From: an uncultured Eubacteriales bacterium | Lineage (GTDB): Bacteria > Acidobacteriota > Aminicenantia > Aminicenantales > Saccharicenantaceae | Assembly (NCBI GenBank): GCA_964423315.1 | Contig: CAYREO010000012.1 | Location: forward strand, 15,534 to 79,533 | Direction of reading: 5' to 3' | DNA length: 64,000 nucleotides | Shown here: positions 1-64,000 of the stretch, piece by piece | How positions within the stretch are numbered: position 1 is the stretch's first letter | Layout: every line of letters starts with the position of its first letter | Translations under genes and position numbers: made by a program | The notes under the pieces: generated by a model | Databases searched by the model: none | What the model was told of the DNA's origin: nothing | The model's input: only the letters and a program-made list of their open reading frames with translations

Positions 1-2
1 CG

Positions 3-932
3 ATGAGGAACCGGGGCTACGATTATCCCGATCTCGTCGCTGCGGCGGATCAGGGCGCGACGGTCCTGGATTTCTACGCCCGCCGATACGCCCACTCGAG
101 CGAGGACGAATGGCGGCGGAAGATCGAGGCCGGCCAAATCCTGCGGAACGGCCTCCCGGCGGCCCCCGAAGACATCCTTGTCCGCGGCGACGCGCTCCTC
201 TATCGCCGTCCGCCCTGGGACGAGCCCGACGCCCCGACGGACTTCACCACGCTCCATGAGGACGCCGACGTCCTTGTCCTCGACAAGCCCTCCGGCCTGC
301 CCGTCCTTCCGGGCGGCTTCTTCCTCGAGAACACCCTGCTCCATCTCGTTCGCCGGCGCTACGGCCAAGGCTGCTCGCCTCTCCACCGGCTCGGCCGCGG
401 CACCTCCGGGGCCATCCTGTTCACCCGCAACCCGCGGGCCGCGCGGCTGCTGGCCCGGGCCATGTTCGAACAGCGCATCCTCAAGGTCTACTTGGCCTTG
501 GCCGCGGGGACGGACATGCCGGACGCGTTCACGGTCGACGCGCCCATCGGGCCGGTCCGCCACACGCTCCCCCGGACCGTCAACGCCTACTGCCCCGACG
601 GCCGCCCGTCGACGAGCCACGTCCGCGTCGTCCGCAGGTTCCCCGACCGGGACGCCGCGCTGCTCGAAGCGACCATCCCGACGGGCCGCCCCCACCAGAT
701 CCGCATCCACCTGGCCTTCGCCGGACATCCTCTCGTCGGCGACCCTCTCTATCGGGCCGGAGGGGTCCCTCGGGAGGACGCCGTCGCCGACGATCTTGCC
801 CCGACGCCCGGCGCGACCGGCTATCTCCTTCATTCCTGGAAGCTCGGCTTTCCCCATCCTTCTCTCGGCGGGAACATCGAGGTCATCTGTCCTCCCCCCG
901 CGGCCCTCGATCCCGCCCCGGGGTCTCCCTGA
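3..932 (+). CDS. RluA-family pseudouridine synthase-like protein (S4-like N-terminus); catalytic Asp replaced by Gly
   Basis: Motifs LDKPSGLP, HRLGRGTSG (canonical HRLDxxTSG), TGRPHQIRIH, HPLVGDPLY, LHSWKLGF. Confidence 0.9.
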   Translation: MRNRGYDYPDLVAAADQGATVLDFYARRYAHSSEDEWRRKIEAGQILRNGLPAAPEDILVRGDALLYRRPPWDEPDAPTDFTTLHEDADVLVLDKPSGLPVLPGGFFLENTLLHLVRRRYGQGCSPLHRLGRGTSGAILFTRNPRAARLLARAMFEQRILKVYLALAAGTDMPDAFTVDAPIGPVRHTLPRTVNAYCPDGRPSTSHVRVVRRFPDRDAALLEATIPTGRPHQIRIHLAFAGHPLVGDPLYRAGGVPREDAVADDLAPTPGATGYLLHSWKLGFPHPSLGGNIEVICPPPAALDPAPGSP

Positions 933-1019
933 GTCTTCAATTCCCTCACCGAAAATGCTACACTGGAGGCGAGAATACCGGTCGTCGCCCGCTGAGGGGC
1001 GCCGCCTGAGGAGGTCGCG

Positions 1020-1943
1020 TTGAAAAGATCGGCAATCATCTTCATCGTCATCCTTATCGCCTCGGCATTCGTCCTGTCCGCCCAGGATTACAAGGGGAAA
1101 GGCCGGCTCGCGGGGACCGTGCTGGACCAGGACGGCAAGCCCCTCGAAGGCGTCACCGTCAAGCTGTTCTCGCCGCAGGCCGGCGGCGGCCTCGAGGTGA
1201 GAACGGACAAGAACGGCCGCTGGCTGGCCGCCTGGATCCGGAGCGGCGAATGGCACGTCGATTTCGAGAAGGCCGGGTACGCGCCGCAGAAGAAGTCCAC
1301 GGAGATCTCCGAGACCCGGAAGAACCCGGAGATGGAGATCCGCCTGGAGAAGGTCGAGGGGCTGGTCGTCACGGAGAGCGTCCAGGAGCTCCTGACCAAG
1401 GGCAACCTGCTCTTCGAGAAGAGCGATTACGAAGGGGCCCTGGCCGTTTACCAGGACATCATCACGAAATATCCCGATGTCTATGTCATCTACCGCAACA
1501 TCGGCAACTGCTACTTCGCCCAGGAGAAGTACGAACAAGCCGAGGAGAGCTATCTGAAGCTCCTCGCCGAGGACCCGAAGAACGTCGATGCCCTCATCGC
1601 CATCGGCAACTGCTACACGAACCGCGGGGAGGCCGAAAAAGCCCTGGAGTGGTACGGCAAGGTCGAGTTCGAGAAGATCGAGGACCCCGTCGTCCTCTAC
1701 AACCTGGGGACCATCTATTTCCGGACCGCGAAGTACGAGGACGCCTTGAGGTTCTATCGCAAGGCCGTGGAAAAGAGCCCGGAATCCGCCGACTCTCTTT
1801 TCCAGCTCGGCCTGGCTCACCTGAACCTTCAGAACAATCCCGAGGCCATCGCGGCCTTCGAGAGATACCTGAAGGTCGATCCCGATTCCGCGCGGGCGGA
1901 CACGGTCCGGAACTTTTTGGACTATCTGAGGAAGAAAAAGTAG
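1020..1943 (+). CDS. Exported protein: carboxypeptidase-regulatory-like domain plus TPR repeats
   Basis: TTG start after GAGGAGG; signal peptide; GTVLDQDGKPLEGVTV domain; repeated TPR helices (YNLG..Y..A..FY..A). Confidence 0.85.
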   Translation: MKRSAIIFIVILIASAFVLSAQDYKGKGRLAGTVLDQDGKPLEGVTVKLFSPQAGGGLEVRTDKNGRWLAAWIRSGEWHVDFEKAGYAPQKKSTEISETRKNPEMEIRLEKVEGLVVTESVQELLTKGNLLFEKSDYEGALAVYQDIITKYPDVYVIYRNIGNCYFAQEKYEQAEESYLKLLAEDPKNVDALIAIGNCYTNRGEAEKALEWYGKVEFEKIEDPVVLYNLGTIYFRTAKYEDALRFYRKAVEKSPESADSLFQLGLAHLNLQNNPEAIAAFERYLKVDPDSARADTVRNFLDYLRKKK

Positions 1944-1979
1944 CGCCCGCCGGCGGCCCCGCGGGCGGGGGAGAACGTC

Positions 1980-2894
1980 ATGACGACGAGAGCGCGATTA
2001 TGGGGTGCCGCCGCGCTGGCCGCGGCGGCCTTCGCCGCCGCCTGCGCGGCCGGCCCCAAGATGGACCTCGACCCCGAAAGCCGGAAGTTCTACGACGCGG
2101 CGAGGCTGATCATGACCGGCGAGGAGAGCAAGATCTTCGCCCGGCTCCCCGATGCCGAATCCCGGCGCGAGTTCATCGCCGATTTCTGGGAGAAGCGGGA
2201 CCCCGACCCGGGCACGCCCGAAAACGAGTACAAGCAAGAGTTCGAGGCCCGCGTGGACTATGCCAACCGGCGCTTCATGGAGGGCGGGCCGGGCATGAAC
2301 ACGGACCGCGGCCGGATCCATATCTTCATGGGCGCGCCCGATAAGTTCGAGGAGTTCTTCAACCACAACGATACGAGCGTCCGCGGCGCCATCCTGTGGT
2401 GGATCTATTACGACCATCGCCTGGGCATCGAGTTCGTCGACGAGCGGGGCACCGGCCGATACAAGATCCGCAACTACGACGGGGATTTCTTCGGGGCCAT
2501 GGACCTCATCAAGCTCGGCAGCTATGTCAGGGCCGACGACGTCTTCCGCAAGAAGTTCGTCAAGTTCGAGGTGACCTACGACGCGGGCCGCCGGGAGCTC
2601 GGGGTCGGCATCCCCTCCGACGCGCTCCTGTTCCGGGAGAACGACGACGGCGACCTGCAGGCCGACCTGAGCTTCGTCTTCTACATCTACGGGGACGGCG
2701 GCCTGAGCAAGGAGACCCACCGGGAAGCGAGGTCGGTCGTCGTCACGGACAGGGAGCTCGAGGGGATGAAGACCGTGGACCTGAGATTCGGCCTGGCCCT
2801 GAAGCCCGGGACGAATTTCGTCGACGTGATCATCCAGGGTCGCGAGACCTCGTCGAGCAGGGTCCGCCGGATCTTCGAGATCAAGGTGAGCTGA
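1980..2894 (+). CDS. GWxTD-domain lipoprotein
   Basis: Lipobox-like AAAC; FIADFWEKRDPDPGTPENEYK and variant core GMNTDRGRIHIFMGAPD. Confidence 0.85.
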   Translation: MTTRARLWGAAALAAAAFAAACAAGPKMDLDPESRKFYDAARLIMTGEESKIFARLPDAESRREFIADFWEKRDPDPGTPENEYKQEFEARVDYANRRFMEGGPGMNTDRGRIHIFMGAPDKFEEFFNHNDTSVRGAILWWIYYDHRLGIEFVDERGTGRYKIRNYDGDFFGAMDLIKLGSYVRADDVFRKKFVKFEVTYDAGRRELGVGIPSDALLFRENDDGDLQADLSFVFYIYGDGGLSKETHREARSVVVTDRELEGMKTVDLRFGLALKPGTNFVDVIIQGRETSSSRVRRIFEIKVS

Positions 2895-4972
2895 TGAGAG
2901 CCCCGCGCATCACGGCCGGACTGGCCTTCGCTCTGTGCCTGGCGGCCCTCATGGCCCCCGGCCAGGTCGTGGCGGAAAAAGACCTGGCCCCGCAATACCG
3001 GGATTGGCTGAAGCTCGTCGCCTACCACATCCAGCCCGTCGAGCGCGAAGTCTTCATGAAGCTCACGAACAACCGCGAGCGGGACATCTTCATCGAGGCT
3101 TTCTGGAAGCAGCGGGACCCGACGCCCGGCACGCCCGAGAACGAATACAAGGACGAGCTCAACAAGCGCTTTCAGTACGTCAACCAGTTCCTGGGCCGGA
3201 CGACGACCCGGGAGGGCTGGCAGACCGACATGGGGCGCATTTACATGATCCTCGGCCCGCCGGCCAGCATCGAGCGCTACGAGGGAACGCTGGGCCTCGT
3301 CCCCTGCCAGGCCTGGAGCTACTACGGGGACGCCCGCAAGGACCTTCCCCCCCAATTCAACCTCCTGTTCTTCCAGAGGGGCGGCGCGGGCGAGTACAAG
3401 CTCTACGATCCCCTCTCGGACGGCCCGGCCCGCCTCCTGCAGCACCAGAAGGACATCGGCGACCCCTTCGATTACGAGGCCCTCCACGAAAAGATCCTCG
3501 ACATCGCCCCGACCCTGGCCGACATCTCGATCACCCGCATCCCCGGGGAGTACAGCTTCGGGATGGCCCCCTCGCCCCGCAACAACATCCTCCTCGCCAG
3601 CATCCTGGAGTCCCCGAAAAAGGAGGTCAACACCTCCTACGCCACCCACTTCCTCAACTACCGGGGGGTCGTCTCGACGGAGTACCTGACGAACTACGTG
3701 GAGAGCCACGCCTCGACGGCCGTCATCCACGACCCGGTCATGGGCCTGAGGTTCCTCCATTTCACCATCGTCCCGACGAGCGTCAACGTCGATTATTACG
3801 TGCCGAAGAGCCAGTTCTACTGCAATTTCCAGCTCAACGTCAGCCTGCGGGACGGGGACCGCATCATCTTCCAATACAACCGGGAGTTCCCGCTCTATTT
3901 CCCGGAGAGCGACTGGGAGAAGGTCCGGGCCAACGGCCTGGCCATCGAGGACTCCTTCCCCGTCTCCGAGGGCCGGTTCAAGCTCAACGTCCTGCTGACC
4001 AACACGGTCGGCAAGCAGTTCAGCCTCCTGGAGCAGGACGTCATCGTGCCGCCGATGGGAGCGGCCCCTACCATCCAGGGCCCGCTCGTCGGCTACAAGT
4101 TCGAGAGGTACCAGCGCGAGACCCACATCCCCTTCAAGGTCCTCGACCGGAAGCTCGTCGTCGATCCCCAGAGGACTTTCGGGCGGTCCGACGAGATCGC
4201 CATCCAGTTCGACGTCCTGAACGTCACGGACGCCCTTCTCAAAGGCGGGCAGGCCCGGGTCGCGGTCCGCGGCCTGCAGGCGGCCGACCCGGTCCAGAGG
4301 TCCTACATCCTGAGCCTGAACGCCCTGCCGTACGGCCGGATGATCAGCCTGTCGCACACGATCGCCGCGGCGGATCTCGCTCCGGACTTCTACGAGGTCC
4401 TGGTGTCTCTCGTCGGCCCCGGCAGCGAGGTCCTCGACGAGAAGAAGGAGACCTTCATCATCTCTCTGAGCCAGTCCATCGGCCACCCCATCGCCCACGC
4501 CAAAGGGTTCCCGCTGGCCAACCAGTTCCTGTACCGCTACATGCTGGCCCAGCAGGCCGAAAAGCTGGACCGGACGGAGGCGGCCAGGGCCCTTTACGAC
4601 GAGGCCTTCCGCAGCGGGCCGGAATACAAGGAAGGCGTCGTCATGTACGGGAATTTCCTCAACCGCGCCGGGGCCTTTGAGGAGGCCCTGAGGATCGGCG
4701 ACGAGCTCCGGGAGGACGATCGGCGCCAGTTCCCGTATTACGTCATCCGGGGCCAGGCCCTCCTGGGGCTGGAACGATACGAGGACGCCCTGACGAACCT
4801 GCTCAAGGCCAACGAGATCTACAACAGCGACACGGCCGTCCTGAACGCCCTCGGGCTTTGCTACCACCGGCTGGGCAGAAAAACGGAAGCCCTGGAAGCC
4901 CTCAAAGCGTCGCTCAAACTGAACCCCGGACAGGACTCCGTTAAGAGCCTCATCCAAGAGATCGAGAGATAA
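2894..4972 (+). CDS. GWxTD-domain protein with C-terminal TPR repeats
   Basis: ATG at 2894 overlaps the upstream stop (ORF-track start 2396 is too early); FWKQRDPTPGTPENEY, GWQTDMGRIYMILGPP; TPRs at C-terminus. Confidence 0.9.
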   Translation: MRAPRITAGLAFALCLAALMAPGQVVAEKDLAPQYRDWLKLVAYHIQPVEREVFMKLTNNRERDIFIEAFWKQRDPTPGTPENEYKDELNKRFQYVNQFLGRTTTREGWQTDMGRIYMILGPPASIERYEGTLGLVPCQAWSYYGDARKDLPPQFNLLFFQRGGAGEYKLYDPLSDGPARLLQHQKDIGDPFDYEALHEKILDIAPTLADISITRIPGEYSFGMAPSPRNNILLASILESPKKEVNTSYATHFLNYRGVVSTEYLTNYVESHASTAVIHDPVMGLRFLHFTIVPTSVNVDYYVPKSQFYCNFQLNVSLRDGDRIIFQYNREFPLYFPESDWEKVRANGLAIEDSFPVSEGRFKLNVLLTNTVGKQFSLLEQDVIVPPMGAAPTIQGPLVGYKFERYQRETHIPFKVLDRKLVVDPQRTFGRSDEIAIQFDVLNVTDALLKGGQARVAVRGLQAADPVQRSYILSLNALPYGRMISLSHTIAAADLAPDFYEVLVSLVGPGSEVLDEKKETFIISLSQSIGHPIAHAKGFPLANQFLYRYMLAQQAEKLDRTEAARALYDEAFRSGPEYKEGVVMYGNFLNRAGAFEEALRIGDELREDDRRQFPYYVIRGQALLGLERYEDALTNLLKANEIYNSDTAVLNALGLCYHRLGRKTEALEALKASLKLNPGQDSVKSLIQEIER

Positions 4973-4982
4973 TAAACCAAAT

Positions 4983-5001
4983 ATTTGAATCCGATTCAAA
5001 T
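4983..5001. promoter_or_regulatory. Perfect 9-bp inverted repeat ATTTGAATC-C-GATTCAAAT in AT-rich intergenic region; candidate operator
   Basis: Read directly; AAATATTTGAAT also repeated at 4979-4990 and 5045-5056. Confidence 0.5.
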
Positions 5002-5271
5002 TATTGAAGGATTCCCCGCCCTCCACTCGCCACGACAATAATCTAAATATTTGAATTAATTGATCTTAAGGGGGGTCAAGCAGAGTATTTTTCTTGGCAC
5101 GAAAATTGCTAATAAAAAGAAGGATTAAGAGGCACTATAAGTATGATTATCAGGAATTTCCCGAAAGAGAGGAGGTGGTCATCCCACAAGGAAGCCTGCG
5201 GCAAGAAGGAAAGGAGTGAGTGGCCGTCCACTCAGAGCGAGGGAAAGGAACTCAACAGGAGGTAATCGCGA

Positions 5272-8200
5272 ATGAAGAGGTTCCTCATTGTTCTGTCCGT
5301 GCTCGTGTTCGCCATGGGGCTCGCGGCACAGGTCAGAACGGGCAACATTTATGGGAGGATCTCGGACTCGGAAGGCAATCCCCTGCCGGGCGTCACCGTC
5401 ACGTTGTCGGGGCCGGCCATCGCGCCCATGACCACGGTCACCACGGCGGCGGGCATCTACCGTTTCCCGTCGATCCCCCCGAGCACCCAGTATGAGATCG
5501 CGGCCGAGCTCGTCGGGTTCAAGAAAGAGGTCCGGACGAACATCATCGTCCAGGTCGGCTCCAACGTCGACATCCCCATCGTCCTCGAGGTCGGGACCCT
5601 GGAGGAGCAGATCACGGTCGTGGCCCTGACGCCGACCATCGAGACCAAGAAGACGACCGTCGGCGTCAACATCGACAAGGAAGCCCTTCAGTCCATCCCC
5701 ACGGCCCGCGACCCGTGGACGGTCATCCAGCTGGCCCCCTCGGTCATGGTCGACCGTGAGAACATCGGCGGCAACGAGTCCGGCCAGCAGTCGGGCTTCA
5801 TCGCCAGGGGCGACACGTCCGGGGCCCGCGTCTCGGGCAACCAGGGCGCCAACAACATCTGGGCGGTCGACGGCATCGACATCACCGACCCGGCGGCCCT
5901 CGGCGGTTCGGCGTTGTACTACGACTTCGACATGTTCGAGGAGTTCAACGTCACGACCGGCGGCGCGGCCGACGTCACCGTTCAGACCGGCGGCATCGCC
6001 CTGAACATGGTCACCCGCCGCGGCGGCAACCGGATGAGCCTGGCCGGCCGCTTCTACCTGACCGACAACTTCTTCCAGTCGACCAACATCACGGACGAGC
6101 TGAAGGCCCAGGGCGTTCTCGACACCAACAAGATCCAGATGATCAAGGACTACGGCTTCAACGCCGGCGGCCCGATCATCAAGGACAAGCTGTGGTGGTG
6201 GGGCGCCTACGGCGTCCAGGACATCTTCGTCTGGACGCTGCCCAGCCGCACGGGCATTGGCGTCGTCACGCCGGCGGCCGAGAGCAAGAGCCTGCTGAAC
6301 AACTACAACTTCAAGCTCAACGCCCAGATCCTGCCGAACAACCGCTTCGAGGCCCTGATCACCTCGGGGGCCAAGGAGATGTTCGGCCGCAACGCCAGCG
6401 TGGCCAAGCCCCAGGGCGACCACCAGACGGGCAAGTACCACTGGGGCAGCCCGATCGTCAAGCTTCAGGACGAGCACGTCTTCGGCAACAATTTCTTCGT
6501 GTCCCTGAAGTACTCCTTCAACGACGCCGGGTTCGGCTGGGTGCCGATCCCCGACCCGAAGACCGAATACCCCATCGTCTACGACCGCACGCTGACGAAG
6601 TACGTTCCCTTCGCCACGGGCATGCCCTACAGCAATACCTCTTACGGCGTGTCCCGTCCGCGGAACAACTACCAAATCCAGGGCAGCTACTTCAACGACA
6701 CGCTCCTTGCCGCCAGCCACGAGTTCAAATTCGGCGCCGAGTACTCCCACAAGGAACAATCCACCGAATCCTTTTCGACCGGCTACATCCAGGGCTTCAT
6801 GGTTTACAGGAACTACAACACCGAAGCCCTCGACGTGAACTATGACGGCGCCCGGACCGTGGCCGAGATGGCCGGCTGGCAGCGGCTCTACATCCCCCGC
6901 ATGGCCGGCAGCGCTTCGACCGCCGACCAGTTCGCGGCCTACATCCAGGACACGGTCGTCAAGGGCCGCTTCACGCTGCAGCTCGGCGTGAGGTACGACA
7001 AGCAGTGGTCGGGTCAGGGCGCCTATACGCGCTACGCGGCCCCGATCGACGGCGCGGCCTGGCAGCGGGCTTTCTCGCCCGAGGCCTCGGCCATCATCGA
7101 CGCCATCATCCCCGATGTCAACGTCGAGCCCGTCAAGGGCAGCGCCAACATCCTCGACGGCGAGAACCGGCCTTATCAGTGGAACGTCCTCTCGCCGCGC
7201 ATCGGCCTGACGTGGGACATCATGGGCGACGGCAAGACCGTGGCTAAGCTGGCCCTCTCCCAGTACGGCGACATCATGGGCGTCGGCTGGTATACGGTTT
7301 CGCCCACCGGCACCGGCGGCTACTTCTATCCCTGGTGGAACGACGCAAACGCGAACAGCAAGGTGGACTGGGATGAGCTCTATTGGGCCTGGTCCACCCG
7401 GTTCCCCTGGGCCTCCGGCTCCTACGGCCAGTACCGCTACGTCCCCTACCAGATCTTCTCCAACGCGAGCGGCACCCTGACGCCCGAAGCGGATTTCGCC
7501 CTCAACAACTTCTACGATCCGGCCAACGTCAACACCCGCTACCAATGCGAGGCCTACTATTCCGGCGGCGTTTCGGGCTACGACTGGTACGGGAATATCC
7601 CCGTCGATTACACGTCGGGCGATACCAGGTACTTCACGAACCGCGCGGCCCAGAACTCCGCTCGGACCCGCGAGATCCAAGTGTCCCTCGACCGCGAGAT
7701 CCTCACCGACTTCTCCGCGTCCATCGTCTTCAGCTACCGGAAGTTCGACAAGATCATGAGCAGTTTCACCTACTATCCGGTCGAGAAATGGCAGGAACAT
7801 GCCGCCATCTGGCGGACCTGGGCCGGCTACGGGCCGGACTACACGCCCACGTTCGACATCGTCATCGACCCGACGGTCGATCCCAAGTCCTATTTCGCCC
7901 CCGGCTTCACCCCGTACGATGCCAACAGCGGCTGGTACACCCAGGCCGGCACCATCCCCTCCACCTACTATATCGGTGGCACCTTCACGGGCACCGTCAA
8001 CACCGGCTTCACCTGGGCCATCGATCCGGCCTACCCTGAGGGCGACCCCCGTCGGGGCACGCAGTATTCCTCGGGCGAAGCGGCCGGACGTCCCTACTAT
8101 CTGCCTTCGGCCAATTGGCCCACCGGCATCTCCTCGCGCTACTCCCTGTTCTACACGAGCGATCAATGGTACGACTACATGGGCGTCGACCTCATCCTCA

Positions 8201-8844
8201 ACAAGCGGCTCTCCAAGAAATGGATGCTGAACGGCTCCTTCACCTGGCAGAAGCAGACGAGCCACTGGGGCACCTACTGGTTCGACGAGACCAACAAGTG
8301 GGCGTTCGACGGCCAGCCCTACGGCGACTGGGGCGGCGCGGCCAGCGGCAAGCAGTCCGTCCTCATGTACTCCCGCTGGATGGCCAAGCTCAGCGCCCTC
8401 TACCAGCTGCCCCTCGGCTTCAACATCTCCGGGACCTTCAACGCCCGCGAGGGATGGAGGATCCCCCAGTACTTCACGCTCTACAACTACGACGCCCCGA
8501 ACTACAGCGCCGGCTGGAGCAATACCATCTACAAGCAGAACCAGACCAAGGACGCTCTGCCCCTGTTCCACAACCTGACCATCCGTCTCGAGAAGAGGAT
8601 CAACATGGGCCAGGGCGGCCGCCTGTTCCTGATGGCCGACTGCTTCAACGTCCTCAACTCCAACATGGGCATCCGCTCCTATCCCAAGAACGACGGCTCG
8701 GCCTACTTCCGGCTGGCCGGCAGCCCCGACCCCGCTGAACGCACCATGCAGCAGTACAACAGCGTTGTCTACAACTACCCCGGCCTGCTCAACGAGATCC
8801 TCAACCCCAGGATCTGGAGATTCGGAGCACGGTTCGAGTTCTAA
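5272..8844 (+). CDS. Oar-like TonB-dependent outer-membrane receptor with carboxypeptidase-regulatory-like N-domain
   Basis: Signal peptide, GRISDSEGNPLPGVTV, plug motif IPTARDPWTVIQLAPSV, DGIDITD, aromatic-rich beta strands, C-terminal Phe (GARFEF). Confidence 0.9.
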   Translation: MKRFLIVLSVLVFAMGLAAQVRTGNIYGRISDSEGNPLPGVTVTLSGPAIAPMTTVTTAAGIYRFPSIPPSTQYEIAAELVGFKKEVRTNIIVQVGSNVDIPIVLEVGTLEEQITVVALTPTIETKKTTVGVNIDKEALQSIPTARDPWTVIQLAPSVMVDRENIGGNESGQQSGFIARGDTSGARVSGNQGANNIWAVDGIDITDPAALGGSALYYDFDMFEEFNVTTGGAADVTVQTGGIALNMVTRRGGNRMSLAGRFYLTDNFFQSTNITDELKAQGVLDTNKIQMIKDYGFNAGGPIIKDKLWWWGAYGVQDIFVWTLPSRTGIGVVTPAAESKSLLNNYNFKLNAQILPNNRFEALITSGAKEMFGRNASVAKPQGDHQTGKYHWGSPIVKLQDEHVFGNNFFVSLKYSFNDAGFGWVPIPDPKTEYPIVYDRTLTKYVPFATGMPYSNTSYGVSRPRNNYQIQGSYFNDTLLAASHEFKFGAEYSHKEQSTESFSTGYIQGFMVYRNYNTEALDVNYDGARTVAEMAGWQRLYIPRMAGSASTADQFAAYIQDTVVKGRFTLQLGVRYDKQWSGQGAYTRYAAPIDGAAWQRAFSPEASAIIDAIIPDVNVEPVKGSANILDGENRPYQWNVLSPRIGLTWDIMGDGKTVAKLALSQYGDIMGVGWYTVSPTGTGGYFYPWWNDANANSKVDWDELYWAWSTRFPWASGSYGQYRYVPYQIFSNASGTLTPEADFALNNFYDPANVNTRYQCEAYYSGGVSGYDWYGNIPVDYTSGDTRYFTNRAAQNSARTREIQVSLDREILTDFSASIVFSYRKFDKIMSSFTYYPVEKWQEHAAIWRTWAGYGPDYTPTFDIVIDPTVDPKSYFAPGFTPYDANSGWYTQAGTIPSTYYIGGTFTGTVNTGFTWAIDPAYPEGDPRRGTQYSSGEAAGRPYYLPSANWPTGISSRYSLFYTSDQWYDYMGVDLILNKRLSKKWMLNGSFTWQKQTSHWGTYWFDETNKWAFDGQPYGDWGGAASGKQSVLMYSRWMAKLSALYQLPLGFNISGTFNAREGWRIPQYFTLYNYDAPNYSAGWSNTIYKQNQTKDALPLFHNLTIRLEKRINMGQGGRLFLMADCFNVLNSNMGIRSYPKNDGSAYFRLAGSPDPAERTMQQYNSVVYNYPGLLNEILNPRIWRFGARFEF

Positions 8845-8863
8845 GCAGTTCTCGCTGACGCAC

Positions 8864-8904
8864 AAAAGCCCGTCCCGGCCCGCGCCGGGACGGGCTTTTC
8901 TTTT
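8864..8904 (+). terminator. Rho-independent terminator (possibly bidirectional)
   Basis: AAAAGCCCGTCCCGGC-CCGC-GCCGGGACGGGCTTTT followed by CTTTT, 20 bp after the receptor stop. Confidence 0.9.
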
Positions 8905-9023
8905 GGCCAGCGGCTCCCGGCCGATTTGGAAATCCCGAGGAATCCGATATAATGATTTTTAGGAAGAGAGCCGGCGTCGCCGAGGGCGCCCCGGATCCCG
9001 GTCAGGACAACGGAAAGGAGCCC

Positions 9024-10277
9024 ATGCTCATGAAAGACGATCGATCCCGAATGAAGGCGTTCGCGGCCCGGGCCGCGCTTCCCGGCTTGGTCGCCGGGCT
9101 CTTGGCCGCCGCGATGGCCGGCCCGCAGGCCGCTCCGGACGCCGCTTGGATCGAGGTTCCCGTTCTCGTCGAGGACCGGGGCGCGTTCGTCGAGGACCTG
9201 GCCCTCGACGATTTCGAGATCCTCGAGAACGGCGTCACTCAGATCGTCGGCCGCCTCTACGCCGTTGACCGCCGGACGGTCGTCCGCAGCGACGAGAGGG
9301 AACCGGTCCTGGCCCCCTACGTCGGCCAGCGCCATTACGTCCTCGTCCAGATGACGGACTGGGACTCGCGGGTCGGCGAGGCCATCGACGCCCTCGTCCA
9401 TTCCCATCTCCAGGCCGGCGACTCGCTGACCCTCCTCACCCCCATGAAGCCCTATATCGTGTCCCGGGAGACCCTGGCGTCCCGGCCCAAGGCGGAGATC
9501 TCCAAGAGCCTCCAGCAGGCCCTGCGCAAGGACGTCCAGATCGGCAGCAGCGAGTACCGGGGCCTCATCCGCAACCTGAGGCGCCTGTCGGTCTCGATGG
9601 GCGGGGGGCGGACCGGCGGCTTCGATGAGGACATCGACACGGACCTCTCGACGGGGGATTTTGGCCTCGAGCTGCAGATCGTCCAGTACCGGGACGCTCT
9701 CCGCAAGCTCGAGAACCTCCGCCTCGTCGACGAGGCCAAGCTCCTGGGTTTCGCCGATTCCGTGCGCGCCGAGCCCGGCCGGAAGTTCCTGTACTTCTTC
9801 TACCAGCGCGAGTTCCGCCCCGAGATCAGCCCGACGGCCCTCAACCGGCTGATGACCCTGAACCAGGAGAACCAAGAGATCGTCAGCAGCCTGGCGGAGC
9901 TGTTCCATTTCTACCGCCGCGAATCGACCCTGGACGTCGACCGCGTCAACAGGGCCTTCGCCGACGCCGGCCTGACCGTCCACTTCATTTACATGAGCCG
10001 CGAGGCCCAGCAGTTCCCCGGGGCGACCATGCGGGAGCAGTCGGAGGACATTTTCCAGGCCTTCACGACGATCGCCCGGGCGACGGGCGGGCTCAGCGAA
10101 ACGGCCCAGAACCCGGTCGTCTCCTTCCGCAAGGCCGCCGCCCGGTGGGAGAAGTACTACCTGCTCCACTACCGGTCCACCGCCGCGGAACCCGAGCCGG
10201 GCTTCCGGACGATCGACGTCCGGGTCAAGGGCCGGGACCTTCGGGTCTACAACCGGCCCGGCTACTACGCGAGGTGA
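9024..10277 (+). CDS. Exported VWA-related protein (acidobacterial type)
   Basis: AAGGAG RBS; EVPVLVEDRGAFVEDLALDDFEILENG and C-terminal YYLLHY...FRTIDVRVK..LRVYNRPGYYA typical of this family. Confidence 0.7.
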   Translation: MLMKDDRSRMKAFAARAALPGLVAGLLAAAMAGPQAAPDAAWIEVPVLVEDRGAFVEDLALDDFEILENGVTQIVGRLYAVDRRTVVRSDEREPVLAPYVGQRHYVLVQMTDWDSRVGEAIDALVHSHLQAGDSLTLLTPMKPYIVSRETLASRPKAEISKSLQQALRKDVQIGSSEYRGLIRNLRRLSVSMGGGRTGGFDEDIDTDLSTGDFGLELQIVQYRDALRKLENLRLVDEAKLLGFADSVRAEPGRKFLYFFYQREFRPEISPTALNRLMTLNQENQEIVSSLAELFHFYRRESTLDVDRVNRAFADAGLTVHFIYMSREAQQFPGATMREQSEDIFQAFTTIARATGGLSETAQNPVVSFRKAAARWEKYYLLHYRSTAAEPEPGFRTIDVRVKGRDLRVYNRPGYYAR

Positions 10278-10345
10278 CCCGACGACATCTCCGCTCGTCC
10301 GACTAAATCATGTTATCATCGAGGCGAGGCCGGGGACGCCGCCGG

Positions 10346-13300
10346 ATGAAGAAAGCATCGACGAGAGTTCTCAAGATCGCGGGGATCGCCTTCGGGTCCC
10401 TGCTCCTCGCGGTCGTCGTCGCGGCCCTTCTCGTCCTCTTCCATAAGCCCCTCGTCAGGAATGTCCTCCAGTCCCGGCTCGCGAAAGCGACGGGGATGAC
10501 GGTCCGCATCGGGCGGCTCGACTACCGCCCGTTCCCCCTGCGGGTCGTCGCGGAGTCGGTGACCGTCGGGCGGGAGGACGCCTACGAGAAGCTGGACATC
10601 GACGTGGCCCGCCTTGAGGCGGACGGGCGCCTGGGCGGGCTCCTGCGGGGCGAGCAGGCCGCCCTGGAGCGGGTCGTCATCGACGGAATCGACGTCCGCT
10701 ACCAAGAGAAGGCCGCAAGCCCCGAGCCGGTCGATTATCAAGCCCTCCTCCGTCAGGCCGCGGATATGTTGGCGCTCGTCCGGAGGCTCGAGATCGGCAA
10801 CGCCCGGATCGCGGCCTCGATGCCGCCTCATGCGCTCGAGCTCGAGGACGCCCGGCTCGAGCTCACGGCCCCCGGTTCCGGCGGGGGCTCATGGGCGCTC
10901 CATCTCCAAAGCCCCGCGGCCCGGGCCGCCGGGGGCGACGGGAGCTATTCGTTCGACGGAGGGCTTCGGGCGGCCGGCACGGTCGATCCGGGCCCGGCGA
11001 CGGCCGTCAATCTTCGGGTTGCCATCCTCTCCCCACGGGTCTCGGCGGGCGGGTCCGAGCGGGCCGTCGCGTCGCTTCTCGTCGAAGCCGACGGCATCTG
11101 GGAGATGGAGCCTGGACGGGTCTCCGTTTCGCGGCTCTCGGCCGGCGTGCCGGGGCTTGTGGAGGTCACCGGGGCCGCCGCGGCGGTCATCAAGGGTCAA
11201 CCGGACTACGACGTTTTCGCCACCCTGCGCTTAGAGGACCTCGAAGCCATGGCCCGGCTGGTCGGGGACGGGATGCCGGCGGAGCTCCGGGAAACCCGGA
11301 TCGGGGGCCGGGCCCGCGCGGACGTCCGCTACATCTCCCCCGCGGCGCCGAAGGAAGCTCCGGAGATCCATGTCTCCCTGAAGCTCGAGCGGGTCGAGCT
11401 CGGCCGCACCGTCTCCGGAGTCCCCGTCCGGGCCTCGCTCGAAGGTGGACTTGAGATCGACAGACTGCCGGTCGGCTTCGGCGCTTCGGCCGACCTGCGG
11501 GCGGGCCTGGACCCTCTGAGTTTCGATCGGGCCCGCCTGGGCCCGTCGAGCCTTCGGCTTCAGGGGCGGGCGACTCCCGACCGCATCGATGTTTCGGCGC
11601 TCACCGCCCGCATCGACGGATTGAGCGTGCCCGTCGAGGAGGGGCGCGAGGTCCGCTTCGAGCGGGTCGATCTCTCCGGCCGGGGCTCTTTCGATCCGCG
11701 CCGGCGGACCCTGGAGGTCCCGGCCCTGCGGGCCGTTCTGGCGCCCCTGCCGCCCTTCGCCCTGGCCGGCCGGTTGGACCTCGAGGGCCGCGGCCCGCGG
11801 GAAGTGAAGCTCAAGGCCCGGGGGTTCGACATCCCCGCGATCCGGGAGTTCCTGGGACCGTTCCTCCCCGAAGCGCTCGCCGAGTGGGAGGCCGCCGGAC
11901 GGTTCGACCTCGAAGCCCGGGCCGCCGGCGCCGGGCGCTTCGACGGCGCGTGGGACCTCGCCGCCGGCCTGAGCTTCTCGGAGGCCGCGTTCAACGACCC
12001 ATCCTTTGTTATCGCCGGCGAGGGCCTGGCCCCCGTCCTTCGTCTCTCCGGGACATACGACCCCGGCGCGGCCGCCGTCCCGTTCTCCGCGTCTTTGGCC
12101 TTGGGCCGCGGGGAGTCCCTCTTCAGGTCGTTCTACGTCTCCTGGGACAAGCACCCCGTCGAAGCGACGCTGGCCGGCCGCTATGAGCTTGGCACGGGGA
12201 CCGTCGAGCCGCTCGAAGGGCGGGTCCTTGTCCCGACCATCGGGCGCCTGGATGTCTCCGGGGCGGCGCGCGTGTCCGGAGGACCGTCGTTCGATCTGCG
12301 GAGCGAGGCCCGTCTGGCCTTGGCCCCGTTCTATTCGCTCTACACCCAGGCCGGGGTCGCCGAGGAGAGCCGGATGAGGCCGGCGGGAGATCTCACCGCC
12401 CGGCTCGATGTCGCCGGCCGGGAAGGCGGGAGCCTGAGCGTCCGCGGCCGTCTCGACCTCGAGGGGGCGTCGCTCGAGAACCCCGTCTCGAAGCTCCTGC
12501 TCGCCGGCGTCTCCGCCGCGATCCCCATCCACTATGACTCCGCCGCCGGCGGCCCCGAGGACGCGGGCGACGATCTCGCCGAACAGGGATTCTTGAGGAT
12601 CGCAAGTCTCCGCAGCCCTTTCCTGGCGCTCGAAGGTCTGGAGATCGGCCTGCGGGCCGGCGCCAACGCCTACCGGATCGAGCCTCTGAAGATCGACCTT
12701 TTCGGCGGGCGGCTCGAGACGGGCGCGGTGACCGTCCGCGTCGACCCGCTGACCGGGGAATTCCGCGGCCTCGGCTCCCTGGCCCTCCGCGACCTCGACA
12801 TCGCCCGGTTCCCCATCGCCTCGCCCCAGTTCCAGCTGACCGGGACCGTTCGGGCCGAGTTCTCGAGCCTGGACTTCACGGCCGAAAGGATCGCCGTCGC
12901 CGGCCGGGGCGAAGCCGACGTCTTCGGCGGCCAGGTCATCCTCCGGGACCTCGCCGTGGACAGGCCGTTCAGCGAGGCCCGGACCATCTCGCTCAACGTC
13001 GATCTCCTCGACCTCGACCTCAAGCGGCTGACCGACGAGGTCCCCTTCGGCGAGGTCACCGGGATCGTCCGCGGCGAGATCCGCGACCTCGTCCTGTCGT
13101 ACGGACAGCCCGAGCGGTTCGAGCTGCGCATCGAGTCGGTGCCCCGCAAGGGCGTCCCGCAGACGTTCAGCCTCAAGGCCGTCGACAACCTGACCGTGCT
13201 GAGCTCGGGCGAGCAGGCCTCGGCCGGGACGAGCCAGTTCTGGATGCGCTTCATCCGGGGCTTCCGCTACGAGAGGCTCGGCATCGTCAGCACGCTCCGC

Positions 13301-13468
13301 AACGACACCTTCACCCTCAACGGCACTATCCGCGAGGGCGGCGTCGAATACCTGGTGAAGAAACCGGCGCTTTTTGGTATAAGTGTTGTGAACCGAATGC
13401 CCGACAAGGTCATCAGCTTCAAGGAGATGACGAACCGGCTCCGGCGGGTCGGTCAGTCGGAAAAATAG
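10346..13468 (+). CDS. YdbH/AsmA-like intermembrane lipid-transport-type protein
   Basis: N-terminal TM anchor, long beta-rich body, C-terminal FRYERLGIVSTLRNDTFTLNG; followed by YdbL-like gene. Confidence 0.65.
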   Translation: MKKASTRVLKIAGIAFGSLLLAVVVAALLVLFHKPLVRNVLQSRLAKATGMTVRIGRLDYRPFPLRVVAESVTVGREDAYEKLDIDVARLEADGRLGGLLRGEQAALERVVIDGIDVRYQEKAASPEPVDYQALLRQAADMLALVRRLEIGNARIAASMPPHALELEDARLELTAPGSGGGSWALHLQSPAARAAGGDGSYSFDGGLRAAGTVDPGPATAVNLRVAILSPRVSAGGSERAVASLLVEADGIWEMEPGRVSVSRLSAGVPGLVEVTGAAAAVIKGQPDYDVFATLRLEDLEAMARLVGDGMPAELRETRIGGRARADVRYISPAAPKEAPEIHVSLKLERVELGRTVSGVPVRASLEGGLEIDRLPVGFGASADLRAGLDPLSFDRARLGPSSLRLQGRATPDRIDVSALTARIDGLSVPVEEGREVRFERVDLSGRGSFDPRRRTLEVPALRAVLAPLPPFALAGRLDLEGRGPREVKLKARGFDIPAIREFLGPFLPEALAEWEAAGRFDLEARAAGAGRFDGAWDLAAGLSFSEAAFNDPSFVIAGEGLAPVLRLSGTYDPGAAAVPFSASLALGRGESLFRSFYVSWDKHPVEATLAGRYELGTGTVEPLEGRVLVPTIGRLDVSGAARVSGGPSFDLRSEARLALAPFYSLYTQAGVAEESRMRPAGDLTARLDVAGREGGSLSVRGRLDLEGASLENPVSKLLLAGVSAAIPIHYDSAAGGPEDAGDDLAEQGFLRIASLRSPFLALEGLEIGLRAGANAYRIEPLKIDLFGGRLETGAVTVRVDPLTGEFRGLGSLALRDLDIARFPIASPQFQLTGTVRAEFSSLDFTAERIAVAGRGEADVFGGQVILRDLAVDRPFSEARTISLNVDLLDLDLKRLTDEVPFGEVTGIVRGEIRDLVLSYGQPERFELRIESVPRKGVPQTFSLKAVDNLTVLSSGEQASAGTSQFWMRFIRGFRYERLGIVSTLRNDTFTLNGTIREGGVEYLVKKPALFGISVVNRMPDKVISFKEMTNRLRRVGQSEK

Positions 13469-13494
13469 CGTCCGCGAACAAGGAGGACGGAGAC

Positions 13495-14085
13495 ATGAGA
13501 AACAAAGCCGCGCATTTCGCCCCGCTGGCCGCGGCCCTGGCCTTCGTGATCTCGTGCATCACGGTCAACATCTACTTCCCCGAGGCCACGGTCCGGACGG
13601 CGGCCGAGGAGATCGTCCAGGAGATCCGCAAGAAGGACGGCCAGGACAATGCCGGGCTGGAAGCGGTGGGCGTCCCCGCCCGGGGGCCTGCCGCCCCGTT
13701 CTCGCTCGTCCCGGCGGCCTGGGCCCAGGAGGAGACGACGGTCTCCAACCCGGCCATCCGGGCCCTCAAGGAGTCCCTCAAGAACCGCTTCGCTTCGCTC
13801 AAGCCCTTCTTCGACGGCGGGAACGTCGGCGAGACGAACAAGGGGCTCGTCGAGGTCCGCGACGAGGCGGCCCTCGGCCTCAAGGAGAGGGCGGCCCTAA
13901 GGAGCCTGGTCAAGGACGAGAACGCCGACCGGTCGAAGCTCTACGCGGAGGTGGCCAAGGCCCTCAACATCGCGGCCTCGGAGATCGACCGCGTCCAGAA
14001 GATCTTCGCCGAGAGCTGGATCAAGAGCGCCGAGCCCGGCTGGTGGGTCCAGAACGAGAACGGGGAGTGGGTCAAGAAGAGCTGA
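13495..14085 (+). CDS. YdbL-family (DUF1318) lipoprotein with YnbE-like N-terminus
   Basis: Lipobox ISC then ITVNIYFPE; GNVGETNKGLV, LVKDENADRSKLYAEVA, PGWWVQNENGEW. Confidence 0.8.
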   Translation: MRNKAAHFAPLAAALAFVISCITVNIYFPEATVRTAAEEIVQEIRKKDGQDNAGLEAVGVPARGPAAPFSLVPAAWAQEETTVSNPAIRALKESLKNRFASLKPFFDGGNVGETNKGLVEVRDEAALGLKERAALRSLVKDENADRSKLYAEVAKALNIAASEIDRVQKIFAESWIKSAEPGWWVQNENGEWVKKS

Positions 14086-14110
14086 TCCGCACCCGCCTCC
14101 GTCGCCGCTC

Positions 14111-15409
14111 TCAGGCCGCGGCCGCGCCCCGCTTCCGGCCGAAGCGCAGCTTCATCGTCAGGATCTTGTCCGAGGAGAAGACCTTGGCCGCGAAGCCGAC
14201 CAGGATGATGAACACGACCAGCATGTAGGCCAGCCCGCCCAGGATCAAGCCGTAGTTGCCGAGGTAGAGGTTCTGGGGGACCAGGAATGGGTGCGAGAAG
14301 GGGATGGCCATGATGAGGACCTTGATGGGCGTGGAAAGGGAGGCCATGTCGGCGAAGATGGAAATGAAATAGGGGACCATGACCATCAGGATGAGGGGCA
14401 TGATCATGTTCTGGGCGCTGCGGAAGTCCTCGGCCAGGACCCCCAGGATCATGGCCATGGACAGGGCCGTCAGGATGGCCAGGAACAGGGCCGCGCCGAG
14501 GACGAGATAGCCCGTTGCGTCGAAATAGAGGCCCAGCTGGCGCATGATGTCCGCCCCCGGCTGTCCGGCCGCGGCCTGGACCTCGTCGGCGCCCATCCCG
14601 CCCATGAAGCTCCGGAAGCCGGCCATGTAGACGAAGGCCGAGATCAGCCCGACGAGGCCCGCCGAGAGCATCTTGGCGGTGATGATCGAGGTCCGGCGGA
14701 TGGGCACGGTCAGCAGGGTCTCCAGGGTCTTGTTCTGCTTCTCCATGGCCACGGCCGAGATGACCATCTGCGAGGAGTAGATGACGATCATCATCAGGAC
14801 GATGGGGATGAGCATCGACTGCGACGAGACGAGACCCGCGACCATGTTGGGCGAGCCTTCGGCCATGCGGTCCCGGACGAGGACGAAGTCCCTGGCCCGG
14901 ATGGGGTTCTTGAGGCTGTCGGGATCGTAGCCGGGGAGCTTCTCCCGGAGGAAGCCGTCGGAGGCCGCGTCGTTGAGGGCCGAGATGACGGCCCGGACGA
15001 TGATCTGGGCGCGGGCCCCGATCAGGGAGAAGCTGCGCATGAACGAGTAGGTCTCGACCTCGGCGGGGGCGAGGCCCTGGAGGGAGTCCCCGAAGCCGGC
15101 GGGGATGACCAGCAGGAGCTTGGCCTCGCTCGCCCCGGCGGCCTGGACGGCCTCGTCCTTGGTCTTGCCGGCCATCGACGCGACCTTGAAGTTGGCCGAT
15201 TCGAGCCCTTTGACGAGACCATGCGATGAAATGGAGCCGTCGAGGTCGAGAATGGCGATGGGCTGGGTGCCCATGGCCTTCTCGACCTCCTTGCGGCTCG
15301 TCCGGCCGATGAATTGGAAGAGGACGACCATGAAGACCAGGGAGACGACCAGCTGGGCCGTCACGAGCTCGCGGATCTCCTTGCGGAGGAGGTTCATGAA
15401 TCGTTTCAT
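14111..15409 (-). CDS. ABC-2 type permease (NatB-like)
   Basis: LLRKEIRELV, VAMEKQNKTLETLLTVPIRR, multiple TM helices. Confidence 0.88.
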   Translation of the reverse strand: MKRFMNLLRKEIRELVTAQLVVSLVFMVVLFQFIGRTSRKEVEKAMGTQPIAILDLDGSISSHGLVKGLESANFKVASMAGKTKDEAVQAAGASEAKLLLVIPAGFGDSLQGLAPAEVETYSFMRSFSLIGARAQIIVRAVISALNDAASDGFLREKLPGYDPDSLKNPIRARDFVLVRDRMAEGSPNMVAGLVSSQSMLIPIVLMMIVIYSSQMVISAVAMEKQNKTLETLLTVPIRRTSIITAKMLSAGLVGLISAFVYMAGFRSFMGGMGADEVQAAAGQPGADIMRQLGLYFDATGYLVLGAALFLAILTALSMAMILGVLAEDFRSAQNMIMPLILMVMVPYFISIFADMASLSTPIKVLIMAIPFSHPFLVPQNLYLGNYGLILGGLAYMLVVFIILVGFAAKVFSSDKILTMKLRFGRKRGAAAA

Positions 15410-16125
15410 TGGACGGCGCTCCTGAAGACCTCTTCGAGATTATTGGCCTTGTGCCGATCCTTGAGGCCCGCGGGCGTGCCGGTGTCGAGGATGCGCCCGT
15501 GGTCGATGAGAGCCACCCGGTCCGAGAGGAACTCGATCTCCAGCATGTTGTGCGAAGAGAGGAGAACGGACGTCCCCTCCTTCACGTAGCGACGGATCAT
15601 CGACCGGACCTCGAGAGCGTTGAGGACGTCGAGGCCCGAGGTCGGCTCGTCGAGGATGGCCAGGACGGGCTTGGTCATCAGGGCCCGGGCCAGGAGGATC
15701 TTGCGGGTCATGCCCTTGCTGAAGGTCCCGACCTTGTCCCCGAGGCGGGCCCCGAGATCGGTGATCTCGACGGCCCGATCGACGTAGTCCTTTCCCTCCT
15801 CGGCCGTGCGGGCGTAGAAAGCGGCCATGAACTTGAGGTAGTCGAGGCCCTTCATGTTCTTGTAGGCCCCGGCCTCCTCGGGCAGGTAGGAGATCTTCTC
15901 CCGGACGAAATCGGGCTCCTTGCTCAGGTCGTGCTCGAGGAAGGTGACCTTCCCGCCGGACACCGTCAGGAGAGTGGCGCAGATCCGCAGGGCCGTCGTC
16001 TTGCCGGCCCCGTTGGGGCCGATGAGGGCGAAGACCTCCCCGGGACGGACCTCGAAATCGATGCCCTTCAGGGCTTCCAGCTTGCCGTAGGTCTTCCGCA
16101 GACCTTCGACCCGTAGAACGCTCAT
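15406..16125 (-). CDS. ABC transporter ATP-binding protein (NatA-like)
   Basis: Walker A GPNGAGKTT, signature FSKGM, Walker B ILDEPTSGLD, SSH loop. Confidence 0.93.
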   Translation of the reverse strand: MSVLRVEGLRKTYGKLEALKGIDFEVRPGEVFALIGPNGAGKTTALRICATLLTVSGGKVTFLEHDLSKEPDFVREKISYLPEEAGAYKNMKGLDYLKFMAAFYARTAEEGKDYVDRAVEITDLGARLGDKVGTFSKGMTRKILLARALMTKPVLAILDEPTSGLDVLNALEVRSMIRRYVKEGTSVLLSSHNMLEIEFLSDRVALIDHGRILDTGTPAGLKDRHKANNLEEVFRSAVQ

Positions 16126-16222
16126 GGGCGCCTCCTTCTTCGCGCGCCAAGCGCGGAAATCAGCCGTTATTCTATTTCATACGGGGCGGGAAGACAAAGG
16201 TTCGCCCAAGGTCCGGACGGGG

Positions 16223-17668
16223 CTAGGGGTCGAGGCGGACTTCTTCCCGGTAGTCGATGGTCAGGCGGGCGGGGGACCCCGGCCGGGGCCTCAGGAGCTT
16301 GACGACCCGCAGGAACAGCCGGTTGCGGCGCTTCCACATCCGGTTGAGGTTGCGGGCGTAGTGGGCGATGGCCAGGGCCAGCCAGTCGCCGGCCAACAGC
16401 TTGCGGACCGACCCCTTCAGCGAGTAGAACTTCCGGTGGGCGAAGATCTGGGCTTTCTGCAGGTCGAACAGCGAGAAGCGGGCCGGCTGGAAGACGACGT
16501 GGTGGGCGTCGTAGAGCGTCCAGTCGCGGAAGCGGATGCGGTTCTCGGCCGCGATCCGCTCGTAGAACTCCGAGCCCGGCAGCGGCGTCAGGATGAGGAA
16601 CTGGGTCGAGGTCAGCCGGGCCTTCTTGGCGAACCGGACCGTCTCCCGGACGGACCGCCAGGTGTCCTGGTCGAAGCCGAGGACGAACATCCCGTGGATG
16701 CGGATGCGGTGCCGCCGCAGGACCTCGACGGCCCTCGTGATCTCGTCCACCGTCTGGCTCTTCTTCATGCCCGCGAGGCTCGAGGGGTTGACCGACTCGA
16801 AGCCGATGTAGAGGGTGTGGCACCCGGACCGCTTCATGAGCCGGACGAGCTCCGGATCGCGAGCCACGTCGGCCCGGACTTGGGCCGTCCATGGGAACCT
16901 GAACCGCTCGCGGACCATGGCCTCGCACAGCTCGCGGGTCCGCCGGGGGTCGGCCGCGAAGTTGTCGTCATAAAAGAAGATGAGGTTCTTGCGGTCATCG
17001 TAGCGCCGCAGCTCCTCGACGACGTTCGCGGTCGAACGGAAGCGGTACTTGCGGCCGAACATGCCGGTCACGGAGCAGAACGAGCAGTCGAACGGGCAGC
17101 CGCGCGAGGTCAGGACGGGGATGGACGACAGGCGCCGGCGTCCCGGAGGGTCGGGCTTGAGGAGCCCGAAATCGGGGAAGGGAAAGCGGTCGAGGTCAGA
17201 GGAGCGGGGGGCCATCGGGTTGTGAACGGGCCTTCCGTCCGGGCCCCGGTAGGAGAGGTTCGGGACGCCGGAGTAGTCGCCCTTTCCGGATTCCCAGGCG
17301 TCGACGAAGGAGGGCAGGGCCTCCTCGCCCTCGCCGCGGACGACGAAGTCGGCGTGTTCCAGGGCCTCGTCGGTGAGATAGGTCACATGGGGGCCGCCCA
17401 TGATGACCGGAACGCCGACGGCCCGGGCCCGGTCGGCGATGGCGTAGGCCCGCGGGGCGGTCGAGGTGATGGTCGAGATGCCGACGAGGTCGGCCGAGGC
17501 CAGGGCCTCGAAGTCGAGCCGGCGGAAGTCCTCGACGAAGACCTCGACCTCGTGGCCCCGCCGTCGCATCATGGTCCCCAGAATGAGTGTCCCCAAGCGG
17601 GGCAGGGGGTACTGGGAGAAGATGTGGAGGTTCGGGGCCCGGGGCTCGATGAAGACGATCTTGCTCAA
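16223..17668 (-). CDS. Cobalamin-binding radical SAM protein
   Basis: B12-binding domain (GISTITSTAPRA, GGPHVT) plus SRGCPFDCSFC cluster motif, YDDNF, IGFES. Confidence 0.9.
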   Translation of the reverse strand: MSKIVFIEPRAPNLHIFSQYPLPRLGTLILGTMMRRRGHEVEVFVEDFRRLDFEALASADLVGISTITSTAPRAYAIADRARAVGVPVIMGGPHVTYLTDEALEHADFVVRGEGEEALPSFVDAWESGKGDYSGVPNLSYRGPDGRPVHNPMAPRSSDLDRFPFPDFGLLKPDPPGRRRLSSIPVLTSRGCPFDCSFCSVTGMFGRKYRFRSTANVVEELRRYDDRKNLIFFYDDNFAADPRRTRELCEAMVRERFRFPWTAQVRADVARDPELVRLMKRSGCHTLYIGFESVNPSSLAGMKKSQTVDEITRAVEVLRRHRIRIHGMFVLGFDQDTWRSVRETVRFAKKARLTSTQFLILTPLPGSEFYERIAAENRIRFRDWTLYDAHHVVFQPARFSLFDLQKAQIFAHRKFYSLKGSVRKLLAGDWLALAIAHYARNLNRMWKRRNRLFLRVVKLLRPRPGSPARLTIDYREEVRLDP

Positions 17669-17678
17669 AATCCTTCTC

Positions 17679-18392
17679 CTATTTTTCCGTGGGGGCCTTC
17701 AGGCGCTTCCGGTTCCGGGCCTGCAGGGCCAGAATGTCCTTGCGCTTCTTCTTGGCCAGGTCCTCCCAGCGTTCGAGGCCTTCCCGGATGAGCTTCATCC
17801 TGCCGAACAGGGCCCCGACGGCCTCAAGCAGCGAGACGAGCCTTGTCTCGACCTCGTCCGGCGGGAACGCCTCGAGGTCCTCCTCGATCGCCAGCAGGGC
17901 CCGGGCGCCGTCAGAAACGGCCTTGACGTCCTCCAGAGTGTAGCCGAAGAGCTGCAGGTCGCGGATGAGCTTGCAGACGAGGACATAGGACTCCGGATAG
18001 AGCCGGAAGCCGCCCTCGGTCCTCATCTCGGGCCCGATGATGCCCTTGTCCTCCCAATGCTTGATGGTCCGCGGACTGGTGCCGGACCGCTCGGCCAGGC
18101 TGCCGACCGTGAGGAAGCGGCCCTTCTCCGGGGGCTGGACGGCCTGGCGCCCGTCGCGGGGCCAGCCGACCTTCCTGATGATCTTGAGGATCTCCTCGGT
18201 CCCGTAGCCGAGGCCGGCGAGCCTGCGGAGGTGGCCGACGCGGTCGACGCTCCCGGCGGCGAAAAGGGGCGCCTTGCCGTCGGTGAACCCGGCCGGTTTG
18301 AGGAGCTTGGCTTTGGCCCACTCGGCCAGCGTGTCGCAGGCCGTCCCCGTCCGACGGGCCAGGTCCTCTAGGGTCAGGACGTCTTTGCTCAT
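17679..18392 (-). CDS. MerR-family regulator with two MerR-type HTH domains
   Basis: LTLEDLARRTG...WAKAKLLKP and LTVGSLAERSGTSPRTIKHWEDKGIIGPEMRTEGGFRLY; C-terminal coiled coil. Confidence 0.85.
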   Translation of the reverse strand: MSKDVLTLEDLARRTGTACDTLAEWAKAKLLKPAGFTDGKAPLFAAGSVDRVGHLRRLAGLGYGTEEILKIIRKVGWPRDGRQAVQPPEKGRFLTVGSLAERSGTSPRTIKHWEDKGIIGPEMRTEGGFRLYPESYVLVCKLIRDLQLFGYTLEDVKAVSDGARALLAIEEDLEAFPPDEVETRLVSLLEAVGALFGRMKLIREGLERWEDLAKKKRKDILALQARNRKRLKAPTEK

Positions 18393-18606
18393 ATCGTACC
18401 TATACGTTTATGTTTAATAATATTATATAATAACCTATACGAATAGGAATATATTATGGCGCGAGGCCCTTGTCAAGAGGATTCTTTTATGGGGGGGCCG
18501 CGGCCGGGCCCGAGGAGGCGGGACCGTTGATTCGCAAGTTGACTTGGCCCCCCCGGCTCCTCTAAAGTAGAGCCTGCCCCGAAAAATTGGATAAGGAGAA
18601 TCTTCC

Positions 18607-19974
18607 ATGACCAGAAAGCTCGTCCCCGCGTTCCTCTTCGCCGTCTTCCTGGCCGGAGCCGCCGGGCTCGCCGCCCAGGAACGGACCTGGGAAATGGCCG
18701 GGGTCCGCGACCTGGAGAACATCCTGCCAGAACGGGCGCGGGCGGCGGTCGTCAACCGCTGGCTTGAATGGCGCCTCGATAACATCGTCCCCATGATCAT
18801 GCGTCGCGAGGGGATCGACCTCTGGATGGTCGTCAACCGCGAGTACAACGAGGACCCGATCTACATATCCATGGTCTCCGAGCCGGCCATGAACGCCCGC
18901 CGGCTGTCCATCCTCATCTTCCACGACCGCGGGGCCGCAGGCGTCAAGAGGCTGACCGCCAACTGGCACGGCACCGGCTCGTCCGGGCCCCTCTATGAGC
19001 CCATCTTCAAGGACCGGTCCAAGGGATGGAAGGGACAGTTCGAGACCGTGGCCGCCTACATCCGGGAGCACAAGCCGAAAAAGATCGGCCTGAACTTCTC
19101 GGAGCATTGGGCCTTCGCCGACGGCTTGAGCCACGGCCTGATGAAAGAGCTCGAGAAGGCCCTCGATCCGGCCGACCGCAAGAAGATCGTCTCGGCCGAG
19201 AACCTTTGCATCGGCTGGCTCGAGACGCGCGGCCCCGAGGAGATCCGCGTCTATCGGCACATCAACGGCATCGCCCACGACGTCATCGCCGAGTTCTTCT
19301 CCAACCGGGTCATCGTCCCGGACGTAACGACGACCGACGAGGTCGTCTGGTGGATCCGCCAGAAGTTCACAGACCTGGGTCTCCGGACCTGGTTCCAGCC
19401 GTCCGTCAGCATCCAGCGCTCGCCGAAGGACCAGGCTCTCTACGGCAAGGGCGACCGGACGATACGCCGGGGCGATCTGCTGCACTGCGACATCGGCATC
19501 TCCTACCTGGGCCTGAGCACGGACACCCAGCACAATGCTTATGTTCTGAGGATCGGGGAGACGGACGCTCCGGCCGGCCTCAAGGAGCTCCTGCGGCGCG
19601 GCAACCGGCTCCAGGAGATCCTCATGGACGAGTTCCGGACAGGCCGGACCGGCAACGAGATCTACCTCGCGGCCCTCACGAAGGCCAAAGCCGAGGGCCT
19701 CGAGGGACGCATCTACTCGCATCCCCTCGGTGTCCACGGCCACGCCGCCGGACCGATCATGGGCCTCGTCGAGGCCCAGGAGGGAGTCCCCGTTCTGGGC
19801 GATTATCCGCTCTACGAGAACACGTGCTATTCCATCGAGCTCAACATATCGCACGTCGTCCCGGAATGGGACAACGCCAAGATCACGATGGGGCTCGAGG
19901 ACGGCGCCTCCTTCACCAAGGACGGCTGCCGCTGGCTCGACGGCTACCCCCGGGAGCTATACCTCATCAAGTAG
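18607..19974 (+). CDS. Exported M24-family (Xaa-Pro-like) metallopeptidase
   Basis: Signal peptide; LLHCDIG, TDTQH, HPLGVHGH, YSIELN, GLED metal ligands. Confidence 0.88.
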   Translation: MTRKLVPAFLFAVFLAGAAGLAAQERTWEMAGVRDLENILPERARAAVVNRWLEWRLDNIVPMIMRREGIDLWMVVNREYNEDPIYISMVSEPAMNARRLSILIFHDRGAAGVKRLTANWHGTGSSGPLYEPIFKDRSKGWKGQFETVAAYIREHKPKKIGLNFSEHWAFADGLSHGLMKELEKALDPADRKKIVSAENLCIGWLETRGPEEIRVYRHINGIAHDVIAEFFSNRVIVPDVTTTDEVVWWIRQKFTDLGLRTWFQPSVSIQRSPKDQALYGKGDRTIRRGDLLHCDIGISYLGLSTDTQHNAYVLRIGETDAPAGLKELLRRGNRLQEILMDEFRTGRTGNEIYLAALTKAKAEGLEGRIYSHPLGVHGHAAGPIMGLVEAQEGVPVLGDYPLYENTCYSIELNISHVVPEWDNAKITMGLEDGASFTKDGCRWLDGYPRELYLIK

Positions 19975-20053
19975 GATGGCCGATTTGCCTCGCTCCATGC
20001 CGGCAGAGAAGGTCGTTCCGCTGGCTGGGATCTCCTAAAAGACGGCCGGTCCC

Positions 20054-22036
20054 TTAGAAGCGCAACGAGAATCCGCCCTGGACCGTCAAGCCCGAGAAAT
20101 CGAGACGGACGGGCGGGTCGCCGGGCATGAAGAACGAAACGCCGAAGCCGTCCATCGTGGCCCCTCGATAACCGCCGAGGAGGCTCAGCGAGAGGCCGGC
20201 GCCCAGCTCGACCTCGAGCCCGGCGGCGGCGCTCCAGCCGACGGCGCCGTCACGCCCCGTGGTCACGAAGCCGTTCTCGGTCTCCGCATAGCGTGCGACG
20301 CAGTAGGACACCCCGGCCCTGGCCGCGAGGCGCACGGCGGGCAGCAGCTCCGGGGTGCGGGCGGCGAGATACACCCCGAACGCGTTGAGCGAGTGAGAGG
20401 AAACGTAGCTTCCCCCCGATAGATCCAACGTTCCCGAGACGCGCGCCGAGGTCCTCTCGAAGCTCACCCCTGCCTCGAGAGCCGGCGAGATGCGGTACCC
20501 GACGGCGGCCCCGAAGCCGTGCTCCCAGCCGAATAGCGGCACGTCGCCGTCCCAGGCCGCGTTGAGATAGTCGAGGTAGCCGTTGAGCGCGCTCATCGAG
20601 GGCGAGGCCCCCACGTAATACGTCGTCAGCGAGAAGTTCCGTCCGCCGGGCGAGGCGCCGCCCTCTCCGCGGCCCGGCCGGGGCCCGGAGGGCCCGCCGG
20701 GCGCCCCTCCGGAGGAAATCGAGAACTTCGCGACCTCCTTATCGCCTTTCTTGCGCAGCTCCTCGGCCTGCTGGAGCGGCGGGGCGGGCCACTTCGCGCC
20801 CTTGGCCTTCTTGATGATCCCGTCGACGGTCTTCCGTTCCGGAGGCGTTTTCAGCTCGCAGGCGGCCCACCGGTTCCAGAGATCGAGATAAGATTCGAGG
20901 CCCTTGAGCAGCAGCTCCTGGCGCTGGACCTCCTCGCCGACCGCCTTGGTGAAATTCGAAATGGCCACGAACAGGGCGTCGATGGCCTTGCGGTCCTCGG
21001 GCGAGGCCGTGGCCTTGAGATGGTCCTTGAGGAAGCCGGCCATGAGGCCTTGCATGCGGCGGCCCGACTCCTCGATCTCCCGCATCCGCAGCCGGATGAG
21101 GGCGATATAGGCCTTGATCCTGGCCTTGACGGCCTCGAGCTCGTCCTTGTCGGCCTGGCTCAGCGGTTTGGGCTTCTTGCGGAGCTTCTCGAGCTCCTTG
21201 AGGAGATCGTCGATCCGCTTCCAGCTGGCGAAGATGTCGTTGACGGCCCAGTTGTAGAAGCGGCCGTGGTAGCCGATCTCGGCCATGTAGGCCCGCAGCT
21301 CGTCCCACTGGACGGCGAGCTTGCAGGCCTTGTACTGTTCCTGGATGGCCGCGACCTTGCCCGGGTCGTCCATCATGGCATGTGTGCCCTCGTGGATGAG
21401 GGCCCCGGCGAACATGTGAGTGCCTTCCTCGCGCAGCTCTTTGAGCAGCCGGTCGAAGAGGTCGCCGCCGATCATCCGACGGAGCTTCTCCTTCGAATCC
21501 TCGTCGCGGAAGTAGGGCTCGAGAGCGCCGAGCTTGCGGGAGAACGAGGCGGCCCTGTCCGGGTCATTGGCCAGCAGGCCCTGATAGGCGGCGACAACGC
21601 CTTCCCGGGTGAACGTTCCCCGGTTCTGGACGCAGGTCCGCAGGTAAGCGGAGTCGAAGATCTCGATCTCCTGGAAGCCGCGCGGGTTGAAAAAGTGGGT
21701 CAAGAAATACTGCTGGGAGGTCGTGAAATAGGCGGCCTGGGGGAAGTATTGCCCGGCCCTCTCCCAGGGCCGCTGGAAGCCCGCGGCCTTCCAGCCCGCT
21801 TCCGTCATGAGACCCGTCGTCAGGCTCTTCGAGTCGAGGACGGTCTGGATGATCTCGCGCCGCGGATCGTTCGCGGGGACGGCGTCGAAGCGCGTCCTCA
21901 CGGGCGGATCGGGTTCTTTCTCCTGCGTGGGCGTCGCGGGGCGGGAGGCCGTCTGCTGGGCGGCCGCAAGCGACGGCAGGGCCGTCGAGGCAAGCGAAAG
22001 GACGATGAGGATCAGAAGGACGCGCGAGGCTTTCAT
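20054..22036 (-). CDS. Hypothetical exported protein: HExxH domain, coiled coil, C-terminal beta-barrel
   Basis: Start MKASRVLLIL at 22036 with GGAGG RBS; LIHEGTH...DELRAY; Gly/Pro linker; alternating beta strands ending in F. Confidence 0.7.
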   Translation of the reverse strand: MKASRVLLILIVLSLASTALPSLAAAQQTASRPATPTQEKEPDPPVRTRFDAVPANDPRREIIQTVLDSKSLTTGLMTEAGWKAAGFQRPWERAGQYFPQAAYFTTSQQYFLTHFFNPRGFQEIEIFDSAYLRTCVQNRGTFTREGVVAAYQGLLANDPDRAASFSRKLGALEPYFRDEDSKEKLRRMIGGDLFDRLLKELREEGTHMFAGALIHEGTHAMMDDPGKVAAIQEQYKACKLAVQWDELRAYMAEIGYHGRFYNWAVNDIFASWKRIDDLLKELEKLRKKPKPLSQADKDELEAVKARIKAYIALIRLRMREIEESGRRMQGLMAGFLKDHLKATASPEDRKAIDALFVAISNFTKAVGEEVQRQELLLKGLESYLDLWNRWAACELKTPPERKTVDGIIKKAKGAKWPAPPLQQAEELRKKGDKEVAKFSISSGGAPGGPSGPRPGRGEGGASPGGRNFSLTTYYVGASPSMSALNGYLDYLNAAWDGDVPLFGWEHGFGAAVGYRISPALEAGVSFERTSARVSGTLDLSGGSYVSSHSLNAFGVYLAARTPELLPAVRLAARAGVSYCVARYAETENGFVTTGRDGAVGWSAAAGLEVELGAGLSLSLLGGYRGATMDGFGVSFFMPGDPPVRLDFSGLTVQGGFSLRF

Positions 22037-22188
22037 GGTTTTGGAACCTCCAGGAGGCGGTGCGGCCAGAGCCTTGCGGATGGGTGGGACCGTGCTCATA
22101 ACCTTGGCCAGACTATATTCTGAGGATCGCGCGCTTGTCAACCTCCCGCATTGCCTCATGTCCATGGTAACCCAATCCTGAATTTAGG

Positions 22189-22385
22189 AAGGGCCACCTG
22201 CTCGACGAATACCGCCGCAACACCCGCCAGGACCGGCAAGCACGCCATCCGCAAGATCCAGCGCCTGGCCTTTGGGCCGGAGCGGCCTCGGCGGAGGCGC
22301 CGAACCCCCAAGCGCGGGCGGGACGTTCAGGCCGCCTTACACCGGGTCTGGGTGATGTTCGGCCAGCCCTGCGGCCAACGCCTCC
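22189..22385 (+). pseudogene. Frameshifted N-terminal fragment of an IS transposase (integrase-core type)
   Basis: KGHLLDEYRRNT then +1 shift to KHAIRKI...ALHRVWVMFGQPCGQRL, matching from memory the LDEF..NTG..RK.AIR / W.....CGKRL pattern of ISNCY-like transposases. Confidence 0.55.
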
Positions 22386-22455
22386 GGCAGGGGCTTGACA
22401 GGCTCCGGCGCTTAAAGAATAATACCCCCATCAGCCAACGATTAAGGAGGACATC

Positions 22456-23310
22456 GTGACCGAACGCGCATCTCTCGTCCCCGTCCGAACGGCGTTCGTC
22501 CTGGGGCTTTTCGTTCTGGGTCTCACCCTCATCGCCCCCGCCGCGGCCCTCGGCCAGGATGTCGAAGGGGCCAAGGACCATCCCCTCGTCTCCCGCCTCC
22601 AGGACTTCTACATCTCCGAGTACGAGGAATTCGAGTTCGACGAGCACGCGTTCTACGACGCCGCCGACAGGGAATACGTCATCAAAGGCCGCAAGTGGAT
22701 CATCGGCTACAACCTCAAGGACGGCGCCCGGTCCCCCGGCCAGGCCAAGGTCCGCGAGAACTACCTCAACGCCATCCGCAAGATCGGCGGGGAGATCCTC
22801 TACGAGCGCGGCACGATGAAGGTCGTCCGCGACGACAAGGAGGTCTGGATCGACCTCTGGGTCACCTCGGACGGCGAGGGCTACCGCCTGACGATCGTCG
22901 AAAAGGCGATCATGAAGCAGGAGGTCGTGGCCGACCCCAAAGCCCTGGCCGGCGATATCCGCGAGAAGGGCCGGGCCGCCGTCTACGGCATCTACTTCGA
23001 CACGGACAGCGCCGTTATCAAGCCCGAGTCCGAGCCGACCCTGAAGGCCATCGCCGACATGCTCAAGGCCGACGGGGCCCTCAAGCTCTACGTCGTCGGC
23101 CACACCGACTGGACCGGCAAGCTCGACCACAACATGGAGCTGTCCGGCAAGAGGGCCCAAAGCGTCGTCGAGGCCCTCGTCGCGAAGCACGGCATCGCCG
23201 CCGGGCGGCTGGCCGCCAAGGGCGTCGGCCCGCTGGCCCCGGTCGCCGCCAACACGACCGAAGAAGGCCGCAAGCTCAACCGCCGGGTCGAGCTCGTGGC
23301 CATGCAATAA
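22456..23310 (+). CDS. OmpA-family peptidoglycan-binding protein with DUF4892-like N-domain
   Basis: KDHPLVSR N-domain; YGIYFDTDSA, VGHTD, NMELSGKRAQSV, NRRVEL; upstream TTGACA-N17-AATAAT at 22395-22423. Confidence 0.9.
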   Translation: MTERASLVPVRTAFVLGLFVLGLTLIAPAAALGQDVEGAKDHPLVSRLQDFYISEYEEFEFDEHAFYDAADREYVIKGRKWIIGYNLKDGARSPGQAKVRENYLNAIRKIGGEILYERGTMKVVRDDKEVWIDLWVTSDGEGYRLTIVEKAIMKQEVVADPKALAGDIREKGRAAVYGIYFDTDSAVIKPESEPTLKAIADMLKADGALKLYVVGHTDWTGKLDHNMELSGKRAQSVVEALVAKHGIAAGRLAAKGVGPLAPVAANTTEEGRKLNRRVELVAMQ

Positions 23311-23345
23311 TCCGCCGTAATCTCTGGTTTCAAAGGAGGAACCGC

Positions 23346-24107
23346 ATGAGGATCACAAGAATGAAGCTGGCGGCCGTGGCCGTCGCCCTGACGCTTTTCG
23401 CCGGGACGGCCCTCGGCGCCGAGATCTACGTCAAGCAGACCCGCAAGACCGACCCGTTCACGATGATGGGCCAGACCCAGCCCGAAAAGGTCGAGACCAT
23501 GGTCAGCTGGTACGGGAAGGACCGCGTCCGGGTCGACACCGGCGAGGAGACCTCGATCATCGTCCTCGGCGACAAGAAGGTCATGTACATGATCAACCAC
23601 GCCGAGATGACCTACGGCGAGATTCCCGTCGGCGCGGACCTCTTCGGGGCCATGGCCGGGGAGGCCGGCGGCGAGGAGGCCCAGAAGGGCATGGAGATGG
23701 CCAAGCAGATGGCCCAGTCGATGATGGGCAGCATGCAGGTCAAGGTTACCCCGACCGCCGAAACGAAGAAGATCAAGAACTGGAACGCCCGCAAGTACCT
23801 CATCGAGATGTCCATGGGCTCGATGATGAAGGCCAACTCCGAGGCCTGGGCCACCGAGGACATCAAGGTCGATCCGCGGCTCTACTACATGGCGGCCAAC
23901 GCGATGATGGCCGGCATGGGCGGGCTCGACACGATCATCCAGGAGATGCAGAAGGTCAAGGGGATGGTCGTCTATCAGGAGACCAAGAGCGAGGCCATGG
24001 GGGCGGCGATGCGGATGGTCGATGAGGTCATCGAAGTCGGCGAGAAAGCCGCCCCCGCCGGCACCTTCGACATCCCCAAGGGCTATAAAAAAGGCAACGC
24101 CTTTTAG
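23346..24107 (+). CDS. DUF4412-like exported protein
   Basis: ATG 23346 after AAGGAGG; signal peptide; TAETKKIKNWNARKY, FDIPKGYKK end. Confidence 0.75.
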   Translation: MRITRMKLAAVAVALTLFAGTALGAEIYVKQTRKTDPFTMMGQTQPEKVETMVSWYGKDRVRVDTGEETSIIVLGDKKVMYMINHAEMTYGEIPVGADLFGAMAGEAGGEEAQKGMEMAKQMAQSMMGSMQVKVTPTAETKKIKNWNARKYLIEMSMGSMMKANSEAWATEDIKVDPRLYYMAANAMMAGMGGLDTIIQEMQKVKGMVVYQETKSEAMGAAMRMVDEVIEVGEKAAPAGTFDIPKGYKKGNAF

Positions 24108-24251
24108 GCTTGCCTGGGCTGGCATAATTTACAGAAAACAGTAAAGTTGCCTTGAAAAAAACCCCGCTTTGGCAGGTTTAGGGAACCGACCCGGGAACCG
24201 GATCCCGTCAGCGGGACTTGAGCGGAGCCGACCGTCTGGGGATCGATACGA

Positions 24252-24494
24252 TCAGGCCAGGTCAGGCTCCTGATCGTCGGTCTCGGGCGTCGTTTCCTCC
24301 GGGGCTTCCCCCTCGGCCGTCTCTCCGGTCTCTCCAGTCTCTCCAGTGCCCTCCGTCATCGGCTCTTCCCCCTCGAGCGGAGGACCGGCCCCCTTCTGAA
24401 GGCGCCTCAGCCGCTTGGCTTCCTGCTTCTTGAGGCGCTTGAGCTCCTTGCTCCTTTTCTCGCTTTTATATGCTTTTCTGCCTCTGGCCACCAA
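24252..24494 (-). CDS. Small hypothetical protein, basic N-half and acidic C-half
   Basis: GGAGG RBS; KSEKRSKELKRLKKQEAKRLRR then GET x3 repeat. Confidence 0.6.
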   Translation of the reverse strand: MVARGRKAYKSEKRSKELKRLKKQEAKRLRRLQKGAGPPLEGEEPMTEGTGETGETGETAEGEAPEETTPETDDQEPDLA

Positions 24495-24624
24495 GCCTCC
24501 TTGCTCTCGGATTCGGCCCCATCATACAAAGAAACGCTCCCGGGTTCAAGCGCCCGCAAAAAACGCCCGCCCGGAGGGTTCGATCCGCACAGGCCTTGTT
24601 GGGCGCCCCTGGCGTGGCCGGCCG

Positions 24625-25041
24625 TCAGAGGTGATAGTCCCCCGCCGCTTCCGGCTGGTAGAGGACCGATTCCACCTTGAGCACGCGCGTCCCGTCGGGG
24701 ACGGCCAGCTCGATCGTGTCGCCCGCCTTGTAGCCGAGCAGGGCCGTCCCGATCGGGGCCAGGACCGAGATCCTGTCCTTGGTGATGTCGGCCTCGTGGG
24801 GGTAGACCAGCGTGTATTCCTTCACCTCGCCCGATTGCATGTCGCGGACGCGGACCTTGGAGTTCATGGTGACGACGTCGGCGGGGATCTCCTCGGGCTT
24901 GACGATGTGGGCCTTCTCCAGTTCTTTGGCCAGGCCGCCCAGGTGTTCCCGGTCGCGCCCGGACTGGAACCCGGGCGACTCCAGGATGGCCCTGAGCCTG
25001 GTCCGGTCGGATTCGGTGATGATGATCTCTGGCCTGTCCAT
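24625..25041 (-). CDS. rnk: Regulator of nucleoside diphosphate kinase (GreA/GreB family)
   Basis: IIITESDRTRL, ADVVTMNSKV, LVYPHEAD, ISVLAPIGTALLG. Confidence 0.92.
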   Translation of the reverse strand: MDRPEIIITESDRTRLRAILESPGFQSGRDREHLGGLAKELEKAHIVKPEEIPADVVTMNSKVRVRDMQSGEVKEYTLVYPHEADITKDRISVLAPIGTALLGYKAGDTIELAVPDGTRVLKVESVLYQPEAAGDYHL

Positions 25042-25259
25042 GATTCCCTCCAGGTTGATCCTCGCGACTCGGGGCCCTTGCCCCGCCGGCCATCCCCTAT
25101 TTTACCGGACTACGCCCGGGATACCAAGGGATTTCGCCCGGCCCTCAGGTCTGTGAGGGGGAGGGGGCAGGGCCGGCCGCGGACGGGCTTCACCGGCCGG
25201 CGGGATTGGATTATAATCTCCTGCAGGATGCTGGACCTGACAGATCGGAGACGCTCGAA

Positions 25260-26936
25260 GTGAGCCGCCCTGAGCGGGGACGGCCGATCTGCGCCGGCGC
25301 GGCCGCATGCGTGACCGCCCCCCTCGCTTGGCTGGCGTCTCTCGCGATCCTCGCGCTCCTCGGTGGGCCGCCTTCCGCCGGGGCGGCGGAGGTGGCCAAG
25401 GGGGGCGTGCCTTTCACGCTGGCCCTGAGATCCTCCGCCGGAGCCGGGATATTCCCGACCGGCCGGGCCGATCCATCCGTTGCCCGCTCCATTCCTCCTT
25501 TCTCCCATATCCCGCCTGCTACGTGCCGTCCGCCGATCGGGGTTTGGGAGGCGGCTCCGTCCTCGGGGGCACGCGCGGGAGGTTCCGCTGTTTTGATCCT
25601 GCCGGGTCTCTCGGATGGGCTGTCGCCTGCGTCGGAGGAGGCCGGGGGCCAGGGGCGCAAGCAACCCTGGCTGGCCGGCGCCGAGGTCGTCGGCTCCAAC
25701 CTGGTTCTTTGGGTGTACAGCCGCTATATCGCCAAAGAGGATTGGGCCTATATCAATTGGCAGACCGTCAAGGCCAACTTCCGCAACGGTTTCCAGTACG
25801 ACGACGACATGTTCTTCACCAACTTTTTCATGCACCCTTATCACGGCAGCCTCTACTACAACGCCGCCCGGTCCCTGAACATGAGCTTCCTGGAGTCATC
25901 ACTCTATACTCTGGGCGGCAGCCTGATGTGGGAACTCTTCATGGAGAACCAATACCCCAGTACGAACGACCTCCTGACGACCGTCGCCGGGGGGGTCTAT
26001 GTCGGGGAGTTCTTCCACCGGATCTCATCGCTCATCCTGGACGAGACGGCGGCCGGCGGGCGGCGGACCTGGCGCCGGATCCTGGCGTTCCTCATCAATC
26101 CCATGCGGGGGGTGAACCGGCTCGCCTTCGGGGAGAAGGTGGGGGCAGGCGGCATCGATCAGCGGGTCAGGGCCCCGCTGGAAGGCCACGTGGCGCTGAC
26201 CGGCAATTTCGTCATCGGGTCCGCGGGATCGTCCTGGAAGGGCGCGGGAACCGCCCTGGAGCTCGATTTCCTGTACGGGGAGCGGTTCTCCTCCGGGGCC
26301 CGGAGAGCGCCCTTCGACCTCATCTTGTTCGATCTGAGGGTCCGTTCGACGGAAAGCCGGGTTCATCTCGACATCGAGTCCCATGCCCTGCTCTGGGGCC
26401 TGGAGCGCCGCAACGGGAAGGGCCGCGGTCATCTCCTGGGTCTTTTCCAGCACTTCGACTACCTGGACAACGAATTGTTCGTTTTCGGCGGGACGTCCCT
26501 GGCCGGCGGAGTGGTCTCGTTCTTTCCGCTGGGCGCGAACCGCAGGCTCGAGCTCCGGACCTCGGCCCAGCTGGGCGCATCGATCATCAGCGCCGCTGAC
26601 AACATCCATTACCCGGAAGCGAGCAGCGAGTTCCATTACGGCATGGGGCCGATGGCCAAATTCGAGGCCCATCTGGCCCACGAGAGATGGGGGTGGCTGT
26701 GCCTGCGGCTCGGCCACCTGAGACACTACGCCATCCAGGGAGTGAATTCCGCGGACCGCGCGAGCTATGATTTTTTCAGCATCCTGAAAGCCCAGTATGG
26801 AGTGGCGGTCCGCAGGGGGGTGGGGTTCCGGGTCGAATATGCCTCCTATTCCCGGAGGAACTCCTTCGAGGGCTTCGAGCGGACGGCATTGTCGCTGTCC
26901 CATCTCGGCCTGTCGCTGATCCTGAGCTTCTCGTGA
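25260..26936 (+). CDS. DUF3943-domain outer-membrane protein (start uncertain)
   Basis: FQYDDDMFFTNFFMHPYHGSLYYNAARS, LMWELFME, PSTNDLLTT, FLINPMRGVNR. Confidence 0.8.
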   Translation: MSRPERGRPICAGAAACVTAPLAWLASLAILALLGGPPSAGAAEVAKGGVPFTLALRSSAGAGIFPTGRADPSVARSIPPFSHIPPATCRPPIGVWEAAPSSGARAGGSAVLILPGLSDGLSPASEEAGGQGRKQPWLAGAEVVGSNLVLWVYSRYIAKEDWAYINWQTVKANFRNGFQYDDDMFFTNFFMHPYHGSLYYNAARSLNMSFLESSLYTLGGSLMWELFMENQYPSTNDLLTTVAGGVYVGEFFHRISSLILDETAAGGRRTWRRILAFLINPMRGVNRLAFGEKVGAGGIDQRVRAPLEGHVALTGNFVIGSAGSSWKGAGTALELDFLYGERFSSGARRAPFDLILFDLRVRSTESRVHLDIESHALLWGLERRNGKGRGHLLGLFQHFDYLDNELFVFGGTSLAGGVVSFFPLGANRRLELRTSAQLGASIISAADNIHYPEASSEFHYGMGPMAKFEAHLAHERWGWLCLRLGHLRHYAIQGVNSADRASYDFFSILKAQYGVAVRRGVGFRVEYASYSRRNSFEGFERTALSLSHLGLSLILSFS

Positions 26937-27035
26937 TCGATAGGCGCCGGCAAAACCGGTTTTTGGTCCAGAAAAAGCCGTTTAAGCCGATCTCGACGGC
27001 TTGGCCGATTTGATATCTTGAGCGATATCAGTGAC

Positions 27036-28400
27036 ATGGAACAGCCAGGGCAGCTGAGGAGGGCGCTGGGCCGATGGGACCTGACGGCCATCGGGGTCAA
27101 CCAGGTCATCGGCAGCGCTATCTTTCTGATGCCGTCGCAGGTTGCGGTCCAGGTCGGCGCCTGGGGACCGTTGGCTTTCCTGGCCGTCGGCTTCGCCTCG
27201 CTGCTCGTGGCCCTCTGCTTCGCCGAGGTCGGCAGCCGGTTCGAGGGGACGGGCGGGCCCTACCTCTACACGCGGGCGGCCTTCGGGCGGTTCGCGGCCT
27301 TCGAGATCGGCTGGATGCAGTGGTTTACGCGCGTCACGAGCTACGCGTCGGTGGCCAACGGCATCGCTCTGGCCCTCGGCTTTTACTGGCCGGCGGTCAA
27401 GGGCGGGTGGACGCGGGCGGCGATGCTGACAGCGCTCATGGGAGCGCTGGCCGTCATCAACGTCCGGGGCATCCGGCAGAGCGCCTGGACGGTCAACATC
27501 CTGACGATCGGCAAGCTCGCTCCGCTCGCGGTGTTCATCGTCGTCGGGCTGTTCTTCGTGGACCCGGGGCGGCTCGGGCCTTTGCCGCCGGTCGACGCCG
27601 GGTCGGCCGCGGCGGCGGCGCTCCTGCTGATCTTCGTGTATGGCGGTTACGATGTGGTCCCGGTGCCGGCGGGAGAGGCCACGGCGCCGCGGCGGCACGT
27701 GCCGTTCGCCCTCGTTTCGACCATCCTCGTCGTGACGGCGGTCATGACGGCGGCCCAGGTCGTGGCCATGGGGACCTTGCCCGGGATCGAGGGGTCGGCG
27801 ACCCCGCTGGCCGACGCGGCGCTTCTGTTCATGGGCGGGGCCGGGGCGCTGATGATCGGTGTCGGGTCGATCGTCTTGATGACCGGCAACAACGCCGGCC
27901 AGGTCCTGACCGGCTCGCGGATGCTGTTCGCCCTGGCCGAGCACGGCGAGCTGCCGGCGTTCGTCGGGCGCGTCCATCCCGTCTATCGGACGCCGGCCAA
28001 CGCCGTGTTGATCACTTCGGCCGTGTCTCTCGCCCTGGCCCTCTCAGGCACGTTCGTCTGGCTGGCCATCGCCAGCGCGGTGTCGCGGCTGCTGACCTAC
28101 ACGGCGTCGTGCGCGGCGACGCTCGTCCTGAGGAGCCCGCGGTTCGAGGGCAAGGTCGCTCCGGCCACGTTCGTCACGCCCCTCGGACCGGTCGTGCCGG
28201 TCCTGGCGCTCGGCGTCTCCGCGGCCGTCCTGGCCGGCGCCACGCTCGCCCAACTGGCCGGCGGACTGGCGGCCCTGGCCGCCGGCGCCCTCCTCTATGC
28301 CTTGAGAAGGGGAAGAAGGGGTCAAACCGGGAAGAAGGGGTCAAATCTCCAATCATTAAATTTTCATCGGCTTCGATGCTGGTTGCTATCGAAAATTTAA
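27036..28400 (+). CDS. APC-family amino acid permease; C-terminus reads into a type A repeat
   Basis: LRRALGRWDL, GVNQVIGSAIF, GGPYLY..AAFG, YRTPANA; stop TAA lies in the right arm of the hairpin. Confidence 0.92.
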   Translation: MEQPGQLRRALGRWDLTAIGVNQVIGSAIFLMPSQVAVQVGAWGPLAFLAVGFASLLVALCFAEVGSRFEGTGGPYLYTRAAFGRFAAFEIGWMQWFTRVTSYASVANGIALALGFYWPAVKGGWTRAAMLTALMGALAVINVRGIRQSAWTVNILTIGKLAPLAVFIVVGLFFVDPGRLGPLPPVDAGSAAAAALLLIFVYGGYDVVPVPAGEATAPRRHVPFALVSTILVVTAVMTAAQVVAMGTLPGIEGSATPLADAALLFMGGAGALMIGVGSIVLMTGNNAGQVLTGSRMLFALAEHGELPAFVGRVHPVYRTPANAVLITSAVSLALALSGTFVWLAIASAVSRLLTYTASCAATLVLRSPRFEGKVAPATFVTPLGPVVPVLALGVSAAVLAGATLAQLAGGLAALAAGALLYALRRGRRGQTGKKGSNLQSLNFHRLRCWLLSKI

Positions 28401-28424
28401 TGATTGGAGATTTGACCCCTTCTT
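28332..28424. repeat. Type A hairpin element, copy 1 (perfect 34-bp arms, 25-nt spacer)
   Basis: AAGAAGGGGTCAAATCTCCAATCATTAAATTTTC at 28332-28365 and its exact reverse complement at 28391-28424. Confidence 0.97.
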
Positions 28425-28563
28425 GGCCCTTCTTGACCGGACCATCCGCATGCCTTGTTCTAAGACGCACAAATCGCGCTGATCTTTTCAAAGTTCAACG
28501 TGCCGGACTCCCCACCGGAGGCATTTGTCAATGCCCGGCCTTCCGCGATATACTGGCGGGCCG

Positions 28564-29085
28564 ATGTATCCGTATCTCCGCGTCGCCCGGATCCTGCTTA
28601 TGGCGGCCTTCAAGCCCCGCGCGGGGCTCGACGATGTGGGCGAACTCACCTTGCGCGTCTGGCCGAGCGACATCGACACCTATCCCGAGATGAACAACGG
28701 CCGCTTCTGGACCATCATGGACCTCGGCCGCTACGACCTGGCCTTCCGGAGCGGCCTCATGCAAATGGCCCAGCGCAAGGGCTGGTTTTTCGTGGTCGCC
28801 GGCGGAAGCATGCGCTACCGGCGCCGTCTGCCGCCCTTCGCCCGATTCACGCTCAGGACCCGGCTCGTCGGCCACGACGGCCGATGGTTCTACTTCGTCC
28901 AGGAGTTCGTGCATCGGGGGCTCGTGGCGGCCCAAGCCGTCATCCGGGCCGGGCTGCGGACCAAGGCCTCGGCTATCCCCTCGACGGCCATCCTTGAGGC
29001 CTTCGGTCGCCCCGATTGGGCCCCCGCGCTCCCCGGCTGGGTCCAGGCCTGGATCGAGGCCGAGGAGGCCCGCCCGCCCCTCTGA
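28564..29085 (+). CDS. Thioesterase-family (hotdog fold) protein
   Basis: RVWPSDIDTYPEMNNGRFWTIMDLGRYDL, YRRRLPPF; start 28564 preferred over 28525. Confidence 0.88.
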   Translation: MYPYLRVARILLMAAFKPRAGLDDVGELTLRVWPSDIDTYPEMNNGRFWTIMDLGRYDLAFRSGLMQMAQRKGWFFVVAGGSMRYRRRLPPFARFTLRTRLVGHDGRWFYFVQEFVHRGLVAAQAVIRAGLRTKASAIPSTAILEAFGRPDWAPALPGWVQAWIEAEEARPPL

Positions 29086-29093
29086 ACGAAGAG

Positions 29094-29181
29094 GGGGTCA
29101 AATCTCCAATCATTAAATTTTCGATAGCAACCAGCATCGAAGCCGATGAAAATTTAATGATTGGAGATTTGACCCCTTCTT
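29094..29181. repeat. Type A hairpin element, copy 2 (spacer is the exact reverse complement of copy 1)
   Basis: Arms 29094-29122 and 29148-29176; spacer GATAGCAACCAGCATCGAAGCCGAT. Confidence 0.97.
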
Positions 29182-29281
29182 GCGGGCCCGCCGCTCCGCC
29201 GTCGGCCCCGATGAGGCATTCCGCGGCGATAACGGCTATAATATCCTTTTACGCATCGTCTCGTTGATGGAGAGCCCGAAC

Positions 29282-30028
29282 ATGAAAAGAACCGCCCTCA
29301 CCCTGCTCGCGGCGACGGCCCTCTTCGCGGGCCCGGCCGCCCTTTCGTTCGGCCAGTGGCTCGTCGATCTCGAGAACGGCCTGGCCCTCAGCGGCTATAA
29401 CGACGTCCGCATCCCCGGCGACACGGGAACGCTCTTCTCGCTCTCCCGGGAGCTCAAGACCGACCCCGCTTACTTCGCCCGTCTCCGCCTGGGCTATCAC
29501 TGGAAGTCCCGGCACACTGTCTCCCTTTTCGCCGCGCCGCTCCGCCTCCGGGCCGCGGGCGCCGTCGACCGGCCCATCGTCTTTTTCGAAGAGACGTTCC
29601 CCGCCGGGACGCCCCTCACGGGCACGTACACCTTCAACTCCTACCGCCTGACCTACCGCTACGATCTCGTCCGCGGCAGCACGTGGCGCGTCGGCCTCGG
29701 CCTGACGGCCAAGATCCGCGACGCGGCCATCCGGATCGAGGGCGGCGGCCTGTCCTCCACCAAGACCAACGTCGGCTTCGTGCCCCTTCTCCACTTCCGC
29801 GTCCTGTGGCAATTCCGAGAGGCCTGGGGATTGCTCCTCGAAGGGGACGCCGCCGCGGCCAAGCAGGGACGCGCCGAGGACGTCCTTCTGGCCCTGCAAT
29901 GGAAGCTCATGGACGGTCTGTCCCTGAGATTGGGATACCGGATCCTCGAGGGCGGCGCGAACGTCGACGAGGTCTACAGCTTCTCGCTCATCCACTTCCT
30001 CAGCGCCGGGCTGACGGTTGCTTTTTAG
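29282..30028 (+). CDS. Hypothetical outer-membrane beta-barrel protein
   Basis: Signal peptide, NDVRIPGDTGT, amphipathic strands, terminal Phe. Confidence 0.75.
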   Translation: MKRTALTLLAATALFAGPAALSFGQWLVDLENGLALSGYNDVRIPGDTGTLFSLSRELKTDPAYFARLRLGYHWKSRHTVSLFAAPLRLRAAGAVDRPIVFFEETFPAGTPLTGTYTFNSYRLTYRYDLVRGSTWRVGLGLTAKIRDAAIRIEGGGLSSTKTNVGFVPLLHFRVLWQFREAWGLLLEGDAAAAKQGRAEDVLLALQWKLMDGLSLRLGYRILEGGANVDEVYSFSLIHFLSAGLTVAF

Positions 30029-30116
30029 GCGCGCATGGATTAAAAGAACCTTCGTGGGCCCGTCGAACCGTCGGCCCATTCGTCCATCCACCCCTTCGTA
30101 GGAGGAACGACCGACC

Positions 30117-32312
30117 ATGAAAAAAACCGCCGTCACCGCCGTCCTCGCCGCCGGCCTCGGGCTGCTCCTGCTCTCTGCGACGGCCTGCAAGTCCGAGACC
30201 CCCGCGCCGCCGGCCGCGCCCCTGTCCGAAGCCGCCGCCGCGGCCGCCGCCGAGGGCAACCCGTTCTTCGCTCCCTACGGCACGCCCTTCGACGTCCCGC
30301 CCTTCGACCGCATCAAGAACGAGCACTTCCTTCCGGCCATCGAGGAAGGCATCCGGCGCGAGCAGGCCGAGATCGAGGCCATCGTCGCGAACCGCAAGGC
30401 CCCGACCTTCGAGAACACGATCGCCGCCCTCGACCGCACGGGGATCTTCCTCTCGGAAGTCAACGCCGTCTACGGCGCCCTCCAGGGCGCCCACACGAAC
30501 AAGGAGCTCCAAGCCCTGGCCCGCCAAACAGCGCCCCTGCTGGCCGCCCATCGCGACAACATCGCCCTCAACGAGAAGCTCTTCGCCCGGGTCAAGGCCG
30601 TTTACGACAAGCGCGCCAAGCTCAAGCTCGACCGCGAGGAGCTCTTCCTCCTCGAGAACACCTACCGCGAATTCGTCCGGGCCGGCGCCCTGCTCGGCGA
30701 GGCCGACAAGGCCCGCCTCCGGGACCTCAATCAGGGGCTGTCGCTCGAGAGCGTGAAGTTCGGCGAGAACGTCCTGGGCGAGATCAACGCCTTCCAGCTC
30801 GTCATCGACAGGAGGGCCGACCTCGCCGGACTCCCACCGTCGGTCGTGGCCATGGGCGCCGAGGCCGCCAAGCAGGCCGGGCTTCCGGGCAAGTGGCTGT
30901 TCACCATCCACGTCCCGAGCATGACCCCCTTCCTGACCTATTCCGAACGGCGCGACCTCCGCGAGAAGCTCCACCGGGCCTACTTCATGAAGGGAGACAA
31001 CGACAACGAGCGCGACAACAAGGAGATCGCCAAGAGGATCGCCGACCTGCGCCGCCAGCGGGCCGTGATCCTCGGCTACCCGAACCATGCGGCCTTCGTC
31101 CTCGAGACCAACATGGCCAAGACGCCCGAGCGGGTCGACGCCTTCCTGCGGCAGCTCTGGGAGCCGACCGCCGTCAAGGCCCGCGAGGAGGCCGCCGCCC
31201 TCCAGGCCCTCATCGACCGCGGGCGCGGAAGGTTCGAGCTCGCGTCCTGGGACTGGTGGTATTACACCGAGAAGCTCCGCCAGGAGAAGTACGCCCTCGA
31301 CGACTCCGCCCTGCGGCCCTACTTCAAGCTCGACAACGTCCGCGAGGGGATCTTCGCCCTGTGCGGGAAGCTCTACGGGCTGAGGTTCATCGAGCGGCCG
31401 GAGCTGCCGCGCTACCATCCCGAGGTCCAGGTCTATGAGGTCCAGGAGGCCGACGGTTCGCACACCGGCATCCTCTACATGGATTTCCATCCGCGGCCGA
31501 GCAAGCGCGCCGGAGCCTGGTCGGGGGGCTTCCGGAGGGCTTGGTACGACAAGGGCGTGCGCGTGCCGCCCGTCGCGACCATCGTCTGTAATTTCACGGC
31601 GCCGACGGCCGACGCCCCGTCGCTGCTTTCGACCGACGAGGTCGAGACCTTCTTCCATGAATTCGGCCACGCCCTGGCGACCCTTTTCTCACAGGGCCGC
31701 TACCGCAGCCGCTCCGTGGCCCGCGATTCCGTGGAGCTGCCGTCGCAAATCATGGAGCACTGGGCCTTCGAGCCGGAGCTGCTGGCCCTGTACGCCAAAC
31801 ACTACGTGACGGGCGAGGTCATTCCCGCCGAGCTCGTCGACAAGCTCGAGCGGAGCAGCCTCTTCAACCAGGGTTTCATCACCGCGGAATACCTCGCGGC
31901 CTCGATCCTCGACATGGCCTGGCACACCCTGCCGAACCCGTCGGAGATCGATGTCCGGCAGTTCGAGAAGGACCTGCTGGACGGGATCGGCCTCATCCCG
32001 GCCATCCAGCCGCGATATCGATCGACGTACTTCAACCACATCTTCAGCGGCGGGTACTCAGCCGGCTACTACGCCTACATCTGGTCGGAAGTGCTGGATT
32101 GCGACGCCTACGAGGCCTTCAAGGAGAAAGGCATCTTCGACCGGGCCACGGCCGAGTCGTTCCGCAAGAATGTCCTCGAGCCCTTCGGCACCGAGGACCC
32201 CATGACCCAGTACGTTCGCTTCCGCGGCGCCGAGCCCAAGATCGACGGCCTGCTCCGCAAGCGCGGTCTTGGGGTCAAGCGCGGTCTTGGGGTCGGACCA
32301 ACAAATAATTAA
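30117..32312 (+). CDS. dcp: M3-family peptidase (Dcp-like), lipoprotein; C-terminus reads into a type B repeat
   Basis: NPFFAPYGTPFDVPPF, SWDWWYY, HEFGH, DSVELPSQIMEHW, GYSAGYYAYIWSE. Confidence 0.93.
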   Translation: MKKTAVTAVLAAGLGLLLLSATACKSETPAPPAAPLSEAAAAAAAEGNPFFAPYGTPFDVPPFDRIKNEHFLPAIEEGIRREQAEIEAIVANRKAPTFENTIAALDRTGIFLSEVNAVYGALQGAHTNKELQALARQTAPLLAAHRDNIALNEKLFARVKAVYDKRAKLKLDREELFLLENTYREFVRAGALLGEADKARLRDLNQGLSLESVKFGENVLGEINAFQLVIDRRADLAGLPPSVVAMGAEAAKQAGLPGKWLFTIHVPSMTPFLTYSERRDLREKLHRAYFMKGDNDNERDNKEIAKRIADLRRQRAVILGYPNHAAFVLETNMAKTPERVDAFLRQLWEPTAVKAREEAAALQALIDRGRGRFELASWDWWYYTEKLRQEKYALDDSALRPYFKLDNVREGIFALCGKLYGLRFIERPELPRYHPEVQVYEVQEADGSHTGILYMDFHPRPSKRAGAWSGGFRRAWYDKGVRVPPVATIVCNFTAPTADAPSLLSTDEVETFFHEFGHALATLFSQGRYRSRSVARDSVELPSQIMEHWAFEPELLALYAKHYVTGEVIPAELVDKLERSSLFNQGFITAEYLAASILDMAWHTLPNPSEIDVRQFEKDLLDGIGLIPAIQPRYRSTYFNHIFSGGYSAGYYAYIWSEVLDCDAYEAFKEKGIFDRATAESFRKNVLEPFGTEDPMTQYVRFRGAEPKIDGLLRKRGLGVKRGLGVGPTNN

Positions 32313-32406
32313 TGTTTTCAATAAGATAAATGCCATTTCGGGCCGTCCTCAAACTGTACGCGGCACAATTTTGGCCCAAAAAACGAAGAGGTCGGGTCCC
32401 GTGTCT
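32289..32406 (-). repeat. Type B element (reverse orientation; far end approximate)
   Basis: GGGGTCGGACCA at 32289-32300; TTGA on the minus strand exactly 21 nt from TGGTCC. Confidence 0.85.
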
Positions 32407-32418
32407 GGAGTCCGAAAC

Positions 32419-35316
32419 ATGAAAAAGCCGCTCGCCTCCATCGCCTTCCTGGCCTGTATCTCCGCCCTCATCCTGATGACCCTGACGGTCTCAGGCTCTA
32501 CGCCCCGCACGCATCTTTCGCTTTCCGCGCAAAACCAAGCCCAAGCCCCGCCCCAAACGCTGTCCGACCCCCCCGCCCTCGACCCCTACGCCCCCGACAT
32601 CCCCGAACCCGGCTCGGTCGAGGCCATCGCCAAGTTCACGACCGAACCGCGCTTCGCCAGCCCCTGGGTCGCCTACGTTCCTGCCTCCGACACCGTCGTC
32701 TCGCCGACCCGCTACCTCGGCCGCATCGTCGGCGCCGCCGGCGAGCTGTCGTCGGTCTCCCAGATCTACGGCTATTTCCGCAAGCTCGCCGAGACCTCCC
32801 CGCGCGTCCGCGTCGAGACCATCGGACGCACCGAGGAAGGCCGCGACATCCTCCTCGCCGTCATCTCCGACGAGGCCGGCCTCCGCGACCTCGACCGCCT
32901 GAAAGCCGCCACCGCCGCCCTCGCTGACCCTCGCCGCACATCCCCCGAGGCCGCCGAGGCCCTCATCGCCGCCTCCCGTCCCATCTACTTCTTCAACGCC
33001 GGCCTCCACTCGCCCGAGCTCGGCAGCCCCGAGATGGTCATGGAGCTCGCCTACCGCCTGGCCGTCTCCGAGCAGCCCATGATCCGCCGCATCCGCAGCC
33101 GCCTCGTCATTCTCATCAACCCCGTCTCCGAGCCGGACGGCCGCGACAAGCAGGTCGAGTGGTTCTATCGCCACCTCAAGGGCAAGACCGACTACGATAA
33201 CCTGCCGCCCACCTCGCCCCCCTACTGGGGCCACTACGTCTTCCACGATAACAACCGCGACACCCACCAGTCCGCGCTCGCTCTCTCCAAGGCCGTCAGC
33301 CGGATGTTCTTCGACTACCACCCGACCGTCTTCCACGACCTCCACGAGTCCATCCCCCTCCTCCAGACCTGGAACGGCACGGGTCCCTTCAACGTCCACC
33401 TCGACCCCATCCTCATCAACGAGTTCTTCGCCATGGCCTTCGCCGAGGTCGGCGCCCTGACCTCGCTCGGCATGCCCGGCGTCTGGACCTGGGGCTTCGG
33501 CGAGGGCTGGGGCCACCATTATCTCGACTCGATTGCCGTCAACCACAACAGCATGGGCCGCGGATACGAAACCTTCGGCAACGGCACGGCCGAGACCGTC
33601 GAGCGCATCCTCCGCCCGAACGAGGAGCGCTACGTCAACCGCCCCGTGACCAGCCGCGAATGGTACCGCCCGCTCCCCCCGCCCCGCAAGTTCCTCTGGT
33701 CGCTGCGCAATAACATCAACTACCAGCAGTCCGGCTGCTTGGCCATCCTCGACTACGCCGCCAAGAACGCCGACGGGATGCTCCGCGACTTCTACCGCAA
33801 GGGCTTCAACTCGTGGCAGAAGGGCGTGCGGGGCGGCCCCCACGCCTTCGCCATCCCCGCCGACCAGGGCGACCGCCGCCGCGTCGCCGAGATGATCGAG
33901 CTCCTCCTCGCCCAGCGCATCGAGGTCGGTCGTGCGCAGGACGCCTTCAAGGTCGATGAGGGCGAGTTCGCCGCCGGCACTTACGTCGTGCGCCTCGACC
34001 AGCCCTACCGCAACTACGCCGTCGACCTCCTCCTGCCCCAGATGTTCCCCCCCGACGCCGCCTACGAACCCTACGACGACGTCTCCTGGTCGCTCCCCGT
34101 CCACTTCGGCGTCGAGGCCAGGCGCATCGACGACGCCGCGGTCAAGGACGTCGGCCTCGAGCCCCTCGCCGCCGGCTTCTTGTCCACCCTTCCCGGCCGG
34201 GTCGAGGGCGCGGGCCCGGTCTTCCTGATGAAGGACACCGGCCAGGAGGCCCTCCTCGCTCTCCGACACCGCCTGGCGGGCTTCCGGGTCGAGATCGCCG
34301 AGAAGGCCTTCAGATCCGGCGAGACCGACTATCCCGCGGGCTCATGGGTCCTGCCGCCGCAGAAGGGGCTCGCCGATTCCTTGGCCCGCGCCGCCGCCGA
34401 GCTCGCCGTGGACTTCGCGAGCGCCCCGTCCGCGCCCGACGTTCCCCGCCACGAATCGAGGCTGCCGCGCCTCGCCGTCTGGCACACGTGGGCCGACACC
34501 GAGGCCGTCGGCTGGGTGCGGCTCGTCCTCGACCGCCAGAAGATCCCTTACGCCTACATCCGTGACGACGATATCCGGGCCGGGCGCCTGAACGACAAGT
34601 ACGACGTCATCCTTTTCGCCCACACCTATCTCGGCCTCCAGGACCAGATCCACGGCCTCGACCGGAAATTCGGGCCGATGGCCTACACGAGGACCAAGGA
34701 ATACCCGAGCCACGGCGTCCCGACCGCATCCGAGGACATCACCGGCGGGATCGGCTGGGCGGGGATGGCCAACCTCGAGCGGTTCCTCGCCGCCGGCGGG
34801 ACCCTCATCACCCTCGGCAACGGCTCGGCGCTCGCCCTCGACGGCGGGCTCGTCCGCGACGTGCGGCGCAAGTCGGGGGCCTTCTTCACGCCGGGCTCGG
34901 AGCTGCGCGTGAAATTCGTCCGGCCCGATCACCCGCTGGCCTACGGGCTGCCCGGGACGGGCTCGGTCTTCCGGACTTCGATGCCGGTCTACGACGTCCC
35001 CGTCGCGGCGCGCGGCGCGGTCGTCCTTCAGTGGGGGACCAAGCTCCGCAAGGAGGACCGCGAGGACGAAAGCCCCGAGGCGCTCGCGGCGCTGACCAGG
35101 GCGGAGCGGGAGGCACGGGAGAAAGCCGCGAAGGACGAGCCGAAGATGCTCGTCAGCGGCGCCGTCAAGGGCGACGACGACCTCGAGGGCCGCCCGGCCA
35201 TCCTCGATCTCGCGGTCGGCAAGGGCCGGGTCATCGCCTTCAACTTCAATCCCGTCCACCGCGACCTGAACCGCTCGGACCACCGCCTGCTCTGGAACGC
35301 CCTCCTGAATTGGTAA
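32419..35316 (+). CDS. Exported M14-family zinc carboxypeptidase with C-terminal GATase-like domain
   Basis: ATG 32419; AGLHSPE, NPDG-like EPDG, DNNRD, FHDLHE. Confidence 0.9.
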   Translation: MKKPLASIAFLACISALILMTLTVSGSTPRTHLSLSAQNQAQAPPQTLSDPPALDPYAPDIPEPGSVEAIAKFTTEPRFASPWVAYVPASDTVVSPTRYLGRIVGAAGELSSVSQIYGYFRKLAETSPRVRVETIGRTEEGRDILLAVISDEAGLRDLDRLKAATAALADPRRTSPEAAEALIAASRPIYFFNAGLHSPELGSPEMVMELAYRLAVSEQPMIRRIRSRLVILINPVSEPDGRDKQVEWFYRHLKGKTDYDNLPPTSPPYWGHYVFHDNNRDTHQSALALSKAVSRMFFDYHPTVFHDLHESIPLLQTWNGTGPFNVHLDPILINEFFAMAFAEVGALTSLGMPGVWTWGFGEGWGHHYLDSIAVNHNSMGRGYETFGNGTAETVERILRPNEERYVNRPVTSREWYRPLPPPRKFLWSLRNNINYQQSGCLAILDYAAKNADGMLRDFYRKGFNSWQKGVRGGPHAFAIPADQGDRRRVAEMIELLLAQRIEVGRAQDAFKVDEGEFAAGTYVVRLDQPYRNYAVDLLLPQMFPPDAAYEPYDDVSWSLPVHFGVEARRIDDAAVKDVGLEPLAAGFLSTLPGRVEGAGPVFLMKDTGQEALLALRHRLAGFRVEIAEKAFRSGETDYPAGSWVLPPQKGLADSLARAAAELAVDFASAPSAPDVPRHESRLPRLAVWHTWADTEAVGWVRLVLDRQKIPYAYIRDDDIRAGRLNDKYDVILFAHTYLGLQDQIHGLDRKFGPMAYTRTKEYPSHGVPTASEDITGGIGWAGMANLERFLAAGGTLITLGNGSALALDGGLVRDVRRKSGAFFTPGSELRVKFVRPDHPLAYGLPGTGSVFRTSMPVYDVPVAARGAVVLQWGTKLRKEDREDESPEALAALTRAEREAREKAAKDEPKMLVSGAVKGDDDLEGRPAILDLAVGKGRVIAFNFNPVHRDLNRSDHRLLWNALLNW

Positions 35317-35327
35317 AGAATGAAGAG

Positions 35328-35410
35328 GGGGTCAAATCTCCAATCATTAAATTTCATGCCGGCGAAACGATCGCGGAGCGTGAAAATTTAATGATTGGAG
35401 ATTTGACCCC
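35328..35410. repeat. Type A hairpin element, copy 3 (different spacer) between convergent genes
   Basis: GGGGTCAAATCTCCAATCATTAAATTT ... AAATTTAATGATTGGAGATTTGACCCC. Confidence 0.95.
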
Positions 35411-35416
35411 TTCTTT

Positions 35417-36826
35417 TTAGGAGCCGCCGAGCTTGACGTGGCTCACGAGGACCGTCGGCGAGCCCACGGTCTGGAACCAGGTCAGGTCGCTCCCGACCTT
35501 GTCCACGGCCCTCAGCAGCTCGAAGAGATTGCCGCCGATGGTCACACCCCGCACCGGGAACGTCTTCCGGCCCTTCTCGATCATGAACCCGGCCGCCGGG
35601 ATCGAAAAATCCCCCGACGCCGTGTCGATGGCCGCGTGCAGGCCGAGCACCACCGTGATGTAAAAGCCGCGGTCGACGCCGGCGATGATCTCCTCCGGCC
35701 CGACATCTCCAGGCTGGAGGTAGAGGTTCGTCGTCCCGACGCCCCCCGCCGACCCGTATCCGCTCCGCGACCGGTTGCCCGTGGACCGGGCCCCGCCCTT
35801 CCGCGCTGTGTAGCAGTCGTACAGGTAGGTCTTCAGCACGCCGTCCACGATGAGCGGCGTCGTCTGGGTCGCCACCCCCTCGCCGTCGACCGGGGCCGTG
35901 GCCATCCCGCCCTTGCGCCGTCCGTCGTCGACGAGCGTGAAGCCCTTGGCCGCGACCTCGCTCCCGATCTTGTCGGCGAACAGCGACCGGCCTTTCTGGA
36001 CATCGTCGGCCGACAGCATCCCGGCGACGAACGACCACAGCTCGGTCCCGATCTCGGGCGACACGACGAGCGGCACCTCCGCCGACGGCACCGGCTTCGC
36101 CCCGAGCATGCTCAGGGCGTTCTCGGCCGCTTTCCGCCCGACCTTCTCCGGGTCGAATTCCTCCCAGCGGACCGCGCCCTGGACGAAGCTGCCCGACTCG
36201 CGCGCCTCGCCGTCGACGGCCGTGAATTCCGCGCCCCCGCCGCACCCCGACTGCCTGTGCCACCCGCTCAGTCCTTTCGAATTGGCGAGATAGGTGAAGG
36301 ACGCCGCATCCTGGTAGATGGCCATCATCGAGCCGGCGATCTTCGGGCTCGCGTCGAGCCCGGCCGCCTCCATCCGCAGGGCCCTGGCGACCTTGTCCTG
36401 CACCGGCGTTTCGGCCACGCGCGGATCGTAATTGGCCAGCTCCGCCGCCCCCGCATAGCCCGCCGCGCCGATGCCGCCACCGACCGCGCCGTCCTCCACC
36501 CCCGGAATCACGTGGAACTCGTCGGCGGTGTGATAGACGGCCTTCTTGACTAGCCCCTCCACGAGGTCCTTCACCGCGCCCTTCGACAGGTCGTTGGTCG
36601 ATCCGAAGGCCATCTTTCCGTCCCTCAGGACCCGCACGCCGATGCCGGCCTCCTTGACCGCGCTCATCTGCTCGACGGCCCGGCCGCTGACGTTGACCTG
36701 GATGGATTCGGTGTCGACGACGCAGGCCTCGGCCTCGACCGCCCCCTCGCCCTTGGCCGCGGCCGACCTCTTGGCCCGTTCGACCGCGTAGGCCGCGATT
36801 TCCAGATAGCTCTTCTTGAAATTCAT
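35417..36826 (-). CDS. pmbA: PmbA/TldE-family protein
   Basis: ATG 36826 overlaps tldD stop; GIGVRVLRDG, DGEGVATQ, GVLKTYLYD, DTASGDFS, TIGGNLFELL. Confidence 0.9.
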   Translation of the reverse strand: MNFKKSYLEIAAYAVERAKRSAAAKGEGAVEAEACVVDTESIQVNVSGRAVEQMSAVKEAGIGVRVLRDGKMAFGSTNDLSKGAVKDLVEGLVKKAVYHTADEFHVIPGVEDGAVGGGIGAAGYAGAAELANYDPRVAETPVQDKVARALRMEAAGLDASPKIAGSMMAIYQDAASFTYLANSKGLSGWHRQSGCGGGAEFTAVDGEARESGSFVQGAVRWEEFDPEKVGRKAAENALSMLGAKPVPSAEVPLVVSPEIGTELWSFVAGMLSADDVQKGRSLFADKIGSEVAAKGFTLVDDGRRKGGMATAPVDGEGVATQTTPLIVDGVLKTYLYDCYTARKGGARSTGNRSRSGYGSAGGVGTTNLYLQPGDVGPEEIIAGVDRGFYITVVLGLHAAIDTASGDFSIPAAGFMIEKGRKTFPVRGVTIGGNLFELLRAVDKVGSDLTWFQTVGSPTVLVSHVKLGGS

Positions 36827-38412
36827 CTCCGGCCTCCCTTCGCGCCCTCGATGTCCGTCCAGGCCTCGCCCCGGCCGCCGACGAGGATGCCGCGCACCCG
36901 GATGGTCGGCATCCCGAAGCCGACCGGCGCCGACTGCATCTTGCCGCACCGGCCCGCGCTCGGGAACATCGCCAAGTCGTCGCCGACCATGTCGATGGAC
37001 TTCATGGCCTCGATGCCCATGCCCGAGACCGTCGCTCCCTTGATGGGCCGCGTGATCTTGCCGTTCTCGATGAGGTAGCCCTCGCCGACGCCCATCATGA
37101 AGTTGCCGGTGATGACGTCGACCTGCCCTCCGCCGCTGACGTCGGCGACGTAGATGCCGCGCTTGGTGGCGGCCACGATGTCGGCCGCCGGCGCGTCGCC
37201 CTTCTCGATGAACGTATTCCGCATCCGGGGGATGGGCGGATAGCGGAACGACTGGCGGCGTCCGTTGCCGGTCGACCGCAGGCCCAGCTTCGCGCCCCAG
37301 ATCTTGTCGCACATGTAGTTGCGCTGAATGCCGTCCTCGACGAGGACCGTCCGCTCCGCCGCCACGGCCTCGTCGTCGAAGGCGAACGAGCCGGGGAACT
37401 GGGGGATGGTCCCGTCGTCGACGAGCGTCACCCCTTTCGCCGCTGTCGGCTTCCCGATCTGGTCTTTGTAATTCGAGCCCTTGAACACGAGGTCGGCCTC
37501 CATGCCGTGGCCGCACGACTCGTGGAACAGGACCCCGTTCATGCCCGGTCCGAGGACGACCGGGAAGACCCCGCGCGGCGAATCGACGGCCTCGAGGAGC
37601 TTGAGGGCCTTGGCCGCGGCGGCGTCGACGACCTTCTCGAAGGCGTTGTCGCCGGTGAAGAAATCGCGGCCGGCGTAGGCCCCGCGCTGGTCCCAGGCGG
37701 CCTGGAGCTGGCCGTCGGCGCCCCGGACATAGGTCTGGGCGATGAATTCCGTAAGGCCCAGCGTCTGGCGGGCGATCGCGCCGTCGGAGGTCGCGATGTT
37801 GACCTGGCGGATGATCTCGCGCAGGAACTGCAGCGCCTGGACGACGCGCGGGTCGGCCGACCAGGCCCGGTCCATGAGGGCCTTGAAGAGCTCGATCTTC
37901 TCCTCGACCCCGATCTCGGACGGCAGCGGCCGGATGGGGAACGAGAGGGGAGACGTGAGCGGGGCCAGCGCGACGAGCGGCGGCGCGGTGGAGGCGGCCG
38001 GGGCCGCGGCGGCGTCGGCCACGTAGCGGGCCGTCTCGTAGATGCGCTCGGGCTCGAAGCTGTCGGTGTAGGCGTAGAACGTGCGGCCGTCCTTGACGGC
38101 CCGGAGGCCGACGCCCTTCTCGATGGTCGTCGTCGTGTTGATCTTGCGGTCGTCGCTCATGACCGAGTCGAAGGCGGCCCGCTCGACGTAGACGTCGCCG
38201 AAGTCGGCCCCCCGCGACATCAAGTGCGAAACGGCCCGGGCCAGGATGTCGTCGGGCAGGATGATGTCGGACGCCGCGGCCCCGCCCGGTCCTGTCTTGC
38301 AGCCCGTCGAAACGAGCAGCGCCTCGAGCAAGGCCGAGGAAAAGGCGACCGAGGCCAGGCCCGCCGAGCCGCGCCCGATGAACGCCCGCCGGGACATGGT
38401 TTTTTGGGACAT
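36823..38412 (-). CDS. tldD: TldD-family metalloprotease with twin-arginine signal
   Basis: SRRAFI at N-terminus; HESCGHGMEAD, GNGRRQSF..PPIPRMRNT, GGQVD. Confidence 0.92.
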   Translation of the reverse strand: MSQKTMSRRAFIGRGSAGLASVAFSSALLEALLVSTGCKTGPGGAAASDIILPDDILARAVSHLMSRGADFGDVYVERAAFDSVMSDDRKINTTTTIEKGVGLRAVKDGRTFYAYTDSFEPERIYETARYVADAAAAPAASTAPPLVALAPLTSPLSFPIRPLPSEIGVEEKIELFKALMDRAWSADPRVVQALQFLREIIRQVNIATSDGAIARQTLGLTEFIAQTYVRGADGQLQAAWDQRGAYAGRDFFTGDNAFEKVVDAAAAKALKLLEAVDSPRGVFPVVLGPGMNGVLFHESCGHGMEADLVFKGSNYKDQIGKPTAAKGVTLVDDGTIPQFPGSFAFDDEAVAAERTVLVEDGIQRNYMCDKIWGAKLGLRSTGNGRRQSFRYPPIPRMRNTFIEKGDAPAADIVAATKRGIYVADVSGGGQVDVITGNFMMGVGEGYLIENGKITRPIKGATVSGMGIEAMKSIDMVGDDLAMFPSAGRCGKMQSAPVGFGMPTIRVRGILVGGRGEAWTDIEGAKGGRR

Positions 38413-38555
38413 GAACAGCCTCCTCCCTGGAGTGGGATACCAGGATGATTATACGCCGATCGGAGCCGATTGGTTCACTTTGCTCCCTGGCTGTTGTAAT
38501 ATAAAGATAACAAATAAAATGACGCAAGAAAAACGGGCCGGGGGAAGCGGAGTTA

Positions 38556-38590
38556 GCGATAATTGACTTTTATCGCGGGGCTGTGATATT
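38556..38590 (+). promoter_or_regulatory. Sigma70-like promoter (TTGACT -35) enclosed by palindrome GCGATAA-N7-TTATCGC
   Basis: Arms at 38556-38562 and 38570-38576; GATATT -10-like box at 38585-38590. Confidence 0.55.
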
Positions 38591-38617
38591 CCAACGGAAG
38601 GACGGGGAGCGATACGC

Positions 38618-40063
38618 ATGTTCTGCAACGAATGTGGGGCCAAACTTCCGGTAGGCGCCCGGTTCTGCGGCCAATGCGGGCACGGGGTCGTCCCCGTCGC
38701 CGCGCGCGCTCATGTCGCCGCCCCCTCGGCCCCGAAATCCCCGCCCGGCTCTTCTGCCGGCCCCGGGCCCGCCATCCCCTCCGTTCCCGGCGTTTCTCCC
38801 GGCCCGGCGCCTCTCGATGCCGCGGCCGCCTCAGGCATCTCTGCTGCCACCTCGACCGTGACCTCTTCCTCCCTCCGCCCCGGCGGCAACGGCGGCTCCT
38901 GGCTCGACCCCCGCGAGTTCGAGCATCCCTCCATGCAGAAGATGAACCAGATGCTCCGCAATTCCCTCGTTCTCAGGAAGTCGGCCGAGAGCCTGTCGCG
39001 CAAGATCGGCAAGCCCTGGTACGAATCGACCTTCAACAGCATCCCGGCCAGCGAGACGCAGTACGCCCGCATCCACGAGCTCGGCCGCATCGCCGCGAAG
39101 CGCCTGGGGGCCGCCGGCCTGCCCTCGATCTACGTCGAGCTCGACCGCGGCTACCAAACGGCCACCTACGGCTCCGACACGGACGCTTTCGTCAACATCG
39201 GCTCCTTCCTGCCCCGGTTCTTCAACGACCGGGAGCTGCTGTTCATCATCGCCCATGAGATCGGCCACCTCGTCAGCCAGCACGCCATGTGGACCACGGT
39301 CAGCATGTTCCTCGTCGGCCAGCAGCGCCAGAACATCATGTCCGAGGGCGTCATGGGCTTCCTCTCCAACCCGCTCAAGGTCCTCGAGAGCGGCGTCGAG
39401 ACGGCCATCACGAACTGGATGCGGATCGCCGACTTCACGGCCGACCGGGCCGCCCTGCTGGCCTCGGGAGGATTCGACGACGCCAAGCGGGCCCTCGTCC
39501 TGCTCCACCTCAAGAACCGCCGCGAGCTCGACGAGATGGACATCGACGCCTGGATCGAGAGCATGAAGCCGGAGGACATGGCCATGACCAAGGTCAGCCA
39601 GATGCTGACCTCGGCCACTCCCTACCTGCGTGTCCGGCTCATCGAGCTCAGGAATTTTGTCCGGACGCCCCAATACGAATCCCTGCGGCGCAAGGTCGAG
39701 ACCGAAAGCGGGCTCGCCCTCGAAGGCCTGTTCGACGACAAGGGCAACCTGAAGAAGTTCGCGCCGAAGGCCCCGGCCGCTCCGCCGCCTGCGGCATCGC
39801 CCGGCGCGGCCGCCGCGCCCCGCCCCGGTCCGCGTCCGGCCGCGTCCGGACCCGGCCCCGGTGCGCCTCCGCGCCGCAATCCGGCCGCCGCCTCTCCCGG
39901 CGCCTCGCCCGCGCCCAAGGTCAAGATGCTCAGCGGGAACTGCCCGAAGTGCCGGGCCCGGTTCGTCTTCCGCCTCGTCGCCTTGCCCGACAAGCCTCAC
40001 GTCGACATCCCCTGCAAAGGCTGCGGCCGGACGTTCCGGCTGAGGCTCGACGCCGCGAAATAG
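38618..40063 (+). CDS. M48-family metallopeptidase with N- and C-terminal zinc ribbons
   Basis: CNECG..FCGQCG; HEIGH; ADFTADRAAL; Pro/Ala linkers; CPKC..CKGC. Confidence 0.85.
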   Translation: MFCNECGAKLPVGARFCGQCGHGVVPVAARAHVAAPSAPKSPPGSSAGPGPAIPSVPGVSPGPAPLDAAAASGISAATSTVTSSSLRPGGNGGSWLDPREFEHPSMQKMNQMLRNSLVLRKSAESLSRKIGKPWYESTFNSIPASETQYARIHELGRIAAKRLGAAGLPSIYVELDRGYQTATYGSDTDAFVNIGSFLPRFFNDRELLFIIAHEIGHLVSQHAMWTTVSMFLVGQQRQNIMSEGVMGFLSNPLKVLESGVETAITNWMRIADFTADRAALLASGGFDDAKRALVLLHLKNRRELDEMDIDAWIESMKPEDMAMTKVSQMLTSATPYLRVRLIELRNFVRTPQYESLRRKVETESGLALEGLFDDKGNLKKFAPKAPAAPPPAASPGAAAAPRPGPRPAASGPGPGAPPRRNPAAASPGASPAPKVKMLSGNCPKCRARFVFRLVALPDKPHVDIPCKGCGRTFRLRLDAAK

Positions 40064-40100
40064 CGAAACGTTTCGCTGATCGGATATCAAGGAGGGACGC

Positions 40101-41333
40101 ATGTTATTCCAAGGAGGGATGGACCTTCAGGCCCTGGCCGCGCTCAACAACATCGACCCGCTCGAAGCCGAGCCGGGGGCGCTCGCCGCGCGGGCCTTCG
40201 ACTCGGACGGCGACGGCCGGCCGGACCTGTTCGCCGTGGACCTCGACGCCGACGGGGCCGTGGACGGCGTCGTCAAGGCCTTCGACACCAACGGCGACGG
40301 GGCCAATGACACCTTCATCCAGTACAAGGAGGACGGCGCCGTCCAGTCCATCGGCCGGGTCAACCCGGCGACCGGCGAGCTGGAGGTCGTCTACGAGGAA
40401 CCGAGCCTCATCGAGGAGATCCTGGCGGCGCTCGGCCTCATCGACCTGCCGACCCCCGAGGAGGCCCTGTTCGGCTCCTTCGACAGTCCCTACTTCATGG
40501 ACACCTTCGGGTCGTACGGCACGGAGGTCCCCGATTTCTACGAGGGGCCGGACGAGATCGACGATTTCGAGCTCACCGAGGTCAGCCCCGAGGCGGCCGA
40601 GGCCATGGAGGCGGAGATGGGCATCCCGGGAGCCGCTGCGGACGCCGGGGACGATTTCGCGGAGCCGGGCATGGAGACGGCCGGGGGGACCGTCGGGGAG
40701 GCCGAGGCCGAGGCGGTCGCCGATGCTCCCGCTGAAGAAGGCGGCGAGGAGCCGGCCCCGCCCGAGGTCACACCGCGCATCACCGAGATCGAGGACCGCA
40801 GCGGCGGCGCCGGCTCGAGCCTGTGGGCCAAGGTCGACTCGGACGGCGACGGCATCGCCGACCACGACGTCCGCATCGAGGGCACGAGCACCGGCACGTT
40901 CTACGGCGACATCAACAAGGACGGCTATTCCGAGGAAGTGGCCACGGACCTCGACATGGACGGCCGCATCGACACGGTCCACGCGACCGGGCAGCCCGGG
41001 GGAGTCGATTCGGTCGACGCGGCGCAGATCATGGACCCCGGCTCGTCCCATCTCGCGGACCAGGCCCCCGGTGAGATCGACGACGCGGCAGCGGCCGCCG
41101 ACGCAGGGGTCGTCGACGCCGGCGATGCCGGGGCGGGGGCCGATCCTTCGGACGTCGACGCAGGCTCCGGGTCGAGCTATGACTACGACTCCGGGGCCGA
41201 CGCCGGCGGACTGGACAGCGGGGCGGACGTCTCCTCGGGCGCCGATTACGACGCGGGAAGCTACGACAGCGGGGGATCCGACAGCGGCGGCTACGACAGC
41301 GGCGGCTCGGACTACGGGTCCGACCCCGAGTGA
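40101..41333 (+). CDS. Very acidic hypothetical protein with DxDGDG repeats
   Basis: AAGGAGG RBS; DSDGDG x2, DLDADG, DTNGDG, DINKDG, DLDMDG; DSGG repeats at the end. Confidence 0.8.
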   Translation: MLFQGGMDLQALAALNNIDPLEAEPGALAARAFDSDGDGRPDLFAVDLDADGAVDGVVKAFDTNGDGANDTFIQYKEDGAVQSIGRVNPATGELEVVYEEPSLIEEILAALGLIDLPTPEEALFGSFDSPYFMDTFGSYGTEVPDFYEGPDEIDDFELTEVSPEAAEAMEAEMGIPGAAADAGDDFAEPGMETAGGTVGEAEAEAVADAPAEEGGEEPAPPEVTPRITEIEDRSGGAGSSLWAKVDSDGDGIADHDVRIEGTSTGTFYGDINKDGYSEEVATDLDMDGRIDTVHATGQPGGVDSVDAAQIMDPGSSHLADQAPGEIDDAAAAADAGVVDAGDAGAGADPSDVDAGSGSSYDYDSGADAGGLDSGADVSSGADYDAGSYDSGGSDSGGYDSGGSDYGSDPE

Positions 41334-41403
41334 GAGCCGATCCCGCTGAGGATTGAGGCGGGCCGGCGGGCGCCCCTCGCCCTCGCCCTCGACCGTCCGG
41401 CGC

Positions 41404-42156
41404 CTAGAGCGCGAAGAGGCTCTCGGCTTCCTTCTTGATGTGGCCGTGGGTCAGGGCCACCCAGACCGGCGTCGAGCGGTGCATGAAGACCTGCGCCGTG
41501 CCGATCGACACGACCACCGGATACTCATACGCCATCCAGTGCTTCGGCCAGTAGGATTCGAGGAAGGCCTCGACCCCGGCGTCGACCGAGGGCGCGACGA
41601 GCACGGGGTAGACGAGCAACTGCTGGAAGGCGTTCTTGGCCAGGAAGCCCTTGTTGGCGTTGCCGTGGTTGTAGACGGTCCTGCTGAATTCCTTGACGTA
41701 GGCGGTCGTGGCCGGCTCGGCCAGGACCTTGACCGCGCAGAAGGAGGTGACCATCCCGCCCTTGAACAGCTCGATGCGCTTGCGCCGGAGCCAGCGGTCG
41801 AGGGCGAGCACGGCGGGCGCCGTGGCGGCCGCCTCGAAGCCGGCCGCGGCCAGGCGGGCGTCGAGGGTCTCGAGGTAGGCTTGGGCGGTGGCGGGCGGGG
41901 CGCCGCCAGCGCCTGCGGCTTGTCCGGGCGGGGGCGCAGCCGGCTCCGCCTTGGGCGGCGCGCCGACCTCGGCCCCGCACGAGGTGCAGAACTTGTTGCC
42001 CGCGACGAGCTCCGCTCCGCAGGACGTGCAGAACTTGTGCGCTGAAGCGTCGGGGGCCGGCGCGGCGGGCTCGGCCGCCATGGCCGGGGCCCCGCAATGA
42101 ATACAGAACTTCGCGTCCTCCGGGGTCTCTTGGCTGCAGCTTGGGCACTTGATCAT
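41404..42156 (-). CDS. Double zinc-ribbon protein with uncharacterised C-terminal domain
   Basis: CPSC..FCIHCG, FCTSCG..FCTSCG; KHWMAYEYPVVV..TPVW. Confidence 0.8.
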   Translation of the reverse strand: MIKCPSCSQETPEDAKFCIHCGAPAMAAEPAAPAPDASAHKFCTSCGAELVAGNKFCTSCGAEVGAPPKAEPAAPPPGQAAGAGGAPPATAQAYLETLDARLAAAGFEAAATAPAVLALDRWLRRKRIELFKGGMVTSFCAVKVLAEPATTAYVKEFSRTVYNHGNANKGFLAKNAFQQLLVYPVLVAPSVDAGVEAFLESYWPKHWMAYEYPVVVSIGTAQVFMHRSTPVWVALTHGHIKKEAESLFAL

Positions 42157-42182
42157 GACGATCCTCCTTAATATTGCGCGGT

Positions 42183-42911
42183 CTAAAGGCCTTTCTCTTC
42201 CCGGGCAACGAGGTTCCAGCCGTAGATCCCGCCGCCCGTGAAGACGGCGTTGAGGAGCAGCGAGAGGGCCGGGCCCTTGAGAGAGCCGAGGAGGGCAAGG
42301 ACACCCAGGCAGGCCATGGCGATGAACAAACCTTTAGCGAGCTTGAAGGCCCCCCTGTCGATCTGGGTCATGGCATAGAGGAGCAGGCCGCCGAGGATGA
42401 CGTTGACGATGATCATGAACCACGCCAGGTCCGTGTTGGCGTAGAAGCGGGCGTAGGGCCCCAGCGTCGACTCGATATGGGAGATCTGAGAGAACATGCT
42501 GATGACCGATATGGCGTACAGGCCGGCCGCGGCGCCGAGCAGGGTCTTGATGCGGCGGGCGCCCGGGCTCAAAGGCTTGCGGGGCGCTCCCGCGGCGGCG
42601 GCGCCGCCTGTGGCCCGGGTGAAGAGGGATCGGAGAGGGGATTGGTAAACGGGGGGCGGCGGAGAAGGAGGCGGAGGCGCGCCTGCGGACGGGCGCGCCG
42701 GGCCGGGCCCGGCCGGGCCAGCGCGGCGGTCCTCGCCGTGGCCGGCGACCGGCTTCCCGCAGGATTTACAGAAGCGGCTCCCTTCGGGGCTCTCGGCGCC
42801 GCACGCGGCGCAGCGGACGGCGACCGGCGTTCGAGGCAGCGCCGACCCGCATCCCGCGCAGAACTTGCTGCCGGGCGGGTTCTCGGTCTTGCAGCCGGGG
42901 CAGGTGCTCAT
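42183..42911 (-). CDS. Double zinc-ribbon membrane protein
   Basis: ATG 42911 with AAGGAGG; CPGC..FCAGCG, CAACG..FCKSCG, poly-Pro linker, about four TM helices. Confidence 0.8.
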   Translation of the reverse strand: MSTCPGCKTENPPGSKFCAGCGSALPRTPVAVRCAACGAESPEGSRFCKSCGKPVAGHGEDRRAGPAGPGPARPSAGAPPPPSPPPPVYQSPLRSLFTRATGGAAAAGAPRKPLSPGARRIKTLLGAAAGLYAISVISMFSQISHIESTLGPYARFYANTDLAWFMIIVNVILGGLLLYAMTQIDRGAFKLAKGLFIAMACLGVLALLGSLKGPALSLLLNAVFTGGGIYGWNLVAREEKGL

Positions 42912-42959
42912 GGGCCCTCCTTCTATGGGCTGGGAGTTCGGCACATTGACCTTGCCGCG

Positions 42960-42989
42960 ATTATAATAAGCCGCCCGCCGCGTTGTCAA
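42960..42989 (-). promoter_or_regulatory. Consensus sigma70 promoter TTGACA-N18-TATAAT for the zinc-ribbon genes
   Basis: TGTCAA at 42984-42989 and ATTATA at 42960-42965 on the plus strand. Confidence 0.75.
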
Positions 42990-43058
42990 TTGACCGGAAG
43001 GGGAATTTTCGGCCCAGAAAAGCGCGATTAAGACCCTAAAAGGCTCCTCTTTTCGAGG

Positions 43059-44225
43059 CTATTTTCTTTTTTTTCCGAACGCTGCCGCAGCCAAGGCACG
43101 GGCTTTGTCCGTGCGCTCCCAGGTGAAATCGGGGTCGTTGCGGCCGAAGTGGCCGTAGGCCGAGGTCTTGACGTAGATGGGCCGGCGCAGCTTGAGGTGT
43201 TGGATGATGTCGCGCGGCTTGAGCGGGAAGTGCGTCTTGATGAGGGCCGCGATCTCGTCCTCCGGGATCTTGCCCGTCCCGAACGTGTCGACGTAGACGG
43301 CCATCGGCTTGGCCACCCCGATCGCGTACGACAGCTGGACCTCGCAGCGGCTGGCCAGCCCGGCCGCGACGATGTTCTTGGCGATGTACCGGCAGATGTA
43401 GGCCGCGCTGCGGTCGACCTTGCTCGGGTCCTTGCCCGAGAACGCGCCGCCGCCGTGCCGGCCCATCCCGCCATAGGTGTCGACGATGATCTTGCGCCCG
43501 GTGACTCCCGTGTCGCCCTCCGGCCCGCCGATGACGAACCGCCCCGTGGCGTTGATGAACACCTTGGTCCGCTCGTCCATCCAGCGGCCGCACACGGGAT
43601 CGATGACCTTCTTGCGGATCTCCTTCTTCAGCCGCTCTTCGCTCATCTTCTCGATGTGCTGCTGGGCGATGACCACGGCTTGGACCCGGGCCGGCTTCCC
43701 GTCGTGATACTCGACCGTGACCTGGCTCTTGCCGTCCGGCCCCAGGCTTTTCACGATCCCCGTCTTGCGGACCTCGGCCAGGCGCATGGCCAGCCGGTGG
43801 GCCAGCATGATCGGCAGAGGCATGAGCTCCGGGGTCTCGTCGCAGGCGTAGCCGAACATCATCCCCTGGTCGCCGGCGCCCGGCTCCTTGCCCCGATGCG
43901 CCGTCACGCCGCGGCCGATGTCGACGCTTTGGCCGTGGATCGAGACCCAGACCCCGGCGTCCTCGCAGTCGATGCCGAAGCGGGGGTCGGTATAGCCGAT
44001 CTCCCGCAGGGTCTGCCGGACGATGTTCTGGACGTCGGCGAAGCCCGTCGTCGTGATCTCGCCGGCGACGTGGACGGTCCCCGTGGTCGTCAGGCACTCC
44101 ACGGCGGTCCTGGCGTAGGGATCCTGTTTGATGAGGTCGTCGAGGATGGCGTCGCTGATCCGGTCGCAAATCTTGTCGGGATGGCCCTCGGTGACGCTCT
44201 CGCTGGTGAAGAAGGTCTTTCTCAT
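43059..44225 (-). CDS. metK: S-adenosylmethionine synthetase
   Basis: [49 protein letters not shown]. Confidence 0.99.
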
Positions 44226-44460
44226 GGCCGTGCCTCCCTTGGTGGCGGTCCCGGCACCCGGGCCGGAGCTTCAGGTCCCCTGAAGACTGACTATCATAGA
44301 GGAAACGGCCGCAAGTTCCAAGACCCGCATGGAATCACGTAAGATGTTCCCCAGCTCTCTGGAGGGATGGGGTGACATGCCCGTGGTGGACGTGCGATCA
44401 CGCCGGCAGGTTCCGAAAGCGCGCCGGATGCGTTGTCATCGGCGGCGGGGGCGGGGGCGG

Positions 44461-45930
44461 TCAATCCCGGGAGCGGAGCATGCGCCGGGCGAGGACGAGG
44501 ACGCCAAGCCCGCAGGCGTAGCCCAGGGTCAGCGCCGGCCCGATGGCCGCGGCCCCGACGACGTTCAGGACGGGGATGAGGACCGCGAAGGAGGCGGCCG
44601 TCACGGCCAGCTGGACGGCCACCGCGGCGCTGATGGGAGTCGTGCGCTGCGAGCGGACGAGGACGGCCCGTTCGAAGGACAGGGCGGATTCGAGAACGGG
44701 GAGCAGGACGAGAAGGGCGCCCGGAAGGACGGCGAAGGCCGCCAGCTCGGCGTCGAGGCCCGAGATCGCCGCGTACCAGACGTTCCCGAGCGGGGTGAAC
44801 ACGACGGCGGCCAACCCGGCCGTCGCGGCCGCCCCGAGGCGGAGGGCGAAGCGATGAAGGGCGCGGCGGTTCTCCGGGCCGTCGCCGGCCAGGGCGATGA
44901 CGACCTCCTGGAGGGCGATGCCGCTCGTTCGGAAGATGAAGGCCAGGCCGACGACGACCGGCAGGACGGCCAGCGATTCGATCGGCTGGCGCCCGCGGGC
45001 CAGGAAGAAGGTCGTCAGGGGATTGATGAAGAACGACAGGAACGAGGTCAGGGCGAGCGGGGCGTAGAAGCGGATGACCTTGGCTTGGGTCAGGGCCAGG
45101 CCGTAGGAGCATTGATCGTCGGACATCGCCCGTAAGCGACGGACAGAGGAGCGGGCCATGGCCCAGCTGGCCGCGGCTTCGGCCAGGACGCCGGCGCCGA
45201 GAGCCCCCGCCCCGACGCTCGCTCCGGGGAGATGGAGGGCAAGGGCCAGGAAGAGGCCGGTCGCGGCCATGGCCGACAGGCGGACGATCGTCCCGTAGGT
45301 CACAGCCTGGGGCCGGCCGTCGCGGATGAGGATGCCCTGGTAGAAGCGGCGGAAGCCGATGGCCGCCGGCCACAGGAGGAGCCAGATCATGGCCTGGCCC
45401 GCCAAGCCGGCGACGTCCGGCGTGAGGCCCATGATCCGGAGGGCGACGAGATCGAAGACGGACGGGACGATGAGCACGGCCATGACCGCGGTGACGGCCG
45501 CGTTGAGGGCGTTGGAGAAGCGCAGGAGCTTGCGGTAGGCGACGCCGTCGCGGACGAGGGCGTTGGAGGCCGAGAGCATCATGACGACCGGCGACTCGAC
45601 GATCCAGGCCAGGGCCGAGGCCACGGCGAAGGCGGCCAGGTTCTCCTTGGCCCCGGGCAGGCGGGCGATGACGGCGGCCAGGAACGGGCTCTCGGCGGCC
45701 ATCATCAGCCAGGTCGCTTGGAGGGGCAGCCAGAAGCGGAAGATGAGCCCGGTCGTCAGGGGGCGGAGGGCGGCGGAAGAGGAGAAAGAGCCGGGGGCGG
45801 CGAGGCGGGCGTCGGCGGAGGCGGCGGATGCGAAAGAGGAGGAGAGAGGGACCGGAACGGACGGTGGGGGCGAAGCGGAGGCTGGGGCGGGTGCGGAAGC
45901 GGCAGGGTCGGCGAGATCAGGGCGGCGCAT
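44461..45930 (-). CDS. MOP-superfamily (MATE/ANKH-like) membrane transporter
   Basis: Two-fold repeat FWLPL / FYAPL halves, about 12 TM helices. Confidence 0.65.
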   Translation of the reverse strand: MRRPDLADPAASAPAPASASPPPSVPVPLSSSFASAASADARLAAPGSFSSSAALRPLTTGLIFRFWLPLQATWLMMAAESPFLAAVIARLPGAKENLAAFAVASALAWIVESPVVMMLSASNALVRDGVAYRKLLRFSNALNAAVTAVMAVLIVPSVFDLVALRIMGLTPDVAGLAGQAMIWLLLWPAAIGFRRFYQGILIRDGRPQAVTYGTIVRLSAMAATGLFLALALHLPGASVGAGALGAGVLAEAAASWAMARSSVRRLRAMSDDQCSYGLALTQAKVIRFYAPLALTSFLSFFINPLTTFFLARGRQPIESLAVLPVVVGLAFIFRTSGIALQEVVIALAGDGPENRRALHRFALRLGAAATAGLAAVVFTPLGNVWYAAISGLDAELAAFAVLPGALLVLLPVLESALSFERAVLVRSQRTTPISAAVAVQLAVTAASFAVLIPVLNVVGAAAIGPALTLGYACGLGVLVLARRMLRSRD

Positions 45931-45968
45931 GGGACATTCGGCGCGCTAGAATAGCACTTCGCGCAGAG

Positions 45969-46050
45969 GGGGTCAAATCTTCAATCATTAAATTTTCCGG
46001 CGCTCCGGTGTCCGACGATCTGAAGAATTGAATGATTGAGGGTTTGACCC
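45969..46050. repeat. Type A hairpin element, copy 4 (right arm degenerate)
   Basis: GGGGTCAAATCTTCAATCATTAAATTTTC ... GAATTGAATGATTGAGGGTTTGACCC. Confidence 0.88.
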
Positions 46051-46084
46051 TTCTGATTTGAACCCTTCTTCTGCGGCCCGCGGC

Positions 46085-46354
46085 CTAGAATTCCCGGTCG
46101 TCGCGCTTACAGTAATAGTTGTACGGGGAGATGTCGCAGCCGCCGAGAAAGAGCTCGCCCCGGTCGGCCTTCAGGAACATGGCGTGGGTGGGGAAGCCGT
46201 AGACGATGGGGATGACCTCGCCCGAGTCATGGCAGTACGGGCAGGCGGGCACGCGGCTCTTGCCGTTGCTTTTCGAGGGCGTTGTCCTGTGGGCGTGGGA
46301 CCGGCCGTTGCTCCGCCCGTTGCCGGGCCTGGGCTCATAATGTGGGCTTTCCAT
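46085..46354 (-). CDS. Small hypothetical Cys-containing protein
   Basis: CPYC..VIPIVYGFP..LFLGGC..YYC pattern; AAGG RBS. Confidence 0.7.
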   Translation of the reverse strand: MESPHYEPRPGNGRSNGRSHAHRTTPSKSNGKSRVPACPYCHDSGEVIPIVYGFPTHAMFLKADRGELFLGGCDISPYNYYCKRDDREF

Positions 46355-46461
46355 TCCGCACCTTCCTTCACAAGCTCCCGCTCATTTCCGAGCCAATGCT
46401 AAAAGCGGGCGGACTAGCCTCCTATCGCCTCCAGGGGTGATTTGGAGGGGGGATTTTCCGC

Positions 46462-46693
46462 GGGACATGGTGAATGCTGCCCCAATTTCGCAGGTTGCTT
46501 TCATGGCGGGGGGCATGCCCCTCAGGTCCGTATCCTCAGCTTGCCGGCCGGTGCCGAGCTTCTCGCTCTGCCCTTCGACTCATCGTAAAAACGCCCTTAA
46601 AAACGCGATAATACGGCAAGCGCCAAACTGATGAGCAAGACCATGCAACAACTAACTCATTGAAAATAAAGATTATTCTGTGGTCCGACCCCC
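46462..46693 (+). repeat. Type B element (about 232 bp)
   Basis: GGGACAT left end; CTAA-CTCA-TTGA-N17-TGGTCCGACCCC right end; close homologue of 48298-48526. Confidence 0.92.
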
Positions 46694-46703
46694 ATGGCCG
46701 GCC

Positions 46704-48251
46704 CTATCTCAGTTCTTTACGCGGTACGAGCTCGTCGGCCGTAGCCGCATGCCAGGCGAAGGAGGCCATGATCACGGCGTTCTTGATCAGGTCCTGCGGT
46801 TGGATCGTGTCGAGGAAATCGAGGTTCGTGTGGCCGGCCGTTCCCGGGATGCGATCCTGGATGAACTGGAAGCCGGGCAGGCCGACGCGGTCGAAGGAGA
46901 CGTGGTCGGTCGATCCGACGCTCTGGTTCGAGACGGCCCAACAGCCCATGTCGCGGAACGGCGCGATCCAGGCCGCCATCATCCGGCGGGCCCGCTCGTT
47001 GCCTTGAAGGTAGATCCCGCGGAAGGCGCCCGCCCCGTAGTCCATGTTGAAATAGGCGGAGAATTTGTCGTAGGGGGGCTTTCGGCCGATCTTGGGGTCG
47101 CGCGGATCGCCGAAGTGTTTTTTGACGTATTCGCCGGATCCGTAGAGGCCCTGTTCCTCGCCGCCCCACCAGGCCACCCGGATGGTCCGCCGCGGCCTGG
47201 CCCCGACGGCCTTGAGAATGCGGGCGGCCTCGAGAACCACGGCGCAGGAGGCCCCGTTGTCGCTCGGGCTGGGGCTGGCATGCCAGGTATCGAAGTGGGC
47301 GCCGATGATGACAACCTCGCCGGCGAGGTCCGTTCCGGGGATCTCGCCTATCAGGTTATGGGCCATCTCGCGCTCCTTGCCGATGCGATTGCGGACCTCG
47401 ACCTCGACCTTGACCGGAAGGCCGCGCTTCAGGATGCGGTACATCCGGTTGTAATGCTCGGGGGTGATCGACAGGATGGGGAGCGACGCCATGGTGGCCT
47501 CGTAGGACCATTTGTCGTCCTTGGTCCCGGGGCGGGCGAAGCCACTGACGGCCCCGATCCGACCTCCCGGGCACTGGAAGACGACGGCCGCGCCCTCGGC
47601 CTTGAAGAAGGCCAGTTGCTCATCGGGCTTGACCAGGTCCGGGTTGGCGGGAGGCTTCGCCGGGACGGCGCGGCGGGCCGGAAGAACGGTCTCCTCCAGC
47701 CGCCTCAGGTCCTCGTCTGTGTAGCGGTTGACCGGCGCATGGATCGCATAGGGATCGATATCCAGGGGCGGGTTCATCAGGACGGCCGCCCCCTTGAGCC
47801 TGCCCTTGAGCTTGGCCAGCTCGGTCCTGGTCTGAACGTCGGCGATCACGGCATGGACGGTCAGCTTGCCTTCCGTCCCGGGCGTGTGGGCCAGCGGGAA
47901 TCCGACCATCATCTGATAGACCGGCTCGATCATGTGGACCGAGGTGTATTCATTGTCCCACGGCACGCCGTAATCCATGAACGGCTCGAGCGTCACGTTC
48001 TCCAGCCCGAGTTTGACGAACGTCTCACGGGCCCAAGCGTGAGCCCTTTTCATGCTTTGTGACAGGGTCAGCCGGGGACCGATGACGTCGGTCATGAAGC
48101 CCACAATGTCCATGACTTGGGAGCGCTGCAGGCCTTCCTCGCGGATGCGGGCGACCATGTCCCAATCGGCTTGGGGGGCGGCAGTCTGGGCCAATGCCAA
48201 GATCGGCGCGAGAACCAGAGTGGCGAGGGCAATGCGGCGGGCACGGTTCAT
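46704..48251 (-). CDS. Exported M28-family (PA-domain) peptidase
   Basis: ATG 48251 after GGAGG; GAHFDTW, SDNG, GGEEQGLYGS, FNMD, STDHVSF, HTNLD. Confidence 0.9.
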   Translation of the reverse strand: MNRARRIALATLVLAPILALAQTAAPQADWDMVARIREEGLQRSQVMDIVGFMTDVIGPRLTLSQSMKRAHAWARETFVKLGLENVTLEPFMDYGVPWDNEYTSVHMIEPVYQMMVGFPLAHTPGTEGKLTVHAVIADVQTRTELAKLKGRLKGAAVLMNPPLDIDPYAIHAPVNRYTDEDLRRLEETVLPARRAVPAKPPANPDLVKPDEQLAFFKAEGAAVVFQCPGGRIGAVSGFARPGTKDDKWSYEATMASLPILSITPEHYNRMYRILKRGLPVKVEVEVRNRIGKEREMAHNLIGEIPGTDLAGEVVIIGAHFDTWHASPSPSDNGASCAVVLEAARILKAVGARPRRTIRVAWWGGEEQGLYGSGEYVKKHFGDPRDPKIGRKPPYDKFSAYFNMDYGAGAFRGIYLQGNERARRMMAAWIAPFRDMGCWAVSNQSVGSTDHVSFDRVGLPGFQFIQDRIPGTAGHTNLDFLDTIQPQDLIKNAVIMASFAWHAATADELVPRKELR

Positions 48252-48297
48252 GTGGACCTCCATGGGCGCGGCGTTTGCCGCCCATTATATAAAATTT

Positions 48298-48526
48298 GGG
48301 GACACAATACCTACTCCCCGATTTCGAAAATTGCTTTCACGGGGGGGCATGCCCCTCCGGTCCGTGTCCCCAGCTTGCCGGCCGGTGCCGAGCTTCTCGT
48401 TCCGCTTTTGGATTCATCGCAAAAATGCCCCTAAAAACGCGATTATGCGGCAAGCGCCAAGCTGATGAGCAAGACCATATAGCGACTAACGCATTGATAA
48501 TAAAAACCATTCTGTGGTCCGACCCC
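48298..48526 (+). repeat. Type B element (about 229 bp)
   Basis: GGGGACACAATACC left end; CTAA-CGCA-TTGA-N17-TGGTCCGACCCC. Confidence 0.93.
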
Positions 48527-48540
48527 GAATGGGGTAAAAT

Positions 48541-49335
48541 GTGCTCGTGCGAAGGAACGGGCTGTTCTATGTCCCGGGGTGGCTTTATGACGCGGCGCTC
48601 GGCACGGCGTTGCGCGGGTTGCGGCGGAGGATTGCGGCGGACGTCGCGGCCGAGGGCCTCTTCCCTTGTCTCGACATATGTTGCGGCACGGGCAGCCAAG
48701 TCCGCGCCATCAATTCGAGCGGCATCGGCGCCGTCCCCGGCCCGCGGGCCGAAGGGAGTACGGACGCAACCGGAGCGCGCGGGCGCGGCCTCGTCATCGG
48801 GCTCGACAGCCATTACGGGATGATCCGCTATGCCTCAGCCCGGGCGGGCGTTCGGCGACTGGCTTGGGCGCCGGCGGGGATGGGATCCGACCGGACGAGC
48901 GCATCGCCGGCAGGAACGCTGCCAGCGGCGTCTGAGCCCATGCCTGCGGGCGCGGCCTTCGTCGTCAGTGACGCCCTACGCCTGCCCTTCAAGGAAGCGT
49001 CTTTCCGGGCCGTCATGATCTCTTTCGGCCTCCACGACAAGTCGCCGGAGGACCGGATGGTGATCGCCGGCGAGGCCCGCCGCGTCCTGGCGCCCGGCGG
49101 CAAGGCGATCTTCGTCGACTTCGAGAACCCTTGGAACGCGCGATCGCGGCTCGGGGCTCTCCTGGTCCACGCCATCGAGCAGACGGCCGGCGGCGCTCAC
49201 TACCGGAACGGCCGCATATTCCTGGCCCGCGGCGGTCTGCGGTCCTTTCTTCGCGAGTCCGGATTCGCGGAGGAGTCGCGTCGTGACATCGAGACAGGCT
49301 CGCTCGCTGTCGTCACGTGCCGCGCACGTCATTAA
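48541..49335 (+). CDS. Class I SAM-dependent methyltransferase with two low-complexity inserts
   Basis: LDICCGTG, IGLD, DALRLPF..ASFRAV..SFGLH, VLAPGG. Confidence 0.85.
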   Translation: MLVRRNGLFYVPGWLYDAALGTALRGLRRRIAADVAAEGLFPCLDICCGTGSQVRAINSSGIGAVPGPRAEGSTDATGARGRGLVIGLDSHYGMIRYASARAGVRRLAWAPAGMGSDRTSASPAGTLPAASEPMPAGAAFVVSDALRLPFKEASFRAVMISFGLHDKSPEDRMVIAGEARRVLAPGGKAIFVDFENPWNARSRLGALLVHAIEQTAGGAHYRNGRIFLARGGLRSFLRESGFAEESRRDIETGSLAVVTCRARH

Positions 49336-49350
49336 CAAAAGGAGGGTGTC

Positions 49351-49824
49351 ATGAAGAAAATGAACGCGCTGCTGGTCATCGGCCTGATCGGCATTCTGAC
49401 CATCGGCGTCAACTTCGGCGTCCAATCGAAGCGCGCTTTCAGCGGTGACCCAGGCATCTGGTGGACCGCGAAGACGATGCCTTTGAGCTTCGAGGAAACT
49501 CAGAAGGCCTTCGAGCTGTTCATCGATGGCCGGCTCCTCCAGAGACACCTTGCCGACGGGACGCTGATGATCGCGAGGAGCGACGGCGAACACCATCGCC
49601 TCGAACCGGGCGATATCGCCGTTCGCATCAACAATTGGCACAAGGTCAGAGCATCGATCCTGGCCCAGGCCCTGCCGTCCTGCTTTTTGTTCGGCGTGAG
49701 CCTGACGATGCTGGTCCTAGGCCTCGCTCAGATCGTGGCCAGGAAGAGGGGAGGCTCGACCGGCGGCGGCCAACTCGATCAAGAAGGGGTCAAATCTCCA
49801 ATCATTAAAAATTCTCCGCTCTGA
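49351..49824 (+). CDS. Hypothetical membrane protein; C-terminus reads into hybrid A/B element
   Basis: AAGGAGG RBS; hydrophobic N- and C-segments; ends QEGVKSPIIKNSPL. Confidence 0.75.
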   Translation: MKKMNALLVIGLIGILTIGVNFGVQSKRAFSGDPGIWWTAKTMPLSFEETQKAFELFIDGRLLQRHLADGTLMIARSDGEHHRLEPGDIAVRINNWHKVRASILAQALPSCFLFGVSLTMLVLGLAQIVARKRGGSTGGGQLDQEGVKSPIIKNSPL

Positions 49825-50056
49825 CGCGCTTGAAGGACCGCGATTTTATGAGCAGAAGCTAAACTCCTCCCACCCGAGGCCGGCCATGATCGGCGAGCAT
49901 GCAAGGGGGACGATGTGCACTATGGATGGGCCCTCTGTACGACCATTCCCATTTTTGCCATTAAAAATGTGAAAAAAAGCCGCCTTCCAAACTGATGGGG
50001 CGATCTACCGCTGGGCTAACGAGTTGATAATAAAGAAAAAAGTGTGGTCCGACCCC
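49786..50056 (+). mobile_element. Hybrid element: type A arm at left, type B end at right (MITE-like, about 271 bp)
   Basis: GGGGTCAAATCTCCAATCATTAAA at 49786 with no partner arm; CTAA-CGAG-TTGA-N17-TGGTCCGACCCC ending at 50056. Confidence 0.8.
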
Positions 50057-50128
50057 CAAGGTTGACTTGCATGAGGGTGTTGGCTAAGCTTGGGTCATCA
50101 TCAGTCAGGAGCGTAAGGAGGAGCTTCC

Positions 50129-50974
50129 ATGAAAAAGATGATTGCGGCTCTGTTGATGATGATAGTGGCCATGGCGGTCTCCCCGGCCCTGGCGGCCGCG
50201 AAGAGCGTCAAGGTCGTCGATGAGGTAGTCGTCAAGAAGCTGCCGCCGGTCAAGCAACGGCCCATTGAGATCGGCTCCATCCATGAGGCTTACCTGAACG
50301 ATCATTGCCTGATCGGGACCATGCTGCTGAGTGGCGAGAACCGGCAGGCGGTCCTGGACCTGGCCGCCAAGCGGGGGGCCACGATGGTCCTGATAGATTT
50401 CAGCAGGTGGATGGTCGATAAGAAAGAAACATGGGTGTCTCGATACGAGTCAGCCGGGGCCGGGAAGATGCGCACGCAGTGGACCACCGATATCGTGAAG
50501 CGCCCCGGCTTCTATGTGGAGCTGTTCGCGCCCGGCATCGATTACCGCGACGGAGGGCGGCGCTTTTGCGCCCATGGGTGCGGCACGATCGACGAGCTCA
50601 AGCGTTATCTGAGTCTGGGGGTCGATCCGGATGCTCTCCTCGAGTCGATCGTTGAACAACAATCCACCTTCGGCGAATATTTACATATCAGCTGGGTGAC
50701 GCACATGCATGCCGAGCTGGAGATGATCGCCCTCACCCTGAGGAGCGGAGCCAGCGGCAAGAAAGCCGCGAAAATCGCGAACGACAATCTCACAAATCAT
50801 ATCAATAACTATGGATATTCGCTCCCCAATCACTACGACGAAGAGGTCGTCTGGCCCATCGGGCATCTCCCCGCGAACAGTAGCGGTATTGTCCGAGGCG
50901 CAGTAGCCTTCAACCAGGCCTGGCTGGCCAAGATCCGCCTGATGATCTACCGGCACGCCGGCCTCTTGAAATGA
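50129..50974 (+). CDS. Hypothetical exported protein
   Basis: GAGGAG RBS, signal peptide (ALA-AAK), visibly more A/T-ending codons than core genes. Confidence 0.75.
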   Translation: MKKMIAALLMMIVAMAVSPALAAAKSVKVVDEVVVKKLPPVKQRPIEIGSIHEAYLNDHCLIGTMLLSGENRQAVLDLAAKRGATMVLIDFSRWMVDKKETWVSRYESAGAGKMRTQWTTDIVKRPGFYVELFAPGIDYRDGGRRFCAHGCGTIDELKRYLSLGVDPDALLESIVEQQSTFGEYLHISWVTHMHAELEMIALTLRSGASGKKAAKIANDNLTNHINNYGYSLPNHYDEEVVWPIGHLPANSSGIVRGAVAFNQAWLAKIRLMIYRHAGLLK

Positions 50975-51112
50975 GGGACACCTTCTGGCTGCTGGCCGCA
51001 TTTCATCTTTTTAGCGGCTAAAACAAGGAAAAATCGGCTTCCGCAAGCTGATAAGGGCTGTTGCCGATAGATTATTATATTGAAAAACAATGAGATCGTG
51101 TGGTCCGACCCC
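50975..51112 (+). repeat. Type B element (about 138 bp) between convergent genes
   Basis: GGGACAC directly after the TGA; TTGA-N17-TGGTCCGACCCC. Confidence 0.85.
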
Positions 51113-51135
51113 AATCGAGACCGAGATAGGCTTAT

Positions 51136-52266
51136 CTAGCGCCTAACGGCTTTCTCCTTGGCCGGCACGGCGACGTCGACCACGAAGAACCCCCGGACCC
51201 GCTCGATGACCTTCTGTTGTTCCCCCGGGCGTTCGGGGTAAAGAGTGGTCTGGCTGGCGTGGATCTGGTTCTCCGGGGCCCGCGTTACGAGCGCGATGCT
51301 CGAGGCCCGCAGCGGATGGTTCGGGTCATAAACGTCGATGGACATCTGCCCCGTCGCCTCGTTGAACCTGTAACCGGTGGCCAGGACCTGGTGGTTGTGG
51401 AACACCCCGCCCGCGAAGTTGTCCTGCTCGACCCGGATGAGGCCGAGGATGGCCGGCATGCCGGAATCGATGACGCGCCGCAGCTTGGGGACCTCCTGCG
51501 TCGTCTTGTGTCCGATCGTGTGGTAGGCGAGCGCCTGGGGCTTGGTCGGGCTCTGGGTGAACTCGACGAACTTCGCCCACGATCCTTCGGTCATTGTTTG
51601 GAGCTGGGCCGAGACGAGCTCCTGGCCGATCGAGTCCGTGGGTTTCGTGTCCGCCGGGATCGGCGGGCCGCCGGCGTATCTCCTCAGGGCACTGAGGCTC
51701 ATCCCGCCGCACACGGTCCAGTCGGAGCAGATGTTGTTGAAGGGCCAGCAGACCCGCTGTTTGTAATTCGCGAAGCGCCAGCCGTGGGTCGCGGTCTTGA
51801 ACGCGGTGGACTTCTCCACCCAGCGGTCGGCCGGGATCTGCAGATCGATCCGCAGGCTCTCGCGGTGCGGCTTGTCGTTGTAGGTCTTTGACTGGCCGAC
51901 CTTGACCCACACGCCGACGTTCCTCAGGACGGTAATGAAAACATCGGGCCGCCAGGTCGTGATGTTGTGCGGCGCGGGGTCCCAGTGCTTGGCTTCGATC
52001 CGGATCGAATAGTCGCCCTGGGCATCGGTCGTTGTCTCGCCGATGAAGTCGTTCTTGTCGAGGTCGCCCGTCCCGTCGTGGTCGAAGGCCCGGACGCGGA
52101 CGCCGGCGGCGGGCTTGCCGTCCGTGAAAGTGATCCTCCCCAAGACCGGTCCCTTGGCGTAGTCCTGGGCACGGGAGTGGGGGACGAGGGCCGTCAGAAC
52201 GATCCATGCGGCGAGGGCCAGCGGGATTGCGAATTTGTGTTCGGCCGACCTATAGGTCACGGACAT
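51136..52266 (-). CDS. Exported protein: transthyretin/carboxypeptidase-regulatory-like domain plus putative papain-like domain
   Basis: GVRVRAFDHD; CGGMS...HQVLATGY...VYDPN. Confidence 0.7.
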   Translation of the reverse strand: MSVTYRSAEHKFAIPLALAAWIVLTALVPHSRAQDYAKGPVLGRITFTDGKPAAGVRVRAFDHDGTGDLDKNDFIGETTTDAQGDYSIRIEAKHWDPAPHNITTWRPDVFITVLRNVGVWVKVGQSKTYNDKPHRESLRIDLQIPADRWVEKSTAFKTATHGWRFANYKQRVCWPFNNICSDWTVCGGMSLSALRRYAGGPPIPADTKPTDSIGQELVSAQLQTMTEGSWAKFVEFTQSPTKPQALAYHTIGHKTTQEVPKLRRVIDSGMPAILGLIRVEQDNFAGGVFHNHQVLATGYRFNEATGQMSIDVYDPNHPLRASSIALVTRAPENQIHASQTTLYPERPGEQQKVIERVRGFFVVDVAVPAKEKAVRR

Positions 52267-52323
52267 GGATCCTCCTTCCCTTGGAGTCTTTCTGCTCGCT
52301 CTCCATTATCAATGTTTTGTTTT

Positions 52324-52602
52324 GGAGATACAATACCCTTTTCCGGATTTCACGGATTTCCCATGTGTGCGGGGCACACGCTGCCGATTCGCATCAGCCA
52401 ACACCTCTGCCTGCTGGCCTCACCTCGTCCTTTTGGGCAAGAAAGAAGGAGATACTGAGGTCCGGCCCCGATCAAGGCCCCCTATACGACCTCTCCTTTT
52501 TTGCCCTCAAAAAGGTGAAAATCAGGCGACCGCCAAACTGATGAGCAGATTCGCCACGGACCTAACGAGTTGATAATAAAGAAAAAAATGTGGTCCGACC
52601 CC
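52324..52602 (+). repeat. Type B element (about 279 bp)
   Basis: Degenerate left end GGAGATACAATACC; CTAA-CGAG-TTGA-N17-TGGTCCGACCCC. Confidence 0.88.
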
Positions 52603-53935
52603 AATCAAGGGAATCGAGGAGGGCCTGCGTGGTGACGGCAGGCGAGACGGCGACGAAGCGCAGGGCGGCCCGGCCGTTGATGCGGGTGATCGAGACCGAG
52701 CGCTCCCCGCTCTCCTGCATCCGATTGTAGATCTCGAGCTGCAGCGCGTCGAGCCGCTCGTCCGCCACTCCCTCCGGCTTGAGGCGCACGCACAGGATCC
52801 CCGTGTCCGGGATGTGGCAGACCTCGACATCCGGCGCGCCGGCCAGCGCCTCGGCGAATCCCGTGATGGCCGCAAGCGGCGCCCGCAGCCTCTCCCGCAC
52901 TCCGGCCAATCCCTGGTGTTTGAGCGACGCGACCAGCGCCAGCGCCGACATCGGCCGGGTCGACGGCGCCGACTTCAAGCCCGGGTTCGGCCGCGTGTCG
53001 TCCTCGCGGTTGAAATACTCCCCGTAGATGGCCATCCGCCGGAAGTCCTCGCGCCGCTTGACGAACAGGACCGAGCTGGGGATGGGCACTCCGAGCTGCT
53101 TGTGAGGGTCCCAGGTCACCGAATCCGCCCTTTCGTAACCCGCGAAAAGCGGCGCGAACTCCGGCACCAGCGCGTAGGCCAGGCCGTAGGCGCCGTCGGC
53201 GTGGACCCAGGTCCGCGTCCCCTCGCACAGGTCGACGACCGCGCCCACGGGATCGACAGCTCCCGTCGAGGTCGTCCCGGTCGTGGCCACGACGGCGAAG
53301 AGATCCTCCCGCAGCCGCGTGTTCGACAGGATCTCCTCCAGGGCCTCGACGTTCATCCGCTGGCGCCCGTCGACCGGGATGCGGATGAGGCTCTCCTCGC
53401 CGAGCCCCAGCATGCGCACGGCGTGACGGACCGAGAAGTGGGCCTGCTCCGAGACGGCCACGGCCAAGCGCTCGGGCTTGCGGAACCCGCGCAAACCCTT
53501 GGCCGCCAGGTCGAACCCGCAGTCCTCGGCCTTGCGGTGAAGGGCCATGTACAGGGCCTGCTGGTTGGCGTACGTCCCGCAATACATGAAGGTCGCCGCG
53601 GCCGTCTCCGGGAACCCGAACAGCCGGACGAGCGTCTCGCCGCACATCTCCTCGAGCACGGCCCCGCCCGGCGAGACCTGCCAGTTTGTCACACCCTGGT
53701 TGTGGCTCAGGGCGACCGCCGCGCCCAGCTCGGCCCCGGCCTCGGGCGGCGTATTGAAAAAGGAATGGAACGACGGCAATCCGTAATCCGCGAGATGCGG
53801 CACGAGCCGCTCGTCGATGAGCCGCCCGACCTCCTCGAGCGGCGTCCCCTGCTCGCCGAACTCGACGAGGGGAGCGAGATCACGGGCGATCGCTTCGGGG
53901 GTCGCTCCGGAGTAGATCTTTTTGTTCATGGCCAA
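52562..53935 (-). CDS. Group II PLP-dependent decarboxylase (Ddc-like); stop supplied by type B element
   Basis: SEQAHFSV, TTGTTSTGAVDP, WVHADGAYG, SVTWDPHKQL (PLP lysine). Confidence 0.9.
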   Translation of the reverse strand: MAMNKKIYSGATPEAIARDLAPLVEFGEQGTPLEEVGRLIDERLVPHLADYGLPSFHSFFNTPPEAGAELGAAVALSHNQGVTNWQVSPGGAVLEEMCGETLVRLFGFPETAAATFMYCGTYANQQALYMALHRKAEDCGFDLAAKGLRGFRKPERLAVAVSEQAHFSVRHAVRMLGLGEESLIRIPVDGRQRMNVEALEEILSNTRLREDLFAVVATTGTTSTGAVDPVGAVVDLCEGTRTWVHADGAYGLAYALVPEFAPLFAGYERADSVTWDPHKQLGVPIPSSVLFVKRREDFRRMAIYGEYFNREDDTRPNPGLKSAPSTRPMSALALVASLKHQGLAGVRERLRAPLAAITGFAEALAGAPDVEVCHIPDTGILCVRLKPEGVADERLDALQLEIYNRMQESGERSVSITRINGRAALRFVAVSPAVTTQALLDSLDWGRTTFFSLLSTR

Positions 53936-54150
53936 CCTCCGCTTTTCTCAGCCCGCCGCTTTCTGAAGGATCATCTCGCGCCTCACGTCCGCCATCCGTC
54001 GCCCGGCGCCTTCCGCGCGCGCCCTCGCGCTCCGCGCTGTCGATCCGCCTGTTTGTCTCTTCCTGGCGCCCCGGCTCTTTGTCTCCGCCCGGACGCTCTT
54101 CGGCCCCTCGCCGTCCCTTAACGGGCGAAGCATCGTCAGCACCAGGGCTA

Positions 54151-54834
54151 TCACGCCTCCGGGTTATACCGGCCGGCCTTGCTCGTCGCGACCCCGTAGC
54201 GGGCCATCCCCGCCGCGACGATCAGCGCGCAGACGACGCCGTCGAGTACCGGAACGCCGAGCCGCTTTTCGAGTCTCTTATCGAGTCCGGCCAGCCCGGC
54301 GCAGCCCAGGACGATGACCTCGGCCCCGTCCTCGTCGACGGCCGCCCGCCCCGCCCGGAAAAACCTCTCCTCGAGGTCGCTCTCCGCCCCCTCCAGCCCC
54401 TCGACCTCCGGCGCCCGGACCGAAGCCAGCGCCCCCCTCAGCCCGTAGCGCTCGATGAGGGCCTCCTTGTTGGGGATCGAGCGCGCCGCGGTCGACAGGA
54501 CCGAGAACCTGTGCCCGAGCATGGTGGCCATTTTCATCGAGGCCTCGCCGATGCCGACGACGGGCTTGCGGCCGATCTCCTTCATCAGGTCCAGGTTCGG
54601 GTCGCAGTGGCAGGCGACGACGAAAGCGTCGAACGCCTCGTGGTTCTCCCGCAGCAGCTTGGCCATCCCCGGCGCGGCCAAGGCCTGGTCCTCGTAGGTG
54701 TCGATGAACCGCGGCGCCCCCGGCGTCGCCAGACACGCGACCTCGAACGCCCCTCCCGCGAAGGCCCGCGCCGCCTCCTCGATCCTCTGCGTCATGCCGG
54801 GGTCGCTGTTGGGGTTGATGATCAGGATCTTCAT
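54151..54834 (-). CDS. Hydantoin racemase / Asp-Glu racemase family protein
   Basis: MKILIINPNSD, VVACHCDP, VVGIGEAS, IVLGCAGLAG, VPVLDGV. Confidence 0.92.
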   Translation of the reverse strand: MKILIINPNSDPGMTQRIEEAARAFAGGAFEVACLATPGAPRFIDTYEDQALAAPGMAKLLRENHEAFDAFVVACHCDPNLDLMKEIGRKPVVGIGEASMKMATMLGHRFSVLSTAARSIPNKEALIERYGLRGALASVRAPEVEGLEGAESDLEERFFRAGRAAVDEDGAEVIVLGCAGLAGLDKRLEKRLGVPVLDGVVCALIVAAGMARYGVATSKAGRYNPEA

Positions 54835-56267
54835 GTCGCCCTCCTCTTGCCGGCCGTCCGGATGTATTCGCGCGTCCGGTCGGTGATGTCCGTGGCATAG
54901 GCGTTGCGTCCCTCGAGGCAGTCCTTCATCAAGGCGAAGAACACGCCGCTCAAGGCCAGGATGGCCGCGAGGTTCGGCAGGGCGCAGGCGCCCACGGCGA
55001 TATTGGCGAAGACCCACAGGCGGTCGACGTCGGCGAACCCGGCGAAAAGGACCCCCGGCACGAGATAGACCCAGCGCAGCCAGCGCATGGCCGCCCCGCC
55101 GAAGACGTGGGACGCGGCCGTCTCGAAGTAGATGAAGAACCCGATCTGGGTCGTCAGGCAGAACGTCAGGATGGAGAACGAGACGACGGCCGAGGCCGCC
55201 GCGGCCGGGAGCGAGGAGCGGAAGGCGGCCAGGACGAGCTCGATCCCCGTCCGCCCGCCGTCGAGGACACCCGTCGACAGGATGGCGAAGGCCGTGATCG
55301 AGCAGATGACGACGGTGTCGACGAAGACCTCGAACGCGCCCCACATCCCCTGCTGGAACGGATGCGGCGTGTCGGCGGTGGCGTGGGCCATGGGCGCCGT
55401 GCCGAGGCCGGCCTCGTTCGAGAGCATGCCCCGGGCCATGCCGTACTTGAGGGCCGCGGCGACGCTGCGGCCGGCGACCCCCGCGGCGGCGGGCACGGGC
55501 GAGAAAGCGTGGCCGACGATCATGGCCAGGACGGCCGGCGCCTTCCCGATGTTGAGAAGGAAGACGACGAGCCCGGCCGCGATGTAAACGAGGGACATGA
55601 CCGGAACCAGCCGCGCGCAGAACCCGCCGATGCGCCGGAGGCCGCCGAGGATGACCGCGCCCGCGACCACGGCGATGACCGCCGTCGTGATGTAAGGGTT
55701 GAGGCCGTAGCTCCCGAGGAAGGCCCGGCCGACGGTGTGGGACTGCAGGAGCGTCGCCGTGAACAGGGCGTTGACGATGACCCCGACGCTGAAGGCCTTG
55801 GCCAGCGGACCCCAGCCGAGGCCCTTGCGGATGTAGTGCATCGGGCCGCCGCGGACCGGGCCGTCGCCGCCTTCGGTCGTGCCCGCGTCGCGATAATGGA
55901 CGGCCAGGGTGATCTCGGCCGTCTTGGTCATCATCCCCAGGAAGGCCAGGACCCACATCCAGAAGACCGCCCCTGGGCCGCCGAGCGACAGGGCCGTAGC
56001 CACGCCGGCCATGTTGCCCATGCCGACCGTGCCGGCCAGGGCCGTCGAGACGGCCTGAAAAGGGGTCAGGCGGCCGGCTCGGGCGTCCGCGCGCTTGCCG
56101 AGGACCGTGCCGGCCGTGCGCCGGAGGATGAAGCCGAATTTGCGGACCTGGAAGAAGCGCGAGCGCAGGGTGAAGAACAGGGCCGTCGCGGCGATGAAGG
56201 CCGTCGTCCACGGCCCCCAGAGGAGGGCGTCGATGCGGGCGGCGACAGCGAGCAGTTGTTCTATCAT
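54831..56267 (-). CDS. Alanine/glycine:cation symporter (AGCS) family
   Basis: ALAGTVGMGNMAGVA, GGPGAVFWMW, GGPMHYI, SNEAGLGTAP, FVDTVVIC. Confidence 0.93.
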   Translation of the reverse strand: MIEQLLAVAARIDALLWGPWTTAFIAATALFFTLRSRFFQVRKFGFILRRTAGTVLGKRADARAGRLTPFQAVSTALAGTVGMGNMAGVATALSLGGPGAVFWMWVLAFLGMMTKTAEITLAVHYRDAGTTEGGDGPVRGGPMHYIRKGLGWGPLAKAFSVGVIVNALFTATLLQSHTVGRAFLGSYGLNPYITTAVIAVVAGAVILGGLRRIGGFCARLVPVMSLVYIAAGLVVFLLNIGKAPAVLAMIVGHAFSPVPAAAGVAGRSVAAALKYGMARGMLSNEAGLGTAPMAHATADTPHPFQQGMWGAFEVFVDTVVICSITAFAILSTGVLDGGRTGIELVLAAFRSSLPAAAASAVVSFSILTFCLTTQIGFFIYFETAASHVFGGAAMRWLRWVYLVPGVLFAGFADVDRLWVFANIAVGACALPNLAAILALSGVFFALMKDCLEGRNAYATDITDRTREYIRTAGKRRAT

Positions 56268-56352
56268 CGGACCGGGCCGGCCTCGGGCCGCGCCGCAAGC
56301 TTATCCAGTCGCCGGAGCCGTTGTCAAGCCAAGAAGGCCTCCGTTCAGCTTT

Positions 56353-56469
56353 GTGAAGGATATCACCCCTAGCCCCCCGGCCCCCCGGGAACCAGTCCCG
56401 ACGGTTCCCCCGTCGCCAAAGCGACGGGTCCCCCTCCGCTACGGGGGTCTTCGGGGCGACATCCTTCAC
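56353..56469. repeat. 117-bp GC-rich palindromic element with 17-bp imperfect terminal inverted repeats
   Basis: GTGAAGGATATCACCCC / GGGGCGACATCCTTCAC (15/17); inner hairpin CGTCGC-CAAA-GCGACG. Confidence 0.7.
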
Positions 56470-56597
56470 CGCCTCACTCCGGCCTTCCAATGCGGAAAAC
56501 GGGGACAGGCGGGGAAAAGGCGGGGGACACGAATCGGAAGTACCTGCGGCCGCTTCTTTCGTTAAGCCTAGCGGAGGGCTTCCTGGGATTCAACGTT

Positions 56598-58004
56598 TTA
56601 GGCGAGCGTGCGGTGCAGATAACGCCCGCGGCCGGGGCGTCCGACAAGATCTTCGCCGTCGACGATGAGCTCGCCGCGCGACCAGACCTTGAGGACCTTG
56701 CCGATGACGGGGAGGCCCTCGTAGGCCGACCAGTCCGCGGCCATGTGGAGCGTGTCGCGGCTCATGATCCACTCGGCCGTCGGGTCGAACAGGACGACGT
56801 CGGCGTCGGCGCCGGGCGCGAGGCTCCCCTTGCGGGGCGCGAGGCCGAAAAGCCGGGCCGGGGCGGTGGACGCGATATCGACAAGGCGCGTGAGAGGAAG
56901 CCCGCGCTTGACGACCCCTTCCGAATGGAGAAGCGGCAGGCGGACCTCGACGCCCGGGATGCCGTTCGGGCAGAGGTCGAAGCGCTCGGCGCCCATCAGC
57001 TTGGCCTGCCACGAATAGGCCGCGTCGTCGGAGCTGACCTGGGCGATGCGTCCGTCGGCCACGGCCTCCCAGAGCCGGTCGCGGACGGCGGCGGTCCGCA
57101 GCGGCGGCGAGCAGATCCATTTGATGCCGTCGTCGCGCGCCAGCATGTCCTCGGTGAAGACGAGGTAGTGGGTGCAGGTCTCGGCGCGGACGTCGAGCCC
57201 TTCGCGGCGGGCCGCGGCGACGAGGTCGATGCCCTCGGCCGTGGCCATGTGGACGATGAACAGGCGGCCGCGCGTCTCGCGGGCGGCGCCGATGGCCCGG
57301 GCGATGGCCGCGTTCTCGACCTCGGGCGGACGGCTGCGGGCGTGGTAGATGGGCGCGACGCGCCCCTCGGCGACGAGGCGCGGGATAGTCCTTTCGAGGG
57401 CGTCGTTGTCCTCGGCGTGGACGAGGAGCACGCCGCCGGCCCGGCGCAGGGCGTCGAGGATCGCCGCGAGCTCCTCGGGCCCGACCATCAGGCCCTCCTG
57501 GCGGTAGGTCAGGTAGCACTTGACGGTCGGGGCGCCGGCTTCGACGATGGCCGGGATGCCGGCGAATGTCTCGGCGGTGGGGCGGGTGATGACCGGGTGG
57601 ACGCCCCAATCGATGAGGGCCTTGCCCGCGGCCTCGTCTTTCTTGCGGTCGATCGTCCGGAGAAGGGGCTCGCCGTCCTCCTGGTTCGAGAAATCGATGA
57701 CCGAGGTCACCCCGCCGAAGGCCGCGGCGCGCGTGCCGCTCTCGTAGTCGTGGACGCTGACCGTGCCCATGAAGGCGTCGTTGAAGTGGACGTGGGTGTC
57801 GACGGCGCCGGGGAGGACGAGCAGTCCCGCGGCGTCGATGACGCGGTCGATGGGGCCGATGGAGACAAACGCGCCGCCGCCTTCGAGGCGCCCGCCGCAC
57901 GCGGCGATCGTCTCGCCCTCGATGAGAAGATCGCCGGGCGAGGAGGATTCGGACGTGACGATCGTGCCGCCGCGGATGAGGGTCCGGGGCGCGCGAGGGC
58001 TCAT
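56598..58004 (-). CDS. hydA: Dihydropyrimidinase / D-hydantoinase
   Basis: PGAVDTHVH, AAAFGGVT, VKCYLTY, LVHAED, IVHMAT, AETCTHYL, CSPPLR, SSDD, PNGIPGVE. Confidence 0.92.
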   Translation of the reverse strand: MSPRAPRTLIRGGTIVTSESSSPGDLLIEGETIAACGGRLEGGGAFVSIGPIDRVIDAAGLLVLPGAVDTHVHFNDAFMGTVSVHDYESGTRAAAFGGVTSVIDFSNQEDGEPLLRTIDRKKDEAAGKALIDWGVHPVITRPTAETFAGIPAIVEAGAPTVKCYLTYRQEGLMVGPEELAAILDALRRAGGVLLVHAEDNDALERTIPRLVAEGRVAPIYHARSRPPEVENAAIARAIGAARETRGRLFIVHMATAEGIDLVAAARREGLDVRAETCTHYLVFTEDMLARDDGIKWICSPPLRTAAVRDRLWEAVADGRIAQVSSDDAAYSWQAKLMGAERFDLCPNGIPGVEVRLPLLHSEGVVKRGLPLTRLVDIASTAPARLFGLAPRKGSLAPGADADVVLFDPTAEWIMSRDTLHMAADWSAYEGLPVIGKVLKVWSRGELIVDGEDLVGRPGRGRYLHRTLA

Positions 58005-58026
58005 GGCGTCCGCTCTCCCGCGGCCC

Positions 58027-59460
58027 TCATCGCCCCGACTTCTCCACCATACGCACGGCTTCGGCGAAGATCTCCAGTCCCTTGCGGGCGTGGGCCTCGG
58101 TGACGACCAAGGGCGGCAGGAAGCGGGCGACGTTGAAGTAGTGGCCGCCGACCTCGATGAGCAGGCCGCGGCGATGGCAGGCCGCGCGGACCTTGGCGGC
58201 GAGCTCGGGCGCGGGCTTGCGGGTGGACTTGTCCTCGACGAACTCGACGCCGAGCATCAGTCCGCGGCCGCGGGCCTCGCCGATGATGGCCGAGTCCCTC
58301 TCGAGCGCCTTGAGGGTTTCGAGCATCGCCCGGCCCAGGCGTTCGGCGCGGGCGGCCAGGCCGCGGTCGAGCATGAAGCGCAGGGACGCGGCGCCGGCGG
58401 CGTAGGCCACGACATTGCCCCGGAAGGTGCCGATGTGCTTGCCGCGCGGGAGCGTGTTGAGACGCTCCTTGTAGGCGGTCGCGGAGATGGGGAAGCCCAG
58501 GCCGCCCAAGGCCTTGCTCATGGTGACGATGTCGGGGACGGCGCCCGAGTGCTCGAAGGCGAAGAACTTGCCGGTGCGGCAGAAGCCGGCCTGGATCTCG
58601 TCGACGATGAGCAGGACCTCGTGCTTGTCGCAGATCGCGCGGACGGCCGCCAGCCAGCCGTCCGGCGGGACGATCGAGCCGCCCTCGCCCTGGACGGCCT
58701 CGACGATGACCGCCGCGGGGCGGGCGATCCCGGAGTGCGGGTCCTCGAGCTTGTGGTCGAGATAGGCGGCGCAGTGGAGATCGCAGGTTTCGGGCGACTT
58801 GGCGAAGGCGCAGCGGTAGCAGTAGGCGTAGGGCAGGAAGTGGACCTCGGGAAGGAGAGGCAGGAAATCGGCGCGGAAGGGCTCGCCGCTCGTCAGCGAC
58901 AGGGCGCCGGCGGTCATGCCGTGGTAGGAGCCTTCGAAGGCGATGATCGGGATGCGGCGGGTGTTGTACTTGGCCAGCTTGACGGCGCTTTCGACGGCGT
59001 CCGAGCCGGTCGGGCCGGCGAAGAAAAGGCGCGAGAGCTCTGGGGGGAGGACCATGCGCAGGGCTTCGACGAGCGCCCGGCGGGGCGGGCTGGGGATGTC
59101 GAGCGTGTGGGTCAGGTCGTCCAGCTGGGCGCGGGCGGCCTCGAGGACGTCGGGGTGGGAGTGGCCGACGTTGAGGACCCCGGCCCCGCCGAAAAAGTCG
59201 ATGTAGACGTTGCCGTCGACGTCCTCGACCGTGGCCCCGCGGCCGCGGCGCAGGGCCATGGGCAGGCCGCGCGGGTAGGAGACGGCCGAGCTTTCGTGGC
59301 GTTCCTGGAATTCGAGGAAGTCGCGGGACTCCGGCCCGGGGGGAGGCGAGGCGATGAGGGGGGCGCGGGGGTCGGAGAGCCGCTCGAAGATCTCTTCGGG
59401 GGCCGTTTCGGGGGAGGGTGCGGGATCATGGGAGGATGCGAGGGGCTTTCGTTCGTCCAT
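58027..59460 (-). CDS. Class III aminotransferase, diaminobutyrate--2-oxoglutarate transaminase (Dat/EctB)-like
   Basis: [51 protein letters not shown]. Confidence 0.85.
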
Positions 59461-59575
59461 GGGGGCCTCGTGTCTTTATCAGGTAGGCCGCGGAGTGTGC
59501 ACTTCGACGGGAACGGGGCGCGCACATCCCGCCGGCCGAGCAAATTGTCGTGCCCGCGGCGAGAATTGTCAAGAA

Positions 59576-59617
59576 GCAAGAAGGGGAGCAAGAAGGGGAG
59601 GTTTGACCCTCTCCCCG
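59576..59617. repeat. Collapsed type A-like remnant or terminator at the toxin 3' end
   Basis: GCAAGAAGGGGA x2 then GGTTTGACCCTCTCCCC; both outer ends of type A with the arms missing. Confidence 0.5.
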
Positions 59618-60052
59618 CTATAGCGTCGGGTCGACGGGCTCGAGGAACGGGAAGCGGTGGAAATCCGTGTCCCGCGTGTAGATCCTCTTGACGCCGTGCT
59701 CGCGCATCAGGACGGCGGTGTGGGCGTCATAGATCAGGTTGCCGCGCAGGTGGGATCCGTTCTCCAGCACCTCGGCGGCCACCCGGGCGTGTCGCTCGGA
59801 GGGGACGAGCAGGGCGAACGTAGGGGAAGCCAGGATGGCTTCGACGAAGCCCCAGGCCTGGGCTACGCCCCACGGCTGACGGAAGACCCGCGGATGGGTG
59901 ATGACCCGCAGGAACTCGTAGAGGATGCCCCAGGTCGAGTACCAAGGCGTGGACTGACGTCGCCATTCTTCGAGCTTTTTCCGGGAGGCAGCGTGGAAAG
60001 GCGAGCTCTTGTCGGCGGCGTAGACGAAGATATTCGTGTCGACGACGAACAT
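59618..60052 (-). CDS. vapC: PIN-domain toxin
   Basis: VVDTNIFVYA, LYEFLRV, IYDAHTA, IYTRDTDF. Confidence 0.92.
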   Translation of the reverse strand: MFVVDTNIFVYAADKSSPFHAASRKKLEEWRRQSTPWYSTWGILYEFLRVITHPRVFRQPWGVAQAWGFVEAILASPTFALLVPSERHARVAAEVLENGSHLRGNLIYDAHTAVLMREHGVKRIYTRDTDFHRFPFLEPVDPTL

Positions 60053-60279
60053 CAGCGGCCCTCCATCGCCTGATAGAGGGCGTCGCGGTCGGCGATCTCG
60101 ACCAGGGCGCCGCCGCTCGTGAACGACGGCAGGGGAGGCATGGGGGAGGCCGCCTCCTTCTCGGCGAGCAGGCGCCGGAGGGCGGATTCCACGAGCTCGG
60201 ACATGGTGCAGCCGCGGCGGGCCGCTTCCTTCTTGAGAAGGGTCATCACGGAATCGTCGATGTTCAAGGTCGTTTTCAT
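60052..60279 (-). CDS. vapB: Ribbon-helix-helix antitoxin
   Basis: MKTTLNIDDSVMTLLKKEAARRGCTMSELVE; TGATG overlap with toxin. Confidence 0.88.
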   Translation of the reverse strand: MKTTLNIDDSVMTLLKKEAARRGCTMSELVESALRRLLAEKEAASPMPPLPSFTSGGALVEIADRDALYQAMEGR

Positions 60280-60280
60280 C

Positions 60281-60311
60281 CATATAACCATACATAATAT
60301 ATGGCTATATG
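60281..60311. promoter_or_regulatory. Candidate vapBC operator palindrome
   Basis: CATATAACCATA-N7-TATGGCTATATG (11/12) immediately upstream of the antitoxin start. Confidence 0.65.
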
Positions 60312-60469
60312 TCAAATCGTTTGATATGGATGCGCGCTCCGGCTCCCGATCATGGCCGGTCACGGTCGTTCGGGCCGCTATCCTCGCTGTGCTCCATGAT
60401 GTCGATTCGTTCACTTAATAAAGACGCAGCGCCCCCTGGCATATTCTCACGGGTAGAAACAAAATCCGC

Positions 60470-60620
60470 GAGGTTGATTGGGGTATATGTCAGGCGGGGG
60501 GGAGGAGCTGCATTCTTTTTGCCCGAAAAAACATGCAAATCCGGCGTCCGGCAAGCTGTTGAGCAGATCGCCATGCTAGCTAAATAATTGATAATAAATA
60601 AAAATATTAGGTCCGACCCC
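60470..60620 (+). repeat. Type B element (left end not discernible)
   Basis: CTAA-ATAA-TTGA-N17-AGGTCCGACCCC; about 150 bp homologous to 62811-62959. Confidence 0.88.
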
Positions 60621-62583
60621 GGCCGAAGGCCGTTTCCCAGGTGGCCCAGGGGCCGCCGAAGGGGCGCAGGCCGAGGTCCACGGGGCTGGTCGGGGCCGGC
60701 TCGAGGGCCTCGAAGACCTCGCGGGCGTGGGCCTGGGCCCGGGCGTAGAGCGACGCGGCGCGCCCGTAGAGGGCCAGCGCGATATTCTTTGCGGCGTTCA
60801 CACCTTCTCTGCCCCCCTTGACCCGCGATTCCGCTGCATCGCCTTCGCCCTCGCCCAGCTTGCCTCCTCCCGCGCGGCTCCCTCCGGCCGCTTCCATCTC
60901 CAGCTCGGCCCGGTTGAAGGCGTTGCGGCCCTCGAACATCTCGGCCACGGCCAGGCCGTAGAGCGCCTTGAGGTCGCCGTAGCCCGCGTCGCGATAGTTC
61001 AGGTGCATCAGCTTCGCGTAGGCGTTGGCGATCTCCTCCTCGGCCGCCGCCTTGGCCGCTTCCGCCACCTCGGCCGGTCCCTTGGCCAGCCGCAGCCGGT
61101 AGAACGTGTGGGTCCCCGCCGCGTAGCGGTAGGTAGGATTCATCATCGATCCGTCGCCGGCCTTCGACCCGTGCAGGACCCGCCCCGGCGGCCCCGTGCA
61201 GATGTGGGCCACGCCCTCGTCGCCGTCGTGCGGCTCGACCACGGCCGTCCACAGGTTCGTCGGCCGGCAGAACATGGCCTCCCAGCCCCCGGCCGGCGGC
61301 CACGGCGGCGGCGCGCCCGGGAAGCGCAGGACCATCTTGGCGAACTCGACGTCGATCTCGCCGTGGTAATTGTTGAACAGGTCCCAGATCATCTTGTTGC
61401 GCGGCGCGGCGTAGGCGCCGTACCCTCCGTGCCCGCCGACGAACCCGCCCTCCTTGGTCACCTGCATATCCGGGTGGAGGTAGTTGTTGGTCGAGAACAT
61501 GAAGTCCCGCTCCCCGAAATCGCCGGGCCGGCGCACGGCCTGGACGGCCGCCGTCTTCTCCACGATGCAGGCCTCGCCGCGCACGTCGACGAAGTGGAAG
61601 TTCTCGGGGACGTTGATCTGCCACGGCATGATCATATCGCGGGCGGCGAAGGCCCCGTCGGCGAAGCGCACGATGTAGGGCAGCGAGCAGGCCCAGCCGA
61701 TCCCGTAGCCCTCGTCCTCGGGGCGGGGCGAGCCGCCGCCGCCGGAATTGCCCAGGAACAGGCCGCGGTTGTTCATCAGGAAGTGGTCGCCGATCTCGCC
61801 GGCGTCGGCCCCGCACATGTAGGCGTTGCCGCGGTCCGGGAAGGCGACGATGACCACGGCGTGGGCCACGTCGGGCGTGTCGAGGGTGTCGAGCCCGATG
61901 AGCCGGCCGTCCTTGGTCGCGCTCCCCCAGGCCGAGGCCACCGAGCAGCGCTTGGGCGGCAGGGCGTCGCGCTCGGCGCCCTCCGGGTAGACCGAGGTCG
62001 CCGGATCGGGCAGCGTGCCGTTGATGAGCAGGACGTCCGTGTAGGTCATGGGGTAACCGGCGTGCGTCGCGCCGTCGGCCATGCCGCGCATGAAGTCGAT
62101 CCACTCCGGCGTGTAGCGGCGGATGAACGACTGGTTGGCCCGCAGCGCCTGCATCACCTCGTCGCGGCTGAAGCGCCGCAGGGCCGCGGCCCACTTGTCC
62201 TCGCGGGTCCGGTCGATGTAGGCGCAGGCCTGCTCGCCGTACTGGAAGCCCATCTCGTAGTCGGAGCCCTTGAGGATGACGACCGGCAGGATGGACGGCG
62301 GCAGCGAGTCGCGCGACGGATCGTCGGCGGGAACGCGGGCGGAGAGGAAGGGGTCCGTCGAGGCCGGCGCGGAGGACGGGTTGCCGCGCGCGGATGTCAT
62401 CGGTTTCGAGAAAGGCGCGCGCGAGAAGGCGCCCGGTCCCGACCGCGAGGCGTTCGGCCCCTCCGACGGCCCGGCTTGAAGGGCCGGGAGGATGAACACG
62501 ACGATGACGACGGCTATGACGGCCAGGATGATCAGGATGATGGCGAATATGCCCCAGGCGGCGGCGATGCGGTTGGTCTTCAT
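60607..62583 (-). CDS. C45-family Ntn-hydrolase/acyltransferase-like protein with N-terminal membrane anchor; stop supplied by type B element
   Basis: ATG 62583 after AAGGAGG; LKGSDYEMGFQYG, R|CSVASAWGSATKDG, STNNY. Confidence 0.75.
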   Translation of the reverse strand: MKTNRIAAAWGIFAIILIILAVIAVVIVVFILPALQAGPSEGPNASRSGPGAFSRAPFSKPMTSARGNPSSAPASTDPFLSARVPADDPSRDSLPPSILPVVILKGSDYEMGFQYGEQACAYIDRTREDKWAAALRRFSRDEVMQALRANQSFIRRYTPEWIDFMRGMADGATHAGYPMTYTDVLLINGTLPDPATSVYPEGAERDALPPKRCSVASAWGSATKDGRLIGLDTLDTPDVAHAVVIVAFPDRGNAYMCGADAGEIGDHFLMNNRGLFLGNSGGGGSPRPEDEGYGIGWACSLPYIVRFADGAFAARDMIMPWQINVPENFHFVDVRGEACIVEKTAAVQAVRRPGDFGERDFMFSTNNYLHPDMQVTKEGGFVGGHGGYGAYAAPRNKMIWDLFNNYHGEIDVEFAKMVLRFPGAPPPWPPAGGWEAMFCRPTNLWTAVVEPHDGDEGVAHICTGPPGRVLHGSKAGDGSMMNPTYRYAAGTHTFYRLRLAKGPAEVAEAAKAAAEEEIANAYAKLMHLNYRDAGYGDLKALYGLAVAEMFEGRNAFNRAELEMEAAGGSRAGGGKLGEGEGDAAESRVKGGREGVNAAKNIALALYGRAASLYARAQAHAREVFEALEPAPTSPVDLGLRPFGGPWATWETAFGRGRT

Positions 62584-62773
62584 GGGTCCCTCCTTCTTCA
62601 ACTCCGGCGGATGAAGCCCTCCGGGGGCGGGGGCTCTCTAATGGAGGTTTTAACAGAGGCCGCGGGGGAATTCAAGGAAACCGCCACCGGCCGCTCGTCA
62701 CCGGGGACAGGGAGTTCGCGAAGCTCGGCCGGACTGTCGCGATCGACTGGCTCTCATGGAGGTGGAATAGAAC

Positions 62774-62959
62774 GGGGACATGTACCGCAGGTATGGGTCC
62801 AGGCATTTTTCGAGGTATTGATCGGGCATATGTAGATCGGGGGGGAGCCGCATTTTTTTTGCCCAAAAAACATGCAAATCCGGCGCCCGGCAAACTGTTG
62901 GCCAAGTCGTCCTGATCGCTAAAGAGCTGATAATAAATGAAAATTTCTGGTCCGACCCC
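62774..62959 (+). repeat. Type B element (about 186 bp)
   Basis: GGGGACAT left end; CTAA-AGAG-CTGA-N17-TGGTCCGACCCC. Confidence 0.9.
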
Positions 62960-63002
62960 ATTATGATATACTCACACCAATAAGCCTGCCGGAGGTCGAA
63001 CC

Positions 63003-64000
63003 ATGAACAATGCCAATTCCGCGAATGTTCGGCTGCGGAGCGCCAGGCCCCTCGTGCTGGGGCTGTTAGCCATGTTCGTCTTTGCGATGCTTGGATCCGC
63101 GGGCCACGATACCAAAGCACAGACTCGCGATGTTACGAACGCACTCAGCGCAGATTTCTCCACTGCGGCCGCGGCGCCCGCCCCGAAAGCCACGGCGTCT
63201 GGGCCTGCCCAAAAAACGACGGCAGCCCCGCGGCGCGCCGCCTCGGCTGCCGCGGCGGCCGCTCCCGCCCCCGCTCCTGCCGTTGATCCCGCCCTCTTCA
63301 ACGCCCTCGAATGGCGGCTCATCGGTCCGTTCCGCGGCGGCCGCGTCACGGCCGTCGACGGCATCCCCTCCGACCGCTTGACCTACTACTTCGGGGCCAC
63401 GGGCGGCGGCGTCTGGAAGACCGACGACGGCGGCCTCTCCTGGCGATGCGTGTCCGACGGCTTCTTCAAGACCGGCTCGGTCGGGGCCATCGCCGTGGCC
63501 GCCGCCGATCCCAACGTCGTCTACGTCGGCATGGGCGAGGCGCCCATCCGCGGCAACGTCTCGCACGGCGACGGCATGTACAAGTCCACCGACGCCGGCA
63601 AGACCTGGACGCACATCGGCCTCCGCGACACGCACCAGATCTCGCGCGTCCGCGTCCATCCGCGCGACATCGACCTCGTCTACGTCGCGGCCCTCGGCCA
63701 CGTCTACGGGCCCAACGAGGAGCGCGGCGTCTTCCGCTCGAAGGACGGCGGCAAGACGTGGGAGCGCATCCTCTACCGCAGCCCGCGGGCCGGGGCCATC
63801 GACCTCATCCTCGACCCGACCAACCCGCGCGTCATCTACGCCGCTCTCTGGGAGGCCTGGCGCACGCCCTACAGCCTCAATTCGGGCGGGCCCGGGGGCG
63901 GTCTTTTCAAATCGACCGACGGCGGCGACACCTGGACCGAGATCTCGCGGCGCCCCGGCCTGCCCAAGGGCGTCCTGGGCAAGATCGGCGTCACCGTCTC
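63003..64000 (+). CDS. VPS10/BNR-repeat glycosyl-hydrolase-like exported protein (runs off window end)
   Basis: LEWRLIGPFRGGRV, GGGVWKTDDGG, GDGMYKSTDAGKTW, ERGVFRSKDGGKTW. Confidence 0.9.
   Translation, partial: MNNANSANVRLRSARPLVLGLLAMFVFAMLGSAGHDTKAQTRDVTNALSADFSTAAAAPAPKATASGPAQKTTAAPRRAASAAAAAAPAPAPAVDPALFNALEWRLIGPFRGGRVTAVDGIPSDRLTYYFGATGGGVWKTDDGGLSWRCVSDGFFKTGSVGAIAVAAADPNVVYVGMGEAPIRGNVSHGDGMYKSTDAGKTWTHIGLRDTHQISRVRVHPRDIDLVYVAALGHVYGPNEERGVFRSKDGGKTWERILYRSPRAGAIDLILDPTNPRVIYAALWEAWRTPYSLNSGGPGGGLFKSTDGGDTWTEISRRPGLPKGVLGKIGVTV

Follow-up and report, generated by a model that had tools for sequence, protein, structure and literature searches.

Two nearly identical hairpin repeats flank a thioesterase gene in the 64,000-nt stretch of DNA analysed here (the window). 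The pair records one recent copying of a whole hairpin, arms and loop together, over a distance of 757 bp. In the explanation that we judge best, and hold to be quite probable, both hairpins are members of a repeat family and one is a very recent whole-element copy of the other, while the thioesterase is a resident gene and the pair serves as a passive substrate for recombination.

Structure and identity of the hairpin pair

The features of the locus are as follows:

27036..28400, + strand: amino-acid permease gene (Pfam AA_permease_2, E 4.5e-41)
28313..28328, + strand: remnant of an older left end (AAGAAGGGGTCAAACC), 16/16 match to the start of the L003 and L016 arms
28332..28424, no strand assigned: hairpin repeat copy 1, arms 28332-28365 and 28391-28424 (34/34 paired), loop 28366-28390
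28425..28434, + strand: probable older right-end remnant (GGCCCTTCTT; compare GGCCCCTTCT in L003), a weak, short match made by eye
28525..28554, + strand: sigma-70-like promoter of the thioesterase, TTGTCA-18-TATACT, 10/12 positions
28564..29085, + strand: thioesterase gene, 173 aa, 4HBT_2 / FadM-like (Pfam PF13279, E 2.3e-16)
29089..29181, no strand assigned: hairpin repeat copy 2, arms 29089-29122 and 29148-29181 (one G-T position), loop 29123-29147

Each hairpin comprises two arms of 34 nt and a loop of 25 nt, and the two copies lie in opposite orientation. A first-pass annotation of this DNA had described the two spacers as exact reverse complements, and this was confirmed: loop 2 is the reverse complement of loop 1, and the window contains the loop sequence ATCGGCTTCGATGCTGGTTGCTATC just two times, with one occurrence per strand, against none expected by chance. 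The arms, described in the same place as identical, are nearly but not strictly so. Hairpin 1 and the reverse complement of hairpin 2 agree at 92 of 93 positions and differ at one, with T instead of the expected C at 28420; this is the same difference as that between A28336 and G29093. The enclosed segment had been put at about 670 bp and said to hold only the thioesterase with its upstream region. It measures exactly 664 nt (28425-29088) and contains a promoter-like site and the ORF, as described. Hairpin 2 starts 3 nt past the thioesterase stop codon.

The GC-content is 32% in the arms and 52% in the loop, compared with 66% in the window. As RNA, hairpins 1 and 2 fold with predicted energies of −64 and −59 kcal/mol (z of about −11 to −12 versus shuffled sequence); as DNA, the values are −39 and −36 kcal/mol (z = −13.7 and −12.2 versus shuffled sequence). 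A lone arm has a minimum free energy of 0 and no self-structure. The orientation of a hairpin is set only by its loop and one asymmetric arm position, and since the arms are palindromic, an inverted copy is as easily made as a direct one. For the same reason the pair offers two kinds of homology, as had been proposed from the sequence: a 93-nt inverted repeat (99% identical) and direct homology of 34 nt.

A dispersed repeat family of Aminicenantes

Both hairpins belong to a dispersed family of Aminicenantes repeats that do not code for protein and that form hairpins. The family unit is an inverted pair of an AT-rich end unit of ~34 nt, starting GGGGTCAAA, around a spacer of ~25 nt. The arm pattern has 8 matches in the 64-kb window versus 0 expected. 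Beyond the pair, the window holds the following family members:

35323..35415, no strand assigned: third full copy, same arms and unrelated loop, between an M14-peptidase-like ORF and a convergent gene
45964..46071, no strand assigned: degenerate full copy (copy 4) with a doubled right end
49781..49814, + strand: solo arm (half copy)
59578..59613, no strand assigned: collapsed remnant with the outer end sequences alone left (weak match)

Copies with the same arms were found on nine other Aminicenantes contigs, two of them belonging to one other MAG (exact arm pattern, two loci) and seven coming from metagenome assemblies (degenerate pattern, seven loci); a first scan of metagenomes with the exact pattern gave zero matches. 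In the source metagenome, the depth of the arm is 10–17 times that of the unique flanks, and the arm adjoins many different flanking sequences.

Among the 13 full copies, loops are GC-rich and 17–37 nt long, plus one of 198 nt, and they are unrelated in all pairs but that of hairpins 1 and 2. Loops of hairpins that share a site in the window and in the related contig L003 are no more alike than expected by chance. The arms covary, with 93.4% of cells paired and 6 pairs and 19 cells changed on both sides, a level reached in 0 of 500 shuffles. They are uniform within a genome and different between genomes at the same sites. A search of the 13 copies for target-site duplications, over all boundary offsets, revealed no consistent direct repeat, and no Rfam family was matched in the whole window.

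Along this block of the window, the order is permease, hairpin, thioesterase, hairpin, OMP-like gene, a gap with no repeat, M3, a repeat of another kind, M14 and hairpin; the last of these (35323..35415) occupies the same position as hairpin L003_c. Nearly every gene gap in the block thus carries a repeat, and at this density a gene bracketed by two hairpins is to be expected.

The thioesterase as a resident gene

The thioesterase and the promoter that belongs to it have long resided at the locus and were not brought in by the repeats. It has 99 homologues, most of them 173 aa long, with a best identity of 84%. On the related contigs L003, L006, L020, L021 and L022, the gene is followed on the same strand by an OMP-like gene of ~249 aa, and the promoter module (from 28520 on) is also found in L020, L003 and the closest relative described below. 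The gene order in relatives is DUF3943, permease, (MFS or Hcp), thioesterase, ~249-aa OMP-like gene, (M3), M14, where brackets mark optional genes. The DNA of the related contigs is collinear with the window and contains no inverted piece. The orientation of the 664-nt segment in the window, which is that of the original assembly, agrees with all relatives. Pfam families were assigned to the permease, DUF3943, thioesterase and M3 ORFs, with the OMP-like ORF falling in no family; no recombinase was found among these Pfam-scanned neighbours (permease, DUF3943, thioesterase, OMP-like and M3).

The closest relative seen was recovered from runs X6 and X8 of two other studies, with ~92% nucleotide identity (92–94% over the gene). 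It carries the permease, thioesterase and downstream gene in the same order and orientation, with a hairpin at neither junction. In a 597-nt contig of this relative, 122 unrelated nt separate the permease end (to 28301) from the promoter (from 28520) and the thioesterase. Neither the first nor the last 30 of these 122 nt match a family arm, and the 62 in the middle leave too little room for a hairpin. On a 436-nt contig, the 3' end of the thioesterase (to 29091) is followed by 7 other letters and then by the sequence from 29224 onward. Relative to this empty site, the window has the hairpin of copy 2 plus 42 extra nt, which means that the insertion was not clean.

That these genes occur in unchanged order and orientation in the absence of hairpins indicates that the thioesterase is the resident and the hairpins are the newcomers. 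Loss of hairpins in the X6/X8 lineage, instead of gain in the lineage of the window, may also account for the difference. A comparison of the locus between relatives, which had been suggested as a check, found the gene fixed and syntenic in the five contigs and in the X6/X8 relative.

Permease tail and repeat turnover at the junctions

The repeat has altered the end of the upstream gene. From about 28302 on, the permease reading frame runs through repeat DNA, which supplies its last ~33 codons; the tail reads ...YALRRGRRGQTGKKGSNLQSLNFHRLRCWLLSKI*, and the TAA stop codon lies inside the right arm of hairpin 1. Permeases in relatives are 429–431 aa long. The homology of the permease region to the X6/X8 relative stops at 28301, and the protein of this relative ends ...YALQLL.

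The junctions bear traces of earlier occupation. In L003 (84% amino acid identity), the permease is followed at the identical point by a family hairpin with a different, again compensated, arm variant and another loop, and further hairpins come after the next two genes. The remnant at 28313..28328 has the arm variant of this L003 hairpin at the same site. L021 (84%) begins inside a family arm directly 5' of the thioesterase, and both L003 and L021 have a degenerate element 3' of the gene. A decayed copy lies upstream in L006, which has a different type of repeat downstream, and L018 retains a collapsed remnant upstream of the thioesterase. Doubled ends were also observed at copy 4 and, in the source metagenome, at one more locus. 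Together with the older-end remnants beside hairpin 1, they suggest that new copies land in or beside old ends. The unique flanks at 28425-28519 and 29182-29281 had no match elsewhere among the sequences compared. Other gene units (MFS, Hcp and M3) have been gained or lost among relatives at these repeat-bearing junctions.

Depth and assembly evidence for two copies

Run-level evidence came from Logan contigs (k = 31), which end within the 34-nt arms. In the best-covered source run (X1), the 84-nt arm-loop-arm contig had a depth of 16.4 versus 8.2–9.0 for the unique flanks. This twofold depth fits two real copies of the loop. In thinner source runs, the ratio of loop-contig to flank depth was only 1.0–1.5.

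A misresolved repeat, pasted by the assembler with one loop into both sites, would give the same picture, and several observations could be read this way: the independent k = 31 contigs break inside the arms and cannot tie the loop to its flanks, the loop is clearly at twice the flank depth in X1 only, and one low-coverage contig is a demonstrable chimera. The last is a 230-nt contig of run X3 that joins the flank of copy 3 to the loop of hairpins 1 and 2, and it was rejected as a third copy of the loop. We nevertheless find an assembly artefact scarcely credible. Besides the twofold depth in X1, neither pair of flanks has any alternative loop contig attached, and an arm contig specific to copy 2 (G at 29093) continues into the first loop base expected for that copy. 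Moreover, an assembler k-mer above about 40 would span flank, arm and part of the loop.

In the interval 28425-28583, contigs were missing in three runs, with a different start point in each. These absences probably reflect coverage gaps and tip clipping beside a high-depth repeat node, and no variant. In RNA runs, only 5–6% of the sampled words were present; the organism is absent from those runs.

Origin of the matched pair

The first-pass annotation had taken the identity of the hairpins as a sign of a recent event, and this view is supported: they are the only pair among the 13 copies to share a loop, and loop-specific words (two sampled words only) were found solely in runs of the source study. 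The same annotation had allowed that the spacer might occur in many scattered copies, which would make its identity unremarkable; among the 13 full copies, the loop is shared by this pair only.

Two routes could have led to the shared loop. The hairpin, in single-stranded form, may have been copied by a RAYT-like (TIRYT) HUH tyrosine transposase, which leaves no target duplication, or conversion or template switching might have taken place between neighbouring copies. Insertion is favoured by the empty sites in the closest relative and by the leftover old ends, whereas conversion is favoured by the position of the sole difference, at the outer arm end, and by the occupation of both sites in distant relatives. 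On balance, we would put copying by a transposase slightly above an even chance and leave a substantial minority share to conversion or template switching.

A reading with no transposition at all, in which gene conversion or replication template switching between two resident hairpins equalised their loops, seems to us possible but rather doubtful. Palindromic arms would let the donor pair either way, making an inverted loop as likely as a direct one. The single difference (28420 / 29093) lies where a tract bounded by the arms would leave old sequence, arms are alike within a genome and unlike between genomes at the same sites, and the more distant L003 and L021 carry family elements at both junctions. 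The closest relative, however, has no hairpin at either site, and equalisation explains neither the tandem leftover of an old end beside a complete new element nor the similar doubled ends at other copies. It is also improbable, in our estimation, that the hairpins are kept as functional RNA or DNA structures (bidirectional terminators, insulators, or RNase III or protein-binding sites) that delimit the thioesterase transcription unit, with mobility being secondary. Such a role would suit their location at or over the stop codons of upstream genes, the A-tract, GC-rich stem base and T-tract present on both strands, the compensated changes that keep base pairing, and the hairpins at the same gene boundaries in diverged relatives (for example after M14 and before the thioesterase). 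Yet a terminator scan did not call the hairpins, Rfam had no match for them, a relative with the same genes lives without them, and their identical loops would be left unexplained.

Homologous recombination on the pair could invert the thioesterase through the 93-nt inverted repeat or delete it through the 34-nt direct repeats. A composite mobile unit made up of the hairpins and the gene, or a segment programmed for inversion or excision, is nonetheless highly improbable. The repeats themselves would permit it, the segment has its own promoter and would be expressible in either orientation, and the MFS, Hcp and M3 units come and go at exactly these junctions in relatives. But the first-pass suggestion of a minimal composite mobile unit does not survive the comparison with relatives, in which the thioesterase keeps its place and strand, in the ~92% identical relative without hairpins as well as in the five contigs. 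An inverted form occurs in no relative and the unit was not found anywhere else; the Pfam-scanned ORFs include no recombinase and the window no RAYT/TIRYT transposase. A broader proposal, that matched hairpin pairs act as modules which excise, invert or exchange gene units and that the thioesterase unit is poised for such an event, is in our view a long shot. If true, it would turn the gain and loss of MFS, Hcp and M3 into a repeat-driven, cassette-like gene flux in Aminicenantes that operates without an integron integrase. We keep to a recent whole-element copy beside a resident gene. As judged from the sequence, the pair would be a passive recombination substrate with no sign of a dedicated switch, and programmed inversion is unlikely.

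Implications

The outcome is ordinary in that a resident gene of housekeeping type lies between two copies of a dense intergenic repeat. The pair is a natural marker of the process behind it, showing a whole hairpin copied over a short distance, in either orientation, though loops are otherwise never shared. The observation is relevant to the multiplication of REPIN-like repeats in an uncultured phylum that has been little studied. Such repeats also rewrite gene ends, as in the replaced C-terminus of the permease, and mark junctions where relatives differ in gene content.

Comparison with known repeat systems

MITEs of DDE transposons (e.g., Correia/NEMIS) have terminal inverted repeats, lie between genes, give rise to hairpin-forming transcripts and are bordered by a target-site duplication of fixed length. 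The window hairpins resemble them in size, inverted repeats, intergenic location and predicted hairpin-forming transcripts. Assignment to this class was rejected, as no target-site duplication was present at any boundary offset and the interior is not conserved. Integron cassettes are promoterless and are defined by GTTRRRY core sites, co-oriented attC sites and IntI. This class was rejected as well: no GTTRRRY occurs at the hairpin borders, the gene has its own conserved promoter, and the sites are inverted. The gene inside a composite transposon is cargo, missing from the site where the flanking elements are missing and found with them elsewhere, and a programmed invertible segment exists in both orientations within a population, near a site-specific recombinase. 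Composite transposons and invertible switches of the hin or fimS type share with this locus a gene or promoter placed between inverted repeats; this locus has no flanking IS and, among the Pfam-scanned ORFs, no recombinase gene, and relatives devoid of the repeats carry the enclosed gene in the same place.

Rickettsia palindromic elements and intragenic REPs are inserted at or in the ends of coding regions and contribute extra residues to the encoded protein (PMC3733652). In a similar manner, ~33 aa at the end of the permease come from the repeat, but the sequence family and host are different, and the effect here is confined to the extreme 3' end of the gene.

REPINs consist of two inverted units and a spacer and form a hairpin of ~100 nt that is copied whole (Bertels & Rainey 2011, PMC3116915; PMC3337134). 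They are non-autonomous, presumably depend on a single-copy Y1 transposase, and are maintained by vertical descent (PMC3116915; PMC3337134). The pair of hairpins 1 and 2 is like a REPIN in being a copy of a whole doublet. REP units are themselves small palindromes with a GTAG or CGTC tag, whereas the arm here has neither feature, and the loops of the window family are otherwise unrelated between copies. Membership in REP sensu stricto was rejected on the same grounds (single arm not palindromic, with a folding energy of 0, and no GTAG or CGTC at the ends).

TIRs ('TIRtrons', Di Nocera, De Gregorio & Rocco 2013), which flank the RAYT-like tyrosine transposase genes known as TIRYT, are short repeats dispersed between genes, with a unit that is not palindromic by itself (PMC3733652). 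Inverted dimers or clusters of them are frequent and can fold as a single long hairpin, and the spacers of dimers may differ in sequence while being similar in length; many share the end motif GGGGWSAS, and Acidobacteria have their own distinct TIRYT group (PMC3733652). A tblastn search of the window and 23 loci with six RAYT/TIRYT proteins published with that paper gave nothing significant, and a motif scan of the same window and loci for Y1/HUH transposases found none. One tblastn match with E 0.001 was rejected as a transposase because it lies inside the M3 peptidase gene, and a weak transposase match in L013 was discarded as lying inside a kinase-like ORF, as judged from its translation.

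The window family differs from TIRYT TIRs in that its dimers are near-perfect 34-bp stems with strict compensation, and a cognate transposase gene was not found in the window. Its arm end GGGGTCAA agrees with GGGGWSAS at only 7 of 8 positions, the last being A where S is expected. Like these TIRs, it is short, dispersed and mostly intergenic and lacks a target-site duplication, and its inverted dimers fold as one hairpin, with loops of 17–37 nt (198 nt in one copy) in a class characterised by spacers of 20–100 nt. Overall, TIR/REP-dimer repeats served by RAYT-like (TIRYT) tyrosine transposases appear to be the nearest described kind.

Gene content at repeat-bearing junctions

Window positions 27000-35400 form a syntenic block with the related contigs L003, L006, L020 and L021, and gene units have been gained or lost at the repeat-bearing junctions. 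An MFS gene lies between the permease and thioesterase genes in L006. In L020 this position is taken by Hcp; in L021, Hcp follows the OMP-like gene. The M3 peptidase gene is absent from L003 and L021, and L003 carries a hairpin at that junction. In another related contig, L018, the thioesterase has different neighbours on both sides (sortilin-like upstream, methyltransferase downstream), and a collapsed remnant of the hairpin family, AAGAAGGATCCCCTTCTT (3955-3975), lies directly 5' of the thioesterase promoter.

The permease frame at 28302-28400 of the window crosses an old-end remnant, the left arm and the loop and then enters the right arm of hairpin 1, the copy upstream of the thioesterase gene; repeat DNA thus encodes a C-terminal tail of ~33 aa. 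The L003 orthologue likewise stops within an arm of its own hairpin. In the closest relative (~92% nucleotide identity), which has no hairpin at either junction, the permease stop lies 5 codons past the breakpoint.

Thioesterase promoter and start

The thioesterase promoter module, GGCATTTGTCAAT...GATATACT, occupies 28520-28554 of the window and was compared with L021 2040-2075 and L020 3960-3995. In L021 a near-identical module also precedes the M14 peptidase gene. The Shine-Dalgarno stretch that relatives have between their -10 box and the thioesterase ATG is missing from the window; because of this, the mRNA may be leaderless, or translation may start at ATG 28531 instead.

Arm polarity and associated repeats

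At arm position 5, 7 of the 13 copies in alignment A3 have AAGAG in one arm and AAGAA in the other, so that one strand has a G-T pair where the opposite strand has an A-C mismatch. This recurring asymmetry gives a polarity to an element that is otherwise palindromic.

The family arms in L016 (78-343) enclose a 198-nt interior containing another GC-rich palindromic repeat, GATAGGCATCCCCCTGAAGACCCCC-like, which looks like a nested insertion within the hairpin loop. The same inner repeat is also present in L014 (7936-8125), where it follows a solo arm.

At 32286-32330 of the window, a repeat end of another type, made up of GGGGTCGGACC and then an AT-rich stretch, overlaps the M3 peptidase stop. 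The GGGGTCGGACC-type end was also found after the thioesterase in L006 (5525-5610), and it shares its GGGGTC start with the family hairpin arms.

What the first reader, a model, noticed from the sequence alone, without database searches (positions are those of the whole stretch)
32289..62959. Type B repeat end has invariant geometry in all eight copies
Seen: every copy has (T/C)TGA starting exactly 21 nt before (T/A)GGTCCGACCCC (TTGA at 46660, 48494, 50024, 51080, 52570, 60588, CTGA at 62927, and 32321 on the minus strand). Six of eight have CTAA-N4 before the TGA box, and a CAARCTG(A/T)T motif usually lies further upstream. The intervening bases and total length (about 120-280 bp) vary widely. 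Left ends are mostly GGG(G)ACA(C/T). Inference: conserved spacing with free sequence is the signature of a protein-bound recombination or cleavage site under selection. The GGGG(A/T)C ends recall, from memory, the short terminal inverted repeats reported beside HUH TnpA-REP-like endonucleases.
Basis: partly seen in the sequence, partly recalled or inferred. Interest (0 to 1): 0.75.

Follow-up and report, generated by a model that had tools for sequence, protein, structure and literature searches.

The report
Repeat ends tied to tyrosine transposase
The eight "Type B" ends are real, fixed-geometry copies of a dispersed intergenic repeat that, in related Aminicenantes genomes, flanks a single-copy REP-type (HUH/tyrosine) transposase gene, so they are a new family of an already described kind of bacterial repeat.

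Summary
Observation confirmed: YTGA-N17-WGGTCCGACCCC occurs exactly eight times at the stated coordinates, against 0 expected. The fixed geometry reaches further than reported. The copies share a core of about 105-108 nt, and CAARCTG starts exactly 69 nt from the tip in 7 of 8 copies.

A gap-tolerant scan of genome and metagenome collections found the motif in Aminicenantes-like contigs. 73 of 74 real copies have the same 11-nt gap, while the spacer sequence is nearly randomised.

In those genomes the units lie in most intergenic gaps. They occur as singlets or as inverted doublets of about 120 or 226-231 nt that fold as long hairpins.

Inverted units also flank a roughly 260-280 aa Y1/HUH gene. 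It matches Pfam Y1_Tnp and the NCBIfam REP-associated tyrosine transposase model, and its closest structure is E. coli TnpA_REP (4ER8). The gene usually sits at a conserved chromosomal position.

The window has no such gene, and its copies are diverged singlets.

One extra finding: about 9% of ends carry a tandem duplication of the last 1-6 nt plus 7-14 nt of flank, against 0.2% at random positions.

Verdict: new member of a known kind; moderate interest.

The parts
32289..32400 (-). Unit c32 (singlet). Tip GGTCCGACCCC at 32299-32289. Its AT box is diverged (TTGAAAACATT) and it lacks CTAA-N4 and CAARCTG.
   Evidence: The stop codon of the M3 peptidase ORF 30117-32312 lies inside the terminal repeat.
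32259..32294 (-). Tandem duplication GACCCCAAGACCGCGCTT x2, made of the last 6 nt of unit c32 plus 12 nt of flank. It is in frame with the M3 peptidase C-terminus (KRGLGV x2).
46585..46692 (+). Unit c46, the 108-nt core.
   Evidence: (family D1). The tip lies 12 nt from the stop of the convergent M28 peptidase gene 46704-48263.
46462..46584 (+). Upstream module of c46 (GGGACATGG ... GGGGGGCATGCCCC ... GGTCCGTATCCTC). It is shared only with c48. It is not an inverted partner, because the whole 232 nt does not fold as a hairpin.
   Evidence: 213-nt alignment, 85% identity with c48; z = 0.04.
48419..48526 (+). Unit c48, the 108-nt core.
48298..48418 (+). Upstream module of c48. GGGGACAC ... GTGTCCCC forms a local stem of about 72 nt, and GGGGACAC matches GGGGWSAS 8/8.
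   Evidence: local stem in the MFE and centroid structures; whole element z = -0.5.
49949..50056 (+). Unit c50. It has the hairpin CATTTTTgccattAAAAATG, CAAACTG at -69, and CTAA-N4-TTGATAATAAA.
51004..51112 (+). Unit c51 (diverged AT box). It sits between two convergent genes.
52320..52469 (+). Degenerate unit in direct orientation upstream of c52, ending GGTCCGGCCCC.
   Evidence: (family D3).
52495..52602 (+). Unit c52. The stop codon (TAG, 52562-52564) of the PLP-decarboxylase ORF lies in its CTAA box.
60513..60620 (+). Unit c60 (homology with c62 extends to about 60469). The stop codon of the C45-family ORF 60607-62601 lies inside the terminal repeat.
62852..62959 (+). Unit c62 (CTGA variant). 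Its tip lies 45 nt upstream of an ATG. It is followed by an extended -10-like TGATATACT that is conserved at the orthologous site in L020.

Best explanation
**What the copies are.** Each "Type B" copy is a singlet of a dispersed, non-coding repeat unit of about 105 nt. Read towards the tip, the unit has:
- a T-run/A-run hairpin, about 100-76 nt from the tip;
- a box at -69 (CAARCTG) or, in the sister subfamily, at -72 (TYTAAGS);
- TAA-N4-(T/C)TGATAATAAA at -40 to -23;
- a variable spacer;
- CTG(T/A)GGTCCGACCCC(A) at the tip.

**The partner enzyme.** The terminal 33-41 nt is the inverted repeat that flanks a single-copy Y1/HUH enzyme in related genomes. That enzyme is of the REP-associated tyrosine transposase type, called "TIRYT" in the literature.

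**Most likely mechanism.** The enzyme recognises the unit and nicks and rejoins one DNA strand at or a few nucleotides inside the GGGG/CCCC tip. Inverted doublets would present the two terminal repeats as a duplex stem in single-stranded DNA. In this way units are copied into intergenic DNA. The boxes must keep their register because one protein or complex contacts them together. TTGA to WGG is 21 nt, about two helical turns. So substitutions accumulate between boxes while indels are purged.

**Shown.** The geometry, the dispersal, the doublet hairpins, the flanking of the Y1 gene, and the fold and motifs of the Y1 protein.

**Inferred.** That the enzyme binds or cleaves these ends, where it cuts, and that the window's diverged singlets were once mobile.
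For: - **Window pattern.** 8 matches against 0 expected. The shared core is 105-108 nt and ends exactly at the tip.
- **Spacing is invariant across species.** A scan allowing a gap of 1-25 nt returned 73 copies with gap 11, one real exception (L028, gap 16) and three chance hits. 87 of 92 AT boxes sit at the canonical offset, and the spacer differs at 5.86 of 11 positions. CAARCTG lies at exactly -69 in 7 of 7 window copies that have it.
- **Doublets.** 33 inverted doublets were found, of 117-128 or 213-265 nt (mode 226-231). They fold with the two ends paired, z = -4 to -17.
- **Internal hairpin.** A perfect T-run/A-run hairpin of at least 6 bp is present in 48 of 137 units against 3 of 222 control windows. 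It has 28 different self-complementary arm sequences.
- **The Y1 gene in L035.**
  - L035:8126-8911 (261 aa, low GC) lies between inverted ends at 7946(-) and 8942(+), in a contig with a unit in every intergenic gap.
  - It hits Pfam Y1_Tnp at 36.5 bits (cut-off 23).
  - It hits NCBIfam REP_Tyr_transpos at E = 6.7e-20, against 21 bits for the IS200 model.
  - HUH (NHIH) and Tyr (YIDMNM) are invariant in 30 homologues.
  - The only PDB sequence hit is 4ER8 TnpA_REP.
  - The AlphaFold2 model (pLDDT 83.6) has 4ER8_A as its top Foldseek hit (E = 5.6e-7, TM 0.68), ahead of the IS608 and ISDra2 TnpA proteins.
- **Other contexts.** Six further homologue contexts (51-86% identity) are flanked by the same ends, including one with a window-type CAAACTG unit (L079). 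Five of seven contexts share neighbours (tag, DUF4382, esterase).
- **Copy number.** Only one homologue was found in about 500 kb of unit-rich DNA.
- **Literature.** TIRtrons and TIRYTs have TIRs carrying GGGGWSAS, with dispersed TIR families occurring as singles, dimers and groups (PMC3733652). TIRYT corresponds to subclass 2.1, with the consensus GGGG[AT][CG]A[CG] (PMC6006769).
- **Sign of activity at the tip.** Tip-plus-flank tandem duplications occur at 12 of 135 ends against 6 of 2960 random sites. They are strongest next to the Y1 gene itself (L035 both flanks; L073). They are polymorphic between strains with an identical Y1 protein (L073 against L074).
Against: - No Y1 gene is present in the window (tblastn). 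The window's own genome could not be retrieved. The link to the enzyme therefore rests on related contigs.
- The window copies are only 60-87% identical to each other, and none is an inverted doublet. They may be long-dead remnants.
- The family lacks the classical REP hallmark: there is no GT[AG]G foot, and the terminal 33 nt are not palindromic.
- The NCBIfam score (71.5 bits) is below the curated cut-off of 80.
- The Tyr motif is Y-x-D-x-N-M, not the Y---NP of class 2 TnpA_REP. The protein also differs from the published Acidobacteria TIRYT group.
- No empty-site comparison was obtained, so insertion and mobility have not been demonstrated.
- No direct binding or cleavage data exist.
Confidence: 0.8

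Rival explanations
1. The units are miniature derivatives (MITEs) of a DDE transposon. A Tn3-family element is one candidate, because the tip GGGGTCGGACC(T/A)CAG resembles the Tn3 inverted repeat GGGGTCTGACGCTCAG and the conserved end is about 38-41 nt long.
For: - The resemblance to the Tn3 repeat is recalled from memory.
- Other genomes have inverted pairs with the GGGG tips facing outward.
- The conserved part is 33-41 nt long.
Against: - The inverted pairs inspected have no target-site duplications.
- No recurrent DDE transposase was found in about 500 kb of unit-rich loci or in the window.
- The ends flank a Y1/HUH gene in seven contexts.
- The terminal repeat has no match in plasmid records.
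Confidence: 0.04
2. The units are kept by the host as cis-acting architectural or regulatory sites, whatever first spread them. One possibility is a binding site for an IHF/HU-like protein, since the reverse complement of CTAA-N4-TTGATA is TATCAA-N4-TTAG, which fits WATCAANNNNTTR. They could also act as 3'-end or promoter-proximal elements.
For: - The family consensus matches all nine specified positions of the IHF consensus at a fixed register, 28-40 nt from the tip. 30 of 133 ends match it perfectly.
- Units sit at the same gene boundaries in different species: the M28 peptidase, and the gene at 63004.
- Three ORFs use stop codons inside the AT-rich box.
- E. coli BIMEs recruit IHF (PMC3479197 abstract).
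Against: - Orientation relative to neighbouring genes is not consistent. Three tips face gene starts and five face gene ends. The unit next to the M28 peptidase gene has the opposite orientation in L020.
- The IHF consensus comes from Proteobacteria and is untested in this lineage.
- This idea does not explain the Y1 association or the tip duplications.
Confidence: 0.1
3. The units encode a family of small structured RNAs. The box CUGAUGAG, for example, recalls the hammerhead ribozyme core.
For: - The unit has several conserved boxes and a hairpin with compensatory changes.
- CTGATGAG is present in three window copies.
Against: - No Rfam family matches at the gathering threshold.
- RNAalifold finds no consensus structure beyond trivial pairs.
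- The hairpin is weak in most copies (mean z = -1.5).
- There is no consistent promoter or terminator.
- CTGATGAG is not conserved across copies.
Confidence: 0.03
4. The units are attC-like recombination sites of an integron-like cassette array. Seven same-orientation copies separate genes over 46.6-63 kb, in a segment whose gene content differs from a related genome.
For: - All seven copies are on the + strand and lie 1-8 kb apart.
- In L020/L034, the M28 peptidase and the orthologue of the gene at 63004 are 3.2 kb apart. In the window they are 14.7 kb apart, with different genes between them.
Against: - There is no integrase in the window or in the loci.
- There are no R''/R' inverse core sites.
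- The genes between the units are ordinary, long and in both orientations.
- Units are dispersed genome-wide in related contigs and are tied to a Y1 gene.
Confidence: 0.03

Closest known systems
TIRtrons / TIRYT and their dispersed TIR repeat families (Di Nocera, De Gregorio & Rocco 2013, PMC3733652). These correspond to TnpA_Y1 subclass 2.1 of Quentin et al. 2018 (PMC6006769).
   Same: - A RAYT-like Y1/HUH gene, longer than classical RAYTs, is flanked by long terminal inverted repeats unrelated to GTAG REPs.
- The tips start GGGGWS. GGGGTCGG matches GGGGWSAS at 7 of 8 positions, and the window's GGGGACAC left ends match at 8 of 8.
- The same TIRs are dispersed in the genome as singles, dimers and groups.
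   Different: - The protein motifs differ. This family has NHIH, FWEDRYH and Y-x-D-x-N-M. Subclass 2.1 has NHVH/NH[YF]H and YIELNP. The published Acidobacteria TIRYT group has HVH, WQK and NPV.
- The C-terminal part of about 120 aa has no Pfam match, whereas HTH-like similarity was reported for subclass 2.1.
- The repeats are very dense, with nearly every intergenic gap occupied in some contigs. The published families are described as "moderately abundant".
- The unit is a rigid module of about 105 nt with several boxes and an internal hairpin.
REP/REPIN-RAYT systems (Nunvar 2010; Bertels & Rainey 2011, PMC3116915; Ton-Hoang 2012, PMC3333891; Bertels 2017, PMC5581495)
   Same: - A single-copy Y1 gene, mostly in a conserved neighbourhood, is flanked by the repeat in inverted orientation (REPtron-like).
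- The repeats are over-represented in extragenic space.
- Inverted doublets fold as hairpins, alongside singlets.
- The closest structure is E. coli TnpA_REP (4ER8).
   Different: - There is no GT[AG]G foot, and the conserved 33 nt are not a palindrome.
- The units (about 105 nt) and doublets (about 226-231 nt) are several times longer than REPs (20-40 nt).
- The tip carries an invariant 11-mer plus an AT box at fixed spacing.
IS200/IS605 insertion sequences (TnpA Y1; IS608, ISDra2)
   Same: - The catalytic domain has the same HUH/Y1 fold (Foldseek hits 2VJV, 2A6O and 2XM3).
- Single-strand cleavage next to structured ends is the expected chemistry.
   Different: - The gene is not multi-copy. 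It has a conserved chromosomal position and no tnpB partner.
- Its ends are inverted repeats rather than distinct left and right subterminal hairpins.
- The NCBIfam IS200 model scores only 21 bits, against 71.5 bits for the REP-associated model.
Tn3-family inverted repeats and Tn3-derived miniature elements (TIMEs)
   Same: Both have a GGGGTC tip and an end of about 38-41 nt. An inner TTAG/TAAG-like element is also shared, but this resemblance is recalled from memory.
   Different: - There is no DDE transposase and no 5-bp duplications.
- The ends are associated with a Y1 enzyme instead.

Membership tests
TIRtron / TIRYT-associated TIR repeats | A RAYT-like Y1 (HUH + Tyr) gene flanked by long terminal inverted repeats that are not GTAG REPs | tested here: met
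   - Met in related contigs: L035 7946(-)/8942(+), L072 3697(-)/4701(+), L073 3872(-)/4921(+), L076 3816(-)/4862(+), L077 2825(-)/3834(+), L078 2885(-)/3821(+), L079 2429(-)/3906(+).
- There is no such gene in the window itself.
TIRtron / TIRYT-associated TIR repeats | TIR tip motif GGGGWSAS | tested here: inconclusive
   - The right tip GGGGTCGG matches 7 of 8 positions (G instead of A at position 7).
- The left ends GGGGACAC (c48) match 8 of 8.
- GGGACAT (c46) and GGGGACAT (c62) match partly.
- Type A GGGGTCAA matches 7 of 8.
TIRtron / TIRYT-associated TIR repeats | The same TIR dispersed in the genome as singles, dimers or groups | tested here: met
   - The window has 8 singlets plus one degenerate copy.
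- The loci have 33 doublets and 82 single ends.
TIRtron / TIRYT-associated TIR repeats | Protein signature of subclass 2.1 (NHVH/NH[YF]H, W[EQ], YIELNP/Y[IV]HLNP, HTH-like C-terminal domain) | tested here: not met
   - This family has NHIH, WE and YIDMNM.
- The C-terminal domain has no Pfam hit.
- The Acidobacteria TIRYTs in the supplement have different motifs.
- It is therefore related to subclass 2.1, but not demonstrably the same subclass.
REP/REPIN-RAYT | Short palindromic REP with a 5' GT[AG]G foot | tested here: not met
   There is no GTAG foot. The terminal 33 nt are non-palindromic apart from GGTCCGACC.
REP/REPIN-RAYT | Inverted doublets that fold as hairpins (REPINs) | tested here: met
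   - In related contigs, 33 doublets fold with z = -4 to -17 and with their ends paired.
- In the window the feature is not met: c46 and c48 have z = 0.04 and -0.5.
REP/REPIN-RAYT | Y1 gene present as a single copy and inherited vertically | tested here: inconclusive
   - One homologue was found in about 500 kb of loci.
- The neighbourhood (tag, DUF4382, esterase) is conserved in 5 of 7 contexts at 51-86% identity.
- No complete genome or phylogenetic congruence test was available.
REP/REPIN-RAYT | Repeats over-represented in extragenic space | tested here: met
   - All window copies are intergenic or overlap only the last codons of ORFs.
- L035 has a unit in every gap between 3.0 and 11.1 kb.
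IS200/IS605 | Multi-copy element with distinct left and right subterminal hairpins, a TnpA of about 150 aa, and often tnpB | tested here: not met
   - The protein is 261-280 aa with an extra C-terminal domain.
- Its ends are inverted repeats, and no tnpB is present.
- The IS200 model scores 21 bits.
Tn3-family MITE (TIME) | 5-bp target-site duplications and a cognate DDE TnpA | tested here: not met
   There are no duplications flanking doublets and no DDE gene associated with the ends.
Any of the above | The enzyme binds and cleaves the repeat end | not testable with these tools
   This needs EMSA and cleavage assays.

The most novel reading that the evidence does not exclude
The Y1 enzyme does more than copy units. 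It may repeatedly nick a few nucleotides inside the GGGG/CCCC tip and so generate tandem duplications of tip plus flank. These would remodel gene ends and upstream regions, as in the KRGLGV x2 tail of the M3 peptidase. The units would also mark the junctions of a variable gene segment (46-63 kb here, against 3 kb in a relative). On this reading, the rigid 105-nt module is a host-integrated platform for local genome editing or gene shuffling, not just a selfish repeat.
Probability: 0.15. Interest if true: 0.7.

Novelty: new member of a known kind. Interest (0 to 1): 0.45.

Why it matters
RAYT/TIRYT enzymes are widespread domesticated transposases. Their activity on long-TIR repeats has never been shown biochemically. 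This family offers an unusually well-defined substrate:
- an invariant 11-mer tip;
- an AT box two helical turns away;
- further boxes at fixed distances;
- natural doublet hairpins.

It also shows tandem duplications that start 1-6 nt inside the tip and are strongest next to the enzyme gene. These look like a footprint of the cleavage site, which would make binding and cleavage directly testable.

The work also explains a dense repeat class in Aminicenantes, an uncultured lineage. There the repeats overlap gene ends and supply stop codons, which matters for gene calling and MAG assembly.

Tried and rejected
- **Rfam and tRNA.** Rfam at gathering thresholds on the whole window and a tRNA scan found nothing.
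- **Sigma-70 or ECF promoter reading of TTGA-N17-GTCCGA.** Rejected, because orientation relative to genes is inconsistent.
- **Hammerhead core CUGAUGAG.** Not conserved and without Rfam support.
- **Tn3-like inverted repeat or TIME.** Rejected: no duplications and no DDE gene. BLAST of the end against plasmids found nothing, and a viral-contig scan found nothing.
- **Integron attC and dif/Xer sites.** No matching core sites and no recombinase.
- **Retrieving the window's own contig.** An exact-protein look-up was not on record.
- **Recurrent genes next to units.** ORF clustering found only orthologous housekeeping genes. The Y1 gene was found by inspecting the one inverted pair about 1 kb apart, in L035.
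- **Weak Y1 hit in L056.** The tblastn hit (E = 8e-4) was inspected and judged spurious.
- **Empty-site search.** A search for orthologous sites lacking a unit gave no clean case. The M28-adjacent units in the window and in L020 have opposite orientation.
- **Consensus RNA structure.** RNAalifold on 61 units found none.
- **Window copies c46 and c48 as REPIN-like doublets.** Rejected.
- **PDB search.** phmmer with the single protein found nothing. Only the profile search and the fold search reached 4ER8.
Full report
**1. The observation**

The pattern YTGA-N17-WGGTCCGACCCC occurs eight times in the window, at exactly the coordinates given. None is expected from 100 dinucleotide-preserving shuffles.
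- The exact 11-mer has one more hit, at 41317. It lies inside the low-complexity C-terminal coding region of ORF 40101-41333 and has no AT box, so it is chance.
- A ninth, degenerate end (GGTCCGGCCCC) lies at 52437-52469, in direct orientation 133 nt upstream of the 52570 copy.
- CTAA-N4 precedes the TGA box in six of eight copies, as stated.
- CAARCTG is present in seven of eight copies.
- All-against-all alignment shows that the copies share a core of about 105-108 nt that stops at the tip (family D1). The "variable total length" comes from upstream material shared only within pairs (c46/c48 213 nt, c50/c52 128 nt, c60/c62 154 nt).
- The window has about 66% GC. It has no Rfam match and no tRNA.
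- The copies lie between ordinary genes: M3, M14, TldD, M48 and M28 peptidases, metK, a methyltransferase, a PLP decarboxylase, an alanine symporter, a VapC toxin and a C45-family hydrolase.
- Three ORFs end on stop codons inside the AT-rich part of a unit (32310-32312, 52562-52564, 60607-60609).

**2. Is the spacing really constrained?**

I scanned public collections with TGATAATAAA-N{1,25}-GGTCCGACCCC, so that any gap from 1 to 25 nt would be found.
- The genome collection gave 22 loci and the metagenome collection gave 49.
- Over all loci plus the window, 73 matches have gap 11. One real copy has gap 16 (L028). Three matches have other gaps (L001, L008, L018) and none of the shared upstream sequence, so they are chance.
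- I then collected ends using only the tip 11-mer (at most 1 mismatch) plus AT-richness. Of 141 unique ends, 92 have a recognisable AT box, and 87 of those sit at the canonical offset.
- The 11-nt spacer differs at 5.86 of 11 positions between copies, with 75 distinct spacers among 87.
- The spacer is not entirely free. Positions 12-15 from the tip (CTG[T/A]), 17-18 and 20 are semi-conserved. The first flanking base is A in 80% of ends.
- Host records are Ca. Aminicenantes, Saccharicenans and Acidobacteria MAGs, plus a few differently labelled MAGs.
- L013 ("Eubacteriales") and L014 ("Planctomycetota") are nearly identical over the compared stretch, so at least one of those two labels must be wrong.
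- The window is 86% identical in DNA to VGJC01 (Ca. Aminicenantes) around the M28 peptidase gene.

**3. Anatomy of the unit**

Sixty-one non-redundant units fall into two subfamilies with the same layout.
- **Hairpin.** A hairpin with a T-run on the 5' arm and an A-run on the 3' arm ends 75-90 nt from the tip.
  - It is present as a perfect stem of at least 6 bp in 48 of 137 units, against 3 of 222 control windows.
  - It has 28 different arm sequences, each matching its own partner.
  - In the best-kept copies the stem is 11-15 bp and is closed by CTTAGA/TCTAAG (L012, L019, L043).
  - Over all copies the hairpin is weak (mean z = -1.5).
- **Box 2.** CAARCTG lies at -69 in the window's subfamily. 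TYTAAGS lies at -71 to -73 in the other subfamily.
- **Terminal part.** This is TAA-N4-(T/C)TGATAATAAA, then the spacer, then CTG(T/A)GGTCCGACCCC(A).
- **IHF-like box.** The reverse complement of the TAA-N4-TTGATA part, TATCAA-N4-TTA, fits the IHF consensus WATCAANNNNTTR at all specified positions, 28-40 nt from the tip. 30 of 133 ends match it perfectly, all but one in a single register. I treat this as a lead only.

**4. Organisation elsewhere**

- In the other contigs, ends often come as inverted pairs with the GGGG tips outward. There are 33 doublets in two size classes, 117-128 nt and 213-265 nt (mode 226-231). There are also 82 single ends.
- The doublets fold as long hairpins with the two terminal repeats paired (z = -4 to -17).
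- The doublets inspected have no flanking direct duplications.
- In the window all copies are singlets. The 229- and 232-nt elements c48 and c46 do not fold as hairpins (z = -0.5 and 0.04). Their upstream half is a separate module. In c48 it forms a local 72-nt stem, GGGGACAC...GTGTCCCC.

**5. The partner gene**

- Clustering all ORFs of the loci found no recurrent transposase.
- Contig L035 has a unit in every intergenic gap between 3.0 and 11.1 kb. It also has one inverted pair about 1 kb apart (7946(-), 8942(+)), which encloses a low-GC ORF of 261 aa.
- That ORF matches Pfam Y1_Tnp (36.5 bits, cut-off 23).
- It matches the NCBIfam REP-associated tyrosine transposase model (E = 6.7e-20; 71.5 bits, cut-off 80). 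The IS200 model scores only 21 bits.
- It has 7185 homologues of about 260-280 aa in metagenomes, some named RayT.
- In 30 of them the HUH histidines (NHIH) and the tyrosine (Y-x-D-x-N-M) are invariant.
- A profile of these sequences hits only E. coli TnpA_REP (4ER8) in the PDB, weakly (E = 0.15).
- An AlphaFold2 model (pLDDT 83.6) has 4ER8_A as its best Foldseek match (E = 5.6e-7, TM 0.68). IS608, ISDra2 and IS200 TnpA follow.
- Six further homologue contexts (51-86% identity) were fetched. All have the same ends flanking the gene, and in five of the six the ends are on both sides.
- L079 has a window-type (CAAACTG) unit on its left. L077 and L078 carry complete units, with hairpin, on both sides.
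- Five of the seven contexts share neighbours: methyladenine glycosylase, DUF4382 and an esterase.
- Only one homologue occurs in about 500 kb of unit-rich DNA, and none occurs in the window.
- Taken together, this is the REPtron-like arrangement of a single-copy gene that mostly keeps its chromosomal neighbourhood.

**6. Comparison with what is known**

- Di Nocera et al. (PMC3733652) described RAYT-like genes flanked by long TIRs rather than by GTAG REPs. They named them TIRtrons and TIRYTs.
- Many of those TIRs share the motif GGGGWSAS. In some species the TIRs form "moderately abundant" dispersed families of singles, dimers and groups.
- Quentin et al. (PMC6006769) equate TIRYT with TnpA_Y1 subclass 2.1, quote the consensus GGGG[AT][CG]A[CG], and found no REP-like structures near those genes.
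- The tip here (GGGGTCGG) matches the motif at 7 of 8 positions. The left ends GGGGACAC match at 8 of 8.
- The differences are:
  - the protein has NHIH/WE/Y-x-D-x-N-M instead of the class 2 Y---NP signature;
  - it differs from the published Acidobacteria TIRYT group;
  - its C-terminal part of about 120 aa has no Pfam match;
  - the repeat unit is a rigid multi-box module of about 105 nt, with an internal hairpin, at very high density.
- I therefore file it as a new member of a known kind. It works like a REPIN-RAYT system, but it fails the REP definition: there is no GT[AG]G foot and no palindromic core.

**7. Mechanism**

- **Shown.** The fixed register of at least four boxes over about 70-100 nt, the near absence of indels, doublet hairpins that pair the terminal repeats, and a Y1/HUH gene bracketed by the units.
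- **Inferred.**
  - The enzyme recognises the terminal repeat and cuts and rejoins one strand at the tip, as E. coli TnpA_REP does on REPs (PMC3333891, PMC3479197).
  - Its catalytic domain may contact the tip while its C-terminal domain contacts the AT box.
  - The TTGA to WGG distance of 21 nt is two helical turns, which would put both boxes on one face of a duplex or hairpin stem.
- **Possible footprint of the cut.**
  - 12 of 135 ends carry a tandem duplication that starts 1-6 nt inside the tip, usually at (G)ACCCC, and includes 7-14 nt of flank. Only 6 of 2960 random positions do.
  - In the window the example is GACCCCAAGACCGCGCTT x2 at 32259-32294. It duplicates KRGLGV at the end of the M3 peptidase.
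  - The duplications are strongest beside the Y1 gene: a triple repeat on the left and a double on the right of L035, and a multi-copy array in L073.
  - They differ between contigs that encode the identical Y1 protein (L073 against L074), so they are recent.
  - I could not derive their mechanism. Site-specific nicking followed by fill-in, or rejoining to a sister copy, would fit.

**8. What remains open**

- The window's genome could not be retrieved, so whether it still has the enzyme is unknown.
- The window copies are only 60-87% identical to each other and may be inactive remnants.
- No empty site was found, so insertion has not been demonstrated.
- The seven + strand copies between 46.6 and 63 kb lie in a segment whose gene content differs from VGJC01. 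The M28 peptidase and the gene at 63004 are 14.7 kb apart here and 3.2 kb apart there. This may mean no more than that repeats accumulate in flexible regions.

Noticed in passing
window 28328-28418, 29085-29175, 35319-35409, 45960-46050; half copy 49781-49814; degenerate tip near 59599(-): "Type A" elements are 91-nt near-perfect hairpins, (G)AAGARGGGGTCAAATCTCCAATCATTAAATTTTC-loop-reverse complement. The tip GGGGTCAA matches GGGGWSAS at 7 of 8 positions. They look like short doublets of a second TIR family, possibly served by the same or a paralogous Y1 enzyme. The loops of the copies at 28328 and 29085 are reverse complements of each other.
   Followed up: partly
window 28300-28345, 28410-28440, 46040-46075: Type A tips also carry tip-plus-flank tandem duplications: GAAGAAGGGGTCAAAC / GAAGAAGGGGTCAAATC, CCCTTCTTGG / CCCTTCTTGA, and TTTGACCCTTCTGA / TTTGAACCCTTCTT. 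This is the same phenomenon as at Type B tips.
   Followed up: partly
window 46462-46584 and 48298-48418: A module of about 120 nt is shared by c46 and c48 (85% identity). It starts GGG(G)ACA, contains the palindrome GGGGCATGCCCC, and ends GGTCCGT(G/A)TCC(C/T)C, which resembles a degenerate tip. In c48 it forms a 72-nt stem, GGGGACAC...GTGTCCCC. It may be a third related repeat type.
   Followed up: partly
window 46704-63004, compared with L020/L034 1-5866: The M28 peptidase and the orthologue of the gene at 63004 are 3.2 kb apart in the related MAG VGJC01, with two unrelated genes between them. In the window they are 14.7 kb apart. Units sit at most gene junctions of this variable segment in both genomes.
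   Followed up: partly
window 30117-32312, 52562-53935(-), 60607-62601(-): Three ORFs (M3 peptidase, PLP decarboxylase, C45-family hydrolase) run into a unit and stop on a codon supplied by its AT-rich box. Their annotated C-termini are therefore probably repeat-derived.
   Followed up: partly
window 62960-62975; L020 about 990-1011; L003 flank: Just outside the tip, upstream of orthologous genes, lies a conserved extended -10-like element: A(A/T)TATG(A/T)TATA(A/C)T, which fits TGnTATAAT.
   Followed up: no
window 59618-60295(-): A VapC-type PIN toxin gene (TIGR00028, E = 2.8e-28) lies just left of unit c60. The listed ORF is long for a VapC, with the PIN domain only at residues 82-223, so the true start is probably further in. 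No antitoxin was examined.
   Followed up: no
window 41404-42989(-) and 38618-40063(+): A cluster of zinc-ribbon / double-zinc-ribbon proteins lies next to an M48 peptidase that has an N-terminal zinc ribbon.
   Followed up: no
L013 and L014 (CAZGJS010000015.1 and JAZDLH010000165.1): Two species-representative MAGs, labelled Eubacteriales and Planctomycetota, share nearly identical sequence (2 differences in the 55 nt after the tip) across a unit and its flanks. This points to a wrong label or to contamination in at least one of them. Several other "Eubacteriales" MAGs carry the Aminicenantes-type repeat.
   Followed up: no
L073 4921-5010; L074 about 175; L035 7918-7956 and 8946-8967: Multi-copy arrays of tip-plus-flank repeats sit right beside the Y1 gene: AATTGCCCCC x4-5, GACCCCAGCA x2-3, and GCATTTGGGGTT x3. 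Copy number differs between contigs that encode the identical protein.
   Followed up: partly

Follow-up and report, generated by a model that had tools for sequence, protein, structure and literature searches.

The role of RAYTs and of REP/REPIN repeats, including whether cargo has ever moved with them, has been an open question since their first description. The locus described here brings this question to a single hypervariable island of an uncultured bacterium. In the window, which is the whole 64,000-nucleotide stretch of DNA that was analysed, short gene units are separated by co-oriented repeats termed type B. A preliminary description proposed that these repeats belong to an integron-like gene-capture system that uses sites other than attC. 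Are the repeats sites of gene capture, join points for exchange of a more ordinary kind, or bystanders in an island that varies for other reasons?

Seven copies of the type B unit (∼115 nt) lie on the + strand, ending at 46692, 48526, 50056, 51112, 52602, 60620, and 62959, and their 3′ terminus is ...CTGWGGTCCGACCCC. An nhmmer profile built from these seven matches each of them with E values of 1e-22 to 1e-30. Co-orientation is complete at 46-63 kb (7/7; two-sided binomial p = 0.016). All copies are intergenic or overlap just the last codons of a gene, and four of the seven abut the stop codons of convergent genes or face such genes at their 3′ ends. The partner end of a B unit in the window is of type A or C, not B. 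The repeats reported earlier are real, one end (46693) carrying an extra C relative to the true end at 46692. The 29-nt core CAGCTTGCCGGCCGGTGCCGAGCTTCTCG attributed to the elements at 46462 and 48298 is found in both copies, as is CTAACGAGTTGATAATAAAGAAAAAA in the 50056 and 52602 copies, while the string given for the 60620/62959 pair holds apart from a 1-nt difference in an A run. Elements and gene units are arranged as follows.

32289-32395, - strand: solo B unit, in the opposite orientation and outside 45969-62959
45969-46050, no strand: type A element, an 82-83-bp palindromic REPIN-like repeat, GGGGTCAAATCT...GGGTTTGACCC
46462-46692, + strand: element 1 (∼231 bp), degenerate C-type left end and B unit (core 46578-46692)
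46704-48263, - strand: unit 1, M28 peptidase (carboxypeptidase Q-like)
48300-48526, + strand: element 2 (227 bp), C-type inverted terminus GGGGACACAATACC and B unit (core 48412-48526)
48541-49824, + strand: unit 2, SAM-methyltransferase (48541-49335) and 157-aa protein (49351-49824)
49786-50056, + strand: element 3 (271 bp), type A half (49786-49814) and B unit (core 49942-50056)
50129-50974, + strand: unit 3, 281-aa secreted hypothetical protein
50998-51112, + strand: B unit 4, the most divergent copy, starting where the 281-aa gene has its stop codon
51113-52469, - strand: unit 4, 376-aa gene (51136-52266, - strand) and promoter
52488-52602, + strand: B unit 5, containing the last 13 codons and stop of the PLP-decarboxylase gene
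52562-59460, - strand: unit 5, PLP decarboxylase, Asp/Glu racemase, Na/Ala symporter, amidohydrolase, and class-III aminotransferase
59618-60449, - strand: PIN-domain toxin and upstream small ORF
60476-60620, + strand: element 6, G-run left end and B unit (core 60506-60620)
60607-62601, - strand: unit 6, 664-aa protein with no Pfam family
62840-62959, + strand: element 7, B core 62845-62959; after it come an extended -10-like box and then the conserved gene of the right flank, which starts at 63004

The type A element at 45969-46050 lies between the 489-aa and 89-aa genes, at a site that is also occupied in the related locus L140. The terminus of element 1 is 11 nt from the M28 stop codon. Unit 4 additionally holds a degenerate C-type end (∼52312) and, at 52459-52469 on the + strand, its own degenerate B terminus, GGTCCGGCCCC. 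The B-delimited units have their own promoters and occur in both orientations, and one is a 7-kb, core-looking operon. Among 5.8 billion proteins, the 281-aa protein has only three homologues. The M28 and methyltransferase assignments of the preliminary description stand; ‘C45’ and ‘papain-like’ find no Pfam support. Its impression of foreign composition is partly borne out, with GC3 values of 0.77-0.81 for the methyltransferase, 157-aa, and 281-aa genes vs 0.89-0.94 for flanking core genes.

The outer flanks of the island are kept in four related lineages, between which the sets of B-delimited units differ. The window order is M28, methyltransferase with the 157-aa gene, 281 aa, 376 aa, PLP-decarboxylase operon, and 664 aa. 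L059 has M28, the operon with a beta-lactamase-like gene, and a 664-aa ortholog; L140-L143, from four separate assemblies, have the methyltransferase with a 148-aa gene, 281 aa, the operon, and an NHL gene. In L079, both outer flanks are conserved around M28 and a 524-aa gene with a class-A-like beta-lactamase. Unit by unit, M28 occurs in L059, L079, and L147 and is missing at the locus in L140-L143, whereas the methyltransferase unit is found in L140-L143 and missing in L059 and L079. The 281-aa unit (present in L140-L144) is likewise missing in L059 and L079, and the operon, shared by L059 and L140-L143, is missing at the locus in L079. L059 lacks the methyltransferase, 157-aa, 281-aa, and 376-aa genes.

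Two of these differences resolve to the nucleotide. The 376-aa unit is missing in L140 and L144, and L144 presents an exact empty site in which the whole segment is missing and the two flanking B units abut. This unit starts directly 3′ of ...GACCCC, and its boundaries are exact at ...CCCC with only ∼20 nt of bracketing similarity. The second difference is downstream of B60620 and its counterpart L142-B10288, where the gene is swapped exactly at the B terminus and L142 carries an NHL/PEGA gene in place of the 664-aa gene. B unit 4 is 89% identical to its L144 ortholog, and B unit 5 has positional orthologs in L059, L140, and L144. The cassette-like architecture first noted in the window is confirmed because relatives carry different unit sets, keep one element at empty sites, and show several breakpoints within 0-3 nt of the ...CCCC terminus. 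As had been anticipated, units come and go as blocks in close relatives.

Blocks of this kind could also arise if the island varied by unrelated horizontal transfer and deletion while the repeats just filled the spacers. B-type elements occupy 115-270 bp within spacers only 250-450 bp long, and since intergenic-only repeats occupy the spacers, any whole-gene indel is necessarily repeat-flanked. Two indels of the same island do have boundaries away from B termini: the MacB/ABC block of L059 and the PIN insertion (∼59657-60448), which is window-specific and has a ∼22-nt imperfect direct repeat on both sides. Relatives carry a beta-lactamase-like gene at the PIN position (L059) or nothing (L142, L143). 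More distant M28 orthologs (78-82% aa) sit in an M28-MazE-PIN-OsmC context without B elements, which suggests, from gene context, that M28 is derived at this locus. These orthologs were considered for polarity and give no outgroup for the locus itself; L136 (60% homologue of the 376-aa protein) lacks B elements and is uninformative. Exact matching of the M28 protein of the window returned no contig. A bystander role is nevertheless improbable: it does not account for breakpoints 0-3 nt from a terminus, for exactly one element being kept at empty sites, or for bracketing copies that are mutual closest relatives in three arrays.

The resemblance of neighbouring copies was the original reason for proposing insertion. 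Identities are 86-87% for the 46692/48526 pair, 77% for 50056/52602, and 74-75% for 60620/62959. As a trend the similarity is real, if statistically weak within the window by itself (adjacency permutation p = 0.08; Mantel test of identity vs distance p = 0.30); combination with the arrays L109 and L142 gives Fisher p = 0.03. Its reading as a relic of insertion does not survive comparison with L142, where paralogous bracketing copies are 98-99% identical, the figure for the orthologous window copies being 75-77%. Copy L144_1198 is 95% identical to W_50056 vs 75% to its positional ortholog, a unit-for-unit replacement. Because of these two observations, neighbour similarity points to local copying or gene conversion that is still under way.

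Longer repeats also flank several units. Direct repeats of ∼230 nt (86%) surround M28, those around the NHL gene of L142 span 200 nt (98%), of which 95 nt are unique DNA, and those around the 281-aa gene of L140/L142 span 296 nt (86.5%). A CGTC-tagged REP was considered for the 95 nt on the left side of the L142 repeat, but these are unique sequence and belong to no repeat family. Such long flanking direct repeats would serve ordinary homologous deletion or Campbell-type integration equally well. In 15 of 81 copies, the flank just past the terminus is tandemly duplicated vs 1.8 expected, often with CCCC between the duplicates.

Type B is a widespread, previously undescribed repeat family. A survey of 136 sequence sets (135 loci and the window) yielded 100 full-length matches, 81 of them unique. 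Across many MAGs the family occurs mostly as inverted doublets of 116-330 bp bounded by GGGGTCGGACC...GGTCCGACCCC, with ∼70 pairs of outward-facing termini at this spacing. The spacings fall into classes of 116-128, 171, 226-245, and ∼265 bp at dozens of loci in several phyla. On folding, the doublets form long DNA hairpins with paired termini (-20 to -73 kcal/mol). The flanks of four inspected doublets contain no direct repeats and no 5-bp or other duplication.

In other genomes, the same termini also bound longer elements (940-1015 bp) whose product is a ∼265-aa Y1 HUH protein. It matches Pfam Y1_Tnp above the Pfam cut-off (E 4e-8 to 2e-10), and its best match is the RAYT family REP_Tyr_transpos of NCBIfam (E 5e-21 vs 2e-3 for TnpA-IS200); scores against NF047646 are 75.1 and 67.9 bits, where the family cut-off is 80. 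At each of the eight RAYT loci, a B terminus faces outward within 30-190 nt of the gene, with both termini present in L027, L042, L080, and L120 and at least one in L036, L056, L125, and L130. The search for HUH Y1 or RAYT genes flanked by the same ends, recommended at the outset, was therefore positive, at eight loci of other genomes. A tblastn search gave no RAYT homologue, either in the window or in the examined contig parts of relatives, and no integrase domain occurs among the genes of 43-63 kb. Because the same termini flank a Y1 HUH transposase whose best match is RAYT, type B is, by its sequence associations, a REP/REPIN-like, RAYT-associated repeat and not an attC site. The 20-40-nt palindrome and GTAG/CGTC tag of classical REPs are not seen; CTGWGGTCCGACCCC has a stem of at most 3-4 bp and no tag.

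Several other identities were considered for the repeat. No match was obtained in the window with Rfam at gathering thresholds, and RNAalifold returned no consensus fold for 40 copies; a structured RNA was rejected on these results, and only an internal T5/A5 hairpin has modest covariation support. CTGATGAG is not a hammerhead core because the motif varies (CTGTTGAG, CTGATAAG, CTAATGAC) and no GAAA/stem III follows. The Tn3 inverted repeat is GGGGTCTGACGCTCAG, which GGGGTCGGACCTCAG resembles, but a Tn3-family end is contradicted by the lack of a 5-bp duplication and by autonomous copies that encode Y1 HUH. TIRs as in a TIR-type MITE or TIME are present, but the four doublets show no duplication and the protein is Y1 HUH, not DDE. 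A sigma-54 promoter is absent on reading the sequence. The attC cores RYYYAAC/GTTRRRY are also absent, boundaries being ...GGTCCGACCCC followed by variable flank.

Conservation for gene expression, as an upstream promoter element, IHF site, or bidirectional terminator, was weighed in the same context. At 8-40 nt past many termini there are -10 or -35/-10 boxes and a gene in the same orientation, the - strand contains a WATCAANNNNTTR-like IHF consensus, and four window copies abut stop codons of convergent genes. A consensus scan for promoter modules shows no enrichment, however, and 4/7 copies face convergent 3′ ends. Orientation relative to genes is ∼50:50, and positional B orthologs share 63-75% identity, against 85-93% for the flanking genes. 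Together with the transposase gene between the same termini, the empty Rfam search, and the lack of a conserved RNA fold, this makes a regulatory origin highly improbable.

Recombination at the repeats is likely. The explanation tentatively preferred, to which slightly less than an even chance is given, is that non-autonomous RAYT-family repeats and homology-driven exchange between co-oriented copies produce a cassette-like array with no integron. The autonomous form is a ∼1-kb element in which the inverted termini GGGGTCGGACC...GGTCCGACCCC enclose the gene for a Y1 HUH transposase of RAYT type, an enzyme that acts on single-strand DNA. Together with the related ends of types A and C, whose sequence likewise finishes in ...CCCC, B elements have colonised every spacer of the hypervariable island, which lies between the 89-aa gene and the gene at 63004. 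Local spread in one orientation may then have provided co-oriented join points for loss and gain of intervening DNA, presumably through homology- or microhomology-dependent deletion, Campbell-type integration, and gene conversion as the main routes. The PIN and MacB/ABC indels away from B termini, the absence of a RAYT from the window and the examined contig parts of relatives, and the terminal 16 nt without the GTAG/CGTC-tagged stem-loop of classical REPs all count against this explanation. So do the exact ...CCCC boundaries of the 376-aa unit, with only ∼20 nt of similarity, and the 664/NHL swap; both are more readily explained by a site-specific cut than by general homologous recombination.

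A site-specific cut is what a true RAYT-driven cassette system would supply, a possibility that is rather unlikely. An HUH transposase acting in trans on single-stranded DNA would cut 3′ of ...GACCCC, and co-oriented B, A, or C ends would be cut and strand-exchanged such that an excised circle keeps one terminus. The circle would re-integrate 3′ of any other terminus, a single-strand analogue of attC x attC and attI x attC reactions. Besides the exact junctions with little flanking homology, this scheme suits the 376-aa unit, which has its own degenerate terminus 3′ and sits directly 3′ of B51112, and the 79%-identical copy of its gene in L137, which lies between B-type termini with a different neighbour. 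Hybrid A/B and C/B doublets, the co-oriented arrays in the window, L142, and L109, and the post-terminus duplications in 15/81 copies are also in its favour, as is the cleavage and recombination of BIMEs by E. coli TnpA-REP in vitro (PMC3333891). Against it stand the lack of a RAYT in the window, the flanking duplications of L142 that include unique DNA and are not predicted by a terminus cut alone, and the fact that gene movement is not known for the REPIN/RAYT systems studied so far. That ...GACCCC termini are sites at which a trans-acting RAYT moves whole gene units as single-stranded circles, amounting to integron-like gene capture, is doubtful. The original integron-like proposal is partly supported: units vary as blocks at the elements, and transposase genes flanked by the same ends exist in other genomes. 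The sites themselves do not resemble attC, and nothing typical of an integron was observed.

Several related uncultured lineages supply natural alleles of the locus, some filled and some empty, whose junctions coincide with repeat termini to the nucleotide. Candidate transposases carry the same ends, and the question of gene movement by RAYTs thereby becomes testable. If RAYT gene capture were true, this would be the first natural case of cargo genes moved by RAYTs. On the conservative reading, a repeat family shapes a hypervariable island in a phylum without a genetic system.

Among known systems, REP/BIME and REPIN repeats resemble type B in being extragenic, present in high copy number, and commonly arranged as inverted hairpin doublets (PMC3333891, PMC8266576). 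The REP/RAYT arrangement is also similar, with a transposase gene between two inverted copies, acting in trans there (PMC3333891, PMC8266576). E. coli TnpA-REP acts on BIME single strands in vitro, and sequestering of flanking genes was proposed by the authors as speculation only (PMC3333891). Unlike REP/REPIN, the B unit is ∼115 nt long, has an invariant 11-16-nt terminus common across phyla, and has no evident GTAG/CGTC-tagged stem-loop, and its RAYT scores 75 bits vs the 80-bit NCBIfam cut-off. Single B units are, moreover, co-oriented and spaced by genes that vary as blocks between relatives.

IS200/IS605 elements and their gene-less derivatives (PATEs) share Y1 HUH chemistry with type B. 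They insert directly 3′ of a short specific sequence with no target-site duplication, a behaviour that type B may share, and their strand-specific behaviour can give co-oriented copies. Unlike IS200/IS605, type B has TIR-like inverted termini and an associated protein that groups with RAYT (NCBIfam E 5e-21 vs 2e-3). REP-mediated rearrangements, one-ended capture by IS91/ISCR, Acinetobacter pdif modules, and Neisseria minimal mobile elements all use short dispersed repeats or sites as join points. In these systems the flanks are conserved and whole genes come and go between them, the enzyme being supplied in trans or by the host, and site sequences and enzymes (RecA, Y2 HUH, XerCD) differ. None of the four is known to use RAYT-type ends.

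Unlike integrons, the island has no attC cores at its junctions and no evident attI/Pc, and the window has no RAYT homologue by tblastn. Its units, one of them a 7-kb operon, have their own promoters in either orientation, and the enzyme family associated with type B is HUH rather than tyrosine recombinase. As in integron arrays, units of one or two genes are set apart by co-oriented, site-like repeats, an empty position still holds one site, and gene content is combinatorial between relatives. As with attC, the substrate would be single-stranded if a RAYT acts here.

Type B repeat units of about 115 nt occupy the 46-63 kb region of the window, which is of Aminicenantes type and has about 66% GC. 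Seven are present, all on the plus strand, with termini at 46692, 48526, 50056, 51112, 52602, 60620 and 62959, and a profile of the seven finds every one of its copies (nhmmer E 1e-22 to 1e-30). The unit opens with a T5/A5 inverted repeat, GCGTTTTT-GCCNNN-AAAAACGC, followed by a short GC hairpin and then by CAAACTGATG. After some variable sequence comes CTAAC-N-TTGATAATAAA, whose opposite strand matches the IHF consensus WATCAANNNNTTR, and an A-rich part leads to the terminus CTGWGGTCCGACCCC, of which the invariant portion is GGTCCGACCCC. The element boundary at ...CCCC is sharp. The region has two further kinds of repeat end that stop at ...CCCC, type A (...GGAGATTTGACCCC) and type C (...GGTATTGTGTCCCC). 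Type A is a near-perfect, REPIN-like 83-bp palindrome with 29-nt arms, GGGGTCAAATCTCCAATCATTAAATTTTC, ending in ...GACCCC as B does. Most elements of the window are doublets in which the left end is of type A or C, inverted, and the right end is B.

Further repeat features of the window
28337-28419, 29094-29176, 35328-35410 and 45969-46050: type A elements
49786-49814: type A half copy
32289-32395, minus strand: solo B unit, oriented opposite to the seven at 46-63 kb
48300-48316 and ~52312, minus strand: type C ends (also at L059 ~1470 and in L109, L124 and L047, loci of other genomes)
48300-48526: doublet, 227 bp
49786-50056: doublet, 271 bp
52459-52469: degenerate B terminus

Cumulative GC skew is lowest near 40 kb, and the two B orientations may track a strand switch there. 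An Rfam search gave no match, and an alignment of 40 copies yielded no consensus RNA fold; covariation is modest and confined to the first (T5/A5) hairpin.

A terminus-pattern scan of genome and metagenome collections, followed by a profile search, gathered 100 full-length B copies, 81 of them unique. Copies most often form an inverted pair that faces outward, GGGGTCGGACC...GGTCCGACCCC, and folds into a long DNA hairpin; such pairs occur in MAGs of several phyla, and their sizes cluster at 116-128, 171, 226-245 and ~265 bp. Pairs 940-1015 bp apart (L027, L042, L080, L120) contain a single ORF of ~265 aa, with a tyrosine downstream of its HUH motif SNHIHL, which matches Pfam Y1_Tnp (E 4e-8 to 2e-10) and, as its best NCBIfam hit, the REP-associated tyrosine transposase, RAYT (E 5e-21; 75 bits, below the cut-off of 80). 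The HUH Y1 or RAYT genes that the preliminary description had proposed to seek beside the same ends were found by tblastn in eight loci of other genomes, all fetched by the DNA terminus only, and none in the window. In all eight an outward terminus lies 30-190 nt from the gene. Type B thus belongs with the REP/REPIN-like repeats, its transposase being a Y1 HUH enzyme of RAYT type.

Contigs of relatives were reached through homologues of the bracketed proteins, and their shared genes are 85-93% identical to those of the window. L059 derives from JGI 3300027592, L140-L143 from four separate assemblies (3300077555, 3300075934, 3300076001, 3300074329), and L144 (SRR20069403) and L137 (ERR4067841) are single short contigs.

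Order of genes and repeats, in window orientation (MTase, methyltransferase; PLPdc, PLP-decarboxylase; g63004, conserved right-flank gene starting at 63004)
Window, left part: 89aa / B / M28 / CB / MTase+157aa / AB / 281aa / B / 376aa + degenerate B end / B
Window, right part after 376aa: B / PLPdc-racemase-symporter-amidohydrolase-aminotransferase, PIN / B / 664aa / B / g63004
L059 (also L060, L117): 97aa / BB / M28 / BB / PLPdc...aminotransferase, beta-lactamase-like / B(inverted) / 664aa ortholog
L140, L141, L142, L143: 89aa / B / MTase+148aa / AB / 281aa / AB / PLPdc...aminotransferase / B / NHL/PEGA 593aa / B / S15 peptidase
L144: 281aa / B / B / PLPdc
L079 / L147: g63004 ortholog / B / class-A-like beta-lactamase + 524aa / BB / M28 / B(B) / 89aa / 489aa / SAM synthetase

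Pfam supports the PLP-decarboxylase-to-aminotransferase block and the PIN domain, and agrees with the earlier M28 peptidase and methyltransferase calls; those of 'C45' and 'papain-like' proteins find no Pfam support. The outer flanks are kept among relatives, while the interior measures 16.3 kb in the window versus 5 kb in L079, with M28 as the sole interior gene common to both. As had been anticipated, genes vary as whole units between conserved flanks, with one element left at empty sites. Relative to L140, the window has precisely one additional M28 gene plus element, 1834 bp, equal to the spacing of the two termini; the single B of L140 has the right flank of B48526 (the copy ending there) and the left flank of element 1, the first B-bearing repeat.

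Several breakpoints are exact at the repeat terminus. The 376-aa unit (51113-52469), extra in the window relative to L144, begins directly after the ...GGTCCGACCCC of B51112 and ends in its own ...GGTCCGGCCCC, with only ~20 nt of similarity between its boundaries; in L144 the two B units are separated by 9 nt, and between them CCCCGATTAAGG is duplicated in tandem. The 664-aa gene downstream of B60620 and the NHL gene downstream of B10288 in L142 are likewise swapped exactly at the terminus. L137 carries the 376-aa gene too (79% identical), together with its C-type end and promoter; there the gene adjoins a kinase gene, and B-type termini stand on either side of it. Such exact junctions with minimal homology, and a terminus carried by the unit itself, are best fitted by the main rival reading, in which the RAYT would cut one strand 3' of ...CCCC and exchange strands between termini, moving units as single-stranded circles; the 376-aa unit's terminus would then join its own 5' flank, ...GGTCCGGCCCC/AATCGAGACC (slash, join). 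This agrees with the in-vitro activities and proposed model of E. coli TnpA-REP (PMC3333891). In picocyanobacteria, an association of TnpA-REP with genes has been noted, with causation unproven (bioRxiv 10.1101/2020.03.09.984088). No RAYT is known for the source genome, and the reading is rather doubtful.

The PIN/antitoxin module does not lie at a B terminus. It lies inside element 6, on its left side, between the copies of an imperfect direct repeat of ~22 nt (ACGGGAAGCG...AAATCCG; 59647-59669 and 60449-60471), and breaks a segment that is continuous over 200 nt in L142 and L143. Type A alone occupies a site in the window (45766-46086) and in L140 at which L059 (12240-15675) holds 3.4 kb with a 407-aa gene and a MacB/FtsX-ABC transporter. 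Assembly artefacts are an unlikely source of these arrangements, because that of L140 recurs in four assemblies and that of L059 in at least two, and because the window copies have at most 29 identical bases in common; L144 and L137, though, are each represented by one short contig.

M28 has thousands of homologues, and its position here looks derived, because in more distant Aminicenantes (78-82% aa) its context is M28-MazE-PIN-OsmC and has no B elements. Downstream of that context, other Aminicenantes (L138 3441-9953, L145 5066-10246) carry three or four tandem gene pairs, each made up of an ORF of 49-52 aa and, after it, a TPR protein of ~350-430 aa, and a type C variant, GTATGGTGTCCCC, recurs among these TPR genes. 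Two rare proteins are those of 376 aa and 281 aa: among 5.8 billion proteins the first has 76 homologues and the second 3. GC3 is 0.77-0.81 in the methyltransferase, 157-aa and 281-aa genes, lower than the 0.89-0.94 of core genes.

The B repeat also provides the C-terminus of the PLP-decarboxylase, whose final 13 codons and TAG stop lie inside the element (52562-52602). The overlap recurs in L059 (9678-9700) and L140 (11086-11126), and the insertion is therefore older than the lineage split. A TATAAT box can lie 8 nt past the B terminus, with the gene start 6-7 nt after it (GGTCCGACCCCAAATAAGATATAATACCGGCATG; L059 1589-1612, L005 ~2500), a spacing that suggests leaderless transcripts; type C ends, GGTATTGTGTCCCC, often stand just upstream of a -10 box. 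That the repeats are regulatory modules is highly improbable.

Neighbouring copies evolve in concert. The shared strings quoted for them in the preliminary description are present, but one A run differs by 1 nt. Bracketing copies tend to be mutual closest relatives (permutation p 0.08 in the window, 0.08 in L109, 0.13 in L142; Fisher p = 0.03 combined), and a Mantel test on the window alone is not significant. A second array, L109 2963-12431 (L109 and L059 lie on one 376-kb contig), has five co-oriented B units in 12.9 kb, and its neighbouring copies are again most alike (89% and 81%). The similarity had been taken as a relic of insertion; it is instead maintained. In L142 the copies flanking the 281-aa gene are 99% identical and those flanking the NHL gene 98% over 200 nt, 95 nt of which are unique sequence, against just 75-77% for their window orthologs. 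The L144 copy at the PLP-decarboxylase position is 95% identical to B50056 and 75% to its positional ortholog. Positional orthologs, 63-76% identical, have diverged much further than neighbouring genes, 85-93% identical.

The first 6-12 nt past the terminus are tandemly repeated in 15 of the 81 copies (expected 1.8; maximum 7 in 500 shuffles), the second flank copy being preceded by CCC in 7 of the 15. Tandem flanks of 6-19 nt, often CCCC+flank CCCC+flank, occur at L033:6426, L016:4037, L007:2439 (CCCCAA x3), L062:341, L097:2782, L100:2390, L144:1052 and L059:9922. Flank duplications and hybrid A/B and C/B doublets are again best fitted by RAYT cutting, which leaves duplications containing unique DNA unexplained.

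The most likely account, held tentatively, is that B copies spread locally in one orientation and that co-oriented copies then serve as join points. Direct repeats of 200-300 nt with 86-98% identity would lend themselves well to deletion, Campbell-type integration and gene conversion, and the invariant 11-20-nt terminus would give microhomology where the remainder has diverged. It is unlikely that the repeats are bystanders.

Identity with TIR-MITEs or Tn3 was rejected, there being no target duplication and the enzyme being of the HUH type. Of the integron-like system at non-attC sites first proposed, the cassette-like layout stands, but the sites did not pass the attC test and no IntI was found in 43-63 kb; the likeness to integrons is in layout only. 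Type B is extragenic, forms doublets and flanks RAYT genes as REPs do, and differs from classical REPs in its long unit, its invariant terminus and the absence of a palindromic stem-loop tagged GTAG/CGTC. The system works most like REP/BIME-RAYT and possibly like IS200/IS605.
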